A stretch of DNA of 64,000 bases from Deltaproteobacteria bacterium (GCA_038150265.1 JAYOTF010000010.1:1-64000); one strand, 5' to 3'; positions 1 to 64,000 are shown, numbered from the stretch's first letter. Numbers and translations are program-made. The notes: a model not told the origin generated them from the letters alone.

Positions 1-20
1 TCCTCATGAGATTCTCCCTT
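1..20 (-). other. Probable start (ATG at 7) and Shine-Dalgarno of a minus-strand gene leaving the window, divergent from the LysR gene
   Basis: CAT at 5-7; TTCTCCCTT at 12-20 reads AAGGGAGAA on the minus strand; a divergent target is typical of LysR loci. Confidence 0.4.
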
Positions 21-330
21 GTGAGGTTGACAAAAAACGTCGTGCAAGCGTGACGTGCGAGTTATTGTTAGAGTGGTTCGAGCAAAAGTCAATGAATTAT
101 TTACACGCGTAAAAAATGCATCTCACTCTTGGACTCCCCCTTCCACTGGTACAGGAACCAGAGCCGTTTGGCAAGGCTGTTTCAGAGGGCTCACGCGGAA
201 ATCGCCCCACCCGTTTTCGCTGCTCTCCAGGACCGAAGCGCCCCCGATCGGCTCCTGTTTGCCTCCACCTCCAGGCGCAGCAATCAGGCAAACGTAAAAT
301 TCATGAAATTTTTTTCATCATAAAAGCACC

Positions 331-1227
331 ATGAACCTGAATCACGTCCTGACCTTCATCCGCATTGCCGAGGAAAAGAGCTTCAGCGCAGCCGCCAAGC
401 GGCTCAAACGCCCCCGCTCGCAGGTCAGTCGCGACCTGCGTACCCTGGAGGAAGCCGTGGGAGTTCGCCTCCTCGAACGAACCACCCGGCAGGTTCGCCT
501 GACGGAATCCGGGCACCTTTACTTTCAGCGTTGCAAGAACCTGCTGGATGAACTCGAAGACGCGACCCATGCCCTTCAGGGCATGCAGGACGAGTTCAAG
601 GGCGTGATCCGGGTGACCGCTCCGGTGGACCTTGGCGCGGCGGTGATTTCCGGACTGATTGCGGAATTCCTCAAGAGCTACCCGCAGCTCCGGGTGGAGC
701 TGAACTGCACGCAGCGGGTCGTCAACCTGATTGAGGAACAGTACGACCTCGCCATCCGGGTGACCAAGAGCCTGAGCGATTCATCCTTTGTCGCGCGGTT
801 GCTCGGGAAGACCCCCATGGAGCTGTACGCCGCTCCGGAGTGGCTCGCTCAGCAAACCGGCTTGACGCATCCGGAGCAACTGAACGCCCTCAGCGGCATT
901 GTCTTTCAGCCCCGCAGCGGCGCCATTGAGTGGCAACTGTTCCACCACACTGAGCAGGTCACGCTCAAGCCGGTCGGCCAGTTCATCACAGATGACCTCA
1001 GAGGAGCGCTACAGGGGATTTTGCAGGGGTTGGGTTATGGCGTGCTGCCTGATTTCATGGCTCAGGCCGATGTCCTCGAGGGACGGCTCGTGCGTTTGTT
1101 TCCAGAATGGAAAGGAGAGTTCGGAGCCGTTTATGCGGTGTACCCGAGCCGCCGGCTCCTGCAGCCCAAGGTGAAGGCGCTCCTGGATTTTCTGCAGGAG
1201 CACTTTTTGGAAAAGACCAAAGGCTGA
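331..1227 (+). CDS. LysR-family transcriptional regulator (CrgA/DmlR-like)
   Basis: N-terminal HTH 'SFSAAAKRL...SQVSRDLRTLEEAVGVRLLERTTR'; C-terminal 'VYPSRRLLQPKV'. Confidence 0.95.
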   Translation: MNLNHVLTFIRIAEEKSFSAAAKRLKRPRSQVSRDLRTLEEAVGVRLLERTTRQVRLTESGHLYFQRCKNLLDELEDATHALQGMQDEFKGVIRVTAPVDLGAAVISGLIAEFLKSYPQLRVELNCTQRVVNLIEEQYDLAIRVTKSLSDSSFVARLLGKTPMELYAAPEWLAQQTGLTHPEQLNALSGIVFQPRSGAIEWQLFHHTEQVTLKPVGQFITDDLRGALQGILQGLGYGVLPDFMAQADVLEGRLVRLFPEWKGEFGAVYAVYPSRRLLQPKVKALLDFLQEHFLEKTKG

Positions 1228-1228
1228 G

Positions 1229-2227
1229 CTACGCCATCCACTCCGGAACCGGCAGGTTCTTCGACCGGAGGAAGTCTGGATTGAAGAGCTTGGACTGGTA
1301 GCGGGTTCCGGAGTCGCAGAGGATGGTGACAATGGTTTTGCCAGGCCCCAGCTCCCGGGCCAGGCGAATGGCACCCGCGACATTGATCATCGCAGAGCCT
1401 CCCAAGACGAGCCCTTCTTCCCGGATGAGGTCAAACCCGATGGGAAGCGCCTCTTCGTCGCTTACCTGAAACGCCAGGTCCACCGGCGCCTCTTCCAGGT
1501 TGGCGGTGATGCGCCCTTGCCCAATGCCTTCCGTGATGGAACCGCCTTCGGCCTTCAGTTCGCCGTTCTGGTAGAAGTTGTAAAGTGCCGCGCCCATTGG
1601 ATCGGTCAGCGCCACCACGATGTTGGAATTGAACCCCTTGAGCGCCTGCCCCGTTCCGGCCAACGTCCCCCCGGTTCCTACGGCGCAGGTAAAGGCGTCC
1701 ACGGTTCCATTGGTCTGCTCCCAGATTTCCGGGCCGGTTGTCTCAAGGTGCCCCTGCCGGTTGGCGACGTTGTCAAACTGATTGGCCCAGATTGCCCCAT
1801 TCGGTTCAGAAGCCGCCAGCTCTTCAGCAAGGCGTCCGGAATACTTGACGTAGTTGTTGGGGTCCCGGTAGGGCACTGCGGGGACTTCGCGCAAGTCGGC
1901 GCCACAGAGGCGGAGCATGTCCTTCTTTTCCTGGCTCTGCGTCTCCGGAATCACAATCACCGTGCGGTACCCTCGGGCATTTCCCACCAGCGCCAGACCA
2001 ATTCCGGTGTTGCCGGCCGTCCCTTCGACGATCACGCCTCCGGGCTTCAGGAGCCCCTTCTTTTCCGCATCCAGCACAATTGCCTTGGCGGCCCGGTCCT
2101 TCACGGAACCTCCGGGGTTCATGAATTCAGCCTTCCCCAGAATCGTGCAGCCCGTCAGTTCTGAAGCCTTCCGGAGTTTGATCAGGGGGGTATGGCCAAC
2201 GGCATCCAGGAAATCAGAGCGGATCAT
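1229..2227 (-). CDS. cysK: Cysteine synthase (O-acetylserine thiol-lyase)
   Basis: PLP motif 'KAEFMNPGGSVKDR', 'TAGNTG', 'GTGGT'; start trimmed to MIRSDF at 2227. Confidence 0.9.
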   Translation of the reverse strand: MIRSDFLDAVGHTPLIKLRKASELTGCTILGKAEFMNPGGSVKDRAAKAIVLDAEKKGLLKPGGVIVEGTAGNTGIGLALVGNARGYRTVIVIPETQSQEKKDMLRLCGADLREVPAVPYRDPNNYVKYSGRLAEELAASEPNGAIWANQFDNVANRQGHLETTGPEIWEQTNGTVDAFTCAVGTGGTLAGTGQALKGFNSNIVVALTDPMGAALYNFYQNGELKAEGGSITEGIGQGRITANLEEAPVDLAFQVSDEEALPIGFDLIREEGLVLGGSAMINVAGAIRLARELGPGKTIVTILCDSGTRYQSKLFNPDFLRSKNLPVPEWMA

Positions 2228-2265
2228 GGTCGATTCAAGCAAAAGATGAGGGGAGTGGGTGAGGT

Positions 2266-2979
2266 TCAGGAAGTGGTGTGCGCCGCCGGGGAGAGGTCCC
2301 GGAGGCGTTCCAGCAACGGATGCAGCTGCCAGCCACAGAGCGCCCCCAGCGTTGCCCAAAATCCAGCAGAGGTCACCAGCGAGGCGATCGCAAACTGGGC
2401 CGAAAGTTCTGCCGGAACCGAGCTTTCAGCAGCAACCGGATGCGGGGCCCCCAGCACATGAGGCGCCAGCAAGAACGCGCCCCCGGCGACTCGCAGCCAA
2501 AGGGCCGAGCCCTCCAGCAGCAGCGTCAGCCCCGTCACGCTCGCGAGAACGGTTCCCAGCCACCACACCTGACGATCCGCCAGGTCTGCAGCGGCCATGC
2601 CGGGCAGTTCCGGGGGCAGCCCCAGGGCGGGAGCCACGGAAAAGGCCAGAAAGGCCAACAGCCCCCACGTGACCCCAGATGCCGCGTCTACCGCTTTTCC
2701 GCGCCAGAGCATTCCAGCAGAGAGCAAGAGGGCAAACGCCCAACCGGTGACCACATTCGCAATGGCGGTCCAGCCTCGGCGTTCCCAGCCGTTTTCCGGA
2801 GTCCACTCGTGAATGTGCTCGCTACCGTCGGCATGGAGGTGAACCACTCGCTGCTCCAGCCGTTCGGCTTCCAGCAGCAGGGGAGTGACCCGGAGTTCCT
2901 GAAGCAGGCTGGTCGCCAGCCCGGCAAGCAAGCCAGCCAACAAAATGGTCCGCAGCAGTCCCCAACCCAGCGGGCGCAT
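2266..2979 (-). CDS. cbtA: Cobalt transporter subunit CbtA
   Basis: 'LGLPPELPGMAAADLADRQVWW', His-rich loop, 'PHVLGAPHP'. Confidence 0.9.
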   Translation of the reverse strand: MRPLGWGLLRTILLAGLLAGLATSLLQELRVTPLLLEAERLEQRVVHLHADGSEHIHEWTPENGWERRGWTAIANVVTGWAFALLLSAGMLWRGKAVDAASGVTWGLLAFLAFSVAPALGLPPELPGMAAADLADRQVWWLGTVLASVTGLTLLLEGSALWLRVAGGAFLLAPHVLGAPHPVAAESSVPAELSAQFAIASLVTSAGFWATLGALCGWQLHPLLERLRDLSPAAHTTS

Positions 2980-3161
2980 CAGTGACAGGGAAAGGTGAAG
3001 GCGTGACGGGTGTCGTGAGCGGCGTTGTGAATCACCGAGTTGCTTCCCTGGGCAAAGCCCACCAGCGTCAGAAGCCCCACACCCACCAGTCCCAGCACCA
3101 GGGCCAGGCGCAAGCGTAGAGACGTCGAAGAGGAAGCAGAGGAGGTGTGTGTGATCATCAT
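2979..3161 (-). CDS. cbtB: Cobalt transporter subunit CbtB
   Basis: One TM helix followed by the signature 'HNAAHDTRHAFTFPCH'; start trimmed to 3161. Confidence 0.9.
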   Translation of the reverse strand: MMITHTSSASSSTSLRLRLALVLGLVGVGLLTLVGFAQGSNSVIHNAAHDTRHAFTFPCH

Positions 3162-3232
3162 AGAAATTCCATCTAAAAGTTTTGGAACGGTAAGATGCGT
3201 GAAATTGGGACCAATCGCAAGCATCAACTGGC

Positions 3233-4582
3233 TCAGGGACCTTTGAGCTGGAGCAGCGTCCGCATCAGTTCCGGAGCCTGGGCAAAGTGCAGGTGGACGT
3301 AAGAGGCATGCAGGTTGGAGGTCCGGAACCCTTCCCGACGCGTGACGCCCGTGGAGTGCCGCGTGACCTCCCAGGCGTTTGCCAACGCTGCCTCTTCCAG
3401 CCACTCGGAGTGGTGAAATTCATGACCACGGGCTTCCGGAAGCTCCGGGTGCCGCGCGTAGCAGTACCCGAAGTGCTGGAGGTGAGAAGTCATCCGGACG
3501 TTTCCCGGCACGGCGCCCACCATCGGAAAGCTCTGCTTGCCGCTCGTGTGCAGCCGCTCCGCCAGCAGCATCAGGCCTCCACACTCGGCGTAACAGGGGA
3601 GCCCGCCGGCAATCGCTTCCCGCAGGCTGTGGCGCATGGGGGCGTTTTCCGCCATTTGCTCTGCAAAGACTTCCGGAAACCCGCCTCCCAGCACCAGCGC
3701 ATCCAGGTTCCGGGGCAGCTCCGAATCTGCCAGCGGTGAGAAGGACACCACCTCCACCCCTTCCTGCTCCAGCCAATCCAGGTTGGCCTGGTAGTAAAAA
3801 TGAAAGGCTTCATCCTGCGCCACCCCCACCCGCTTCCGCTTCTCCAACAACGGCACGGGTGGCGTGAAACGCGCGACCTCAAACGTTTCCAGACCCCGGA
3901 GCTGCTGCTTCAGCGCGGCGAGGTCGAGGTGCTCTTCTGCGAGCCGGGCCAGCTGAGTCGCAGGCGGAAGGGGCTGTTCGGTGCTGGCTCGCAGTCCCAA
4001 ATGCCGCTCGGGCCACTCCAGCTCGGCAAGGCGTGGCACCAGTCCCAGCAACGGGACCTCCAGGTTCCAGGCCTTCCGGAGGTAGCGCGCGTGGCCATCG
4101 CTGCTGACCTGGTTGAGGATCACGCCGATGATGCGCTCCGGACCCGCGTCTTGCAGGAAGCCACGGATGCTGGACAGGACCGACCGTCCGGCATGAGCGA
4201 CGGGCACCACCAGCACCACCGGCCAGTTCAGCCAGCGGGCCAGTTCCAGCGTGCTGCCGGCGTCAGAGTCCGGGTGGGCTCCATCAAACAGCCCCATCAC
4301 GCCTTCTCCCACCCCCAGCGCTTGAGCCGTCAACCGCTCGGCTGTTGCCCGGACCGCGGCTTCGCCCATGATCCACGAATCCAGGTTGACCGACGGTGCC
4401 TCGGCATAAAACCGGTGGTAGCCCGGGTCAATGAAATCTGGTCCCACCTTGAACGGCTGCAGGGGGTAGCCCGAGGCTCGCAAGGCTGCCAGCAACAGGG
4501 CCATCAGCGTGGTCTTCCCACTGCTGCTCTGTGTTCCCGCCAGAAAGAATCCCGGATGTGGAGGAGGGAGCAAGGGGGGCAT
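3233..4582 (-). CDS. cobB: Cobyrinate/hydrogenobyrinate a,c-diamide synthase
   Basis: 'SSSGKTT', 'FKVGPDFIDP', 'EGVMGLFDG', GATase 'YAECGGLM', 'GHEFHHS'; start trimmed to 4582. Confidence 0.93.
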   Translation of the reverse strand: MPPLLPPPHPGFFLAGTQSSSGKTTLMALLLAALRASGYPLQPFKVGPDFIDPGYHRFYAEAPSVNLDSWIMGEAAVRATAERLTAQALGVGEGVMGLFDGAHPDSDAGSTLELARWLNWPVVLVVPVAHAGRSVLSSIRGFLQDAGPERIIGVILNQVSSDGHARYLRKAWNLEVPLLGLVPRLAELEWPERHLGLRASTEQPLPPATQLARLAEEHLDLAALKQQLRGLETFEVARFTPPVPLLEKRKRVGVAQDEAFHFYYQANLDWLEQEGVEVVSFSPLADSELPRNLDALVLGGGFPEVFAEQMAENAPMRHSLREAIAGGLPCYAECGGLMLLAERLHTSGKQSFPMVGAVPGNVRMTSHLQHFGYCYARHPELPEARGHEFHHSEWLEEAALANAWEVTRHSTGVTRREGFRTSNLHASYVHLHFAQAPELMRTLLQLKGP

Positions 4583-4689
4583 GGCTTTTCTTGGCTTCTC
4601 TGCTGAAAGAAGAAAACACTCGCAAAAAGGGGCATCATACTGGGTTTGTGACCTCAAGGCAACTTCTGCGGAAGCGTCTTGGATTGAAT

Positions 4690-4718
4690 TTGATTTCCCG
4701 CCCCTTCAGTGCTATATA
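4690..4718 (+). promoter_or_regulatory. Sigma70-type promoter for gltBD
   Basis: TTGATT-N17-TATATA with an extended -10 TG in an AT-rich patch. Confidence 0.6.
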
Positions 4719-4976
4719 AATTAGTTCCTTTAAGCTCGGGAGCCCAGAATCACCCCTGTCGTCCCTGACTGGAACATGGGTCATGGGGACTGGATCTGGC
4801 GTCAAAATCGTCCCACCTTAAGAACAAACATCCCGACGCGACTTTGTGGTGGAAGCCGGTCGTCAACAGTCCGCTCCTGCTTTCCAACCCCCGATTCGGG
4901 ATCCTCTAGGATTCAAGCAACAACCTGTCGGCTGGTCCCGACAAGCCCGGAACAATCATTTGAAGAATGGATTCTC

Positions 4977-9467
<4,491 letters not shown>

Positions 9468-9508
9468 CTCGAACCTGACTCTTCAAACCGCAAACACGAC
9501 AAACGCGT

Positions 9509-11020
9509 ATGGGAAAAGATACCGGATTTTTGGAAGTTGAGAAGCAACCGGTTCCTCGCCGAGCCATTGCTGAGCGGGTTCAGGATTTCCGTGAATACGA
9601 CAAGTCCTACTCCATCCCGGACATCCGTCAGCAGGCTTCACGCTGCATGGACTGCGGGGTGCCGTTCTGCCACACGGGCTGCCCCCTGGGGAACCTGATT
9701 CCCGACTGGAACGACCTCGTCTATCGCGGGCACTGGCGGGAAGCGCTCGACACGCTCCACAGCACCAACAACTTCCCCGAGTTCACCGGACGCATCTGTC
9801 CGGCACCGTGTGAGGACTCCTGCGTCCTCAACGCCTACTACACCCTCGATGAAGAAGAGAAGGCCAAGAAGGCCCACTCCGTTACCATTGAGCAAATTGA
9901 AAAGCACATTGCGGACAAGGGCTGGGCAGAGGGCTGGATTGTCCCACAGCCCCCCAAGCAACTGACCGGGAAAAAGATCGCCATCGTCGGCTCCGGACCC
10001 GCTGGACTTGCTGCCGCTCAGCAGCTGCGACGCGTGGGACACGAGGTGACGGTCTTTGAAAAAGAGGACCGCGCCGGGGGCCTGCTCCGCTACGGCATTC
10101 CGGACTTCAAGCTCGACAAGCAGCACGTTCAGCGCCGAGTCGATCAGCTGGAAGCCGAAGGGGTGGTCTTCCGAACCGGTGTGAACGTTGGGAGCGACCT
10201 CACGGCCAGTGAGCTGCAGGCCCAGTTTGACGCCATCCTCCTTGCAACCGGGGCACAGGTCGCCCGCAAGCTGGGCGTCGAAGGCGCCGAGCTCGACGGC
10301 ATTCACTACGCCATGGACTACCTGCCCCAGCGCAACCGAACCGTTGCGGGCGACTCTGTGGAAAACGGAGTGGTCGCAGAGGGCAAGAAAGCGGCCATCC
10401 TCGGAGGAGGCTTCACCGCTGCCGACTGCATGGGCAACCTGAACCGGCAGCAGGCCGACCGCCACGTTCATCAGTTTGAACTCGTCAACATGCAGCCCCG
10501 CCCCACGCCCGTCCATGAGGAAATTGAGCCGGACTGCCGCGCCAACACCCTCACCGAAAAAGTCATCGGCGACGAAAACGGACGCGTCAAGGCGCTCCAG
10601 GCGGTTCGGGTGGAGTGGAAAAACGTGAACGGTCGCATGACCATGGAACGGGTTCCGGGCTCGGAGTTCACGGTTGAGGTGGACCTGGTTCTGCTGGCCA
10701 TGGGCTTCATTGGCCCGGAGCTGAAGGGGCTGCTTGAGCAACTGGATGTGGGCATCAGCGTCCGGGGACAAGAGGACATCCAGTCTCCGAAAGCCGTCCT
10801 GGAACAGCTGCAGCAACGGGAGCTGATGTTTGCCGTCAAGGCTGATGCCGACTTCCGGACCAACGTCGATGGGGTCTTTGTCGCTGGAGACGCCAAGCGA
10901 GGAGCCTCATTGGTGGTCTGGGCCATCTGGGAAGGACGGGAGGCGGCCCGCTGCATCGATCAGTACCTGATGGGCGCGACCGAATTGCCCACCTCGCCAC
11001 AACTGGAAGCCCTGGTATGA
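9509..11020 (+). CDS. gltD: Glutamate synthase small subunit
   Basis: 'QASRCMDCGVPFCHTGCP', 'NNFPEFTGRICPAPCE', 'GSGPAG', 'GASLVVWAI'. Confidence 0.95.
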   Translation: MGKDTGFLEVEKQPVPRRAIAERVQDFREYDKSYSIPDIRQQASRCMDCGVPFCHTGCPLGNLIPDWNDLVYRGHWREALDTLHSTNNFPEFTGRICPAPCEDSCVLNAYYTLDEEEKAKKAHSVTIEQIEKHIADKGWAEGWIVPQPPKQLTGKKIAIVGSGPAGLAAAQQLRRVGHEVTVFEKEDRAGGLLRYGIPDFKLDKQHVQRRVDQLEAEGVVFRTGVNVGSDLTASELQAQFDAILLATGAQVARKLGVEGAELDGIHYAMDYLPQRNRTVAGDSVENGVVAEGKKAAILGGGFTAADCMGNLNRQQADRHVHQFELVNMQPRPTPVHEEIEPDCRANTLTEKVIGDENGRVKALQAVRVEWKNVNGRMTMERVPGSEFTVEVDLVLLAMGFIGPELKGLLEQLDVGISVRGQEDIQSPKAVLEQLQQRELMFAVKADADFRTNVDGVFVAGDAKRGASLVVWAIWEGREAARCIDQYLMGATELPTSPQLEALV

Positions 11021-11838
11021 GTCGCAACGCCCTGATCTACCTGGTGGGGATCTGCAGCTTCATCGGCTTGGGGGCCTATGCCCTCATGCAGGAGCTGGAT
11101 CGCAACGAGCTGGAAATCAGCGGAAGCATCAGCGGCGTCATCCAGGCCACGCCTCAGGTCGGAGGCGCCATTGTCAAAACCGATGTGGCCTACCTCCTTC
11201 TGATTGAGCCGGAGACCAAACGCATTGCGGCCACCGGCATGATCAACCCGTTTGTCCCACCCATGGCCTTTTCGGTGGGACAGGCAGATGCCCTGAACGG
11301 ACAGACGCTCTCCGGAAACTACCAACTGCTGATCCTCACAGACAAAAACGCCGACCCCAATCTGCCGGGACCCGGCGAGTTGATCGGTCCGCTTTCGCCA
11401 ACGTACTCTCTCGGAAAAACCGGGGTCGAGTACGTCCTCGACCGGTTCTTTGAAGGCTTTCCTCCCGAGCTCGAAGGCGGGGTCCAGGACAGTGCCGAAA
11501 CCAGCATCAGCGGCACCGTCACCATTGCTCCTGAGCTGAGGAGCCAGGTGGAACCCGGTGACCGCCTGATCGTGCTCCTCTTTGATCCGAAGATGGGACG
11601 CCCTGCCGCCTTCCGGATCCTCGCCGGCTTCCGGGAGCCGCAGTCCTTCCACATTGGTGCTGCCGATGCCATGGGGGGAGGAGCGCTCACCGGCCCCTAC
11701 CAACTCCGGATTGTCACAGACAAGAACAACCAGCCCTTTCAGTCGGCTCCGGGAGAGGTCATTGGACGCTCAAGCGAGCTGATTCCCCTGGGAACGCATG
11801 GAATGGAATTCGTCCTGGACCAGCCGTATGTGCGGTAA
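11017..11838 (+). CDS. Membrane-anchored protein with two tandem CycH/CcmI C-terminal-like Ig domains
   Basis: N-terminal TM; two internally similar ~110-aa repeats (ISG..., G.ADA, L.G.YQL.I.TDKN, PGE.IG, E.VLD); ATGA overlap with the gltD stop. Confidence 0.7.
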   Translation: MSRNALIYLVGICSFIGLGAYALMQELDRNELEISGSISGVIQATPQVGGAIVKTDVAYLLLIEPETKRIAATGMINPFVPPMAFSVGQADALNGQTLSGNYQLLILTDKNADPNLPGPGELIGPLSPTYSLGKTGVEYVLDRFFEGFPPELEGGVQDSAETSISGTVTIAPELRSQVEPGDRLIVLLFDPKMGRPAAFRILAGFREPQSFHIGAADAMGGGALTGPYQLRIVTDKNNQPFQSAPGEVIGRSSELIPLGTHGMEFVLDQPYVR

Positions 11839-11917
11839 GGGGTCGAATTTTCGTGAATTTTCTCATTCATGTGCTACAAATGATGGTTTTATTTATCCAC
11901 CTTTCTAGAAGGAGTCC

Positions 11918-12271
11918 ATGTTCCTCTTTCCTTTTGTAACGGAAGCCTACGCCCAGGGAGCCGATGCGGGCGCACCAGCCGGTGCCGCCATCATGCAGTT
12001 TGTTCCGTTCATCCTGATCTTTGCCGTCTTCTACTTCCTCATCATCCGTCCCCAGCAAAAACGACAGAAGGAGCACCAGTCGATGCTGGCGGCGCTGGAA
12101 CGAGGCAACAAGGTGGTCACCTCCAGCGGCATCCATGGCACCCTCATCAAGATTGGGGACGACCAGGTCACGGTGGAGATTGCTCATAAAGTCAACGTCG
12201 TCATCGACCGTAGCCAGATTTCCCGCCTGGAGTCCGGAAGCAAGGACGAGTCAGAAGGATCCAAAGAGTAA
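11918..12271 (+). CDS. yajC: Preprotein translocase subunit YajC
   Basis: 'FYFLIIRPQQKRQKEH', 'VVTSSGIHG'; RBS AAGGAG. Confidence 0.95.
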   Translation: MFLFPFVTEAYAQGADAGAPAGAAIMQFVPFILIFAVFYFLIIRPQQKRQKEHQSMLAALERGNKVVTSSGIHGTLIKIGDDQVTVEIAHKVNVVIDRSQISRLESGSKDESEGSKE

Positions 12272-12274
12272 ATC

Positions 12275-13846
12275 ATGAACTTAAACGCAAAAGCGGTGTC
12301 CATCATCGCCGTGCTCCTGGCCGCGCTCTACTACGCCTTTCCCACTTATGAAGCCTACTTCACCGATCAGGACCCCCTGAATGTGACGGGCAAGGTCAAC
12401 CTGGGGCTCGACCTGCAAGGGGGCATGTACCTGGACGTGGAGGTCAAGTCTGATGAAGCCGTGGCCGTGATGACGCGACGGACCGCCCAGGAACTCGAAG
12501 ACGTCATGATTGACAACCAGGAGGACTTCATTGAGGTCCGGGTTCTGAGTGACACCGAGTTTACCATTGAAATGGAACCGGGACGGCCGCTGAACCTGAA
12601 TGAAGACCCCTACAGCCGCTTCATTGTCGAGTTTGATCAGCTGACGAACGGAGACCTCACCACCCTCACCCTCAAGCCGGAAGAGGTGACCCGCATTCAG
12701 GACAACGCCGTCAGCCAGGCGCTGGAGGTGCTCCGGAACCGCATCGATGGACTCGGCATCAGTGAGCCCTCCATTCAGCGACAGGGACAGAACAGCGTCG
12801 TGATTCAGCTTCCGGGCCTGAAGGACCGCGACAAGGCCATTGAGCTGATCGGGCCCCAGGCGGTGCTGGAATTCTACCTGACGAATCCCAACGCGACGCC
12901 TTCGACCTACAACCGCATTACCGAAGTCGTCAAGTACGAGGAAGTCTGGAACAAGCAGACCAACAAGCTCGTGGGCCGGAACCCGTATGTGCTGGAGAAG
13001 AAGATCCTCCTCACCGGTGAGTTCATCCGCGATGCGCAGGTCCGTTTCGATCCGCAGACCAACCAGCCCTATGTTTCGCTGTCGTTCGACTCCATTGGCG
13101 CAGAGACCTTTGCCCGCATCACCGAGCGGAACGTGGGCCGAAACCTCGCCATTGTCCTCGACGACAAGGTTCAGTCCGCTCCGGTGATCCGGGAAGCCAT
13201 TACCGGAGGAGAGGCCTCCATTTCAGGACAGTTCACGGTGGATGATGCCAAGAACCTGGCCATCGTGCTGCGTTCAGGGGCCCTTCCGGCGCCAATTGAG
13301 ATCCGTGAAGAGCGGACCGTTGGTGCCAGCCTGGGAGAAGACTCCGTCCGCCAGGGCCTGATGTCACTGCTGATTGGAGGGGGACTCGTCCTCGTCTTCA
13401 TGGCCGCCTACTACCGCGTGGCCGGCTCCTTTGCCGTGGTCTCCCTGCTGTTCAACATGATCATCATCATCGCGGTCCTCGGTGCCTTTGGTGCGACCCT
13501 GACCCTTCCGGGAATGGCGGGGATCGTCTTGACCATCGGCATGGCCGTGGACGCCAACGTGCTCATCTTTGAGCGCATCCGGGAGGAACTGCGACGCAGC
13601 GCCAACCCCCGTGCTGCCATCAAGGAGGGCTTCGACAAGGCCTTCCGGACCATTCTGGACTCGAACGTCACCACCCTGTTTGCGGCGCTGGCCCTCTTGC
13701 AGTTTGGAAGCGGCCCCATCAAGGGATTCGCGGTCACCCTGTCCATTGGCATCCTTGCCAGCATGTTTACCGCCATTGTGGTGACCCGCCTCCTGTTTGA
13801 GTTGGTCTACCTCAACCGAAATCAGTTAAAATCCATCAGCATCTGA
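12275..13846 (+). CDS. secD: Protein translocase subunit SecD
   Basis: 'LGLDLQGG', 'LRSGALP', 'GMAVDANVLIFERIREE'. Confidence 0.97.
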   Translation: MNLNAKAVSIIAVLLAALYYAFPTYEAYFTDQDPLNVTGKVNLGLDLQGGMYLDVEVKSDEAVAVMTRRTAQELEDVMIDNQEDFIEVRVLSDTEFTIEMEPGRPLNLNEDPYSRFIVEFDQLTNGDLTTLTLKPEEVTRIQDNAVSQALEVLRNRIDGLGISEPSIQRQGQNSVVIQLPGLKDRDKAIELIGPQAVLEFYLTNPNATPSTYNRITEVVKYEEVWNKQTNKLVGRNPYVLEKKILLTGEFIRDAQVRFDPQTNQPYVSLSFDSIGAETFARITERNVGRNLAIVLDDKVQSAPVIREAITGGEASISGQFTVDDAKNLAIVLRSGALPAPIEIREERTVGASLGEDSVRQGLMSLLIGGGLVLVFMAAYYRVAGSFAVVSLLFNMIIIIAVLGAFGATLTLPGMAGIVLTIGMAVDANVLIFERIREELRRSANPRAAIKEGFDKAFRTILDSNVTTLFAALALLQFGSGPIKGFAVTLSIGILASMFTAIVVTRLLFELVYLNRNQLKSISI

Positions 13847-13854
13847 GAGCCTCC

Positions 13855-14787
13855 ATGAGTTTGTTGCCTGAGGGACTGGTCATTGACTTCTTGAGCAAAC
13901 GAAAGTTTGCCTACGTGTTTTCCCTCATCATGATCGCCATCGGGCTGGTCTCTGTCCTCGGCCACCATGGTCTGAACTACGGCATTGACTTCCGGGGTGG
14001 CACCAACGTTCAAATGCGCTTTGTCGAAGACCCCAGCCTCGACGACCTCCGGGCCACCTTTGCCGAGCAAGGGCAGAACTCGGTGCAGCTTCAAACCTTT
14101 GGCGACCCCGCCGACCGCGAGGTGCTGCTCATCCTTCCGGTCGACAGCGAACTGGGAACCGGCGAGCAGCTCACCGCCTCTCTGCAAAGCCTGCTGGGCG
14201 ACTCCCACCCCGGCATGGAGATCCGCCGCATTGAGACCATTGGTCCGAAGGTGGGAGACGAGCTGAAGTACGACGCCCTCTACTCCATCGCTGTGGCGCT
14301 GGGGCTCGTGCTGCTCTACATCACTTTCCGCTTCCAGTGGCGCCAGGGCGTTGCCGCAATCGTCACCCTGCTGCATGACGTCCTGGTCGTGGTGGGGCTG
14401 TTTTCGCTCTTTGACAAGGAATTCACGCTCTCGGTGGTGGCCGCGTTGCTGACCGTCGTCGGTTACTCCCTCAACGACACCATCGTCGTGTTTGACCGGA
14501 TCCGGGAAAACCAGGGACGCTTCCGCAAGAAGCCCATCATCGACCTCATCAACCTGAGCATCACTGAAACCCTGAGCCGGACCCTGCTGACGTCTGGAAC
14601 CACCTTGCTCGTGGTCCTCGTCCTCTTCCTCTTCGGCGGAGAAATCATTCACGACTTCTCCTATGCGTTGCTGAGCGGCATCGTCATCGGAACCTATTCC
14701 TCCATTTACGTCGCCAGCCCACTGGTGGTCGTGTTGACCAAGCTCGAGGACGACCGTCCGGAGCCTGCTGCTTCCCAAGCCTCGTAA
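13855..14787 (+). CDS. secF: Protein translocase subunit SecF
   Basis: 'GIDFRGG', 'GYSLNDTIVVFDRIREN', 'GTYSSIYVA'. Confidence 0.97.
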   Translation: MSLLPEGLVIDFLSKRKFAYVFSLIMIAIGLVSVLGHHGLNYGIDFRGGTNVQMRFVEDPSLDDLRATFAEQGQNSVQLQTFGDPADREVLLILPVDSELGTGEQLTASLQSLLGDSHPGMEIRRIETIGPKVGDELKYDALYSIAVALGLVLLYITFRFQWRQGVAAIVTLLHDVLVVVGLFSLFDKEFTLSVVAALLTVVGYSLNDTIVVFDRIRENQGRFRKKPIIDLINLSITETLSRTLLTSGTTLLVVLVLFLFGGEIIHDFSYALLSGIVIGTYSSIYVASPLVVVLTKLEDDRPEPAASQAS

Positions 14788-14801
14788 GCCGAGGCAGCGC
14801 C

Positions 14802-15674
14802 GTGGCCGAGGGAGACTTTTTCCCCATCCGGACCCTCGTCGTCGCAGGGTTGGGGCTGATCGGAGGATCCTTCGCCGTCGCAGCCCGCTCGGCGGGCATT
14901 GCGCAGCGGCTGGTGGGCTTTGACCACTCGGCGCGGCACCGCCAAGAAGCGGAAGCGCTGGGGCTGGTCGATGCCACCCTTGCCGACTGGAAGGACCTTC
15001 CAGAAGAAACCGACCTGCTTCTGCTCGCTGTGCCCGTCGGAGCCCTCGCCGAGGTCATTGCCGACCTGCGCCCCCATCTTCCTGCCCACACCATTCTGAC
15101 AGACGCCGGAAGCGTCAAGGCTCCGCTGGTGGCGCTGATGCAGCAGCCCGCTTACCAGGCCATCCGTTTTGTGGCCGGACACCCCATTGCTGGCGGAGAG
15201 CGGTTTGGCCCCCAGGCAGCCAGGTCCGGACTCTTTCAGGGCAAGCGCTTCATCCTCACCCCCACGGCAGACACCGATCCGGACGCCCTGCAGCTGGTCC
15301 GTGCCATCTGGACCCGGTTCGGAAGCGAGGTCCGGGAGATGGACGCCCAGATGCACGACGAGATCTTTGCTGCGGTGAGCCACCTCCCGCACCTGCTTGC
15401 CTACGCCAGCATCCAGGCCATTGTCACCAGTGACCACTCTGAGGCGCTGGAACATTCCGGAGCCGGCCTGAAGGATTTCTCGCGCATCGCGTCCTCCAGT
15501 CCAGAAATGTGGGCGGATATTTTTGTGGAAAACAAGGAGTCGCTCCTCAAGCGCGTGACGGTGTTCCGGGAAACCCTGGACGCGCTGGAAGCCGCCATTG
15601 CCAATGAGGATGATGCGGCCCTGCGAGCCTTGCTCTGGCAAGCGAAGCAGGACCGAGACCGCTGGATGGGGTAG
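14802..15674 (+). CDS. tyrA: Prephenate/arogenate dehydrogenase
   Basis: 'GLGLIGGS', 'DAGSVK', 'GHPIAG', 'HDEIFAAVSHLPH', 'DFSRIASS'. Confidence 0.92.
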   Translation: MAEGDFFPIRTLVVAGLGLIGGSFAVAARSAGIAQRLVGFDHSARHRQEAEALGLVDATLADWKDLPEETDLLLLAVPVGALAEVIADLRPHLPAHTILTDAGSVKAPLVALMQQPAYQAIRFVAGHPIAGGERFGPQAARSGLFQGKRFILTPTADTDPDALQLVRAIWTRFGSEVREMDAQMHDEIFAAVSHLPHLLAYASIQAIVTSDHSEALEHSGAGLKDFSRIASSSPEMWADIFVENKESLLKRVTVFRETLDALEAAIANEDDAALRALLWQAKQDRDRWMG

Positions 15675-15680
15675 CTGTCG

Positions 15681-17764
<2,084 letters not shown>

Positions 17765-17770
17765 GGTTCC

Positions 17771-18838
17771 TCAGTCGTTTTCGGTAGCAGGAGAGGCAAT
17801 CGGGCGGGCCGCAAAGCGTCCTTGCCGCTTGGCGATGCCACGGAGCAAGCGCCCGAGCAGATCGGCGCCTGTGATGATTCGTCTCACCCCATCCCAACAA
17901 AGGATCAGGTCGTTGTCAATCACATCGTCTTCCGCATGCTCCGGATGCACACGCAGGTGCTGAAGCGCCTGCCCCAGCGGAGTCGCGGGGTCTGTGATCA
18001 CAATGGGACGGTGGCAGTACGAGTACGGCCGGAAGGGGTCGTCTCCAAAGAGCGCATCCCGCAGAAACGAGTCGGCATTGAGGACGAGGCGGGGGAAGCC
18101 CTCGAGGTCCGTGAGGATGACCCACTTTTTCCCGGAAGCCTGGACCTGCCGCAGGAAGGGGTCGTCAGCCGTCCGCTCAAAGTCTGGCAGCATCGGCAAA
18201 TCGGAGCTGCACTTGAGCGCAATGATGCTGTCCGGATCCACGAGTTCCCCCTCTTCGGCGATGGGGAGGTCATCGAGGGAGAGGAAGTTGAGCGCGCCAA
18301 TGCCCTCGAGTGGATCAATGTCAGAATCTTCCGCGTGCATGTGCTTGTGGAGCATGATGCGGAAGTCCTGCTCATTGAAGTAGGTCACGCCTTCCTTGCC
18401 CAACCACCAGTCCAGCAGCAGCGCCGAGGGCTTGGTGACCGGGTAGAGCAGAATGCGGTAGATCCAGATCAGGGGATACAGGCGGACGCCCATGCGGAGG
18501 GCATGCCGGGAGAAGTACGCCTGAGGGAGGATCTCGCCAAAGAGCGTGATGCCGAAGGTGGAGAAGGCAAAAGCCGCCACGCCGGCAAGCAGGGACTCGC
18601 TGAGCAGCGTCAGGAAGACGTTGACGCTCACGTTCCCCCACAGCAAGGTGGCCAGAAGCAGGTTGGAGTCGCGGCGCAGCTCAAGAATCCGAGCGGCGTC
18701 CTTGTTTCCGGACTCGACCTCCACCTCCAAACGCAGGGGGCTGAGGCCAAAGAGGCCAATGGTCAGTCCGGAGAAAGCTGCTGACTGGGAGAAGCAAAAC
18801 AGCACTCCCAGCCAGGAAAGGGTCGTCTCGTTCAGCAT
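17771..18838 (-). CDS. CNNM/DUF21-domain membrane protein (CorB-like, degenerate CBS region)
   Basis: 'SAAFSGLTIGLFGL', 'LLATLLWGNV', 'FGEILPQA'. Confidence 0.8.
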   Translation of the reverse strand: MLNETTLSWLGVLFCFSQSAAFSGLTIGLFGLSPLRLEVEVESGNKDAARILELRRDSNLLLATLLWGNVSVNVFLTLLSESLLAGVAAFAFSTFGITLFGEILPQAYFSRHALRMGVRLYPLIWIYRILLYPVTKPSALLLDWWLGKEGVTYFNEQDFRIMLHKHMHAEDSDIDPLEGIGALNFLSLDDLPIAEEGELVDPDSIIALKCSSDLPMLPDFERTADDPFLRQVQASGKKWVILTDLEGFPRLVLNADSFLRDALFGDDPFRPYSYCHRPIVITDPATPLGQALQHLRVHPEHAEDDVIDNDLILCWDGVRRIITGADLLGRLLRGIAKRQGRFAARPIASPATEND

Positions 18839-18895
18839 GCCCGACTCCCAAAGAGCCGGGCGGCTGAAGACGGTTCCGGAGGGTCGTCGCTCATA

Positions 18896-20179
18896 CTAGC
18901 GTTGATTCAGGGGAACGTAGTCACGGGAGTTGGGGCCCGTGTAGATCTGGCGCGGGCGGCCGATCTTGGGGTTGCTGTTGTGCATTTCCAACCAGTGCGA
19001 GATCCACCCGGGCAGGCGGCCCATCGCAAACAGCACCGTAAACATTTCCGTGGGGAAGCCCAGGGCCTTGTAGATGATGCCGCTGTAGAAGTCGACGTTC
19101 GGGTAGAGGTTCCGCTCAATGAAGTACTCGTCCGTGAGGGCGACCTCTTCAAGCTGCTTGGCAATGTCGAGGAGCGGATCCTGAACGCCCACCATGTTGA
19201 GCACCTTGTCGGCGTAGGACTTGATGATCTTGGCGCGCGGGTCGAAGTTCTTGTAGACCCGGTGGCCAAAGCCCATCAGCCGGAAGCTGGAGTCCTTGTC
19301 CTTGGCCATTTCCACAGCTTTCTGGACGTTGCCGTTCTCTTCGTCGCGGATGTACTCCAGCATCTCCAGAACCGCCTGGTTCGCTCCGCCGTGCAGCGGT
19401 CCCCAGAGGGCCGCAATTCCGGACGAAATGGAGGCAAACAGGTTGGCCTGGCTGCTTCCCACCAACCGGACGGTGGAGGTGGAGCAGTTCTGCTCGTGAT
19501 CGGCGTGGAGGATGAACAGCACGTTCAGGGCTTCCACAAACTCCTTCGGCACCTCGTATTCGGTGGCCGGGACGCTGAACATCATGTTCAGGAAGTTCTC
19601 ACAGTAGGAGAAGCGGTTCTTCGGGTAGATGACGGGCTGGCCAATGTTCTTCTTGTGGGCCCAGGCGGCAATGGTCGGGAGCTTGCCCATCAAGCGCCAG
19701 ATGGCCAGGTCGACAGCAGCATGGTCGGTGGCGCTGAAGTCTTCATAGAAGGTCGAGAGCGCACAGACCACACACGAGAGGATCGCCATCGGGTGGGCAT
19801 CCTTCGGGAACGCCGCATAGATGTGCCGCAGGTCCTCATGGAGCATCGTGTGGCGGGTGATGTGGTTCTCAAAATCCGCCAGTTGGGTGCTGCTCGGCAG
19901 CTCTCCGTAAATGAGCAGGTAGCTCACCTCAAGAAAATTGGATTTTTCCGCGAGCTGCTCAATCGGATACCCGCGGTAGCGAAGGATGCCCTGCTCTCCG
20001 TCCAAAAAGGTAATCGCGCTGGTGGCAGCCCCGGTGTTGACGTATCCGGGATCCAGGGTGATGGCCCCGGTCTGCGCCCGGAGTTTGGCAATGTCAATTC
20101 CCACTTCACCTTCAGAACCTACCACCAGCGGCAGTTCCACATTTTTATCGAGAATTTCCACTCGTGCGTTCTGACTCAT
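18896..20179 (-). CDS. gltA: Citrate synthase (hexameric type)
   Basis: 'LHADHEQNCSTSTVR', 'GPLHGGANQ', 'GFGHRVYK', 'YPNVDFYSG'. Confidence 0.98.
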   Translation of the reverse strand: MSQNARVEILDKNVELPLVVGSEGEVGIDIAKLRAQTGAITLDPGYVNTGAATSAITFLDGEQGILRYRGYPIEQLAEKSNFLEVSYLLIYGELPSSTQLADFENHITRHTMLHEDLRHIYAAFPKDAHPMAILSCVVCALSTFYEDFSATDHAAVDLAIWRLMGKLPTIAAWAHKKNIGQPVIYPKNRFSYCENFLNMMFSVPATEYEVPKEFVEALNVLFILHADHEQNCSTSTVRLVGSSQANLFASISSGIAALWGPLHGGANQAVLEMLEYIRDEENGNVQKAVEMAKDKDSSFRLMGFGHRVYKNFDPRAKIIKSYADKVLNMVGVQDPLLDIAKQLEEVALTDEYFIERNLYPNVDFYSGIIYKALGFPTEMFTVLFAMGRLPGWISHWLEMHNSNPKIGRPRQIYTGPNSRDYVPLNQR

Positions 20180-20451
20180 GCGCTCCTTTTCGAGTTGGGG
20201 GGAGACGAAGGCGGCTTCTGCGTGAGAAAACCCGGCCTGCGGTAAACGAGAATTCCAAGATTAGCGAACTGATCTCTCAGAGGCAAGTGCTTCGCGTGTC
20301 CGTCATGAGGGCTCCGTCAGACTCCCCAGGCACGGGCTCCACCGGGCTCCTGCGCTTTCCGTCCCCAGAGCCTCCGGGAGGGGCTTTTGCTCTCATGCGT
20401 GAGAGAAAACAAGGTTCTGATTTTCGAACTGAACAAGCCTTACGCTTCTTT

Positions 20452-20480
20452 TTGACAAATTTCCCCTAAAAGTACATCTT
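20452..20480 (+). promoter_or_regulatory. Putative sigma70 promoter for ORF 20591
   Basis: Perfect TTGACA-N17-CATCTT in an AT-rich intergenic patch. Confidence 0.4.
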
Positions 20481-20590
20481 GTTGAAATCAATTTTCAACC
20501 CGACCGGTCTGCAGCGGCTTCCCGGACTCTCCCTCCAGCCGCTCCCCAGACGGGTGCCTCTGAACGACCCTGTGTTTTCGCCGAGTATTC

Positions 20591-21118
20591 ATGACTGACG
20601 ACAAGAGTTTGACTCAGCCTCACACCTGTTCCATTGAGGACTGGGAAGACAAAATGGAGAAGCTGTTTTGGGCGGCGGTGCACCCCTTTCATCAGGGGCT
20701 GGCCATCTTTACCAACACGGAGCGGCGCTACACGGGCGACCCGGAAGGCCAGCTGATCCCACGGGTGTCCATGCGGATCAAGAAGGAGCAAAGTGGCGAA
20801 ATGAAGCAGTTCCTCAAGGGCCTCACCCGAGAGGGCTTCAACAAGGTCTTTGCCTTCAAGGATACGCCCCCAGAGGGGCCCTACCAGTTTCTCAAGCTGG
20901 TGGACACCCCCCTCCCGAACAACTCGTATGTGTACTTCGTTCACTCCGTGCCTCCCACCGAAAAAATGGGGGCCGAGCGCGTTGACATGGAGCGGGAGCG
21001 GCAGGCCATTCTTGTTTACTCTCCCATCAAGACCAGCCTTGACTTCATGCGGATCATCACCGCCATCAACGATGTGCTGAATCCGGAGGAAGCGCCTCCT
21101 GCCCAAGCAGCCGAGTGA
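20591..21118 (+). CDS. Hypothetical protein (175 aa)
   Basis: Host-like codon usage; fills the gap between divergent gltA and the convergent deaminase; no family recognised. Confidence 0.75.
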   Translation: MTDDKSLTQPHTCSIEDWEDKMEKLFWAAVHPFHQGLAIFTNTERRYTGDPEGQLIPRVSMRIKKEQSGEMKQFLKGLTREGFNKVFAFKDTPPEGPYQFLKLVDTPLPNNSYVYFVHSVPPTEKMGAERVDMERERQAILVYSPIKTSLDFMRIITAINDVLNPEEAPPAQAAE

Positions 21119-22420
21119 TCAGGCCGTGGCCCGCCGCACCAGGTCCTGGGCCAGGGCTTCTCCTTCCTGAAGCACGGCCTCCGGATCCAGCGTCTGCACC
21201 GCATAGTCCTTCACCACCCACTCGCCATTGATGAACACATGCCGAACGTCGGCCGCCTGAGCGCTGTAGGTCACGGCCGCCACGGGGTTATGCCGAGGCC
21301 AGTAGTGAGGCTTGCGAGCATCCAGCATGATCACATCCGCTTTCTTCCCGACCTCCAGCGAGCCAATCTCGTGCTCCAGGCCCAGGGCCTTTGCTCCATT
21401 GAGGGTGGCCATCCGGATCGCCGTTGCCGCCGGAACCGCCTCGGCGTCTGCCTGAATGCCCTTGTGCAGGAGTGCGGCAAGGTGAAGCTCTTCAAACAGG
21501 TTGACGTTGTTGTTGCTCGCGTGCCCATCGGTGCCCAGCGCCACAGTGACCCCTTTCGCCAGTAACTGCGGGATGGGGGCCACCCCATTGGCCAGCTTGA
21601 GGTTGCTGGTGGGATTGTGCAGCACCTTGACCTGGTACTCGGCCAGCAGGCTCTGATCCGCCTCATCAACATGAACACAGTGGGCGGCAGCCGTCGGACG
21701 CTCCAGCACGCCGAGGTCCGCCAGGTACTGCACCGGCGTTTTTCCATGGGCGCCCCGGGAGTTTGCCACCTCCTCCCGGCTTTCTGAGACATGAATGTGC
21801 AGGCCGATGTTCCGACGCTGTGCCTCCTGAGCCGCTTCCTTGAGGTACCCGGCGCTGCAGAGGTAGGGGGAATGAGGGCCCAGCTGTACGGTGAGGCGGC
21901 CTCCCGCCTTTCCATGCCAGGTGTCGTGCAGGTGGGTCGCTTCCTTGAAGAGGAAGGCCCCCAGCTCAGGATTCGGATCCAGCAGACCTCCGCAGAGGCA
22001 GGCTCGGATTCCGGACTCTTCCACCCCCCGAGCCACCTGGTCCATGAAGAAGTACATGTCGAGGAAGCTCGTCACCCCCGCCTGCAGCAACTCGAGCACG
22101 CCCAAACGGGTGCCCGCGTACACGTGCTCGGCGGAAAGGTGATCCTCCATCGGCTTGATGCGCTCCATCAGCCAGGGCCAGAAGGGCAGGTCGTCTGCAT
22201 AATTCCGGAACAGCGCCATCGGGATGTGCGTGTGGGCGTTGACCAGTCCAGGCAGCACAAGGTGGTCGGTGCCGTCCACAGTTTCATCAGGCACAAAGCC
22301 ATCGGGGACGGTGCCCACTCCCACCAGGCGATCGCCTGCCATCGCAAGGGGGGCCGCAGGGTAAACCGTGTCGGTCGGGTCAACCGTCAGGAGGGTCGCA
22401 TTTTCAATGAGCCGGTTCAT
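21119..22420 (-). CDS. Amidohydrolase, MTA/SAH deaminase-like (MtaD)
   Basis: 'PGLVNAHTH', 'GPHSPY', 'HIHVSE', 'AHCVH', 'SNLKLA', 'LGTDG'. Confidence 0.88.
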   Translation of the reverse strand: MNRLIENATLLTVDPTDTVYPAAPLAMAGDRLVGVGTVPDGFVPDETVDGTDHLVLPGLVNAHTHIPMALFRNYADDLPFWPWLMERIKPMEDHLSAEHVYAGTRLGVLELLQAGVTSFLDMYFFMDQVARGVEESGIRACLCGGLLDPNPELGAFLFKEATHLHDTWHGKAGGRLTVQLGPHSPYLCSAGYLKEAAQEAQRRNIGLHIHVSESREEVANSRGAHGKTPVQYLADLGVLERPTAAAHCVHVDEADQSLLAEYQVKVLHNPTSNLKLANGVAPIPQLLAKGVTVALGTDGHASNNNVNLFEELHLAALLHKGIQADAEAVPAATAIRMATLNGAKALGLEHEIGSLEVGKKADVIMLDARKPHYWPRHNPVAAVTYSAQAADVRHVFINGEWVVKDYAVQTLDPEAVLQEGEALAQDLVRRATA

Positions 22421-22565
22421 CGCAGATTTTCACACACAAGGGGCCCTTCCGGAGAAGGAGAAGCAGTCACCAGGAATGCAGGGCATCTTTCCTGAGAAAG
22501 GGCATCAATTCAAGAGCTTTCCCGGACACGGCCCGTTTTTTCCACGACTGGGCGGGTTCTCACCC

Positions 22566-22594
22566 TTGCAAGTTCCCAGGGCCTCCCTTACAGT
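22566..22594 (+). promoter_or_regulatory. Putative sigma70 promoter for gcvT
   Basis: TTGCAA-N17-TACAGT, about 30 nt before the ATG; RBS GGAG. Confidence 0.5.
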
Positions 22595-22623
22595 TGCTCG
22601 CTGTTTCACTTATTGGAGATTCT

Positions 22624-23721
22624 ATGGCGGAGCTTAAGAAAACCCCGTTTCATGCGATGCATCTGGAGCACGGGGCGATGATGGTGGACTTTGGGGGCTG
22701 GCACATGCCCGTGCGCTACAGTGGCGACAAGAAGGAGCACCAGGCGGTCCGAGAAGCCGTTGGGCTCTTTGATGTCAGCCACATGGGGGAAATTGCAATC
22801 CGGGGCAAACAGGCCCTTGCGCTCCTTCAGTACCTGACCTGCAACGACGTTGCGCGCCTGGACCCGGGGAAGATCCACTACAACGTCCTGATGAGCCCCC
22901 AGGGCGGATTTCTTGACGACGTCCTGATCTACCATCGGGGCGACCGGGACTACCTGGTGGTGGTCAATGCGGCCAACCGCGAGAAGGACTTTGCCTGGAT
23001 CCGGGAGCAGAACGAACGCTTCAGTGCCGAAATCGCAGATGAGAGCGATGACTGGTGTCAGCTGGCGATTCAGGGGCCCAAGGCGGTTGACGTGCTGGAA
23101 GCCCTCACGGCCCTGCCGGTCCGGGACATGCGTTACTACCGTTTTGCCGAAGGCGAGGTCTGTGACGTGCCCATGATCGTCAGCCGGACCGGTTACACGG
23201 CTTCTGACGGGTTTGAGATCTACTTTGCCACGGAGCATGCCGAAGCCGTCTGGAAGCACGTCATGGACGCCGGAGCCCCGCATGGCCTGATTCCCTGTGG
23301 ACTTGGCGCGCGCGACAGCCTCCGGATCGAGGGCGCCATGCACCTCTATGGCAACGAAATGAACGAAGACACCACGGTCCTTGAAGCCGGACTCAAGTGG
23401 GTGGTCAAGCTCGACAAGGGCAAGTTCATTGGCAAGGACCGCCTGGAAGAGCAGCAGCAAGACGGTGTGCCCAAGCGGTTGGTCGGCTTTGAAATGGTCG
23501 AGTTTGGCATTCCCCGGCACGGCTACCCCGTCTGGCACGGCGACACACAGGTGGGAGAGGTCACCAGCGGCATCCTCTCCCCGACCCTCAACAAGGCGGT
23601 TGGCCTGACCTACGTCCCGGCCTCGCTGGATGCTCCCGGAACCCTGCTGGAGGTCGAAATTCGCAAAAAACGCATCCCGGCTCGGATTGTCCCGACGCCG
23701 TTTTACCGTGTGAAACGCTGA
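22624..23721 (+). CDS. gcvT: Glycine cleavage system T protein
   Basis: 'FGGWHMP', 'FDVSHMG', 'SRTGYT', 'GLGARDSLRIE', C-terminal 'PFY'. Confidence 0.96.
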   Translation: MAELKKTPFHAMHLEHGAMMVDFGGWHMPVRYSGDKKEHQAVREAVGLFDVSHMGEIAIRGKQALALLQYLTCNDVARLDPGKIHYNVLMSPQGGFLDDVLIYHRGDRDYLVVVNAANREKDFAWIREQNERFSAEIADESDDWCQLAIQGPKAVDVLEALTALPVRDMRYYRFAEGEVCDVPMIVSRTGYTASDGFEIYFATEHAEAVWKHVMDAGAPHGLIPCGLGARDSLRIEGAMHLYGNEMNEDTTVLEAGLKWVVKLDKGKFIGKDRLEEQQQDGVPKRLVGFEMVEFGIPRHGYPVWHGDTQVGEVTSGILSPTLNKAVGLTYVPASLDAPGTLLEVEIRKKRIPARIVPTPFYRVKR

Positions 23722-23869
23722 TTGCTTCGGTTTTCGTTTTTTCTCTGGACATGTTGCAGGGCCGGGGGCTAGATTAGTCGCGACCCGTGCAAGCGACACG
23801 ATTCGGAACCCCCTTTTTTGACCGCCCCCGCGCGGCCCCCTTATCAAACGCCCATCGAGGAGCAGGATA

Positions 23870-24256
23870 ATGAGCCAGGTGCCAGACGACCTGTTGTACA
23901 CAAAAGAGCACGAATGGATCCGCATCGAAGGATCCAAGGCGTACATCGGCATTACCGAGTATGCGCAGAAGTCTCTGGGTGACATTGTGTACGTCGAAAT
24001 GCCGAACATTGATGATGAATTCGAGTCTGGAGAAGAATTCGGAACCATTGAGTCGGTCAAAGCGGTCTCTCCCCTCTACCTGCCGGTGGGTGGACGGGTG
24101 ATCGACTTCAATCAGGAGCTCAAGGACCGCCCCGAGTTGGTGAATGAAGACTGCTACGATGAGGGCTGGCTGATCCGGATCAACGTCCGGGGAGAAGAGG
24201 GACAAGAGGACCTCCTCTCAGCAGACGAGTACGAGGAATTCCTCAAAGAATCCTGA
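23870..24256 (+). CDS. gcvH: Glycine cleavage system H protein
   Basis: 'HEW', 'GITEYAQKSLGD', lipoyl-Lys 'ESVKA'. Confidence 0.96.
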   Translation: MSQVPDDLLYTKEHEWIRIEGSKAYIGITEYAQKSLGDIVYVEMPNIDDEFESGEEFGTIESVKAVSPLYLPVGGRVIDFNQELKDRPELVNEDCYDEGWLIRINVRGEEGQEDLLSADEYEEFLKES

Positions 24257-24273
24257 GCCTCCACTCCTCCTCC

Positions 24274-25824
24274 ATGGCTTCATCACCGCGGAACGTGCTC
24301 TTCATCACGGCAGATCAGTGGCGAGGAGACACGCTCGGATGTGTCGGACATCCGGTTGTGCAGACCCCGCACCTCGACCAGCTGGCCCAGGAAGGGGTGC
24401 TCTTCCGCAACCACTGGACCCAGACCGCTCCCTGCAGTCCTGCCCGGGCGTCTCTCTACACCTCCCTCTACCTGATGAACCACCGGGTTGCCAACAACGG
24501 CACCCCACTGGACCGACGGCTGACCAACTTTGCGCTGGAGGCCCGCAAGCAGGGCTACGACCCCACGCTCTTTGGCTACACCGACATGTCGGCAGACCCC
24601 CGGGAGCACGACCGGAACGACCCCAGGCTGAAAACCTACGAGGGCGTCCTTCCGGGCATGAGCGTCGGAGTCTCCCTGACCGAGAGCGAGAAGCCCTGGC
24701 TCGCCTGGCTCAAGACCCTGGGCTACGAAGGCCTGAACGCCGAATCCGTTTACCGGCCTCTGCAATCAGCGCCACCCGGAGCAGGGGTCACGGCTCCGCC
24801 CGCCCGCTACCCCAGGGAACACAGCAACACGGCCTTTCTCTGTGGCGAGCTGCTGAAGTGGCTCAGCGTCCGGGAAGAGGAACCGTGGCTGGCGCACCTG
24901 TCGCTGCTGCGGCCGCATCCTCCATGGATTGCTCCGGAGCCTTACAGCTCGCAGTACGACCCTGCTGACGTTCCGCTCCCGGCCCGAGGTCCGTCGGCTG
25001 CCCAGGAAGGCGAACAGCACTTGCTGCTGAAGACGCTTCATGAGATCATCCCCATGAGCGCCTTTCACCGGGAAGGACAGGGCCCTGCCGCCGAGGCTTC
25101 CGAACAGGACGTCCGGCAGGCCCGAGCCACCTACTACGGGTTGATCAGCGAAGTGGATGCCCAACTCGGGAAGCTCTTTGCCTACCTCAAGGAGTCCGGA
25201 CAGTGGGACCGCACCCTCGTGATCTTTACCACCGATCATGGGGAGATGCTGGGAGACCACTACCTCTTTGGCAAGCAGGGCTACTTCGACGGCGCGGCTC
25301 ACATTCCGTTGATCATTCATGATCCGGATCATCCGGAAACCTTCGGCACCACCGTCGAGGCCTTCACGGAGACCATTGACACCACTCCCACCCTGCTGGA
25401 GTGGATCGGGGCCACCCCGCCCCAGCAGTTTGATGGACTCTCGCTGATGCCCTTCCTCAGGGGCCAGGTTCCGGAACGCTGGCGAGATGCGGTGCACTTC
25501 GAGTTCGACTTCCGGGAAATCGGCTCCCTGCAGCCGATGATCCTCGAACGCTTTGGGCTCTACCCCGACCAGTGCACACTCTGTGTTCTGCGAGATGAAC
25601 ACTTCAAGTATGTCCACTTCACGGCGCTGCCTCCGCTGCTCTTTGACCTGAAGGCCGACCCTCAGGAACTGAACAACCTGGCGGAGCATCCGGATTACCA
25701 GGCCACAGTCCTGAAGTACGCCCAAAGGATGCTGTCGTGGACGTTCAACCACCGGGATCGCACTCTTGTCAACATCAGCTACGAATCCGGAACCCCCCTC
25801 TCTTGGGAAGGACCTCGGTTCTGA
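24274..25824 (+). CDS. Sulfatase-superfamily phosphonate monoester hydrolase/phosphodiesterase (PehA/PMH-like)
   Basis: 'DQWR', formylglycine motif 'CSPARAS', 'YLMNHR', 'GYDPTLFGYT', 'DHGEMLGDH', 'KYVHFTALPPLLFDL'. Confidence 0.85.
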   Translation: MASSPRNVLFITADQWRGDTLGCVGHPVVQTPHLDQLAQEGVLFRNHWTQTAPCSPARASLYTSLYLMNHRVANNGTPLDRRLTNFALEARKQGYDPTLFGYTDMSADPREHDRNDPRLKTYEGVLPGMSVGVSLTESEKPWLAWLKTLGYEGLNAESVYRPLQSAPPGAGVTAPPARYPREHSNTAFLCGELLKWLSVREEEPWLAHLSLLRPHPPWIAPEPYSSQYDPADVPLPARGPSAAQEGEQHLLLKTLHEIIPMSAFHREGQGPAAEASEQDVRQARATYYGLISEVDAQLGKLFAYLKESGQWDRTLVIFTTDHGEMLGDHYLFGKQGYFDGAAHIPLIIHDPDHPETFGTTVEAFTETIDTTPTLLEWIGATPPQQFDGLSLMPFLRGQVPERWRDAVHFEFDFREIGSLQPMILERFGLYPDQCTLCVLRDEHFKYVHFTALPPLLFDLKADPQELNNLAEHPDYQATVLKYAQRMLSWTFNHRDRTLVNISYESGTPLSWEGPRF

Positions 25825-25858
25825 CCGCTCGCGCAAGGACGCGTCTAATCGGCCAAGG

Positions 25859-27055
25859 ATGGCCTTGAGCGGTCCAGAACCGGAGGTAATCGTCATTGGA
25901 GGCGGCCCAGCCGGTCTGGCCTCAGCGATCGCCTTTGCCCGCCAGCACCTCCGGGTTTGGGTGCTGGAGCCTCGCCCCTATCCCATTGTCAAACCGTGCG
26001 GAGAGGGCATCATGCCCACGGGCCTGGAACAGCTCCAGGAGTTGGGCGTGCTGCCCTTTCTTCAAGAAGTCCCGCACCTTCCCTTTCTCGGCATCACGTA
26101 CATCTCGGCAGGAGGGGTCACCGCGACCTCCTCGTTTCAGGAAGGTCCGGGGTGGGGGGTGAAGCGTGACGCGCTCTCTCAGGCGCTTGAGCACGCTGCG
26201 GCTGCCTGCAGCACCCTGACGATCCTCCCTCTGAAAGCAACGGTTGCCCTCACCCCAGACGGTCCGGAGGTCCACACCGAAGCAGGCTCCTGGCGTCCTC
26301 GCCTGGTCGTGGGAGCCGATGGCCTGGCGTCTCAGGTCCGGAAGGCCGCCGGGTTGGGAAAGCCTCGGGGGCGCCTGCAGCGGTGGGGCGTGCGCCAGCA
26401 CTTTCAGGTGTCCCCCTGGAGCGCCCATGTCGAGGTTCACTGGAAGTGGGGGGCGGAAGCGTATGTCACCCCAGTGGCTCCGGATCAGGTGGGAGTGGCC
26501 ATCCTCTGGGACCGCGACCGCGTACCGCCGCAGGCTGCAGGAAAGCAGCTGTTTCACGACCGCTTGAGCCGATTTCCAGACCTGGCCGCTCGGCTGCAGG
26601 GCGTCCCTGCGACCGATGAGCCCCAGGCTGTGGGGCCGCTGCACCGTCCGGCCCAAGGGGTCACCCGCCCAGGCCTGGCGCTGGTGGGTGACGCCTCCGG
26701 CTACCTTGATGCCATCACCGGCGAAGGCCTGAGCCTCGCCTTCAAGCAAGCGGTTGCTCTGGGAACGTGGGTCGGCCCAGCGGTCCGGTCGTCTCCAGCC
26801 GAACTCCAGTGGGCCTTGCAGCACTACGCAAGCGCTCATGCTGCGATGACCGCGCCCATTTACCAGGTCACCCGGATGGCTCTGCTGCTCCGGAACTTTC
26901 CCCGGCTGACGGATCGCCTCATGCGTGTCTTTCAGCAACATCCGGACTGGTTTCAGCACTTCCTTTCTGCCAACATGGGAGTGGTTCCTGCGTGGAAGCT
27001 TCCTCCTCAGGCCTGGCTCCGGATGCTCCAGGGCCTCGTGTTCTCACCGAAATGA
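25859..27055 (+). CDS. FAD-dependent oxidoreductase/monooxygenase (geranylgeranyl-reductase-like)
   Basis: 'GGGPAG', 'KPCGEG', 'GADG', 'LVGDASGYLDAITGEG'; start trimmed to 25859. Confidence 0.85.
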   Translation: MALSGPEPEVIVIGGGPAGLASAIAFARQHLRVWVLEPRPYPIVKPCGEGIMPTGLEQLQELGVLPFLQEVPHLPFLGITYISAGGVTATSSFQEGPGWGVKRDALSQALEHAAAACSTLTILPLKATVALTPDGPEVHTEAGSWRPRLVVGADGLASQVRKAAGLGKPRGRLQRWGVRQHFQVSPWSAHVEVHWKWGAEAYVTPVAPDQVGVAILWDRDRVPPQAAGKQLFHDRLSRFPDLAARLQGVPATDEPQAVGPLHRPAQGVTRPGLALVGDASGYLDAITGEGLSLAFKQAVALGTWVGPAVRSSPAELQWALQHYASAHAAMTAPIYQVTRMALLLRNFPRLTDRLMRVFQQHPDWFQHFLSANMGVVPAWKLPPQAWLRMLQGLVFSPK

Positions 27056-27145
27056 GAAAACTTACGTGAGAAATTGACAATACCCGTGGATCTATGAGAA
27101 ATTTATCTCACGTTTCCGGAACTCAAATAAGAGTTTTATCTCTTA
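27041..27145. promoter_or_regulatory. Promoter (TTGACA at 27074) overlapped by TGAGA/TCTCA operator-like repeats
   Basis: TGAGAAA at 27053, 27067 and 27095; palindromes TGAGA-N6-TCTCA (27095-27110) and TAAGAG-N6-CTCTTA (27128-27145). Confidence 0.55.
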
Positions 27146-27148
27146 AAT

Positions 27149-27378
27149 GACACCCTTGCGCTGAGTCAGTGGGGTGTTTCAATTTTCTACAAACCCCTGA
27201 GCCTGCCTGATTACTGGGGGCAGCGCCTTTTGAGGAGGGAGACTTTCCTGACTGGCCCAAGCTGGTAACGGGTTTGCAGCAAGTGACGCCGAAGTCCGCT
27301 GCAAGAGGGCAGAGTGATTTTGTAACTACTCGAAATTCCCTGCCTTTTCGCCCCTGTTACCTCATTTGGGAGAGTGTC
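27149..27378 (+). ncRNA. Candidate structured cis-regulatory leader RNA
   Basis: Several stems found by eye (CAAACCC/GGGTTTG, CTGCCT/GGGCAG, TTGCAGC/GCTGCAA, GAGGGCAG/CTGCCTTT); the 5' GACACCCT can pair with the RBS region. Confidence 0.35.
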
Positions 27379-27618
27379 ATGAAAGCGAAGAAACCTGATC
27401 TTTCTTCTCAGGAATTTGGAGAAGATCTCGAAAACGAGCAGAAGCAAAAAGAAGCGCAGCACCGCGAACTGGAAGACGCGATTCAGAAATTCCTGAGCAA
27501 GGGCCGGAGCATCAAGGTCCTGCCCCCTCAGGAGATCAAGAGCAAGACCGTGGTCGGAGGAGATCGCTGGGACGTTCCGGAGGTGCTGACTGAGATTCAA
27601 CGCAACCCTCTGGATTGA
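27379..27618 (+). CDS. Small acidic protein, SutA-like (RNA polymerase-binding) candidate
   Basis: 79 aa; 'KQKEAQHRELEDAIQKFLSKGRSIKVLPP' resembles the conserved SutA helix-GG-strand core; RBS GGGAGAG. Confidence 0.6.
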   Translation: MKAKKPDLSSQEFGEDLENEQKQKEAQHRELEDAIQKFLSKGRSIKVLPPQEIKSKTVVGGDRWDVPEVLTEIQRNPLD

Positions 27619-27624
27619 TCCTTC

Positions 27625-28098
27625 ATGCCCAACTCCGTCACCCGCGAGTCCATTGACCTGAACGCGGTCCGCCAACGCGCCTTGCACCCACAAGCCGGCG
27701 CGGTGCTCCTCTTCTGCGGGGACATCCGCAACCACAGCGAAGGGCAATCGGTCACGGAGTTGGAATACGAGGCCCATGAAAGCATGGCGCTTCGCCAGAT
27801 TGATCACATTACGGAAGAAGCGGCTCGGCGCTGGCCGGTGCACCATGTCGAAGTGATCCATCGCTTTGGCCGCATGCAGATCATGGACTGCTCCATTGTG
27901 ATCGCGGTTTCCACCTCTCACCGTGCCGACGCCTACGCCGCCAGCCGCTTCATCATCGACACCATCAAGCGATCGGTGCCGATCTGGAAGCGTGAGCACT
28001 TTGCCGACGGCTCCTCTGCCTGGAGCGCGGGCTCGGAAGCCTCCAGTGTGATGGATCCCGACCTGGAGCCCCCGACTGCCGTTCAGTCCCCTTCCTGA
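27625..28098 (+). CDS. moaE: Molybdopterin synthase catalytic subunit
   Basis: 'GAVLLFCGDIR', 'LEYEAH', 'HRFG', 'SHRADA', 'IKRSVPIWKRE'. Confidence 0.93.
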   Translation: MPNSVTRESIDLNAVRQRALHPQAGAVLLFCGDIRNHSEGQSVTELEYEAHESMALRQIDHITEEAARRWPVHHVEVIHRFGRMQIMDCSIVIAVSTSHRADAYAASRFIIDTIKRSVPIWKREHFADGSSAWSAGSEASSVMDPDLEPPTAVQSPS

Positions 28099-28196
28099 AG
28101 CACCTCCTTTCAGTAATTCTCGCCATTCTCCATAAACTTGCTATGCTGGGTCACAATTAGACCCATCTTGTCTCAGCCCTTCCCGACGCGGCCCTC

Positions 28197-29357
28197 ATGC
28201 AAGTTATCAAAGACGATCAAAGCCGAGAACCCTTCATCCGAGGCATCTTTGCCTACAAACTCATTCAGCGGGGCATGAGCTTCGAGGATGCGTACCAGAT
28301 TGCCAAGGATGCCAAGAATCGTCTGGCCAAGACTCAGGAGGTGCGTTCCTCAGACCTGCTTCAGCTGGCCGATCGCCTGGTTGCCGAGCGTTTTGGGGCC
28401 GAACGCCTTCAGCGCCTCAAGCCCCGGCTGGAGCCTCAGACCGCCCGCATTGTGGTGCAGCGCACCAACTCCGCCTCTCCGTTTTCCAAGGGGCTGATGA
28501 CCCAGTCCATCACGGCGTCGGGGTTGCCTCCGGAGGAAGCCTATCGGCTGGCGTATGAAATTGAATCGGAGCTGCATCAGTCCGGACGGACGAAGATCGA
28601 CCACGAGGAGTTGTTCAAGCTGGTCACCCGCAAGATCAGCGAGCATTATGGCAAGCAGACGGCAAGCCTCTATGGGCTCGCCAGCCGCATCAATCAGCTG
28701 GACCGTCCGGTGGTGCTGCTGATCGGAGGCGCGTCGGGCACCGGGAAGTCGACCCTTGCCACGGCCCTGGCCTCTCGGCTGGGCATCAACCAGGTCATTG
28801 GAACCGACTCCATCCGGGAGATCATGCGGATGGCCTTTTCGCGAGATCTGCTCCCCACGCTCCACCACTCCTCTACTGATGTCGGAAGCAAGCTGGAGCT
28901 TTCTGGCGCCCGGGAGTTTCAGCGCATGATTGCCGGCTTCATGCTCCAGTCGCAGCAGGTCAATGTGGGGGTGCAGGCGGTGATTTCCCGGTCCATTGAA
29001 GAGCGGACCAGCATCATTCTGGAAGGCGTTCACCTCATCCCGGCCATTGAGCAGGCCATGCGGATGAAGGAAACCCGGGCGTATCTGGTGCCCGTGGTGG
29101 TGACGTTGATCAGTGAGAAGGCTCACCGGAACCGCTTCCTGCAACGCGGCGAGCAGGCCACCCTGCGGCCTTCTGAAAAGTACCTGCGTCGCTTTGAGAA
29201 CATCCGGGAGGTCCACGATTACCTCCTGAGCTTCGGCAACCGCGAGGACCTGGACCTGATCAACAACGAGAACTTCGACCTCGCCATCAACGAACTCACC
29301 CAGACCATCATCAGCTCCCTCCACGAACAGGTCCAGCACTACAAGAAGCACCGGTAG
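28197..29357 (+). CDS. 2-phosphoglycerate-kinase-like P-loop kinase with two N-terminal ATP-cone-like domains
   Basis: 'PFIRGIF...AY' and 'PFSKGLM...AY' repeats; 'IGGASGTGKST', 'TDSIRE', 'ILEGVH'. Confidence 0.8.
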   Translation: MQVIKDDQSREPFIRGIFAYKLIQRGMSFEDAYQIAKDAKNRLAKTQEVRSSDLLQLADRLVAERFGAERLQRLKPRLEPQTARIVVQRTNSASPFSKGLMTQSITASGLPPEEAYRLAYEIESELHQSGRTKIDHEELFKLVTRKISEHYGKQTASLYGLASRINQLDRPVVLLIGGASGTGKSTLATALASRLGINQVIGTDSIREIMRMAFSRDLLPTLHHSSTDVGSKLELSGAREFQRMIAGFMLQSQQVNVGVQAVISRSIEERTSIILEGVHLIPAIEQAMRMKETRAYLVPVVVTLISEKAHRNRFLQRGEQATLRPSEKYLRRFENIREVHDYLLSFGNREDLDLINNENFDLAINELTQTIISSLHEQVQHYKKHR

Positions 29358-29381
29358 GCCCACTGACGGGGCGGCCCTCAG

Positions 29382-29798
29382 TCAGGCCGAGATCGCCTTG
29401 ATGTTCTCCAGGATCTTCACGACGTTGGAGCGGACCAGCTTGATGTCGAGGTCGTGGCCATCCTTGAAGTAGGGGTGGGTGTGGGGGTCAATGCCAAGCT
29501 TCTGCATCACCTTCATCATGAAGACCCGCTCCTCATCCTGAAACTCCCCATCCGCACCGGCCACCAGCGCCAGCATGTCAATGAGGGCATTCTTGGCGTC
29601 ATCGGAGGTCACCTGCTGGAGCATCGATCCCAACGACGGGTTTTGCTTGAGCTGCTGCTGCTCCTCTGGCGTAATGCGCCCCGCCTTGAAGGTGGCCATG
29701 AGGACTTTTTTTTCGGCAGGATGCATCTCCCCGTCTGAGTGCGCCAGGTGGCTCACCACACCAAGGATGGTCAGAAATTCTTCTCGATTGATCGACAT
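29382..29798 (-). CDS. TerB-like domain protein
   Basis: Two 'A..DG....E' motifs ('AHSDGEMHPAE', 'AGADGEFQDEE'); start trimmed to 29798. Confidence 0.75.
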   Translation of the reverse strand: MSINREEFLTILGVVSHLAHSDGEMHPAEKKVLMATFKAGRITPEEQQQLKQNPSLGSMLQQVTSDDAKNALIDMLALVAGADGEFQDEERVFMMKVMQKLGIDPHTHPYFKDGHDLDIKLVRSNVVKILENIKAISA

Positions 29799-29900
29799 GA
29801 GTGCTCCAAAAGCGTAACCTGCACAGGCAGGCAAGGTTTGAGACAAAGCCCGTTAAGCCGAGATCACTATAACGCACCCCAAGGAAGGTACAAGCAGAGG

Positions 29901-30308
29901 ATGGCGTTAGATTCCCGCTACGATCCCCAGTGGCCGACGATTTCCCGCACCGTCCGGGAGCTCTTTGGACAACGCTGTGCGCGCTGTGGCCAGGCCGGCC
30001 GCGCCAGTGACGTTCCGGAGGAGCGGCTGCAGGTGCATCACATCGACGAAAACCCGCAGAACAATGCGCTGGAGAACCTCATTCCCCTCTGCGCACGCTG
30101 CCACTTGCAGATCGAAAAGGAAGCCCGGCTGCATGCTCCGGGAGCCGGGTTCCAGTTGGAACTCTTTTGCGAGACCAGCTACTTTCACCAGATGCAAGAA
30201 ATGCGTCACCAGGCCCTGCAGCAGGCAAAACAGTTGTCCGCGCCCTCCGTTCGGGAGATGAGCGATGAGGAATACGAGCAGTATCGCGACCACTGGGAGC
30301 ACGAGTGA
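29901..30308 (+). CDS. Small standalone HNH endonuclease
   Basis: 'CARCG...LQVHHIDENPQNNALENLIPLCARCH'; start trimmed to 29901. Confidence 0.85.
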   Translation: MALDSRYDPQWPTISRTVRELFGQRCARCGQAGRASDVPEERLQVHHIDENPQNNALENLIPLCARCHLQIEKEARLHAPGAGFQLELFCETSYFHQMQEMRHQALQQAKQLSAPSVREMSDEEYEQYRDHWEHE

Positions 30309-30321
30309 AGCGGGCCGTGCC

Positions 30322-31404
30322 TTAGCGCTTGCGGCGTCCAAAGCCTCCGAAGCTGCGCTTCGTCGGGGCGCTGAAGCTCTTGCGGGTGGGCGCCGAGCGC
30401 ACCGCCGGTTTGGGGGCCGAAGCAGGCGCCGGACGGCTGACCGCGCTGTTGCTTCGCCCAAAGCCTCCGCTCCGTGCCGAGCCCGACTGGGCCCGGAACT
30501 GCGTGCTCTTCATCTGGTTGAGCGAACTCGTCGAGGTCGGACGGAACTTGTTGGCCGCAACCGTCTGACCGCCTGCGGTCCGGGCCGCCGAACTCGTGGG
30601 GCGGGCGTTGTTGAGCGACGACGTGTACGCGCTCCGGTTCGACTGCACCGTCGTCACCTGACGCGAAGGGCCCGGATTGTAACCGCCGTACCCGTATCCG
30701 TAGCTCGGAGAGAACAGCCAGTTCGCCATCATCGACCCGGCCATGGATGCCAGGAACATGCTCCCGAAGCTTGGGGTCGCGGAGTAGTAGGGTGAGTAAC
30801 CCGGTCCCTGATACATCTGCGGGTTGGGCGCCGACTGCACCGTCACCTGATCCTCTCCTTCCCGGATGACCGAGGTGGTCATCACCTCCACCGACTTGTT
30901 CTCGGCAATGTCTCGCCAGGCGTCCTGATCACTTCCCGGCGGCAACTCCTTCACCTCGGCAGGGTCCGGAACCAGAATGGAGAAGGTCAGGAAGTCCTGC
31001 CCACTGTCATTGACCTGCGGCACCACCAGCACCGGATCCGCCAGGCCATCGCCATTGAGGTCGATGGTGCTGATGTCCCGGATCTTGTTGGAGATCTTGC
31101 TCACGAGCGTTGCCAGGAAGTCCTGCTCGCTCACGTTGGCCTCCACGGTCTCCTTCACCGCGTCCGTCATCAACGCCGGCACAATCTTCGGGTCCAGGTT
31201 CTCTGACAGATCCAGGCCAAAGCGGTCCAGGGCTTCCTGGTTCAGGCTGTCGCTGACTCCAATCGGGACCGTGCTTTGGGTGAAGGTGGTCTGCTTTGCC
31301 TGATCCGAGTCACAGCCACTCACTCCCAGCAGGAAGGCGCTCAAGACGGTTCCGTAAACAAGCGGCTTGGTCCTGTTTTGAGTTGGGGTCTGTTTCCTTT
31401 CCAT
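30322..31404 (-). CDS. Hypothetical lipoprotein with a Ca-binding-like loop and a basic low-complexity tail
   Basis: Lipobox 'GVSGC'; 'IDLNGDGLAD'; G/Y-rich segment; tail 'SGGFGRS...SFGGFGRRKR'; RBS AGGAG. Confidence 0.75.
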   Translation of the reverse strand: MERKQTPTQNRTKPLVYGTVLSAFLLGVSGCDSDQAKQTTFTQSTVPIGVSDSLNQEALDRFGLDLSENLDPKIVPALMTDAVKETVEANVSEQDFLATLVSKISNKIRDISTIDLNGDGLADPVLVVPQVNDSGQDFLTFSILVPDPAEVKELPPGSDQDAWRDIAENKSVEVMTTSVIREGEDQVTVQSAPNPQMYQGPGYSPYYSATPSFGSMFLASMAGSMMANWLFSPSYGYGYGGYNPGPSRQVTTVQSNRSAYTSSLNNARPTSSAARTAGGQTVAANKFRPTSTSSLNQMKSTQFRAQSGSARSGGFGRSNSAVSRPAPASAPKPAVRSAPTRKSFSAPTKRSFGGFGRRKR

Positions 31405-31469
31405 CCTTGCTCCTTGAGGGAAAATGATTGTTGGGGAGACAAATCCTCACTTTAGCAGATTTTTTCCTG

Positions 31470-32231
31470 CTACCAGAGGGAAATCGTACCCCTTCCGGGC
31501 CAATAGGCCTCTCCTTGCCACGGGTTGAGTCCAAACTCGAGGGAAAGCCACTGAATCCGCACTCCCTCGTGCCACCCCACGGAGAAACCGGCCAGCCCCC
31601 AGAGGGTAACCTGCAGGCCCAGGCCTCCGGGAGTGGACTGCACCCATGGCCCCAGCGGGAAGTCCTTCCCGATCGCTGTCGGCGGCAGCGCCACCCCCAA
31701 CTCCGGAAGCTCCCGGAGGACATGTGCCACAAAGGTGTTGCTGTTCGGACCCGGCCACACGCGATAAAAGAGGGGCGCCGGGTAGCTCGCCACCGCCGCT
31801 TCCAGCCGAGGCAGCAAGGCCGTTGCTTCTGGCCCCCGCACCTCGCCCAGCAGCCGCGCCGGGTTGCCATACCACGAGCGGTTCGGAGGAGCCGACGACT
31901 GCGCCACCACCGGCAGGCCCCGGTACTGACGCCACCCGATCACCTCATGGATCACAAAACGAGACGCCCCGGGCTTCCGGACCGCCACCCAGCAGTGATC
32001 GGCAAAGGCGCCCCGCCACCCGTACGTCCGGGCCGCATACACCTGAATCCACGCCTCCTCGGTCCCCACTTCTTCGAGTGGACGGTCCGGAGCCCTCCGG
32101 GCCTGGCTCCAGTGGGTGTGCAGGTCGAGTCCTCCGAACTTCAGCATCCAGAGCGGTCCCGAAAGCAACACGGCGGTCAGGAGCAGCAACAGTCCCATGG
32201 TCAGGAGTCCCTGTTTGAGTCGTTTCCACAT
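31470..32231 (-). CDS. DUF3750-family protein
   Basis: '[12 protein letters not shown]', '[12 protein letters not shown]', 'LPPTAIGKD'. Confidence 0.8.
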
Positions 32232-32441
32232 CCAGCATCTCGTCCAGTCGCTTGGCCTCTCGGCCCAGCGGGGTCAGGGGGTCAGGGGCCTAACAGGCCC
32301 AAAAGCGGGAAAGGGGAGAAGCGTTTTTCTTCCCAAAAAGGTAGAATCTTCTGGACCAGATCACAACTGTTCCGTCTCACCCGTTGCCGGGAGCCGGAAC
32401 CGCGCCCCCTTGACCGTGAATGTTTTTTGAGTGAGTGCCTC

Positions 32442-36173
<3,732 letters not shown>

Positions 36174-36224
36174 GGTTCGGTTTTTGAATTTCTCCGCAAA
36201 ACTGATTTTTACTGGAGACCGTTC

Positions 36225-36887
36225 ATGCGCCACCTCATCCTTGGGTTTTCCCTCATTCTGCTTGTCATCAGCGGCTGTTCCCGCTCCAACCTGGTCCGGA
36301 TCCGTGCCACCATGAGTGGGCTGGAGCAGGGCAAGGCCGAGCAGCTTGCGGCCACGGACATTGCCACCGCCGGAGCGCAGCTGGACGCGACGCCTGCGAA
36401 GTCCGAAGGCCTGGGGCTGCACCTGGTGACCCGTGGCATTCTGCTCGGAGGCAGCACCCTGACCACCACCTTTGAGGGGGAAACTTCTTCCGGCTCCACC
36501 AGCCTCATCAAGGAGACCTCCACCCTGAAGGCCAACTTCACCGAGGCAGGTTTTGTGATCGGGGAAAACTTCTCGTGGGGCTTTGGCGTGGGGGCCATCT
36601 CGGGGGGCACCCTGGAGACCCAGCTCGACTACGGCTACTCGGGATCCGGAAGCGAAACCCTGAAGTCTTCCGACGTCTCCGGAACCTCGTCCTTTTTCAT
36701 GCTGGGGCACCACGGATTCGGCTTTGAGACGGTCTTTGGCTTGCGTTGGAGTGTCATCAATGCCCATTATTCGAATTGGGACTCCAGCCTTTCGGAAGCC
36801 CTCCGGACCTCCCGCACCCTTGACATCACTCCGGACCCCAAGTTTCAAACCACCACCGCCTTCCTGGGTCTGGGGTTTGTCTTTTAA
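36225..36887 (+). CDS. Hypothetical exported protein, probable small outer-membrane beta-barrel
   Basis: Signal/lipobox 'VISGC'; amphipathic strands; C-terminal 'AFLGLGFVF'. Confidence 0.65.
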   Translation: MRHLILGFSLILLVISGCSRSNLVRIRATMSGLEQGKAEQLAATDIATAGAQLDATPAKSEGLGLHLVTRGILLGGSTLTTTFEGETSSGSTSLIKETSTLKANFTEAGFVIGENFSWGFGVGAISGGTLETQLDYGYSGSGSETLKSSDVSGTSSFFMLGHHGFGFETVFGLRWSVINAHYSNWDSSLSEALRTSRTLDITPDPKFQTTTAFLGLGFVF

Positions 36888-36910
36888 AACCTCTCCTTTC
36901 GGTGTGGACC

Positions 36911-38227
36911 ATGCCTTCTAAGAAACTGATCCTCCTCGGCTGCGCCGGCACGCTCCTCTGGATCGGCTGCGGCATGCCGCTCAGTGACGAACCCGACAAC
37001 CCTTACGAATCACCTGCGACGCTGTCGGTGGAAACCACCACCCCTGAAGCCGGGGCGTCGGGGGTCTCGTTGACCGACAACCTGACCGTCACCTTCAATC
37101 AGGGCGTCGGGGGAGACGGCATGCCCACCAGCTCTTCCAATGCCTGCACAGCGGGCATTCAGCTCTCTTTCGACGGGTTTGCCACCTGCGAGATCGCCAG
37201 CCTGACGACGACCCGGGATTTCCTGACCTACACGCTGGATCCGGAAGGATCGCTGGCGTCCGAGACCACCTATCAGCTCCGGGCCAGCGGCGTCCAGGCA
37301 CTCGGTGGCGCCACCCTGACTCAAGAGGCCGGCATCAGCTTCACAACGGAAGCCCTCTGTGACTCCGGATGCGACTGGGAGGAGTTGACCCCAAGTGGCC
37401 TCACCGCTCGGCAAGGGCACGCTGGAGTCACTTTCAACAACAAGATGTATGTGCTGGGAGGGTTTGCAGCAAACGGTAACCGAATGAATACAGTGGAATC
37501 CTCTACCGATGGTATCACCTGGTCCACTGAAACCACTCCCGGCTGGACGGCCCGGAATGGTTTGGCAGCGGTGGTGTATCGAGGCAAGATTTGGGTCATT
37601 GGCGGCGACGATGGAAGCGTCAGGAATGACGTGTGGACCTTTGATGGAACCACTTGGACTGAAGTACGGGCAAACGGCACTGGCAGCGGTTTCACCGCCC
37701 GTTCCGGTCACGCAGCAATCGTCTTTGACGATCAACTCTGGGTGATGGGGGGCTCCGATGGAAGCAATGGCTACCTCAATGACATCTGGAGCTCAACCGA
37801 TGGCATCGACTGGACTCCACAGGGAACCGCCTCCTGGTCAGTACGTGCCGATCACACTGCGGCCTTCTTAGATGGAAAAATCTGGATCATGGGAGGGTCA
37901 AACGGTAGTGCCCTCAGCGACGTTTGGTCTTCCTCGAATGGCACGACTTGGACTCGAGTGAGCTCTTCGGCATTTCCAGCCGATCAAGACCACCAGAGCG
38001 CCATTTTTGAACAGGCGCTCTGGGCGGTCCAGGGGGATAACGGCAGCGGTCGCGTTCACTTCTGGACTTCGACAAGTGGTGCCAGTTGGAGCCAGGGGAC
38101 CACGAACTATACCTGGAACACCAGCATCTCGAACGGGGTCCTGCTCCGTTACGACAATGCCCTCTACCTCATTGGAGGAACGGATGGCTCCAACGCGTTG
38201 AACACGGTTCTCCGCTATGGAAAGTGA
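36911..38227 (+). CDS. Lipoprotein with an Ig-like (Big_5-type) domain and a six-bladed Kelch propeller
   Basis: Lipobox 'WIGC'; 'TPEAGASGV...TVTFNQ...LASETTY'; six repeats of 'R..H..V.....W.IGG....NDVW.S.DG..W'. Confidence 0.8.
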   Translation: MPSKKLILLGCAGTLLWIGCGMPLSDEPDNPYESPATLSVETTTPEAGASGVSLTDNLTVTFNQGVGGDGMPTSSSNACTAGIQLSFDGFATCEIASLTTTRDFLTYTLDPEGSLASETTYQLRASGVQALGGATLTQEAGISFTTEALCDSGCDWEELTPSGLTARQGHAGVTFNNKMYVLGGFAANGNRMNTVESSTDGITWSTETTPGWTARNGLAAVVYRGKIWVIGGDDGSVRNDVWTFDGTTWTEVRANGTGSGFTARSGHAAIVFDDQLWVMGGSDGSNGYLNDIWSSTDGIDWTPQGTASWSVRADHTAAFLDGKIWIMGGSNGSALSDVWSSSNGTTWTRVSSSAFPADQDHQSAIFEQALWAVQGDNGSGRVHFWTSTSGASWSQGTTNYTWNTSISNGVLLRYDNALYLIGGTDGSNALNTVLRYGK

Positions 38228-38263
38228 GGATTGAGACGGATCCAACCGATCTTTTTTGAGGTG

Positions 38264-38279
38264 TGGCCTTTTGTTTGCA
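38264..38279 (+). promoter_or_regulatory. Sigma54 (-24/-12) promoter of flgB
   Basis: TGGCCT-TTTGT-TTGCA: GG at 38265-66 and GC at 38277-78, exactly 10 nt apart, about 50 nt before the ATG. Confidence 0.75.
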
Positions 38280-38327
38280 TTTTGTTCTGTAAACAGTATG
38301 GTTCAACCCCAGCCACACGGTAAGACA

Positions 38328-38744
38328 ATGGCAGGAATCCTCAACAGCAAGATCACCACCCTCGCTCAAAAGTCCCTCGACTTCCGGAGCAAACGACACG
38401 ATGTGTTGGCCTCGAACGTGGCCAACATGAGCACCCCCGGCTACCAGGCGGAAGACCTCGTCTTTGAAAGCACCCTCGCGGCCGCCATGAACGCCGATCA
38501 GCCGGGACCCCTGAAGACCACGAATTCGCGGCACCTGGACGGACGCAACACTCCGCCTCTGGAGCTGGCTCAGGCTCAGCGCATTCATAGCGCCGCGCCG
38601 CACCCGAGCGAAAATGGCAACACGGTGGACCTCGACAAGGAAATGGCCAAGATCGCGGAAAACCAGATGATGTACAACGCCTCGCTCCGCATGCTCCAGC
38701 ACGAGTTCCGCATGCTCAAAACCGCTATCTCCGAGGGCCGCTAA
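38328..38744 (+). CDS. flgB: Flagellar basal-body rod protein FlgB
   Basis: 'LASNVANMSTPGYQAEDLVF', 'NGNTVDLDKEM'; start trimmed to 38328. Confidence 0.93.
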   Translation: MAGILNSKITTLAQKSLDFRSKRHDVLASNVANMSTPGYQAEDLVFESTLAAAMNADQPGPLKTTNSRHLDGRNTPPLELAQAQRIHSAAPHPSENGNTVDLDKEMAKIAENQMMYNASLRMLQHEFRMLKTAISEGR

Positions 38745-39190
38745 TGAGCTTCTTTTCTGCTTTGAACACCAGCGTTTCCGGCATGACGGCGCAGCGCCTG
38801 CGCGTGAATACCATTTCGGAAAACATTGCCAACGCCCAAACCACCCGGACTCCCGAAGGCGGCCCCTACCGTCGGCGCGAGGTGATCCTGGCTGCCGTTT
38901 CCAACGACCGTACGTTTGAAGAGGAGCTGCGCTCGCAAGACCGCTCCCTGAGCACCGCCACGGAAGTCAAGGTGGTGGGAATGACCAAGGACTCGCGTCC
39001 GCCCCTCCTTCGCTATGAGCCCGGACATCCGGACGCCAACGAAGAAGGGTACGTGGCCATGCCGAATGTCAACGTCATGGAAGAGATGGTGAACATGATG
39101 ATGGCGTCTCGTGCCTACGAAGCCAACTCTGCCGCATTCAACGCCTCGAAGAAGATGGCAGAATCGGCTCTGGATCTGGGAAGAGGTTAA
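38744..39190 (+). CDS. flgC: Flagellar basal-body rod protein FlgC
   Basis: 'NIANAQTTRTPEGGPYRR', 'YEPGHPDANEEGYVAMPNVN', 'RAYEAN'. Confidence 0.96.
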   Translation: MSFFSALNTSVSGMTAQRLRVNTISENIANAQTTRTPEGGPYRRREVILAAVSNDRTFEEELRSQDRSLSTATEVKVVGMTKDSRPPLLRYEPGHPDANEEGYVAMPNVNVMEEMVNMMMASRAYEANSAAFNASKKMAESALDLGRG

Positions 39191-39252
39191 CCTCTTTAAC
39201 CTTCAGGCGGCACGCCAAGGAGGCACCGTCGCCAAACGCCATGGAGGCTTAA

Positions 39253-39516
39253 ATGACTGAATCCAATCGTCTTTCAATGGAGCTCATGCCATTGAATGAA
39301 ACTCTGGCGCGGATGTCGCATCTCTCGGCTCAGGCGGGTCAGACCCTGAACAATCTGCCGACCGACCCGGAACAGATGCTGGAGCGGGCCGCGACTGTGC
39401 GGCAGTTTCACAGCCAGCTCATGGACGCACGCGCTCAACTCGTTGCCCTCTACCGACAGCAACGGATGGAGCGTCATCCATCCTCGCACCCCTTTTTTGA
39501 AGAGACGTCCCCATGA
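39253..39516 (+). CDS. Hypothetical helical protein (87 aa) between flgC and fliE
   Basis: Strong RBS GGAGG; ATGA overlap with the fliE start. Confidence 0.6.
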   Translation: MTESNRLSMELMPLNETLARMSHLSAQAGQTLNNLPTDPEQMLERAATVRQFHSQLMDARAQLVALYRQQRMERHPSSHPFFEETSP

Positions 39517-39812
39517 ACGTACCCAAGGTAACCACGAACCCGTTGCAGGCCCTCAACTCGGCAACCCAGCAAGGCCAACAGCAGCCTCAGGATACCGGAG
39601 TGTACGGTTCATTTGCCAACATGCTGGACGCCGTCAATCAGCAGCAGCTGGAGGCCGGAGCCAAAAAAGCTGAGCTGATGACCTCGCAGAACAAGGACAT
39701 CCACGGGACAATGATTGCCTTGGAAAAAGCCGACATCTCCATGCGGCTCATGCTTCAGGTCCGCAACAAGCTCGTCACCGCCTACGAAGAAGTGATGCGC
39801 ATGCAGGTGTGA
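39513..39812 (+). CDS. fliE: Flagellar hook-basal body protein FliE
   Basis: 'DIHGTMIALEKA...QVRNKLVTAYEEVMRMQV'. Confidence 0.93.
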   Translation: MNVPKVTTNPLQALNSATQQGQQQPQDTGVYGSFANMLDAVNQQQLEAGAKKAELMTSQNKDIHGTMIALEKADISMRLMLQVRNKLVTAYEEVMRMQV

Positions 39813-41015
39813 TCACTTGATCACTTCCTCCAGATAACGCTGCTGGCGCAAGGTTCCCTCACCTTGCTGCCGGTTGCGCTTCATGATGTTCTCCCGAAAG
39901 CTCGGGTTGGCTTGGAAATCGTAGTCAAACTTGAGCGGCCGAATCCCCTTCTCCGACCAATACCCCCGTCCTTCTCGTGTCTCCCGTCGGGCCTGCGAGG
40001 CCATGCTGGGTCGAGACATCTGCTGAGCCTGCTGCTGCATCTGCGAGAGGCTTTGCTGCAGCTGCCCCAGCGCCTGCTGCGTCCGTTGCGCTCCCTGCAT
40101 CGCTTCCCCCGGGTTTCCGCTTTCTCCCAACGACTGCTCCGTTTCTTCTGACGCCTGACGCCCTTGCTGCATCAGCGACTCGGCCGACTGTGCCGACATC
40201 AGGGAGCGGCTGTCGAGGTTTTCCAGCATCTCCTGCATCCTCCGGATCATCTCGCTGATCTGCTGCTGCATCTGCTCGGCCGTCATCCGCTCCTGAGAGG
40301 GCATTTCCGACTGCCCCTGGTGGGGCTGAAGCTGCTGCTGGACCTGCTGCTGCTGCTGCCGGGCCTCCTGAAGCTGCCGCTGCAGTTCCTGAAGCTGCTT
40401 CTGGGCTTCGGCAAAGCGCTCATCGTAGTGCTGCTGAAGCTGCTGCTGAAGCTGCTGCTGCTGCTCGTTGAGGGCTGAGAGCATCTGGTTGAGCAGCTCC
40501 TGCGCCTCCTGCACGCGGTTCTCTTCGAGCAGCTGCTTGAGGGCTTCCATCAACGTATCCACCGGCACCTCCGGAGGCGCGGCAGCATCTGGTTGCTGGG
40601 GCAGAAAAGACGCCAGGTCCTGCTGCTGCTGCAGCATGTCCTGAAGCTGCTGCTCAAACTCGGCCAGCATCTCCAGCACCTGATCCTTCAGGGCCTCATC
40701 CGGATTCTGCTTCAGCTCCTCCATCCACTGCTCCAGCGTCTGCAGGTCCTGAAAGGCATCGTCGCTTTCACTGAGCGTGTCCTGCTGCTCCTGCTGCTCC
40801 AGCAACAGCCGGAGCCGTTGCCGCAGGTCCCCCATGGTCCGGTGCTCCTCCTGCATCAGCACAAGCTGTTCCGGAGTAGGAGCGCTCTCGGCCCAGAGCG
40901 GTGCCGGGGCCACGCTTCCCAGCACCAGGCAAAACCCGGCTCCAGAAGCAAGGAGTTTGCTGAGAATTCCCTTGTTGCTGCGTGCAGTCTTGTGGTATTT
41001 TTGTACGTTTTTCAT
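39813..41015 (-). CDS. Exported Gln-rich coiled-coil protein (DUF4175 C-terminal-like)
   Basis: Signal-like '[13 protein letters not shown]'; Q/E/L heptads; C-terminal '[11 protein letters not shown]'; start uncertain. Confidence 0.65.
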
Positions 41016-41065
41016 GGCAATCCGGCCTGACTTTTCTAGATTCCAACACAATCAACAGCAATAGC

Positions 41066-42853
41066 ATGAACTGGATGAGAACGCACTACTGTGGCGACTT
41101 GCGCGCGGCACAGGTAGGCGACGAAGTCTCTCTGATGGGGTGGTGTCAAACACGTCGCGATCACGGAGGCGTGATCTTTGTCGACCTGCGTGACTACACA
41201 GGAGTGTCTCAAGTCGTTTTCAAGATGGAAATCAATGCTGAGGCACACCAGGAGGCCGACCGCATCCGGAACGAATTTGTGCTCGCTGTTCAGGGCAAGG
41301 TTGCCCACCGCATTGAAGGCAACGTCAACCCCAAGCTCCCCACAGGCGAGATTGAGGTGCTGGTCGAAACCCTTGAGATCCTCAACCCCTCGCAAACCCT
41401 GCCCTATCAGCTGGAGGACCGGAACGAGGTGGACGAGAAGATCCGCCTCGCGTACCGCTTCCTCGACCTGCGGCATCCGGAGTTGCAGCGCAACCTGATG
41501 CTGCGCTCTCAGGCCATGCAGATCGTCCGGGGCTACCTCACCGAGCAGCACCGCTTCTTTGAGGTCGAGACCCCCATTCTGACCAAGTCCACTCCGGAAG
41601 GCGCTCGCGACTACCTCGTGCCGTCTCGGGTCAACCCCGGCATGTTCTACGCCCTTCCGCAGTCCCCTCAGCTCTTCAAGCAGCTGCTGATGGTCAGTGG
41701 CTTCGACCGCTACCTGCAGATTGCCCGCTGCTTCCGCGACGAAGACCTGCGCGGCAACCGGCAGCCCGAATTCACCCAGATCGACCTGGAGCTGAGCTTC
41801 ACGCAGCCTGAAGAAATCTTCGGCATCATCGAAGGCATGTTTGCCAAGCTCTTCCAGGACACCATTCAGGTGGAAGTGCCCACCCCCTTCCCCCGGATGA
41901 CCTACCAAGAGGCCATGGACCGCTTTGGCTCCGATGCGCCCGACCTGCGGTTTGGGCTGGAGCTGAAGGACGTTTCAGACATTGCCTCCCAGAGCGAGCT
42001 GAAGGTCTTTGGCGACGTCATTGCCAAGGGGGGGCTGGTCAAGGCGATCTGTGTCCCCGGAGGCGCCGAGCTGTCCCGGAAGGACCTGGATGACCTGACT
42101 CAGTTTGCCCAGATTTATGGGGCCAAGGGGATGGCGTGGATCAAGCGGAACCCGGACGGGTGGCAGTCGCCCATTGCCAAATTCTTCCCGGAAGCCCTCC
42201 AGCAGCAGCTCAATGAGCGGGTCGACCTCAACGTTGGAGACCTGGTGCTGTTCTGCGCCGACACCCCGAAGGTGGTGCATGACACCCTGGGGAACCTCCG
42301 CAAGGAGCTCGCCCGCCGGCGAGGACTGATCGATGACAGCGTCTACAAATTTGTCTGGATCACCGACTTCCCACTCTTCGAGTACAGTGAAACAGACAAG
42401 CGCTGGACCTCCACGCACCACCCGTTCACCATGCCCAACCTCGACGACCTCGAGCAGCATGCTGAAAGCGACCCTGGAAAGGTCCGCTCCATTGCCTACG
42501 ACGTGGCCCTCAATGGGGTGGAAGTGGGAGGTGGCAGCATCCGGATCCACCGGCAGGACATCCAGAACCGCGTCTTCCAACTCCTCAAGCTGAGCGAGGA
42601 GGAAATTGAGAGCAAATTCGGCTTCCTCATGAAGGCCCTCTCCTTTGGCGCTCCTCCGCACGGAGGCATCGCCCTCGGTTTTGACCGCATCATGATGTTC
42701 CTGCTCCAAACCGACTCCATCCGCGACGTCATCGCGTTCCCCAAAACGCAACGGGCTTCCTGCCTGATGACCGATGCCCCTTCCGCTGTCGAGACGGCTC
42801 AGCTGGACGAGCTTCACATCCGGGTGAAGGCCTCGGCTCAGTCCGCCAGCTAA
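41066..42853 (+). CDS. aspS: Aspartate--tRNA ligase (probably non-discriminating Asp/Asn)
   Basis: 'MRTHYCG', 'RRDHGG', 'TPEGARDY', 'FRDEDLR', '[12 protein letters not shown]'. Confidence 0.97.
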
Positions 42854-42892
42854 GGCGGGACCGGTTAATTTTGTCCCTGAATGCAATTAAGC

Positions 42893-42921
42893 TTGTGCCT
42901 CAGCTGCATTCAGGGAATACT
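42893..42921 (+). promoter_or_regulatory. Putative sigma70 promoter for the DEAD-box helicase
   Basis: TTGTGC-N17-AATACT overlapping a 12-bp inverted repeat. Confidence 0.4.
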
Positions 42922-43134
42922 GGTGAATTGCTTTCATCCCGACCCAGTCAACGTTGACTCGACTCCAACCCACTGCCTTGGCTCAGTTCTGAGAGCTTCC
43001 TAGACGTCCTTCCTCAAACGGACGCATTCTGGTTCTTCCCTGCCTCAGTGTACCTTCTTGGTTGCAACAGCGGACTCTTCGGTCCCCAAACGGCATGGAC
43101 AACCGAATCTTGATTCCATCCACTTTGGAGACCA

Positions 43135-44763
43135 ATGACTTTGTTTTCTGACCTTCAGCTGCTGCCTGCTTTGCAGAAAGCGCTGGACGAGCACAATTAT
43201 CAGGAACCGACCCCGATTCAGGCGCAGGCCATTCCGACCCTGCTTTCCGGGACCGACCTGCTGGGCATTGCTCAGACCGGAACCGGCAAGACCGCCGCCT
43301 TTTCCCTGCCGCTGCTGCAGAACCTGATGACGAGCAACCAGAAGCGCCGACCGGGCACTCCGCGGGCGCTGATCCTGGTTCCAACCCGTGAGCTGGCAGT
43401 GCAGGTGCACCAGTCCCTGCAAAGCTACGGACGGCACCTGCCGTTGCGCTGCACCGCGATCTTCGGCGGCGTGCGCATGCACAGCCAAACCCGAGCCCTG
43501 CAGCAAGGCGTCGATATCCTCGTTGCCACCCCGGGACGCCTCAGCGACCACCTCCGGCAGCAGCACCTGACGCTGGCAGGCGTCGAGATCCTGGTGCTGG
43601 ACGAAGCCGACCGCATGCTCGACATGGGCTTCCTCCCAGAGATCCGGAACCTCGTTCAGCAGCTTCCGGCGGAGCGTCAGACCATGCTCTTCTCAGCCAC
43701 CATGCCGGCTCCCATCGCCAAGCTGACCACCGACCTGCTCCACAACCCCACCCGTGTGGAAGTCGCTCCGGAGTCCACCCCCGTGGACCGCATCGACCAA
43801 CGCCTCTACATGGTGGCCAAGGAGCAGAAGCGGCACCTGCTGCACTCCCTGCTCACGGAATCGGCGGTCACCCGGAGCCTCGTGTTCACCCGGACCAAGA
43901 TTGGCGCACAGCGGTTGGCGCAGATGCTTCAGAAGCGTGGCATCACTGCAGACGCCATCCACGGCAACCGGACCCAAAGCGCTCGCCAGAAGGCCCTCAA
44001 GGACTTCAGCCGCGGACGCCTGCAGGTGCTGGTCGCCACCGATGTCGCTTCCCGCGGCATTGACGTGGACGCCGTTTCTCACGTCTTCAACTACGAGCTT
44101 CCGGATGAGCCGGAGAGCTACGTCCACCGCATTGGCCGGACCGCTCGTGGAGGAGCCGAAGGGATCGCCGTGTCGCTCTGTGCCCCAGATGAGCGCAAGA
44201 AGCTCCGGGCCATTGAGCACACCCTGCAGCAAAAGCTCGCGGTTCAGGAATGGGACCGGAGTGTGGTGAAGGAGAGTGGCTTCTCGCAGCCTGAAAGCGC
44301 CCCGGAATTCCGAGAGTCTCGCCCGGCCCGGCCGGAGCGTGCGGCACGTCCGCAGCCTGAGCGCCCGCGGCGCAACAACCGCAACCACCCGAATTTCCGG
44401 GATTCCTACGGCCCGTCTTCCTATGACCGCCCGCGCGAGTCATCTGAGCGAGACGGCTTCCGTGGAAAGAAGCGGTTCCAGTCCGACTACGAAATTCCTC
44501 GGGAAACCTTCTACGAGGGTCCGGACCGCAAGCCAAAGAAGCGCAAGCCCCGCTTTGCTGAAGGTGCAGACCGTTCCGGAGCCCCACAGCAGGAAGCTCG
44601 CCAGCCCGCCTTCCGGGAAGAGCGATCCGGACGTCCGGATGAGGCACCGCGTCGCAAGAAGCAACGGGTCTACGTGCCCCGGCATCAAGACGCCTCTGCT
44701 CGCCGCAAGCCCCGTCGGGAGCAGGAGTCGGGCAACTCTCCGCAGGCGCCCAAAGCCGCCTGA
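43135..44763 (+). CDS. DEAD-box RNA helicase (RhlE-like) with an Arg-rich C-terminal tail
   Basis: 'PTPIQ', 'AQTGTGKT', 'PTRELA', 'LDEADRML', 'SAT', 'HRIGRTAR'. Confidence 0.95.
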   Translation: MTLFSDLQLLPALQKALDEHNYQEPTPIQAQAIPTLLSGTDLLGIAQTGTGKTAAFSLPLLQNLMTSNQKRRPGTPRALILVPTRELAVQVHQSLQSYGRHLPLRCTAIFGGVRMHSQTRALQQGVDILVATPGRLSDHLRQQHLTLAGVEILVLDEADRMLDMGFLPEIRNLVQQLPAERQTMLFSATMPAPIAKLTTDLLHNPTRVEVAPESTPVDRIDQRLYMVAKEQKRHLLHSLLTESAVTRSLVFTRTKIGAQRLAQMLQKRGITADAIHGNRTQSARQKALKDFSRGRLQVLVATDVASRGIDVDAVSHVFNYELPDEPESYVHRIGRTARGGAEGIAVSLCAPDERKKLRAIEHTLQQKLAVQEWDRSVVKESGFSQPESAPEFRESRPARPERAARPQPERPRRNNRNHPNFRDSYGPSSYDRPRESSERDGFRGKKRFQSDYEIPRETFYEGPDRKPKKRKPRFAEGADRSGAPQQEARQPAFREERSGRPDEAPRRKKQRVYVPRHQDASARRKPRREQESGNSPQAPKAA

Positions 44764-44789
44764 CGCCTCCTTCCCTCCGGAGGGTCCGA

Positions 44790-47330
44790 TCAGCTCAGGA
44801 TTTTCTTGAAGTCGATCACGTTCTTCCGGAGGGCAAAGACCACCGTTGTCAACGCAATGGCCGACGGATACTGATACCGCTGACTCATGTTGGCCAGGAT
44901 CCGTTCCACAAAGTCCTGGACCTTCGGGTGAACCCGCTCGTAGGTCACCGGGTCGTTGAGCCGATAGAAGAAGGCATTCCGGAGGTGTTCCGGATCAATC
45001 TCCTCATCCAGCTTCCGGTGCGAGAGCAGCTGCGCATACTCGCGTGAGAAGCACTTCAGCAACGTGTCCTGACGGGACGCGATGATCGACTTTCCTTCCT
45101 CCAGCACCAATTCTTCACTTGCCTGGAAGTCCAGGAACTTCTGTGCGATTTCCTGCCGGAAGCGGTGGGGGTCGGCATGAGGACTCAGCACCTGCTCAAT
45201 GGACTCCATGTAGCGCTCATCCGGCTCATCGATCTTCTGCCCGGAGCGTGGATCAATGAAGGAAAACCGGGGCACCATCACGTGGGCAAAGGCCTTGTTG
45301 CTGGTCGCCCGAGCCAGGAGCGCGTGCTGCAGGTAACGGCGCAGGTCCTGCTCGATCTGCTGCGGATCGCGGTCTACGGTGCAGACGGTGATCTCCTTGC
45401 GCAAGATGGTGTGGTACAGCGCCTTCACCACCCGCACCAGCCCACGGAAGTCGCCATAATCGCCCTCCCCTTCGCCAAACTTGAACGCCTCCAGCGCGCG
45501 CTCCGGAATCGGCCGACGCTTGTGGAGGTACTGCGAATCCATTTCCAGCCAGTGGTGCAGTTCAGAGCCTTCGCTCATGAGCTTCTTGAGTTGGCTGAGG
45601 AAGATGCCCACGTGCACCTTGCGTCCGTCTGAGTTGGCAACGGTGTTGCGCATCACGTTCTGCAACTGCCGGATCGAAATGCCGTTCCGTCCCTCATTCG
45701 GGTAGTGCTCTTCCAGCAAGAAGCGCATGAACTCGTCGTCAAGGAGCTTCAGCTGCTCCTCATCAAACAGCCCGCAATTTCTCAGCGAAATCGCATCCGG
45801 ATGCCGGTCGATGCACTCGGCAAAGCTTTCAGGATCGCTCAGGTCGAGCCCCACCCGCAGTGCTTCATTCCGGAAGGGATGCCAGTGGGGGAGCTTCTGG
45901 ATGGTGTGAATGGGATCCTCGTTCAATGACGAGAAGATCATCAGCTTTTGCTCCGGAGAGATGCTGAGGTAGAGGTCGATTTTCTCTGGACTCCACTGTG
46001 CCGGAAACTTCCGGCGCATCGGTGGAAGCAGCCGGGTCATCACGGAAAAGTAGGCGGCAATCCGGAACAGGTTCGGGTCCACCTCGTACTTCTCCCGGAT
46101 GTTTGCGAGGTCTCGCCGCAAAATGTCCGTCTCGGAGCTTGCATCCAGCAGGTAGTTGACGGGAACCTTCTCAATGCGGTCGAGCAGTTTGGAAGAGGTG
46201 AGTTGCTGGTCCAGCATCTCCATCTCTTCAATGTTGGTGGTCAGGATCACGCTCGTGTCCAGCGCCGTCTGGGTCGATTCCAGCGAAATGCGTCCGCTTC
46301 CGAGCAGCATCAGCAGCGGCTTGTACTCGGTCTCCCGGATGCTGTCTCCGCTGGTTCCAAAGGCATCGTGGATGTGCAGGATGCCTCGGTTCGCCCAGAT
46401 CGTTGCTCCTTCGTAGCTGTAAAACGCCTTTCCCGGCACATGCTCACTGATGATCGCCACGTCTTCGGCAGACAGCTCAAAGGGACGGGTCCGGACCCTC
46501 AACTGGCTCATGTCGTCAATGTTGGAGATGCCCTTGGCCTGTGCGCCAGAAAACTCGATCTCCTCAATCCACACGTACTCTTCCAGCAAGTCGTAAAGGG
46601 ACTTCTCGCGGTTCCGGGGATTGTTGAGCAGGCCTTCCAGGATGTCCAGCGTCCGCTTGTCCAGCGTCGCGCTCTGGAAGAAGGTCGGAATGGCCACCCG
46701 TTCCTGTTCGGAGCGCTGCTGGTTCAGGTGGTCAAAAAGCTCCTGACGCGGGCGGCTGAGGGTTCCGTCTTCGCGACGGAGCATGGCAGGAAAGAGCAGG
46801 ATGGGGCTGTGCCGGAACTCGGAGCGGACCTCCACGGCTCGTCCGGATTGGCCCTCAAAGCGGAAGAAGAAGGAATAGAGGCGCAGGTCTGCCTGCTTGG
46901 TGAACTCCTCCACCGACCGGATCAGCAGGTCCACAATGTTCGTTTTCCCGGAAGCGGGAGGGCCAAACAGGATCACCCCTCGGTTCGGCCCCACTTCCTT
47001 GTCGGCCGACTCAATGATGTCCAGCATCTGCTTGACGCCAAACTCCTGCCCAAAGACGGCGTTGATGCCCTTGCTGAAGGGGTCCTGAAAGACGTTGTAG
47101 GAAAGCACCGGCTCCCCACTCCGAATGAGGATCCGGAAGCCAAAGTGCTTGACGGCTGCAGTGATGAGGGAGGAGGAAGTCTGAAGAAAGTTTTGCGGGT
47201 GCTCCAGAAACTCCTGAATGAACTCGGAGAAGTTCAGAGTCCGTTTCCGGTTGAAGCGAAGCAGATCCCGGTAGTTAAAGCCCGTTAGGGACAACTCCGG
47301 AACAGAGTGGGCTCGTGCTTGCGGTTCCAT
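44790..47330 (-). CDS. PrkA/YeaG-family AAA+ ATPase/serine kinase-like protein
   Basis: Walker A 'LFGPPASGKT', 'EGATIWANRG', 'LDRIEKVPVNYLL', 'EGRNGISIR'. Confidence 0.75.
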   Translation of the reverse strand: MEPQARAHSVPELSLTGFNYRDLLRFNRKRTLNFSEFIQEFLEHPQNFLQTSSSLITAAVKHFGFRILIRSGEPVLSYNVFQDPFSKGINAVFGQEFGVKQMLDIIESADKEVGPNRGVILFGPPASGKTNIVDLLIRSVEEFTKQADLRLYSFFFRFEGQSGRAVEVRSEFRHSPILLFPAMLRREDGTLSRPRQELFDHLNQQRSEQERVAIPTFFQSATLDKRTLDILEGLLNNPRNREKSLYDLLEEYVWIEEIEFSGAQAKGISNIDDMSQLRVRTRPFELSAEDVAIISEHVPGKAFYSYEGATIWANRGILHIHDAFGTSGDSIRETEYKPLLMLLGSGRISLESTQTALDTSVILTTNIEEMEMLDQQLTSSKLLDRIEKVPVNYLLDASSETDILRRDLANIREKYEVDPNLFRIAAYFSVMTRLLPPMRRKFPAQWSPEKIDLYLSISPEQKLMIFSSLNEDPIHTIQKLPHWHPFRNEALRVGLDLSDPESFAECIDRHPDAISLRNCGLFDEEQLKLLDDEFMRFLLEEHYPNEGRNGISIRQLQNVMRNTVANSDGRKVHVGIFLSQLKKLMSEGSELHHWLEMDSQYLHKRRPIPERALEAFKFGEGEGDYGDFRGLVRVVKALYHTILRKEITVCTVDRDPQQIEQDLRRYLQHALLARATSNKAFAHVMVPRFSFIDPRSGQKIDEPDERYMESIEQVLSPHADPHRFRQEIAQKFLDFQASEELVLEEGKSIIASRQDTLLKCFSREYAQLLSHRKLDEEIDPEHLRNAFFYRLNDPVTYERVHPKVQDFVERILANMSQRYQYPSAIALTTVVFALRKNVIDFKKILS

Positions 47331-47481
47331 CGTAGCTCCTGGGAGAACGGTTAGGCCTGGACCAGCAAGAGGCGCTCAGGACAGGGTCAAGAACCGGAAG
47401 GTCCTGGGCTGGTCCAACTTCCACACAGGTTGGGCGCTTGACGTCAAACAAGCAAGCATGGGGCCGTAATGGAAAAGGAAA

Positions 47482-48717
47482 TCAGGGGGTTTGTCCGGAG
47501 CCCTCTGCCGGAGTGAGGCGCAAGCGGATCCGCCACGCCAGCACCGGAACCAGGGCCAGGCAGGCAAAGGCGATCACCCCCACCAGCGGCATGCCCTCCA
47601 GTCGCCCGTTTTCCATGTGCAAAATGGCAGCACTCCAGAAGCCCCCGAGGCCCATTGTCAGGTTCGAGACGATCATGCTCATCGCCATCAGCCGACCCCG
47701 GATTTCGATGCCTGTCAGGTCAGACAGCACCGCCTGCAGTCCCGGCATGCGAATGGAGCCCCCCAGCATGATTCCAAAAAACATGGCCCCGGACCAGGCC
47801 GCAGGAATGACTTCCTGAGTGGCCACCACCAGCACCGCTCCCATCAGCAGCGATCCGCCTCCGATCAGACTCAGGCGCAGCCCCTTCTTCAGCAGCCACC
47901 CGGCCGACTGGTTGCCCACCAGGCTCCCAATGCCCCCCTGCATGTAAGCGATGCCGATGGCGCTGGCCGACATGCCAAAATTGGCCGTCAGCCAGGCACT
48001 GAGGCTGGGAATGAAGCCAAACAGACCAATGAGCATGAAGAACTGCATCGTGAAGACCAGCCGGACTTCCGAGCGCTTCAGGAGCCCCAGCATTTCGCCA
48101 TACTGCGCCAGAATCTTGCCCAGGGCGCCGGTTGGAATGTTCGGAAGCGTCAGCAGGAATCCCGTTGCGGCGGCCGCCAGCAGCGTAATGACCCCAAAGG
48201 CCCAACGCCAGGACGTCGCCTCGGCCAGCCACGACCCCAGCGGCACCCCCACGATCGACGCGATGGTGAAGCCGAGCATGATGTGCGTGATCGCCCGGGA
48301 GCGTCCGTTGCCCCGAAACGCGTCTCCGGCATACGCCAGGCAGTTGGGCATGATCGGCCCCGCAAACGCGCCTGACAGCACCCGGAACCAGAGAATCGTG
48401 GGGACATCCTGAGCCAGGGCACACCCGAGCGTGGCCAGAGTGAACCCGGCCCCCAGGATCAGCAGCATCCGCTTGCGTCCCAGGCGATCGGAGTAGGGCG
48501 CAAAGATAAACGCCGAAATCGCCGCTGCCGCCGGATACACCGACACCAACAGGCCGCTGCGTTCCAGAGCGAGTCCGGTATCTTGAGAGATGTCGGCACT
48601 GAGCGGAACCATCACCAGGTGGTCGATCCACGCAGCAAACGTGAGGGCAAAGAGAGGCAGCAGAACCTGCAGGTAGCCCGGCTCACTCAGGGCTTTGGGG
48701 GGAGTGGGTGCATTCAC
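47482..48717 (-). CDS. MFS transporter
   Basis: About 12 TM helices; motif A 'SDRLGRKR'; 'SWRWAF'. Confidence 0.9.
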   Translation of the reverse strand: MNAPTPPKALSEPGYLQVLLPLFALTFAAWIDHLVMVPLSADISQDTGLALERSGLLVSVYPAAAAISAFIFAPYSDRLGRKRMLLILGAGFTLATLGCALAQDVPTILWFRVLSGAFAGPIMPNCLAYAGDAFRGNGRSRAITHIMLGFTIASIVGVPLGSWLAEATSWRWAFGVITLLAAAATGFLLTLPNIPTGALGKILAQYGEMLGLLKRSEVRLVFTMQFFMLIGLFGFIPSLSAWLTANFGMSASAIGIAYMQGGIGSLVGNQSAGWLLKKGLRLSLIGGGSLLMGAVLVVATQEVIPAAWSGAMFFGIMLGGSIRMPGLQAVLSDLTGIEIRGRLMAMSMIVSNLTMGLGGFWSAAILHMENGRLEGMPLVGVIAFACLALVPVLAWRIRLRLTPAEGSGQTP

Positions 48718-48754
48718 CTGAAACTTTTTTGGGCAATTCCTCCCCTAAGGAGGG

Positions 48755-49375
48755 TTAGGCGTGAACAACCGGAACCGGAGTCAGCGGACGTCGACGCAGC
48801 CACCCGGTCACACTGAAGCGGTGGCGGGTCGCAGGGAGCACTTCATGCTCAATCACGTCACTCCGGAAGACCATCAGGGTGCCCATCCGGGGCAACACCT
48901 CATCTTCACCGCCGTCGGTGTACAAGCGCAGCTGGCCCCCCTCGGGCTCCGACCAGTCCCGGTTCAGGTACAGGACACAGGAAATGGTCCGCTCAATGGA
49001 ATCCTGAAAGCGATCGACGTGGCGCTGGTAGCGGGTTCCGGGAGGATAAATCGCGTAGTGGGACTCGAAGTGCTCCAGTCCCAGGAACAGCTCCCGGTTC
49101 AGGGACACCCGGAGGGCATTGATCTGCTGCCAGTAACGCTCCTGAGCCGGGCTGAGGGTGTCCGGACTCCACCAGTGAATGAAGTCGCCTCGCGTCTGCT
49201 TGCGCCGGATTTCCTGTCCTGCGTGACCAATCCGGGCAGGCCGCAGCTTGCCCGCCTCCCAAAACGCCTGAGCTTCTTGATGCAGCGCCTCCAGGGTGGG
49301 CGCCTCCAGAAAGTTCGAAAGCAGGCCCCAGCCACGTTCGGCAAGGGCATCTGCCAGTTCATACCACGATTCCAT
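48755..49375 (-). CDS. 2OG-Fe(II) oxygenase, EGLN/PHD (SM-20)-like
   Basis: 'RGDFIHW', 'YQRHVD', 'YLNRDW...GGQLRLY', 'HEVLPA', 'RFSVTGW'; start trimmed to 49375. Confidence 0.88.
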   Translation of the reverse strand: MESWYELADALAERGWGLLSNFLEAPTLEALHQEAQAFWEAGKLRPARIGHAGQEIRRKQTRGDFIHWWSPDTLSPAQERYWQQINALRVSLNRELFLGLEHFESHYAIYPPGTRYQRHVDRFQDSIERTISCVLYLNRDWSEPEGGQLRLYTDGGEDEVLPRMGTLMVFRSDVIEHEVLPATRHRFSVTGWLRRRPLTPVPVVHA

Positions 49376-49481
49376 AACCCGACCGGGAAAAAGAAAACAC
49401 GCCAAAAGTGCCGTGAATTCCCCGTGAAGGTGGTGGGTTCCGTGGGAAGTCCGTGCAGATTGTCCTGAAAGAAACGCCGGC

Positions 49482-50744
49482 TCAGCGCGGGGCTGGGATG
49501 TCCGGAAGCCCGAGGCAAGGAGGCAGCTTGATGGACCCGTCGGCCTGCTGCCCATTCTCCATCAATGCGATCAGGGTCCGGGACACGGCCACAGCCGTGC
49601 CGTTGAGCATGTGCACAAACTGGTTCTTGCCGGTCGCCGCATCCTTGAAGCGGATGTTCAGGCGTCGAGACTGGTAGTCCGTGCAGTTCGAGGTTGAGGT
49701 GATCTCGCCCCACTTGCCCCGGCCCGGCATCCACGCCTCCAGGTCGTACTTGCGGTAGGCGGGTCCGCCCAGGTCACCGGTACAGATGTCCAGCACCCGA
49801 TACGGGATGCCCAGGTCCTGATAGATGCGCTCCTCGATTTCCCGCATCTTTTCGTGCATGGCCTCCGACTGCTCCGGATGCGTGAAGGCAAACATCTCAA
49901 TCTTGGAGAACTGATGCACGCGGTACAGGCCCCGCGATTCACGCCCTGCCGCGCCGGCTTCGGTCCGGAAGCAGTGCGAGAAGCCCGCATAGAGCAGGGG
50001 CAGCTTCTCTTCTGGCAAAATCTGATCGGCCAGCAGCCCCCCGAGGGTGATCTCTGCTGTTGCAATCAGCGAAAGGTCCGAATTCTCCACCGAGTAGATC
50101 TGCGTGGAGTCGCCGCGTGGATTGAAGCCAATCCCTTGCAGAATCGACTGCCGAGCCAGATCCGGCGTCATGAAGATCGTGAAGCCTTCCTCCCGCAGCA
50201 GGTTGAGGGCATACTGGGCCAGCGCCAGCTCCAGGAAAACCGCCTGGTTCTTGAGGTAGTAAAACTTCTGGCCGGCCACCTTGGCCCCGCCTTCAAAGTC
50301 CACCAGGTCCAACGCCTCCATGAGGTCCAGGTGGTCCTTGGGTTCAAAGGCGTATTCCGGAATCGACCCGACGATGCGCAGCTCGCGGTTGTCGTCTTCC
50401 GTCTTGCCCACCGGCACCTCCGGATGCGTCAGATTCGGCACCTGCATGAGCAGCTCCTGCCGCTCGGCCTCGGCAGCCTTGTAGGCCTCTTCGCGCTCCT
50501 GCTCCTGCGTCCGGAGGCTCTTGGCCTCATCAATGAGGGGCTGCCGCGCTTCCTGCGGCATGGGGCCCTTCATCTGGGCGCTGATCTCATTGCGGCGCTG
50601 CCGAATGCCCTCCACTTCCACCTGAAGCTGCCGGACCTGCTCATCCAGAGCCAGCAGGTGGTTGAGGTCGAGGGAGACGTTGCGGGCGTCACAGTTTTGC
50701 TGAATCCGCTCCGGTTCATTTCGGATGAGTTTGAGGTCAAGCAT
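49482..50744 (-). CDS. serS: Serine--tRNA ligase
   Basis: 'MLDLKLIR', 'TAE', 'CFRTEAG', 'GLYRVHQF', 'SNCTDYQSRRL', 'LNGT'. Confidence 0.98.
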   Translation of the reverse strand: MLDLKLIRNEPERIQQNCDARNVSLDLNHLLALDEQVRQLQVEVEGIRQRRNEISAQMKGPMPQEARQPLIDEAKSLRTQEQEREEAYKAAEAERQELLMQVPNLTHPEVPVGKTEDDNRELRIVGSIPEYAFEPKDHLDLMEALDLVDFEGGAKVAGQKFYYLKNQAVFLELALAQYALNLLREEGFTIFMTPDLARQSILQGIGFNPRGDSTQIYSVENSDLSLIATAEITLGGLLADQILPEEKLPLLYAGFSHCFRTEAGAAGRESRGLYRVHQFSKIEMFAFTHPEQSEAMHEKMREIEERIYQDLGIPYRVLDICTGDLGGPAYRKYDLEAWMPGRGKWGEITSTSNCTDYQSRRLNIRFKDAATGKNQFVHMLNGTAVAVSRTLIALMENGQQADGSIKLPPCLGLPDIPAPR

Positions 50745-50752
50745 GATGGGTC

Positions 50753-52204
50753 TTAAGCCGGCCGATGGTGGAAGTAAGTCAGGTGTTGCTGCAGCGCCGC
50801 AGTGGTGCCCAGCATTTTTGCGTCACTGAGCCGAGGGCCAATGAGCTGCACGCCCACCGGCAATCCCGAGTCCGTTGGTTTGCCCGGAAGAGAAATGGCC
50901 GGCGCCTTCGTCAGGTTGGCGAGGACGCTGCAGAGGTCCACCAGGTACATCGCCAGCGGGTCTTCCATCTTTTCGCCAAACCGGAAGGCTGGCGTCGGCG
51001 AGACGGGTCCGAGGATGAAGTCAAACTCCTCGAAAAGCTGCTGGGTCTGGGCGGCAATGTAATTCCGGACCTGCGTCGCGCGGCCATAGTACTGATCGTA
51101 GTATCCGGAGCTGAGCACAAAGGTCCCCAGCATGATCCGGCGTTTGACCTCAGCGCCAAAGCCTTCCTCGCGGGTGCTCGTGTACACCGAACGGAGGGAG
51201 TCGCCCTGCTGCTTGCGGACTCCGTAACGGATGCCGTCAAAGCGCCCCAGGTTGGAGCTGGCTTCAGCAAACGCGATGGTGTAGTACACCGGAATGATGG
51301 TGTCCAGAAACTCCAGGTAGCGGTGCTCCACCGTGGCGCCCTGTGCCTTGAGGGTGGCTTCCACCTCCTCAACGGCCGCAATGACTTCCGGAGCAATCGC
51401 GTCCTGATTGAGGTACTGCGTGGGCAGGCAGAAGCGGAGGCCGCTCAGGTCCACCGATTCAGCGGGAGCCGCGGGTTCCGGAACCGAGGTGCTGTCCCTG
51501 GGGTCGTGTCCGCCAACGACTTCATAAACCAGCTGGCAGTCTTCTGCACTCGGAGCCAACACGCCAATCTGATCAAGGGAAGAACCGTAGGCCACCAGGC
51601 CGTAACGGGAAATGGTGCCGTAGGTGGGCTTGAAGCCGGTGACGCCACAGAACGAGGCCGGTTGCCGGACCGAGCCTCCGGTATCGGATCCCAGGGCGGC
51701 CCATGCCATGCCTGCCGCCACCGAGGCAGCCGCCCCTCCGCTGCTTCCTCCCGGAACCCGCTCAGCGTCCCACGGATTGCGGCTCAGGCCATAAGCCGAG
51801 CTTTCGGTGGAACCGCCCATGGCAAACTCGTCCATGTTGGTGAGTCCAATGATGAGGGCATCTTCAGCCTTCAGGCGAGCCACAGCCGTTGAATGGTAGG
51901 GAGAGTGGTACCCTTCCAGCAGCTTGGAGCCACAGGTGATGTCGAGGTCCGGATCCTCAATGCAGATGCAGTCCTTGACCGAAACCGGCACTCCGGCCAG
52001 CTTGCCAACCGGCTCCCCGCGGGCGATCCGGGCGTCGAGGGCCCGAGCCTGTTCCAGCAAGCGTTCCCGGGGGATCAAGGCGCGGTAGGCATTCAGCTCC
52101 GGGTTTTTCTGCTCAATGCGGTCATAAACTTCGTTCAGAACCGCTTCGGCCTTCCACTCGCCAGACCGAATCTTCCGGATTTTTTCTGCTAGTGATTCGC
52201 TCAT
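50753..52204 (-). CDS. gatA: Asp/Glu-tRNA amidotransferase subunit A
   Basis: 'NMDEFAMG', 'PGGSSGG', 'GSDTGGSVRQPA', 'RFDGIRYG', 'EVKRRIMLG'. Confidence 0.95.
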   Translation of the reverse strand: MSESLAEKIRKIRSGEWKAEAVLNEVYDRIEQKNPELNAYRALIPRERLLEQARALDARIARGEPVGKLAGVPVSVKDCICIEDPDLDITCGSKLLEGYHSPYHSTAVARLKAEDALIIGLTNMDEFAMGGSTESSAYGLSRNPWDAERVPGGSSGGAAASVAAGMAWAALGSDTGGSVRQPASFCGVTGFKPTYGTISRYGLVAYGSSLDQIGVLAPSAEDCQLVYEVVGGHDPRDSTSVPEPAAPAESVDLSGLRFCLPTQYLNQDAIAPEVIAAVEEVEATLKAQGATVEHRYLEFLDTIIPVYYTIAFAEASSNLGRFDGIRYGVRKQQGDSLRSVYTSTREEGFGAEVKRRIMLGTFVLSSGYYDQYYGRATQVRNYIAAQTQQLFEEFDFILGPVSPTPAFRFGEKMEDPLAMYLVDLCSVLANLTKAPAISLPGKPTDSGLPVGVQLIGPRLSDAKMLGTTAALQQHLTYFHHRPA

Positions 52205-52476
52205 GCGGAGCCGACTCCCTGCTCGCGTTCCAATTCGGCCACCAGGTCAATGTACTGCTGCTGGGCGTCCTCTGAGGTCACCCCCGCCAGCGCACTCCAG
52301 GCGTCAAACTTGGCCCGTCCTTCAAAGTCGGCAAACCCCGGGCGAGTTCCCTGGTTGTCGCCTTCCAGCCCCTGCTTGTAAAGGCCGTACAGTTTCAGCA
52401 GCTGCTCGTTTCCCGGGCGTTTGGGGAGGTTCTTGACGCGTTCCGAAGCGTCCTTAAAGTCGTCAACAAGGGCCAT
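52201..52476 (-). CDS. Acyl-CoA-binding protein
   Basis: 'LLKLYGLYKQG', 'RAKFDAW', 'AQQQYIDLV'. Confidence 0.92.
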   Translation of the reverse strand: MALVDDFKDASERVKNLPKRPGNEQLLKLYGLYKQGLEGDNQGTRPGFADFEGRAKFDAWSALAGVTSEDAQQQYIDLVAELEREQGVGSA

Positions 52477-52540
52477 GGGGCTCTCCCGTTCAGGTTTTCA
52501 GTCAAACCGATAATTTACTAAACCCCCTTGAAGGTTCAAT

Positions 52541-53647
52541 TCATTTCCCCGAGGCCTCCGGCAGGTTTTGCAGTTCCTCCAGAATTTCGGCCTGGTGCTG
52601 CCCGCGTTTGGGAATCGGTTGCGGGGTCCACTGGGGACCTTTGGAAAACCGGGGGGCCCGGGCGGTTTGCTGAAATCCATGGGCCGTGACCCAGGTGTCG
52701 CGAGCCTGATTCTGAGGATGCCGGGAGGCTTCTTCCGGAGAAAGCACCGGCATCACACAGGCATCGAGTCCGGCAAAGAGGGCTTCCCAATCCTGACGTG
52801 GACGGGTGGCAAACAACTCGGCAAGGCGGTCGCTCAACCGTGGCCAGAGGGCTTCGCGGAACTGGTGCTGAAACTCCTCGTCCTCCGCCAGCCCCAGGGT
52901 TTCCAGAAACAGCTGGTAAAACTTGGGTTCCAGGCACTGCACACAGAGAAACTGGCCGTCTGCGGTCTGGTACGTCCGGCTCCAGTGCGGACCATCCAAG
53001 AGGCTCTTGCCACGCTCCAGAGTGAAGCCCCCGTTGGTCTGCAGAGAAAGCAACAGGTTGAGCATGTGTGAGGAGCCATCCAGAATCGCGGCATCGACAA
53101 CGGTGCCCTCGCCGGTCTGGCGCGCCCGGAGGATGCCAGACAGCAGGCCGATGACGAGGTAAAGCGACCCGCCACCGACGTCCCCCGCCAGCGTTGGTGG
53201 TGAAACCGGAGGCACCCCCGGAGGAGAAGCCAGCGACAGCGCGCCGGAGAGGGCAATGAAGTTCATGTCATGCCCCGCGACCTGAGCCCACGGGCCCTCC
53301 TGCCCCCAGCCGGTAATGCGCCCATACACCAGCTGTGGATTGACCGCCTGACACGCATCCGGCCCCAACCCCAGGCGCTCCATGACGCCCGGTCGAAAGC
53401 CCTCAATCAAGCCGTCTGCCGTTTTCAGCAGCGCCCGGAGCTGTTCTCGGTCCTGCTCTTGCTTCAAATCCAGAGCAAGGGAGCGTTTGCCACGGTGCAG
53501 CAGGTTCTCCTCCGGAATCCCGGGAGTGGGGTGGTGCTGGCGACGTTGCACCAAAATCACATCGGCACCGAGGTCAGCCAGCAGCATTCCGGCAAACGGC
53601 CCGGGGCCAATTCCTTCAATTTCAACAACACGAATGCCTGATAGCAT
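52541..53647 (-). CDS. CaiB/BaiF family III CoA-transferase (alpha-methylacyl-CoA racemase-like)
   Basis: 'GIGPGPF', 'EGFRPGVMERLGLGP', 'GHDMNF', 'LEPKFY'; start trimmed to 53647. Confidence 0.92.
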   Translation of the reverse strand: MLSGIRVVEIEGIGPGPFAGMLLADLGADVILVQRRQHHPTPGIPEENLLHRGKRSLALDLKQEQDREQLRALLKTADGLIEGFRPGVMERLGLGPDACQAVNPQLVYGRITGWGQEGPWAQVAGHDMNFIALSGALSLASPPGVPPVSPPTLAGDVGGGSLYLVIGLLSGILRARQTGEGTVVDAAILDGSSHMLNLLLSLQTNGGFTLERGKSLLDGPHWSRTYQTADGQFLCVQCLEPKFYQLFLETLGLAEDEEFQHQFREALWPRLSDRLAELFATRPRQDWEALFAGLDACVMPVLSPEEASRHPQNQARDTWVTAHGFQQTARAPRFSKGPQWTPQPIPKRGQHQAEILEELQNLPEASGK

Positions 53648-53758
53648 CTCTTCTTCTCGGTTTATCTTGGTCAAGCGGAACAATTCACAAGTTTATCGAC
53701 GATTCAGCAGGGTCGCAAACCAATACTCTCCAGAAGTTTCCCCCATTGCGGAGGCCTC

Positions 53759-54685
53759 ATGAAGCGCCCGCTCTCCTTCCCGCCTCCGGTTCAGGCCGGA
53801 GAGACCGTTGCGCTGGTAGCGACCAGCTCGCATCTCGTTTCCGGGAAGGAATCGCGGCTGCAGAAGTCCATTGCCGTTTTGGAATCGTGGGGGCTCCGGG
53901 TGAAGTTGGCAGACAACCTCCTCGCCCGGCACCTCTACCTCGCGGGTCCCGACGCCGCCCGCGCCGCCGAGTTTGAGCGACTCTACCTGGACCCCGAAGT
54001 CCGGGCGGTGCTGACCCTCCGTGGCGGGTATGGCGCGGCCCGGATGCTTCCGCACCTGAACCCGGAGGCGCTGAAGACGCAGCAGAAGCCGGTGGTGGGC
54101 TTCAGTGATGTCACGAGCCTGCTGATTGCGCTGCAGCAGACCTGCGGCATGGTGACCTACCACGGACCCTGCCTGGCCACGGAGCAGTTTCTGGAGGCTC
54201 CGGAGGCGTTCGAAACGCAACAGACGCTGCGCCGGTGGCTGTTTCAGGAACGTCCACCAGCGGCCTACGCGGTGGAAGCCTTCCGCGCGGGCACCGCAAC
54301 GGGAACGCTGGTCGGCGGATGCCTGTCTCTTGTCGTCACCACGCTGGGCACCCCACACGAGCTGGACACCGAGGGGGCCATCCTGTTTCTTGAAGACGTA
54401 GGAGAAGAGCCCTACTGCCTGGATCGGATGCTCACCCACCTCAAGAACGCGGGGAAGTTCCGGGGCCTGCGGGGGCTGGTACTGGGACGGTTTCAGGAGT
54501 GTGGGCCACCTGAGCGGCTCCGGGCGATGCTGGAGGATGTGCTGGCCGACGTTCCGGGGCCCATCGGCTGGAACCTGCCCTGTGGGCATGGTCCGCTCAA
54601 CCTGCCGTTGCCGCTGGGCGCATCGGTCGTTTTAGACACGACCCAGGGGCAGCTGCAGTTTCAGCAGGAGGCGCCTTCAGCTTGA
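53759..54685 (+). CDS. ldcA: LD-carboxypeptidase (S66)
   Basis: 'RGGYG', 'GFSD', 'FLEDVGE', 'GH' (Ser-Glu-His triad). Confidence 0.9.
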   Translation: MKRPLSFPPPVQAGETVALVATSSHLVSGKESRLQKSIAVLESWGLRVKLADNLLARHLYLAGPDAARAAEFERLYLDPEVRAVLTLRGGYGAARMLPHLNPEALKTQQKPVVGFSDVTSLLIALQQTCGMVTYHGPCLATEQFLEAPEAFETQQTLRRWLFQERPPAAYAVEAFRAGTATGTLVGGCLSLVVTTLGTPHELDTEGAILFLEDVGEEPYCLDRMLTHLKNAGKFRGLRGLVLGRFQECGPPERLRAMLEDVLADVPGPIGWNLPCGHGPLNLPLPLGASVVLDTTQGQLQFQQEAPSA

Positions 54686-55168
54686 CCAGTCACAGGCCTG
54701 CTGCAGTGCGGGCACCTGCTCCGGAAGCTGAAAGTACGACTGAGCGGTGTGCGCAGCAGAGGGGACCGTGGGAAACAGGCGCAGGTGCTGCTCCTGCATG
54801 GTGGTCTGCAGGAGTTGGCTTCCCACAGGAGAACACTGGCTGAGGGTTGCCAGCGCTTGCAGGTGCGGACCCGCTCCCTGAGCAGCTTCTTCCTGAACCC
54901 ACTCCAGGTTTTCCTGCAGGAAGCTTTCGATCTGGGCGCGTCCGGGCCGATAGAAGTCCTTGGAAGGGTGCCCGTCTTCGCACCCGGAGGTTTCGGAAGA
55001 GCGTGCGACCGCCATGGTCGTTCCGGAAGGAATCGACGTCGGAGCTGTGGTCAGGCCCCAGACGGTGTTGGAGTAAGGTGGTTTGGGGCAGCGGTGTCGG
55101 GCTTCTGCAGGAGAAGCGCTCCACAGCATCACACCCAGCACCGGGAGCAGCAGGGAGCGCGGTGACAT
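54677..55168 (-). CDS. Exported protein, DUF3015-like
   Basis: Signal peptide; 'SSETSGC', 'EAAQGAGPHLQALATLSQC'. Confidence 0.65.
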   Translation of the reverse strand: MSPRSLLLPVLGVMLWSASPAEARHRCPKPPYSNTVWGLTTAPTSIPSGTTMAVARSSETSGCEDGHPSKDFYRPGRAQIESFLQENLEWVQEEAAQGAGPHLQALATLSQCSPVGSQLLQTTMQEQHLRLFPTVPSAAHTAQSYFQLPEQVPALQQACDWSS

Positions 55169-55177
55169 GAGAATGGG

Positions 55178-55945
55178 TCAGTGTTGCAGGATCTGGCTGA
55201 GGAACAGTTTGGTCCGGTCGTTTTGCGGATCATTGAAGAACGCCTCTGGTTCATTTTGCTCAATGATCTCTCCGCCGTCCATAAAAATCACGCGATTGGC
55301 CACGGTGCGGGCAAATCCCATCTCGTGGGTCACCACCAGCATGGTCATTCCGGTGCCTGCCAGCTCAATCATCACGTCCAGCACCTCCTTGATCATTTCG
55401 GGATCCAGCGCCGACGTCGGCTCGTCAAAGAGCATGATGCGTGGGTTCATGCACAGCGACCGCGCGATGGCCACCCGTTGCTGCTGACCTCCCGAGAGCT
55501 GCCCCGGGTACTTGTTGGCCTGGTCCGGAATCTTCACACGCTCCAGGTACTTCATCGCAGTGGCTTCAGCCTCCGCCTTGGGCTGCTTGCGGACCCAGAT
55601 GGGAGCCAGGGTGCAGTTTTCCAGCACCGTCAGGTGGGGAAAGAGGTTGAAGTGCTGAAACACCATCCCCACCTCGCGGCGGACTTGCTCAATGTGCTTG
55701 AGGTCATTGGTCAGCTCAATGCCGTCCACCACAATGTCCCCTTCCTGATGCTCCTCCAGTCGGTTGATGCAGCGGATGAGTGTGGATTTTCCGGATCCGG
55801 AAGGCCCGCAGATCACAATCCGCTCTCCGGAGGTCACCTCGAGGTCCACATCTTTGAGGACGTGGAACTGGCCGTACCACTTGTTCATCTTCCGGATTTG
55901 AATAACGGGCTTGCCCGTCGGATCAACAGCAGGGGTTGCGGTCAT
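55178..55945 (-). CDS. aapP: General L-amino acid ABC transporter ATPase
   Basis: 'GPSGSGKST', 'LSGGQQQR', '[11 protein letters not shown]'. Confidence 0.92.
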
Positions 55946-56006
55946 GATGTTTCAGTCAGTTGATGGTGTCGATAAAAGGAACGAGGTCCCTCTGATGCAG
56001 AAACCG

Positions 56007-57137
56007 TTAGCGCTTGTGTCCGGTGTGCAGCTTCGCCTCAATGTAACGGCTGTAGCGCGACATGCCGTAGCAGAAGACGAAGAAGGTCAGGGCCACAAAG
56101 ACGTATCCCGTCGACGGGACGCTCCGGATGCTCCAGTTGGGGTCGGCAATGGCCGCATTCACCATGCCGAGCAGGTCCAGCAGGCCGATGATCAGCACCA
56201 GCGTGGTGTCCTTGAACAGGCCGATGAAGGTGTTCACAATGCCGGGAATCACGGCCTTCAGGGCCTGAGGCAAAATGATCAGGCGCATGGATTTCCAGTA
56301 GCTCAAACCGAGGGCGTCTGCCGCTTCGTACTGACCCTTGCCCAGGGACTGCAGGCCCCCCCGCACGACTTCTGCCATGTACGCCGAGGAAAACAGCGCC
56401 ACCCCGATCAGGGCCCGGAGCAACTGGTCGAAGTTCAGGCCGGTCGGAAAGAAGAGCGGCAGCACGTAGGCGGCCATGAACAGCACGGTGATGAGGGGAA
56501 CCCCTCGCCAGAACTCGATGAAGACGATGCAGGTCGAACGAATGATGGGCATGTTCGAGCGACGTCCCAGCGCCAGCAAGATGCCCAGCGGCAGTGACGC
56601 GATGATGCCCAGCAGGGCCACCACCAGCGTGAGGATGAAGCCCCCCCACTGGCTCGTTTCCACCACAGCCAGCCCGGCAAAGCCGCCATACATGATCGCC
56701 CACGCCAGCAGCGGAAAGGGAACCATCATGAAGCCTCCCACCCAGCGGCGTGCGGGTGCGTTCTCCCAGGCGGACCAGAGAATGCCGCCAAACAGGATCA
56801 GCAGCACCAGGTCCACTCGCCAGCGTTCAGACTTCTCATAGAAGCCATAGACAAACTGGTCGAAGCGCGTTCCGATGAAGGTCCAGCAGGCAGCATGCGG
56901 ATTGGCCCGACAGGCCTCGTTGCCTCCGGACCAGACTGCGTTGAAGACGAGCCAGTTCAGGGCGTCCCAGATCAACCAAAATCCGAGCACTCCGAAAATG
57001 ACCGTCAGCAGGGAGTTGGTCAGGTTGGAAAAGAGGTTCTCCCGAATCCACCCCACCACGCCTACCGTTGTCGGAGGAGCCGGACGGCTCGGTGTGGATT
57101 CTTGACGGACGTAGGCGATTGACGATTGATTGCTCAT
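56007..57137 (-). CDS. aapM: General L-amino acid ABC permease
   Basis: 'WIRENLFS', 'FIEFWRGVPLI', 'SAYMAEVVRGGLQ', 'FKDTTL'. Confidence 0.92.
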   Translation of the reverse strand: MSNQSSIAYVRQESTPSRPAPPTTVGVVGWIRENLFSNLTNSLLTVIFGVLGFWLIWDALNWLVFNAVWSGGNEACRANPHAACWTFIGTRFDQFVYGFYEKSERWRVDLVLLILFGGILWSAWENAPARRWVGGFMMVPFPLLAWAIMYGGFAGLAVVETSQWGGFILTLVVALLGIIASLPLGILLALGRRSNMPIIRSTCIVFIEFWRGVPLITVLFMAAYVLPLFFPTGLNFDQLLRALIGVALFSSAYMAEVVRGGLQSLGKGQYEAADALGLSYWKSMRLIILPQALKAVIPGIVNTFIGLFKDTTLVLIIGLLDLLGMVNAAIADPNWSIRSVPSTGYVFVALTFFVFCYGMSRYSRYIEAKLHTGHKR

Positions 57138-57139
57138 GA

Positions 57140-58318
57140 TTAACGCTCCACCAGGGCCACACGGGAGTTAAACCAGTTCATGAAGGCTGAGGTCAACAGG
57201 CTCAGGCTCAGGTACACCGACATGGTAATGGCCAGCGTTTCCAGGGCCTGACCGTTCTGGTTCAGGGCGGTGCCCGCAAACGTGGCCACCAGGTCCGGAT
57301 ACGCGATGGCTGCTGCCAGTGAGGAGTTCTTCGTCAGGTTGAGGTACTGGCTCGTCAGGGGCGGAATGATGATGCGCATGGCCTGCGGGATGATCACCAG
57401 CCGCAGGGTCGGGCTCCGGCGCAGTCCCAGCGCATGAGCGGCTTCTGTTTGACCATGGCTGACGGCCTGAATCCCGGCCCGGACGATTTCGGCAATGAAG
57501 GATGCGGTGTAGAGAACCAGCGAGAGCGTGACCGCAATGAACTCCGGAATGATGGTGATGCCTCCGGACAGGTTAAAGCGTCCCATCTCTGCAGGAGCAT
57601 ACGAAATCGGCGAGCCCGACAGCAAGAAGACCGCCACCGGGAGCCCCACAATCAGCGCCAGCGCTGCAAGTCCCACGGGGAACTGGGCCCCGGTTGATTC
57701 CTGACGCTGCTTCGCCCAGCGCTGGAGGCCGACGGTGACCAGGATTCCTAAAAGCAGCGCCCAAACCGTCCAGCTGAATCCGTCCAGGAAGGTGTAATCC
57801 GGAACGGTAATGCCGCGGTTTGAGACGCCAAAGTAAACTTCAGAATTTCGTTCAAAGACTTCTCGAGGCCCAGGAAGGGGCTTGAGAACAGCGGTGTACC
57901 AGAAGAGGATCTGCAGCAGCAGCGGCACATTCCGGAACATTTCCACGTAAATCGTCGCCAGCCGAGACACCACCCAGTTGGGGGAAAGTCGCATGACGCC
58001 GATGAGAAAGCCCACCAGTGTGGCCAAAAAGATACCGGTCCCTGCCACAAGGAGCGTATTGAGGACCCCCACCACAAACACCCGACCGTAGGTGTCTCCC
58101 GGCTCATAAGGGATGAGGGACATGGTGATGCTGAACCCGGCGGTCTCTTCCAGAAAGCCAAAACCCGCCCGAATGTTCCGGGCTTCCATGTTGGCAATCG
58201 TGTTGTCAACCAGGCTCCACCCCAGATAAATCAGAAAACCCGCCATCAGCAACTGATACAGGACGGCACGAAACTGAGGATCGTTGATCAATGAGGGAGA
58301 GGAGTTGCGAGCAGGCAT
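57140..58318 (-). CDS. aapQ: General L-amino acid ABC permease
   Basis: 'GFGFLEETAGF', 'FRNVPLLLQ', 'FIAEIVRAGI', 'NLTKNSSL'. Confidence 0.92.
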   Translation of the reverse strand: MPARNSSPSLINDPQFRAVLYQLLMAGFLIYLGWSLVDNTIANMEARNIRAGFGFLEETAGFSITMSLIPYEPGDTYGRVFVVGVLNTLLVAGTGIFLATLVGFLIGVMRLSPNWVVSRLATIYVEMFRNVPLLLQILFWYTAVLKPLPGPREVFERNSEVYFGVSNRGITVPDYTFLDGFSWTVWALLLGILVTVGLQRWAKQRQESTGAQFPVGLAALALIVGLPVAVFLLSGSPISYAPAEMGRFNLSGGITIIPEFIAVTLSLVLYTASFIAEIVRAGIQAVSHGQTEAAHALGLRRSPTLRLVIIPQAMRIIIPPLTSQYLNLTKNSSLAAAIAYPDLVATFAGTALNQNGQALETLAITMSVYLSLSLLTSAFMNWFNSRVALVER

Positions 58319-58357
58319 GAAGGCATTGAGAACGTGGTGAAATCAAGAGGGCGGGAA

Positions 58358-58379
58358 CCCGGCCCCATGAGAGGCCGGG
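58358..58379 (-). terminator. Intercistronic stem-loop after aapJ (mRNA stabiliser or partial terminator)
   Basis: CCCGGCC-N8-GGCCGGG just downstream of the binding-protein stop; weak U-tract. Confidence 0.45.
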
Positions 58380-58401
58380 AATGATTTCTGATGCCGATGA
58401 A

Positions 58402-59430
58402 TTAGCGGATCGGCGGAGCGTAGATCAGGCCACCCTTCGTCCAAAGAGCGTTCACGCTACCGTCACGGGTCAGCTGAAGCGGAGTGTTGGCGCCCACGTT
58501 GCGCTCGTACATCTCGCCGTAGTTGCCCACCTGCTTGATCATGCTGTAGGCCCAGTCAGCAGACACGCCCACCGACTCGTTCAGGTCGCCTTCCACACCC
58601 AACAGGCGCTTGATGGAAGGATTGTCGCTGCTGCGCATCTGGTCAACGTTTGCCGAGGTCACTCCGAGCTCTTCGGCATTGATCAGAGCATTCAGCGTCC
58701 AGCGTGCCAGGTCGGCCCACTGCGGATCATCCTGACGGACAACGGGTCCGAGCGGCTCCTTGGAGATGATCTCCGGCAGAACCATGTGCTCATCCGGGTT
58801 GGTCAGCTTGGTGCGCTGAGCGGCCAGTCCGGAGCGGTCCGTGGTGTAGACGTCACAACGTCCGGCGTCATAGGCGCCCACCACTTCGTCCGCCTTCTCA
58901 AAGGCCACCAGCTCAAACTGCATGTTGTTCGAGCGGAAGAAGTCGGTCAGGTTCAGCTCGGTCGTGGTTCCGGTGTTGGTGCAGGCCGAAGCACCGTCCA
59001 ATTCCCTGGCACTCTTCACGCCGAGGCTCTTGCGCACCATGAAGCCCTGTCCGTCGTAGTAGTTCACTCCCACGAACTCCAGACCCAGCGTCGCGTCACG
59101 CTGCATGGTCCAGGTGGTGTTCCGGGCCAGGACGTCCACCTCTCCGGAACGCAGCGCCTCGAAGCGAGCCTTCGCCGAAAGCGGGGTGAACTTCACCTTG
59201 GACGAGTCCGCGAACACGGCAGAAGCCATGGCTCGGCAGAAGTCCACGTCCAGTCCAGACCAGTTGCCCTGGTCGTCCGGATTCGAGAACCCGGGCAGGC
59301 CCTGGCTCACACCACACTGAATGAATCCCTTGGCTTTCACCGCACCCAGCGTGCCGGAACTGTGGCCGGCCGCCATCGCGACGCCACCCAGCAAGGCTAC
59401 CGAAATGAAGGACATGAATAATTTTTTCAT
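58402..59430 (-). CDS. aapJ: General L-amino acid ABC substrate-binding protein
   Basis: 'CGVSQGLPGFS', 'DVDFCRA', 'RNTTWT', 'YYDGQGF', 'ISKEPLGP', 'YAPPIR'; start trimmed to 59430. Confidence 0.93.
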   Translation of the reverse strand: MKKLFMSFISVALLGGVAMAAGHSSGTLGAVKAKGFIQCGVSQGLPGFSNPDDQGNWSGLDVDFCRAMASAVFADSSKVKFTPLSAKARFEALRSGEVDVLARNTTWTMQRDATLGLEFVGVNYYDGQGFMVRKSLGVKSARELDGASACTNTGTTTELNLTDFFRSNNMQFELVAFEKADEVVGAYDAGRCDVYTTDRSGLAAQRTKLTNPDEHMVLPEIISKEPLGPVVRQDDPQWADLARWTLNALINAEELGVTSANVDQMRSSDNPSIKRLLGVEGDLNESVGVSADWAYSMIKQVGNYGEMYERNVGANTPLQLTRDGSVNALWTKGGLIYAPPIR

Positions 59431-59616
59431 TACGTCTCTCCTCGTAGAGTTGATAGTAGGACAAATGCCCAATCTTGATTGAAAAAGGCTCTTCAATTGA
59501 GCCCTGCTTCCCGATTGAAGTCAAGGTTTGAACGAAAAAAAGTCGATCTCCAACAGGGGTTGGAGGCAGCTCCTTCCCGAATCGCCAATTTTTTTCGTCT
59601 TTAATGTAACGAAGTG

Positions 59617-61764
59617 TCAATTTTGTCGTAAATCACACTTAAAATATTGATTCATCTGGAATCGACGCGATCTTTCCCGCTCAGACGTGTTGGCCGTGGC
59701 CCAGTCAGCCGCAGCAATCCAGGGCAGTTGGCGAAGGGCAGAGGCGAGGCGGGCTTCCTCAGATTCAGAGAGGTCCCAAAAGGGCTGATCCCGAACCGTG
59801 CCATCGGCTTCCCGGAGGCTCTGAACCTTCCACCCCAGGAAACGCAGGCGTTCGTCAGGCTGCGAGCGAAACAGCAGGCGCAGCCGGAAGAACCGCGGCA
59901 CGCCCGACAGGCACGCACCAATCTGCAGGACCTGCTCCCCGGACGCCAGTGGCCCTGCCTCGGCAGGAGGAAGCACCAGCGTCGCCTCCGAAAGCTCCAG
60001 CTGTCTGGGAAGAAACACCGGCGAGGTGCGTGAAACCAGAGGGGCAAAGGGAATCGTCTGCTGCGTCTGCAGGTCCAGCGCTTCTGTGACCTCCGGAGGC
60101 AGGTCTTCTGCCAGCAGGCGGACCACCTCCAAAACGTCCTCCACCCGGTTGTTCCGAGGGCGGGAGAGCGGCTTCCACGGCAAAGCCTCCCGGGCCGCTC
60201 CCAGCTCGCGGAGCCAGTCCACGACCTCCTGACGCGTCTGTGCCAGAACGAGGCAAGCCTGTGGCTCTGGAAAGAGCTGATGATGGATGACCTCAAACAC
60301 CTGGCCGCTCCCAACCTGCCACACCGGGCGCCAGCCCAGAAACGACTGACGCAGCCAGCGCCTCAAGGGACGGTACTGCACCCACTGGTCGTAAAGTGGC
60401 TGGGCCTGCAGGGCCAACTCCGGACGCCGCGGCTTGAGCCCTGCCGCAACGTCGGTTGGCCACGGCAGAAACAGCTCGGGCACCTGAAACCCTGCCAGCG
60501 TCCGGCGCAAATCGTGAGCCCAGGTATTCGGGGTCCAGGCCACCTCCGGAGCCTCGACAAATGCGACCGGACGCGCTCCAAACTCTTCGTCATCCACCGG
60601 CACCACAATCGCCTGAGCCAAATCCGGCAGGTCCAGCAAGGCCCGCTCAACGGTTTCCGGATGCACGTTCTCGCCTCCCGAAATGAACATCGCATCACGG
60701 CGTCCCCGGACTTCGAGCACGCCCTCCACGAGCCGCCCGAGGTCTCCGGTTGAGAACCACCCCTCTGCATCAAAAGGCTGCTGCAGCGTGTCTTCTTGCT
60801 GGTAGCCCAGAAAACGGGTCGGGCCACGGACCTCAATTTCTCCAGAGCCGTCTTCTGCAAGCGCCTGAACCCGCAACTCCCGTCCCGGGAGCAGGCGAGC
60901 CGCCACCTTCCACGCTCCGTTTTCCTGCACCAGCGGCCCGGTTGCGACCTGTGAGGCCATCTCGGTGCTTCCGTAACTGGCCTGCACCGGCAGCCCCAAC
61001 GCGCCACACCGTTCCAGCAGCGAAGGCGCAACCCCGGCGCCACCAATGAGGATCAGCTTGAGCGTCCGGAGCGCTGCCACGCCTTCCGCGGTGTTCAGCA
61101 GGCGCTGCAGCTGGGTTGGAACCAGCGAGACGTGGGTCACTCCCGGAGGAGGCACCACCGTGGAACGCTCCTGTGGCAGGACCATGGTCGCGCCAGCAAG
61201 CAGCGTCCGGAACGCAATCGACAGCCCACCAACATGAAACAGCGGAATCGACAGCAGCCAGCGGTCTCCCGGACCCAGCGGCATGACCGCATTGGCTCCG
61301 GAGGCATTCCAGAGGAAGTTCCCCAACGACAGCACGGCGGCCTTCGGAGTGCCCGAGCTTCCGGACGTAAACACCACGGTCGCCGGACGCGTCAAATCCA
61401 GGTCTGGCAACGGCTCTGAAGCAACGGCGCCCTGCGCCCTCACCGCTCCGGAGGGGATCCAACGAGAGGCGCCGATCTGCTGCTGCAGCTCCTGCCGACG
61501 GGATTCCGGAAAAGCCGGATTGAGCGGGGCCACCAGGGCTCCACGCAGCCAGGCGGCCAGCAGGGTCAGGAGCGTGGGAACCGGCTCTGCGGCAACAACG
61601 GCCACCCGCTCACCGGCTTGAAGGTTCAGTTCCTCTCCGAGCGCCTGAGCCCGGCGGAGGAAGTGCTGAAACGACCACGACGCATCCGGAGCCTCCAACC
61701 AGGGCTCGGTTGCCGTTGCGGCCTGACGCCAGAGATCATCTCCGGGAGCAAGGGGGGCGGGCAT
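59617..61764 (-). CDS. menE: o-succinylbenzoate--CoA ligase-like adenylating enzyme with a ~255-aa C-terminal extension
   Basis: 'FTSGSSGTPK', 'PLFHVGG', 'SLVPTQL', 'SYGSTE', 'TGDLG', 'GRRDAMFISGGENV'. Confidence 0.75.
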   Translation of the reverse strand: MPAPLAPGDDLWRQAATATEPWLEAPDASWSFQHFLRRAQALGEELNLQAGERVAVVAAEPVPTLLTLLAAWLRGALVAPLNPAFPESRRQELQQQIGASRWIPSGAVRAQGAVASEPLPDLDLTRPATVVFTSGSSGTPKAAVLSLGNFLWNASGANAVMPLGPGDRWLLSIPLFHVGGLSIAFRTLLAGATMVLPQERSTVVPPPGVTHVSLVPTQLQRLLNTAEGVAALRTLKLILIGGAGVAPSLLERCGALGLPVQASYGSTEMASQVATGPLVQENGAWKVAARLLPGRELRVQALAEDGSGEIEVRGPTRFLGYQQEDTLQQPFDAEGWFSTGDLGRLVEGVLEVRGRRDAMFISGGENVHPETVERALLDLPDLAQAIVVPVDDEEFGARPVAFVEAPEVAWTPNTWAHDLRRTLAGFQVPELFLPWPTDVAAGLKPRRPELALQAQPLYDQWVQYRPLRRWLRQSFLGWRPVWQVGSGQVFEVIHHQLFPEPQACLVLAQTRQEVVDWLRELGAAREALPWKPLSRPRNNRVEDVLEVVRLLAEDLPPEVTEALDLQTQQTIPFAPLVSRTSPVFLPRQLELSEATLVLPPAEAGPLASGEQVLQIGACLSGVPRFFRLRLLFRSQPDERLRFLGWKVQSLREADGTVRDQPFWDLSESEEARLASALRQLPWIAAADWATANTSERERSRRFQMNQYFKCDLRQN

Positions 61765-61794
61765 GTGATTTTCTTGTCAAGAGGGAGGGGGAGG

Positions 61795-63594
61795 TCAGTC
61801 GTTCCCCATGCCAACCGACTCCAGGACTTCGGCCGGCTGACTGGCAAGGTTTGGCGCCGGAGAGACCTGTTCCGGCTTGGGCAACACGTTGTGGAGGAGC
61901 AGCGTCCGCTGAGCAATCTCCCGGAAAGCGGGAGCGGCCGCCTTGCTGCCATAATGCTGAGACTTTTCAGGCTCTTCCACCACCACCAAAATGGTGGCCA
62001 GCGGAGACTGGGCGGGCACAAACCCAACGAAGGAGGCCCAGAATCGGTCCTTGGAGTATTCCTTGAGCTTCGTGTCAAAAATCTGGCTGGTCCCCGTCTT
62101 GCCGGCCACGTCATAGCCCGGAATGGAGGCATTGGGGGCCGTTCCTCCCGGCTCTGTGACCAGCACCATGGCATCGGTAATCGCCTTGGCCACCGCCTTC
62201 GAGACCACCCGGTGGCGCTCTCCGGGACCAAAGTGGTAGGTCTCTTTCTTGTAGGTCAGGTCCTGCACTGACTCGCCCTCAAGGTTCCGGACGTGGGAAA
62301 CGATGTGCGGCTGCACCCACTCGCCTTCATTCGCAATCGCATTGACCGCCGTGGCAATCTGCAGGGCCGACGTGGTAATGCCCTGTCCAAAGGTGATGTT
62401 GGCGTGGTCCACTTCCGTCCAGGTATCCGGAGCGTTGAGCAGTCCGGGGGCTTCTCCGGGCAGTCCGGAGTTCGGACGCTGCCCCATGCCGAAGCTCCTC
62501 AGGTACTCATAGAGGCGCTGCTTGGGCAGGAGCATGCCAATCTTGGCGGCACAGATGTTGGAGGACTTTTGGAGGACTTCCGGAACCGTCAGGACGCCGT
62601 GCGGGGTGCTGTCGTTGATGATGCGATCGCCCACGCGGTACTTCCCGTTTTCGCAGAAAAACTGCTGGGCCGGGTTCACCACCCCTTCATTGAGCGCGGC
62701 AGCCAGGGTGACCACCTTGAGCGTCGAACCCGGGTCGTACCCGAGCGTTACCAGCGGGTTGAGGTGGAACCGGCGGTCGTACTCGGCGTAACGGTTTGGG
62801 TCAAAACCGGGATAGGTCGCCATGGCCCACACGGCGCCCGTCCTGGGCTCCAGCACCACGGCAGATCCGCGCTTGGCGCCTGTGGAAAGCACGCTCTTGC
62901 GCAACGCCTGCTCTGCAATGTGCTGAATGCGGCTGTCAAGGGTCAGCTGCAGGTCATACTCTTCAGGCTGCACAAGTTCTTGCATCGGCAGTGAACGCCG
63001 CTGGGCATCGGCCTCCACAACATACGTCACCTCTTCACCGGCCAACAGCTTCTGGTACTTGGCCTCCAGGCCTTCCAGGCCCTGAATGTCAATGCCGGTG
63101 TACCCCAGCACGGCGCCGGCGAGGTTGCCGTTCGGATAAATCCGCCGGTATTCCTGCTGAAAGAACACGCCTTCAAGCTTGAGCGCAGCAACCTTCTGGG
63201 CCCGGTCCGGATTCATCTGCCGGTCCAGCCACACAAAGGAACGCGAGGAGCTGAGCTTCTTCTGCAACGTCCCGACAGACTCCCCCAGCACCGGAGCCAG
63301 GCGCCGAGCGGTTGCTGCAGGAGAGGAGATGGAAGACGGGTCGGCATAAAGCGAAGGAACCGGAACCGAGACCGCCAGGAAGCGGCCATTGCGGTCAAGG
63401 ATCTTGCCCCGCCGCGGCTCCAGCTTGACGGTCCGTTGCTGACGGATCCGGGCCTGCTCCACAAAGTAGTCCCCACGCCACACCTGCAGGTAAAAGACCC
63501 GGCCCAAAATGGTGAGGAAGCCGAGGCTCAGCATGGCCATCAGGACGAGGAGCCGCAGGTTGAAGCTGTAGACTTTGATGCGGAGCTTATTCAC
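61795..63594 (-). CDS. ftsI: Class B penicillin-binding protein (septal PBP3)
   Basis: 'RRGKILDRNG', 'PGSTLK' (SxxK), 'SSN', 'KTGT'; follows ftsL. Confidence 0.92.
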   Translation of the reverse strand: MNKLRIKVYSFNLRLLVLMAMLSLGFLTILGRVFYLQVWRGDYFVEQARIRQQRTVKLEPRRGKILDRNGRFLAVSVPVPSLYADPSSISSPAATARRLAPVLGESVGTLQKKLSSSRSFVWLDRQMNPDRAQKVAALKLEGVFFQQEYRRIYPNGNLAGAVLGYTGIDIQGLEGLEAKYQKLLAGEEVTYVVEADAQRRSLPMQELVQPEEYDLQLTLDSRIQHIAEQALRKSVLSTGAKRGSAVVLEPRTGAVWAMATYPGFDPNRYAEYDRRFHLNPLVTLGYDPGSTLKVVTLAAALNEGVVNPAQQFFCENGKYRVGDRIINDSTPHGVLTVPEVLQKSSNICAAKIGMLLPKQRLYEYLRSFGMGQRPNSGLPGEAPGLLNAPDTWTEVDHANITFGQGITTSALQIATAVNAIANEGEWVQPHIVSHVRNLEGESVQDLTYKKETYHFGPGERHRVVSKAVAKAITDAMVLVTEPGGTAPNASIPGYDVAGKTGTSQIFDTKLKEYSKDRFWASFVGFVPAQSPLATILVVVEEPEKSQHYGSKAAAPAFREIAQRTLLLHNVLPKPEQVSPAPNLASQPAEVLESVGMGND

Positions 63595-63950
63595 TGGGAG
63601 ACGATTTCCTCAAGGTAAGCGAACTGGTCCAGTTTCGGTGGCGAGAGGTTCAGGTGCCTGGAGGCAATGCGATCGAGTCGTTGCGGCCGTGTCAGAAACT
63701 GCACCTCCACTTCCAGCAGGTCAATGTCTTCCCGGAGCTGGGCCCGCTGGCGTTCGAGGCTTTGCACTTCGTGGGCGATTTCGCGATAATTGGCCCACTG
63801 CCACAGGTACCCCACGCATCCGGCGGTAATGAGCACCGACATCAGGACCACAATCTGAACCGACTGGACGGCATTCCAGCAAAAACGCGGCACCAGCTTC
63901 CAGCGAAACTGATGATTGAGAACCTTGGGACGTTGCGAGAAGGCGTTCAT
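63591..63950 (-). CDS. ftsL: Cell division protein FtsL-like
   Basis: One TM helix plus coiled coil 'L..P.RL..IA..L.L..P'; GTGA overlap with ftsI. Confidence 0.8.
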   Translation of the reverse strand: MNAFSQRPKVLNHQFRWKLVPRFCWNAVQSVQIVVLMSVLITAGCVGYLWQWANYREIAHEVQSLERQRAQLREDIDLLEVEVQFLTRPQRLDRIASRHLNLSPPKLDQFAYLEEIVSQ

Positions 63951-64000
63951 GACTTCTGATCAAACCACAGCAAAGAAACAAAAAGCAGAGGAACTCCAGT

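Follow-up and report, generated by a model that had tools for sequence, protein, structure and literature searches.

TCCGGA as a highly iterated palindrome with helically phased copies in an uncultured marine bacterium

Hyper-abundant palindromes have remained a puzzle ever since the description of HIP1. Whether they serve methyl-directed repair, chromosome structure or DNA uptake is still disputed. In cyanobacteria, the abundance of HIP1 (GCGATCGC) has been argued, in the available excerpts of two papers, to reflect a chromosome-level function or a repair bias (Elhai 2015, PMC4390886; Xu et al. 2018, PMC5861425). The excerpts of the former also describe alternate HIPs, namely GGCGCC in Calothrix PCC 7103, rCCGGy/GCCGGC in Oscillatoria PCC 10802 and GCsGC in Cyanothece PCC 7822 (PMC4390886). 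The word 'helical' is used in neither paper (PMC4390886, PMC5861425).

The case described here lies outside cyanobacteria. It concerns the hexamer TCCGGA in an uncultured marine bacterium, whose genome is designated G000. The uptake sequences DUS of Neisseria and USS of Pasteurellaceae are asymmetric words of 9-12 bp, which occur at about one copy per kb or denser, evenly through core genes and in all frames. They shape the encoded peptides, have lineage dialects and are kept by drive, not by a function of each site. To our knowledge, pairwise phasing of 10.5 bp is not a known property of uptake sequences. SeqA needs two GATC sites on the same helical face. TCCGGA itself is the recognition word of BspEI, AccIII and Kpn2I.

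Abundance of TCCGGA in the window and in the genome

The window, i.e. the whole stretch of 64,000 nucleotides that was analysed (1..64000), harbours 198 copies of TCCGGA (3.1 per kb), which are distributed over housekeeping genes of either strand. The genes bearing sites include those of glutamate synthase, SecDF, TGT, citrate synthase, glycine cleavage, AspRS, SerRS and a PBP. An earlier, sequence-only reading had counted 16 copies in 1-5000 and 19 in 33001-36000. Both counts were exact and all listed positions were recovered, including the intergenic copy at 27115..27120 between a gene ending at 27055 and a gene starting at 27274; the estimate of about 63% GC given in that reading was corrected to a measured 61.2% for the window. 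The densest gene of the window encodes a hydantoinase/oxoprolinase fusion of 1,581 aa (31428..36173, plus strand) with 25 sites (5.3 per kb), which take in the 19 of 33001-36000. With respect to codon frame, 48, 56 and 89 copies were found in frames 0, 1 and 2, respectively, and 9 were not wholly within a called gene.

The over-representation suspected from the window was confirmed at both scales. When the window was shuffled 100 times with preservation of dinucleotides, 25.1 ± 5.3 copies were expected and none of the 100 shuffles got to 198. In the whole G000 assembly (3,393,712 bases or 3.39 Mb, 87 contigs, 97.8% complete) 9,711 copies were found, compared to 1,120 expected by base composition (O/E 8.67), and TCCGGA is the top over-represented word among all hexamers. 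The runner-up palindromes were CTGCAG (O/E 3.15) and TGATCA (3.11), whereas the control palindromes ACCGGT, AGGCCT and TGGCCA showed 0.66, 1.46 and 1.88, respectively.

Such an excess could be an artefact of composition or codon usage, made up of preferred codons (TCC, GGA, CCG, CGG, GAA), dipeptides and abundant 5-mers. Indeed, no codon is used more often within its family than TCC, CCG or CGG, and 26% of the Gly codons are GGA. However, when synonymous codons were shuffled within each gene, keeping the protein and the codon usage of the gene, the O/E was still 4.18 (z = 161), with 3.92, 3.27 and 5.13 in the three frames. A shuffle of codon order gave 6.76. The same three controls, which share the base composition of TCCGGA, remained near 1 (0.87, 1.18 and 1.32) under codon shuffling. 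These and all other gene-based statistics depend on a crude ORF caller of our own (2,645 ORF-based gene calls). Spacers between genes were as enriched as genes, with 129 copies versus 14.9 expected in spacers of 20-150 bp (O/E 8.7) and an O/E of 7.1 in those of 150-400 bp, both genome-wide. The occurrence in all three frames and between genes, which had been claimed from the window, therefore holds for the genome.

The sequence-only reading had held that a single codon pair does not explain the excess, and had proposed to control for codon usage and the constituent 5-mers. The excess stood against both codon shuffles, while a Markov null conditioned on both 5-mers left an O/E of only 1.22 (z = 19.6), which taken alone would favour the artefact. 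TCCGG/CCGGA is, however, the most over-represented 5-mer (3.1-fold), and TCCGGA contains 54% of its copies. As this 5-mer is itself the top outlier and lies mostly within TCCGGA, the conditioned model soaks up the signal under test. Within the NCCGGN context the T...A combination had an odds ratio of 2.04 (arithmetic on counts), and TCCGGA was preferred roughly 5-fold to words that differ by one base, such as TCCGGG and CCCGGA. Moreover, the excess recurs in relatives of 43%, 57% and 61% GC, whereas G014 (45% GC) has none (37 sites versus 32.4 expected). Codon usage is also unable to yield the helical phasing described below. The artefact is refuted by the synonymous shuffles, the spacer enrichment and the phasing against a null of compatible positions, and we give it practically no chance. 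The enrichment acts at the DNA level, not at the codon level.

The flanks of TCCGGA were almost uninformative beyond position +1 (A 0.32, G 0.30), and the word is therefore a plain hexamer with no larger repeat around it. A dispersed repeat of the REP, BIME or MITE type was ruled out, since there is no information past 1-3 bases on either side and the copies are mainly intragenic (8,589 of 9,711 inside called genes). The excess apparently shifts the dipeptide content of proteins as well. The ratio of Pro-Asp/Glu to the reversed dipeptide was 1.53 in the G000 proteome, and in aligned orthologues it was 1.15 compared to 0.82 in the motif-free G014.

Uniform occupancy, turnover and spread among relatives

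Among the positions at which the amino acid sequence is compatible with TCCGGA, 41.1% bear it (8,589 of 20,877). The variance of the occupancy z-scores per gene was 1.002 over 1,818 genes, which is exactly binomial, and in these genes occupancy correlated neither with GC3 nor with conservation. The density in G000 is one copy per 343 bp. The gaps between copies had a CV of 0.98 and a median of 238 bp, equal to the exponential median. Every 5-kb window of the 87-contig assembly holds at least 3 sites, and the counts per 5 kb were near-Poisson (mean 14.5, variance 16.5). In the 64-kb window, the longest stretch without a site (19424..21081; 1,664 bp between copies) spans a 175-aa ORF and part of the citrate synthase gene, and it fits the exponential distribution of gaps; genome-wide, 103 gaps exceeded 1.5 kb, compared to 121 expected. 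Binomial variance between genes together with exponential gaps indicates that the force favouring TCCGGA is uniform across the chromosome, with a log-odds of about 2. This force fixed about 9,700 sites and set the use of several codons without heterogeneity from gene to gene.

Individual positions, on the other hand, are poorly conserved. G000 shared 303 of 737 sites (41%) with G002 and 177 of 611 (29%) with its congener G001, at synonymous identities of 62% and 55%, respectively. At positions compatible in both genomes, the probability of a site was 0.52 where the other genome had one and 0.23 where it had none for G002 (odds ratio 3.7), and 0.44 versus 0.29 for G001 (odds ratio 1.9). Site sharing is roughly as would be expected from the residual synonymous identity plus an equilibrium occupancy of 30-50%. 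TCCGGA positions turn over fast between congeners, roughly at the synonymous rate. Such poor conservation argues against purifying selection on individual sites, as has been reported for HIP1; a selfish drive would account for it no less well than a benefit to the cell.

When relatives were compared, as the sequence-only reading had proposed, the enrichment turned out to be lineage-specific, with rich, poor and avoiding genomes. With a TCCGGA to AGGCCT ratio of at least 3 as threshold, enrichment was seen in 26 of the 45 genomes of one family and in 9 of the 19 of another, but in none of the 19 in the sister family of the first. Specific avoidance of TCCGGA was observed in two genera of the same class, for which G086 and G087 stand, and G023 avoids the word as well. 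The enrichment is patchy across the phylum, and these contrasts lend themselves to phylogenetic profiling of the responsible gene.

Uniformity and fast turnover are expected of a methylation-linked repair ratchet, in which an orphan methyltransferase marks TCCGGA or its inner CCGG and methyl-directed repair fixes mutations that create sites, so that the word builds up as a by-product or strand mark (the HIP model, Elhai 2015). It has the closest published analogue, as alternate HIPs including a CCGG-core word accompany cognate methyltransferases in the excerpts of PMC4390886, and a density of one site per 343 bp would be about right for a strand mark. For the orphan methyltransferase that had been proposed, G000 encodes two PF01555 (SPPY) methyltransferases as candidates. 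The first is island-borne and lies next to a retron-type reverse transcriptase, and G001 is the only genome with an orthologue of it. The second is a conserved orphan with the motifs DPFMGGG...SPPYPG, which sits among housekeeping genes and has no adjoining nuclease; its best match among solved structures was 8s9n, a DNA cytosine-N4 methyltransferase (E = 1.7e-5, SPPY motif only). Its distribution, however, does not follow TCCGGA. The orphan occurs throughout the order, motif-poor genomes included, such as G003 and G014 (49% identity), in 11 of 12 genomes of family f2 and in the avoiding G023, whereas it was missing from the matches in 9 genomes of family f7, motif-rich (5 genomes) and motif-poor alike. 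Neither PF01555 enzyme tracks TCCGGA across genomes. In addition, profile searches of the 97.8%-complete G000 gave no match to C5 methyltransferases (PF00145), Vsr or N6_Mtase (PF02384), and none to the restriction-enzyme families PF07832 and PF09015 (searches without a positive control). Gene content therefore does not support the methylation or repair cause suggested earlier, although cognate methylation of TCCGGA in G000 is possible. One-base differences from G002 (n = 231) were also not concentrated at the outer bases: 98 fell on positions 1 and 6, 87 on positions 3 and 4 and 46 on positions 2 and 5. Finally, action on one site at a time predicts neither the 10.5-bp coupling, the depletion at 12-17 bp nor the two phase modes reported below, and we consider the ratchet quite unlikely.

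The same features could arise by molecular drive, if DNA bearing the word were preferentially taken up or recombined and the word spread in the core genome like the DUS of Neisseria or the USS of Haemophilus. The Poisson-like spread, occurrence in every frame, equal enrichment of coding and non-coding DNA, fast turnover, lineage 'dialects' and the shift in protein sequence are all present. HIP1 has been described in the available excerpts as raising transformation in a way that depends on methylation, and a role as uptake sequence has been suggested for it (bioRxiv 10.1101/2024.09.10.611283, PMC13756078). ComEC is present in G000, but all 31 of the 31 relatives have it too, irrespective of how much of the motif they carry, and an HHH_3 search of G000 gave only Tex-like frames of 760-930 aa and no small ComEA-like protein. 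The 6-bp palindrome with its uninformative flanks also differs from the longer, asymmetric uptake sequences, and phase coherence over 25 or more helical turns would not be expected of an uptake receptor. Drive thus appears unlikely. None of the tested genes (orphan methyltransferase, ComEC, HHH_3 proteins) was co-distributed with the enrichment, and no reader protein was found among them.

Helical phasing of neighbouring copies

The spectrum of pair distances in G000 showed a peak at 10.5 bp with an amplitude of 0.175 over 12-300 bp. When compatible positions were occupied at random, the amplitude was 0.030 ± 0.014 and none of 200 replicates came to even 0.07; the compatible positions themselves were unphased (0.022). 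Preferred distances in the genome-wide histogram were 20, 30.5, 41, 51.5 and 62 bp, while pairs 12-17 bp apart occurred at 0.21-0.29 of expectation. The amplitude fell from 0.40 (12-64 bp) over 0.18 and 0.13 to about 0.08 (254-316 bp) at constant phase; the phasing is coherent beyond 250 bp, i.e. 25 or more turns. Pairs at the preferred distances can be found in the window, for instance at 16397..16453 (51 bp centre to centre, about 5 turns), at 3270/3322, 26889/26941 and 28529/28581 (52 bp each), and at 35793/35834 (41 bp), 57543/57563 (20 bp) and 61297/61360 (63 bp). The window alone is too small for the phasing to be visible (37 in-phase versus 36 out-of-phase pairs at 12-127 bp). The phased copies of G018 are grouped into 60 doublets, 3 triplets and 1 quadruplet. 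Long ORFs contain 43 of the 47 in-phase neighbour pairs, and the phased copies are therefore not promoter operators.

Two alternative modes were observed. Whole-genome counts in same-face bins (30-32 and 40-42 bp) and opposite-face bins (36-38 and 46-48 bp) were 220:116 in G000, 118:83 in G002, 204:28 in G018, 57:27 in G012, 53:17 in G005 and 35:17 in G015, all of which prefer the same face. The opposite face is preferred in G001 (58:120), G013 (20:143) and G011 (7:20). In the DNA fetched from relatives, amplitude and offset were 1.03 and about 0 bp for G018, 0.75 and 5.7 bp for G013, and 0.53 and 5.9 bp for G001. The sites interact through the helix, and pairwise phasing is a direct physical signature of something contacting two copies at once.

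The interaction could in principle be mechanical, without any protein, if TCCGGA were anisotropically bendable or A-philic and selection tuned curvature or supercoil geometry by the phasing of copies. At 10.48-10.50 bp in G000 and 10.35-10.6 bp in relatives, the period matches that of relaxed double-helical DNA; the phasing lies inside genes and not in promoters, and same-face spacing would add bends whereas opposite-face spacing would cancel them. However, TCCGGA had no cross-phase with AA/TT or A-tracts, the usual curvature code, which have a 10.4-10.5-bp periodicity of their own in G000 and its relatives. A search for partner words found none, and none of the 40 next-commonest hexamers had a phasing amplitude above 0.10, so that no other GC-rich word shares the property. 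The roughly 5-fold preference over TCCGGG and CCCGGA is hard to explain mechanically, and opposite curvature rules in congeners are hard to rationalise. We regard such a mechanism as very unlikely.

We tentatively favour, at somewhat short of even chances, that TCCGGA is the word of a putative two-fold-symmetric DNA-binding protein that reads sites in pairs, being HIP1-like in kind, with cognate methylation as a mere possibility. An abundant, sequence-specific protein would recognise TCCGGA chromosome-wide, and its action would lend each copy an equal small advantage everywhere (the log-odds of about 2). Copies would be constantly gained and lost, with the level held at about 40% of the positions permitted by the encoded proteins. 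The protein would engage two copies together, by bridging, looping or side-by-side contact, such that torsionally aligned pairs are favoured and misaligned close pairs disfavoured, leaving a 10.5-bp ruler in the spacing. The geometry of the reader would set the same-face or opposite-face preference and differ between species. That the reader is a protein rather than bare DNA mechanics, and that it acts on pairs, we infer from this pattern. As cellular role, nucleoid organisation seems the best candidate, ahead of DNA uptake or recombination and of methyl-directed repair. Among the functions listed by the sequence-only reading, chromosome organisation likewise gains most from the phasing, which could not be discerned in the data it had. 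Weighing against a paired reader, the large-scale spread is Poisson-like and lacks the domains or landmarks that a chromosome organiser might show, and the switch between faces inside one genus is explained only ad hoc.

A paired reader predicts a dimeric or tetrameric protein whose geometry differs between G000 and G001 and whose binding depends on the phase of the pair. A more far-reaching version, which we find doubtful, is an unprecedented bacterial chromatin code, with one palindrome at about 40% of permissible positions, read in pairs by a bridging protein, and a face rule that flips within a genus. If true, the abundance would record the action of a sequence-specific nucleoid organiser, or else of a selfish reader, and in much of an uncultured marine phylum this protein would have altered the choice of codons and even the content of Pro-Asp/Glu.

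Comparison with known systems

For restriction-modification systems of the BspEI/AccIII/Kpn2I type, avoidance of the word is expected in the hosts, and the two genera represented by G086 and G087 avoid TCCGGA accordingly. As a restriction target of a resident system in G000 the word was rejected, since it is enriched 8.7-fold and not avoided.

HIP1 and TCCGGA are alike in being hyper-abundant short palindromes that occur in all frames and in non-coding DNA, lineage-wide with exceptions (excerpts of PMC4390886 and PMC5861425). They differ in length and enrichment (6 bp and 8.7-fold for TCCGGA; 8 bp and 15- to 300-fold for HIP1, PMC5861425). HIP1 has identified cognate methyltransferases (PMC4390886), whereas TCCGGA has only the PF01555 candidates. 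According to the excerpts of PMC5861425, HIP1 sites are kept between genomes above control palindromes and have a periodicity of 10-90 kb; HIP1 is also reported to be scarce in highly transcribed regions. In contrast, TCCGGA turns over at roughly the synonymous rate, varies between genes in a purely binomial manner and has a period of 10.5 bp. The alternate HIPs resemble TCCGGA as hexamer-scale, GC-rich palindromes, one of them CCGG-cored, that are sporadically hyper-abundant in single lineages (PMC4390886). Each accompanies a methyltransferase of matching specificity, a match that is only a possibility for TCCGGA; they occur in sporadic single genomes, as opposed to the many enriched genomes of two families, and the excerpts do not describe them as phased (PMC4390886). 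The excerpted HIP literature (PMC4390886, PMC5861425) makes no mention of pairwise phasing at 10.5 bp that stays coherent for 25 or more turns and follows one of two alternative rules.

The term 'HIP1-like highly iterated palindrome' used in the sequence-only reading is nevertheless fair for a plain, frame-independent hexamer that also occurs in spacers and is enriched in a lineage-specific manner. New are the phase modes, the positional turnover and the uniformity of TCCGGA. With DUS and USS it shares the even spread, the occurrence in all frames, the effect on peptides and the dialects, but neither an uptake receptor nor a ComEA-type protein was found in G000. With the GATC of enterobacteria, which is read genome-wide by proteins, it shares a short palindromic word at a few copies per kb. 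GATC is near chance frequency, does not require enrichment and has known Dam, SeqA and MutH, whereas TCCGGA is enriched and no cognate enzyme of the adenine or C5 type is evident in G000. Among known proteins, SeqA is the best precedent for a reader that works genome-wide on pairs of sites and depends on their helical face.

Excess, uniformity and turnover of TCCGGA

The sequence-only reading had described TCCGGA as a highly iterated palindrome resembling HIP1, with 16 copies in positions 1-5000 and at least 19 in 33001-36000; both numbers (16 and 19) and all positions it had listed were confirmed. The complete window holds 198 copies, compared to 25.1 ± 5.3 in dinucleotide-preserving shuffles, none of 100 of which reached this number. 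In the whole genome (G000, with the window at C10:1-64000; 3.39 Mb in 87 contigs, 97.8% complete) we counted 9,711 copies, or 2.86 per kb, compared to 1,120 expected from base composition. The observed/expected ratio (O/E) of 8.67 tops that of every other hexamer, palindromic or not. The palindromes suggested as controls were ordinary across the genome (ACCGGT 0.66, TGGCCA 1.88 and AGGCCT, the reversed word, 1.46). Under a maximal-order Markov model the O/E was only 1.22. This model soaks up the signal, because the two constituent 5-mers of TCCGGA are themselves the top 5-mer outlier (3.1-fold, Markov z = 64), with 54% of their copies lying within TCCGGA. In the table of NCCGGN words, the T...A combination had an odds ratio of 2.04.

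All gene-based figures rest on the calls of a crude, simple iterative codon-usage ORF picker, which gave 2,645 genes covering 86% of G000. When synonymous codons were shuffled within each gene, 8,589 observed copies compared to 2,057 expected (O/E 4.18, z = 161; 3.92, 3.27 and 5.13 in the three frames), while the controls gave 0.87 (ACCGGT), 1.18 (AGGCCT) and 1.32 (TGGCCA). Shuffling of codon order gave an O/E of 6.76. Gene-flanked spacers of 20-150 bp contained 129 copies instead of 14.9 (O/E 8.7) and those of 150-400 bp had an O/E of 7.1, so short spacers are as rich in the word as genes. The two kinds of shuffle and the spacers rule out a codon or dipeptide artefact. The flanks are nearly information-free (the +1 base is A at 0.32 or G at 0.30), which shows that TCCGGA is a bare hexamer and not a piece of a larger repeat. 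Because the excess survives the codon-aware models, extends to spacers and belongs to a bare hexamer, the claim of an iterated palindrome holds.

Within genes, 41.1% of the amino-acid-compatible positions (8,589/20,877) carry TCCGGA, with occupancies of 33.7%, 37.5% and 49.0% by frame. The odds ratio against the synonymous-shuffle expectation is approximately 6.4 and the O/E in spacers is 7-9; by genes or by spacers, the log-odds advantage per copy is about 2. Occupancy is exactly binomial across the 1,818 genes with at least five compatible positions (z-score variance 1.002), and correlates neither with GC3 (rho 0.03) nor with conservation (rho -0.07, n = 150). Occupancy is lower at gene starts, at 0.27 over the first 90 nt and 0.28 over the first decile instead of 0.41-0.45 as elsewhere; wrongly called starts may account for part of this, or translation initiation may impose a constraint. 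The gaps that separate copies follow an exponential distribution (CV 0.98; median 238 versus 237.6 expected; 103 gaps above 1.5 kb versus 121 expected), so that strand marking by evenly spaced copies is ruled out. The number of copies in 5 kb is close to Poisson (mean 14.5, variance 16.5). No cold islands of foreign DNA were found in G000, the minimum being three copies per 5 kb in a binned assembly that may lack such islands.

Turnover was measured on codon alignments of G000 orthologues with sampled DNA of two congeners, G002 (253 genes, 88.7% amino-acid identity, 61.8% identical codons where residues are identical) and G001 (194 genes, 77.3% and 54.7%, respectively). The congeners share 303/737 (41%) and 177/611 (29%) of the G000 sites, respectively. 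At positions compatible in both genomes, the probability of a site in the relative was 0.52 (G002) and 0.44 (G001) given a site in G000, and 0.23 and 0.29 given none. These figures indicate that sites turn over at about the synonymous rate, while occupancy is kept at 30-50%. The 231 one-base differences from G002 (most often position 1 to C, 38; 4 to A, 30; 5 to C, 24; 6 to G, 21; 3 to T, 17) were not strongly concentrated at the outer positions of the word.

We also looked at the encoded proteins. Pro-Asp/Glu, encoded by the most occupied frame (frame 2), outnumbers Asp/Glu-Pro by a ratio of 1.53 across the proteins of G000. Among 83 pairs of orthologues this forward/reverse ratio was 1.15 in G000 and 0.82 in the motif-free G014, and no such contrast was seen for Ser-Gly and the frame-1 tripeptide. 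A paired test of protein changes (444 compatible positions only in G000 versus 319 only in G014) is confounded by GC contents of 61% and 45%. Because of this difference of 16 points of GC, the data are only suggestive of a shift in protein sequence caused by TCCGGA.

Apart from the palindrome, the window encodes on the forward strand (28197-29357) a 386-aa protein with an unusual pairing of an ATP-cone domain and a weak zeta-toxin-like P-loop kinase match, adjoined by a TerB-like gene (29382-29846, minus strand). A 1,581-aa frame (31428-36173, forward strand) contains fused hydantoinase/oxoprolinase A and B, with about 340 N-terminal residues that have no Pfam match. Rfam and tRNA scans of the 64 kb gave no match.

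Distribution and avoidance in the phylum

For 88 genomes of the phylum, TCCGGA was set against its reversed form, AGGCCT. The TCCGGA/AGGCCT ratio is at least 3 in 26/45 genomes of the window's own family f1, in none of the 19 of the sister family f2 and in 9/19 of family f7. Within f1, such ratios were found in genera g1 (3/3), g11 (15/18), g12 (3/3), g4 (2/3, the third at 2.98), g6 (2/2) and g3 (1/1). In genus g2 the ratio is about 1 in 9/9 genomes. Three g11 species (G041, G049 and G050) have a ratio of only 1.6, compared to 3.9-32 in the 15 remaining species. Completeness of the three is only 51-57%; as density is independent of completeness, this looks like loss or gain within the genus. 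In sampled DNA the enrichment is independent of composition: the O/E is 7.6 in G001 (GC 60%), 7.6 in G013 (57%; top hexamer) and 9.0 in G018 (43%), while G014 (45%) has no enrichment (37 copies versus 32.4 expected).

A ratio of at most 0.25 was found in 11/88 genomes. Two f7 genomes avoid TCCGGA specifically, with TCCGGA/AGGCCT counts of 76/1619 in G086 (genus g42) and 15/1435 in G087 (g43), and ACCGGT only mildly low (1908/3125 and 975/2256, respectively). This is the footprint expected from a restriction system specific for TCCGGA. In G083, G084 and G023 CCGG is avoided generally (ACCGGT 78/1286, 44/1162 and 177/2122, respectively), and in G084 an HpaII-type endonuclease adjoins a C5 methyltransferase, forming an R-M pair (L117:341-2472). 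The methyltransferases of the avoiders gave no lead to specificity, being only 26-34% identical to each other, and thus unrelated, and unrelated to those of G000.

Helical phasing of neighbouring copies

Distances between all pairs of TCCGGA in G000 peak at 9, 19-20, 30-31, 41-42, 51-52, 61-63, 72, 82-84, 93, 104 and 114 bp, with the deepest trough at 11-17 bp. After removal of the 3-bp codon periodicity, the spectral peak lies at 10.48-10.50 bp. The amplitude is 0.175 over 12-300 bp and declines from 0.40 (12-64 bp) to 0.18 (65-127 bp), 0.13 (128-232 bp) and about 0.08 (254-316 bp), with constant phase over all ranges. The offset was identical in six random eighths of the contigs. Compared to random occupancy of compatible positions, pairs 12-17 bp apart occur at 0.21-0.29 and in-phase bins beyond 30 bp at 1.2-1.4. 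The window alone is too small for this effect (37 in-phase versus 36 out-of-phase pairs).

The 3.6-residue periodicity of protein alpha-helices is ruled out as the source, since compatible positions alone have an amplitude of 0.022 and their random occupancy gives 0.030 ± 0.014 (maximum 0.068), with none of 200 replicates near the observed value. A general periodicity of the genome was also rejected: AA/TT and WW have their own period of 10.4-10.5 bp, to which TCCGGA has no phase relation (amplitude 0.0007). The 40 hexamers next in abundance all stay at or below 0.10, and those with the largest amplitude at the 10.5-bp period overlap TCCGGA. The near-cognates TCCG and CCGG share its phase, other CCGG sites weakly. 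No partner word stood out among all 256 4-mers (best z 4.6) and the common 6-mers.

The period is the same in all relatives (10.35-10.6 bp) and the offset varies. G018 (400 kb sampled) has an amplitude of 1.03 at 12-64 bp and an offset of approximately 0, with peaks of 6-fold expectation at 20-21 bp and 5.5-fold at 31-32 bp. In this genome 595/628 copies and 43/47 in-phase neighbour pairs lie in long ORFs, and clusters are mostly doublets (60, with three triplets and one quadruplet). G013 (793 kb sampled) combines an amplitude of 0.75 with an offset of 5.7 bp, and its peaks lie at 27, 37.5, 47.5, 58 and 68 bp. G001 (398 kb sampled) has an amplitude of 0.53 (null 99th percentile 0.43) and an offset of 5.9 bp.

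We then counted whole-genome pairs on the same face of the helix (whole turns apart; 30-32 plus 40-42 bp) and on opposite faces (half turns; 36-38 plus 46-48 bp). The two-sided binomial p-values describe single genomes and form no cross-genome test, because the genomes are not phylogenetically independent and the choice of bins followed inspection of the G000 and G013 histograms. Same-face pairs prevail in G000 (220:116, p = 1.5e-8), G002 (118:83, p = 0.016), G018 (204:28, p = 3e-34), G012 (57:27, p = 0.0014), G005 (53:17, p = 2e-5) and G015 (35:17, p = 0.018), and opposite-face pairs in G001 (58:120, p = 4e-6), G013 (20:143, p = 4e-24) and G011 (7:20, p = 0.019). Counts were non-significant in G016, G007, G004 and the motif-poor genomes, except G006 (18:7, nominal p = 0.043).

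Candidate genes and a proposed reader of paired sites

An orphan methyltransferase had been suggested as one option from the sequence alone, and six-frame searches of G000 did find an orphan gene of family PF01555; a link with the motif did not emerge. PF00145, PF02384 and Vsr gave no match in these searches of the 97.8% complete assembly. One of two PF01555 genes encodes a small predicted methyltransferase (contig C45:2844-3617; 258 aa, SPPY...DPFAGGG). At this locus a retron-type reverse transcriptase gene (L001:35-1444) overlaps the start of the N4/N6 methyltransferase gene (L001:1441-2217) by four bases, and a 311-aa ORF without Pfam match follows. The orphan gene (contig C51:248-1384, within C51:2-1384; DPFMGGG...SPPYPG) is interrupted by the contig end. 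Its G002 orthologue (L011:451-2643, 730 aa) has an N-terminal tail of about 300 residues with Arg/Asp/Glu repeats of the (E/D)DRPRR(E/D)DRPRY type and a weak LED_rpt match. The gene is conserved order-wide, and in G002 and G023 its orthologues sit among housekeeping genes. Among solved structures the C51 enzyme matches only a DNA cytosine-N4 methyltransferase, and this match lies at the SPPY motif.

The C45 gene has an orthologue only in G001 (71% identity). Orthologues of C51 occur in 25/30 relatives, the motif-poor g2 and f2 among them, and were not found in nine f7 genomes, motif-rich and word-avoiding alike. Presence of either gene therefore does not follow TCCGGA, and presence/absence points to neither as the cognate methyltransferase. 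Methyl-directed repair as the role of the palindrome is improbable in our estimate and would still require a reader to account for the phasing. The same requirement applies to an uptake or recombination signal, which we rank before repair and likewise consider unlikely. Competence genes gave no correlate of the motif: ComEC is present in 31/31 relatives, and no ComEA was found in G000 among the HHH_3 matches, which are long Tex-like proteins. The CCGG-family restriction-enzyme folds PF07832 and PF09015 gave no match in G000, an uninformative result since control genomes gave none either.

The data comprise two layers, a uniform, gene-blind force and a short-range coupling between copies. The force amounts to log-odds of about 2 per copy in a gain-loss equilibrium. 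It would result from a selfish drive, through biased repair or through uptake, and equally from weak selection if the population is very large. The coupling is specific to TCCGGA, uses the helix as a ruler and fades over a few hundred bp like torsional coherence. Mutation acting on each site separately would not be expected to couple copies in this way; the coupling needs an agent that senses two copies at once. Protein-free DNA mechanics, ranked after the uptake and repair signals, seems a very unlikely source. The simplest agent would be a two-fold-symmetric protein bridging or looping two sites. The dihedral angle that it prefers would follow from its geometry, which we propose as the reason why some species have an offset near 0 and others one of roughly half a turn. 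A nucleoid-organising reader is our tentative first choice. There are precedents for the reading of two sites in SeqA and in tetrameric restriction enzymes of the CCGG family.

Among the matches listed for a TCCGGA palindrome, a TCCGGA methyltransferase motif and SAR324 palindromes, none dealt with this phenomenon judging by title and the start of the abstract. In the papers covered we found no account of a hyper-abundant palindrome with helical phasing, and the word 'helical' is absent from PMC4390886 and PMC5861425. For HIP1, uptake or recombination and methyl-directed repair are the current ideas, according to the available parts of PMC4390886, PMC13756078 and bioRxiv 10.1101/2024.09.10.611283. 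Conservation of sites has been reported for HIP1 (PMC5861425, available part), in contrast to the fast positional turnover of TCCGGA.
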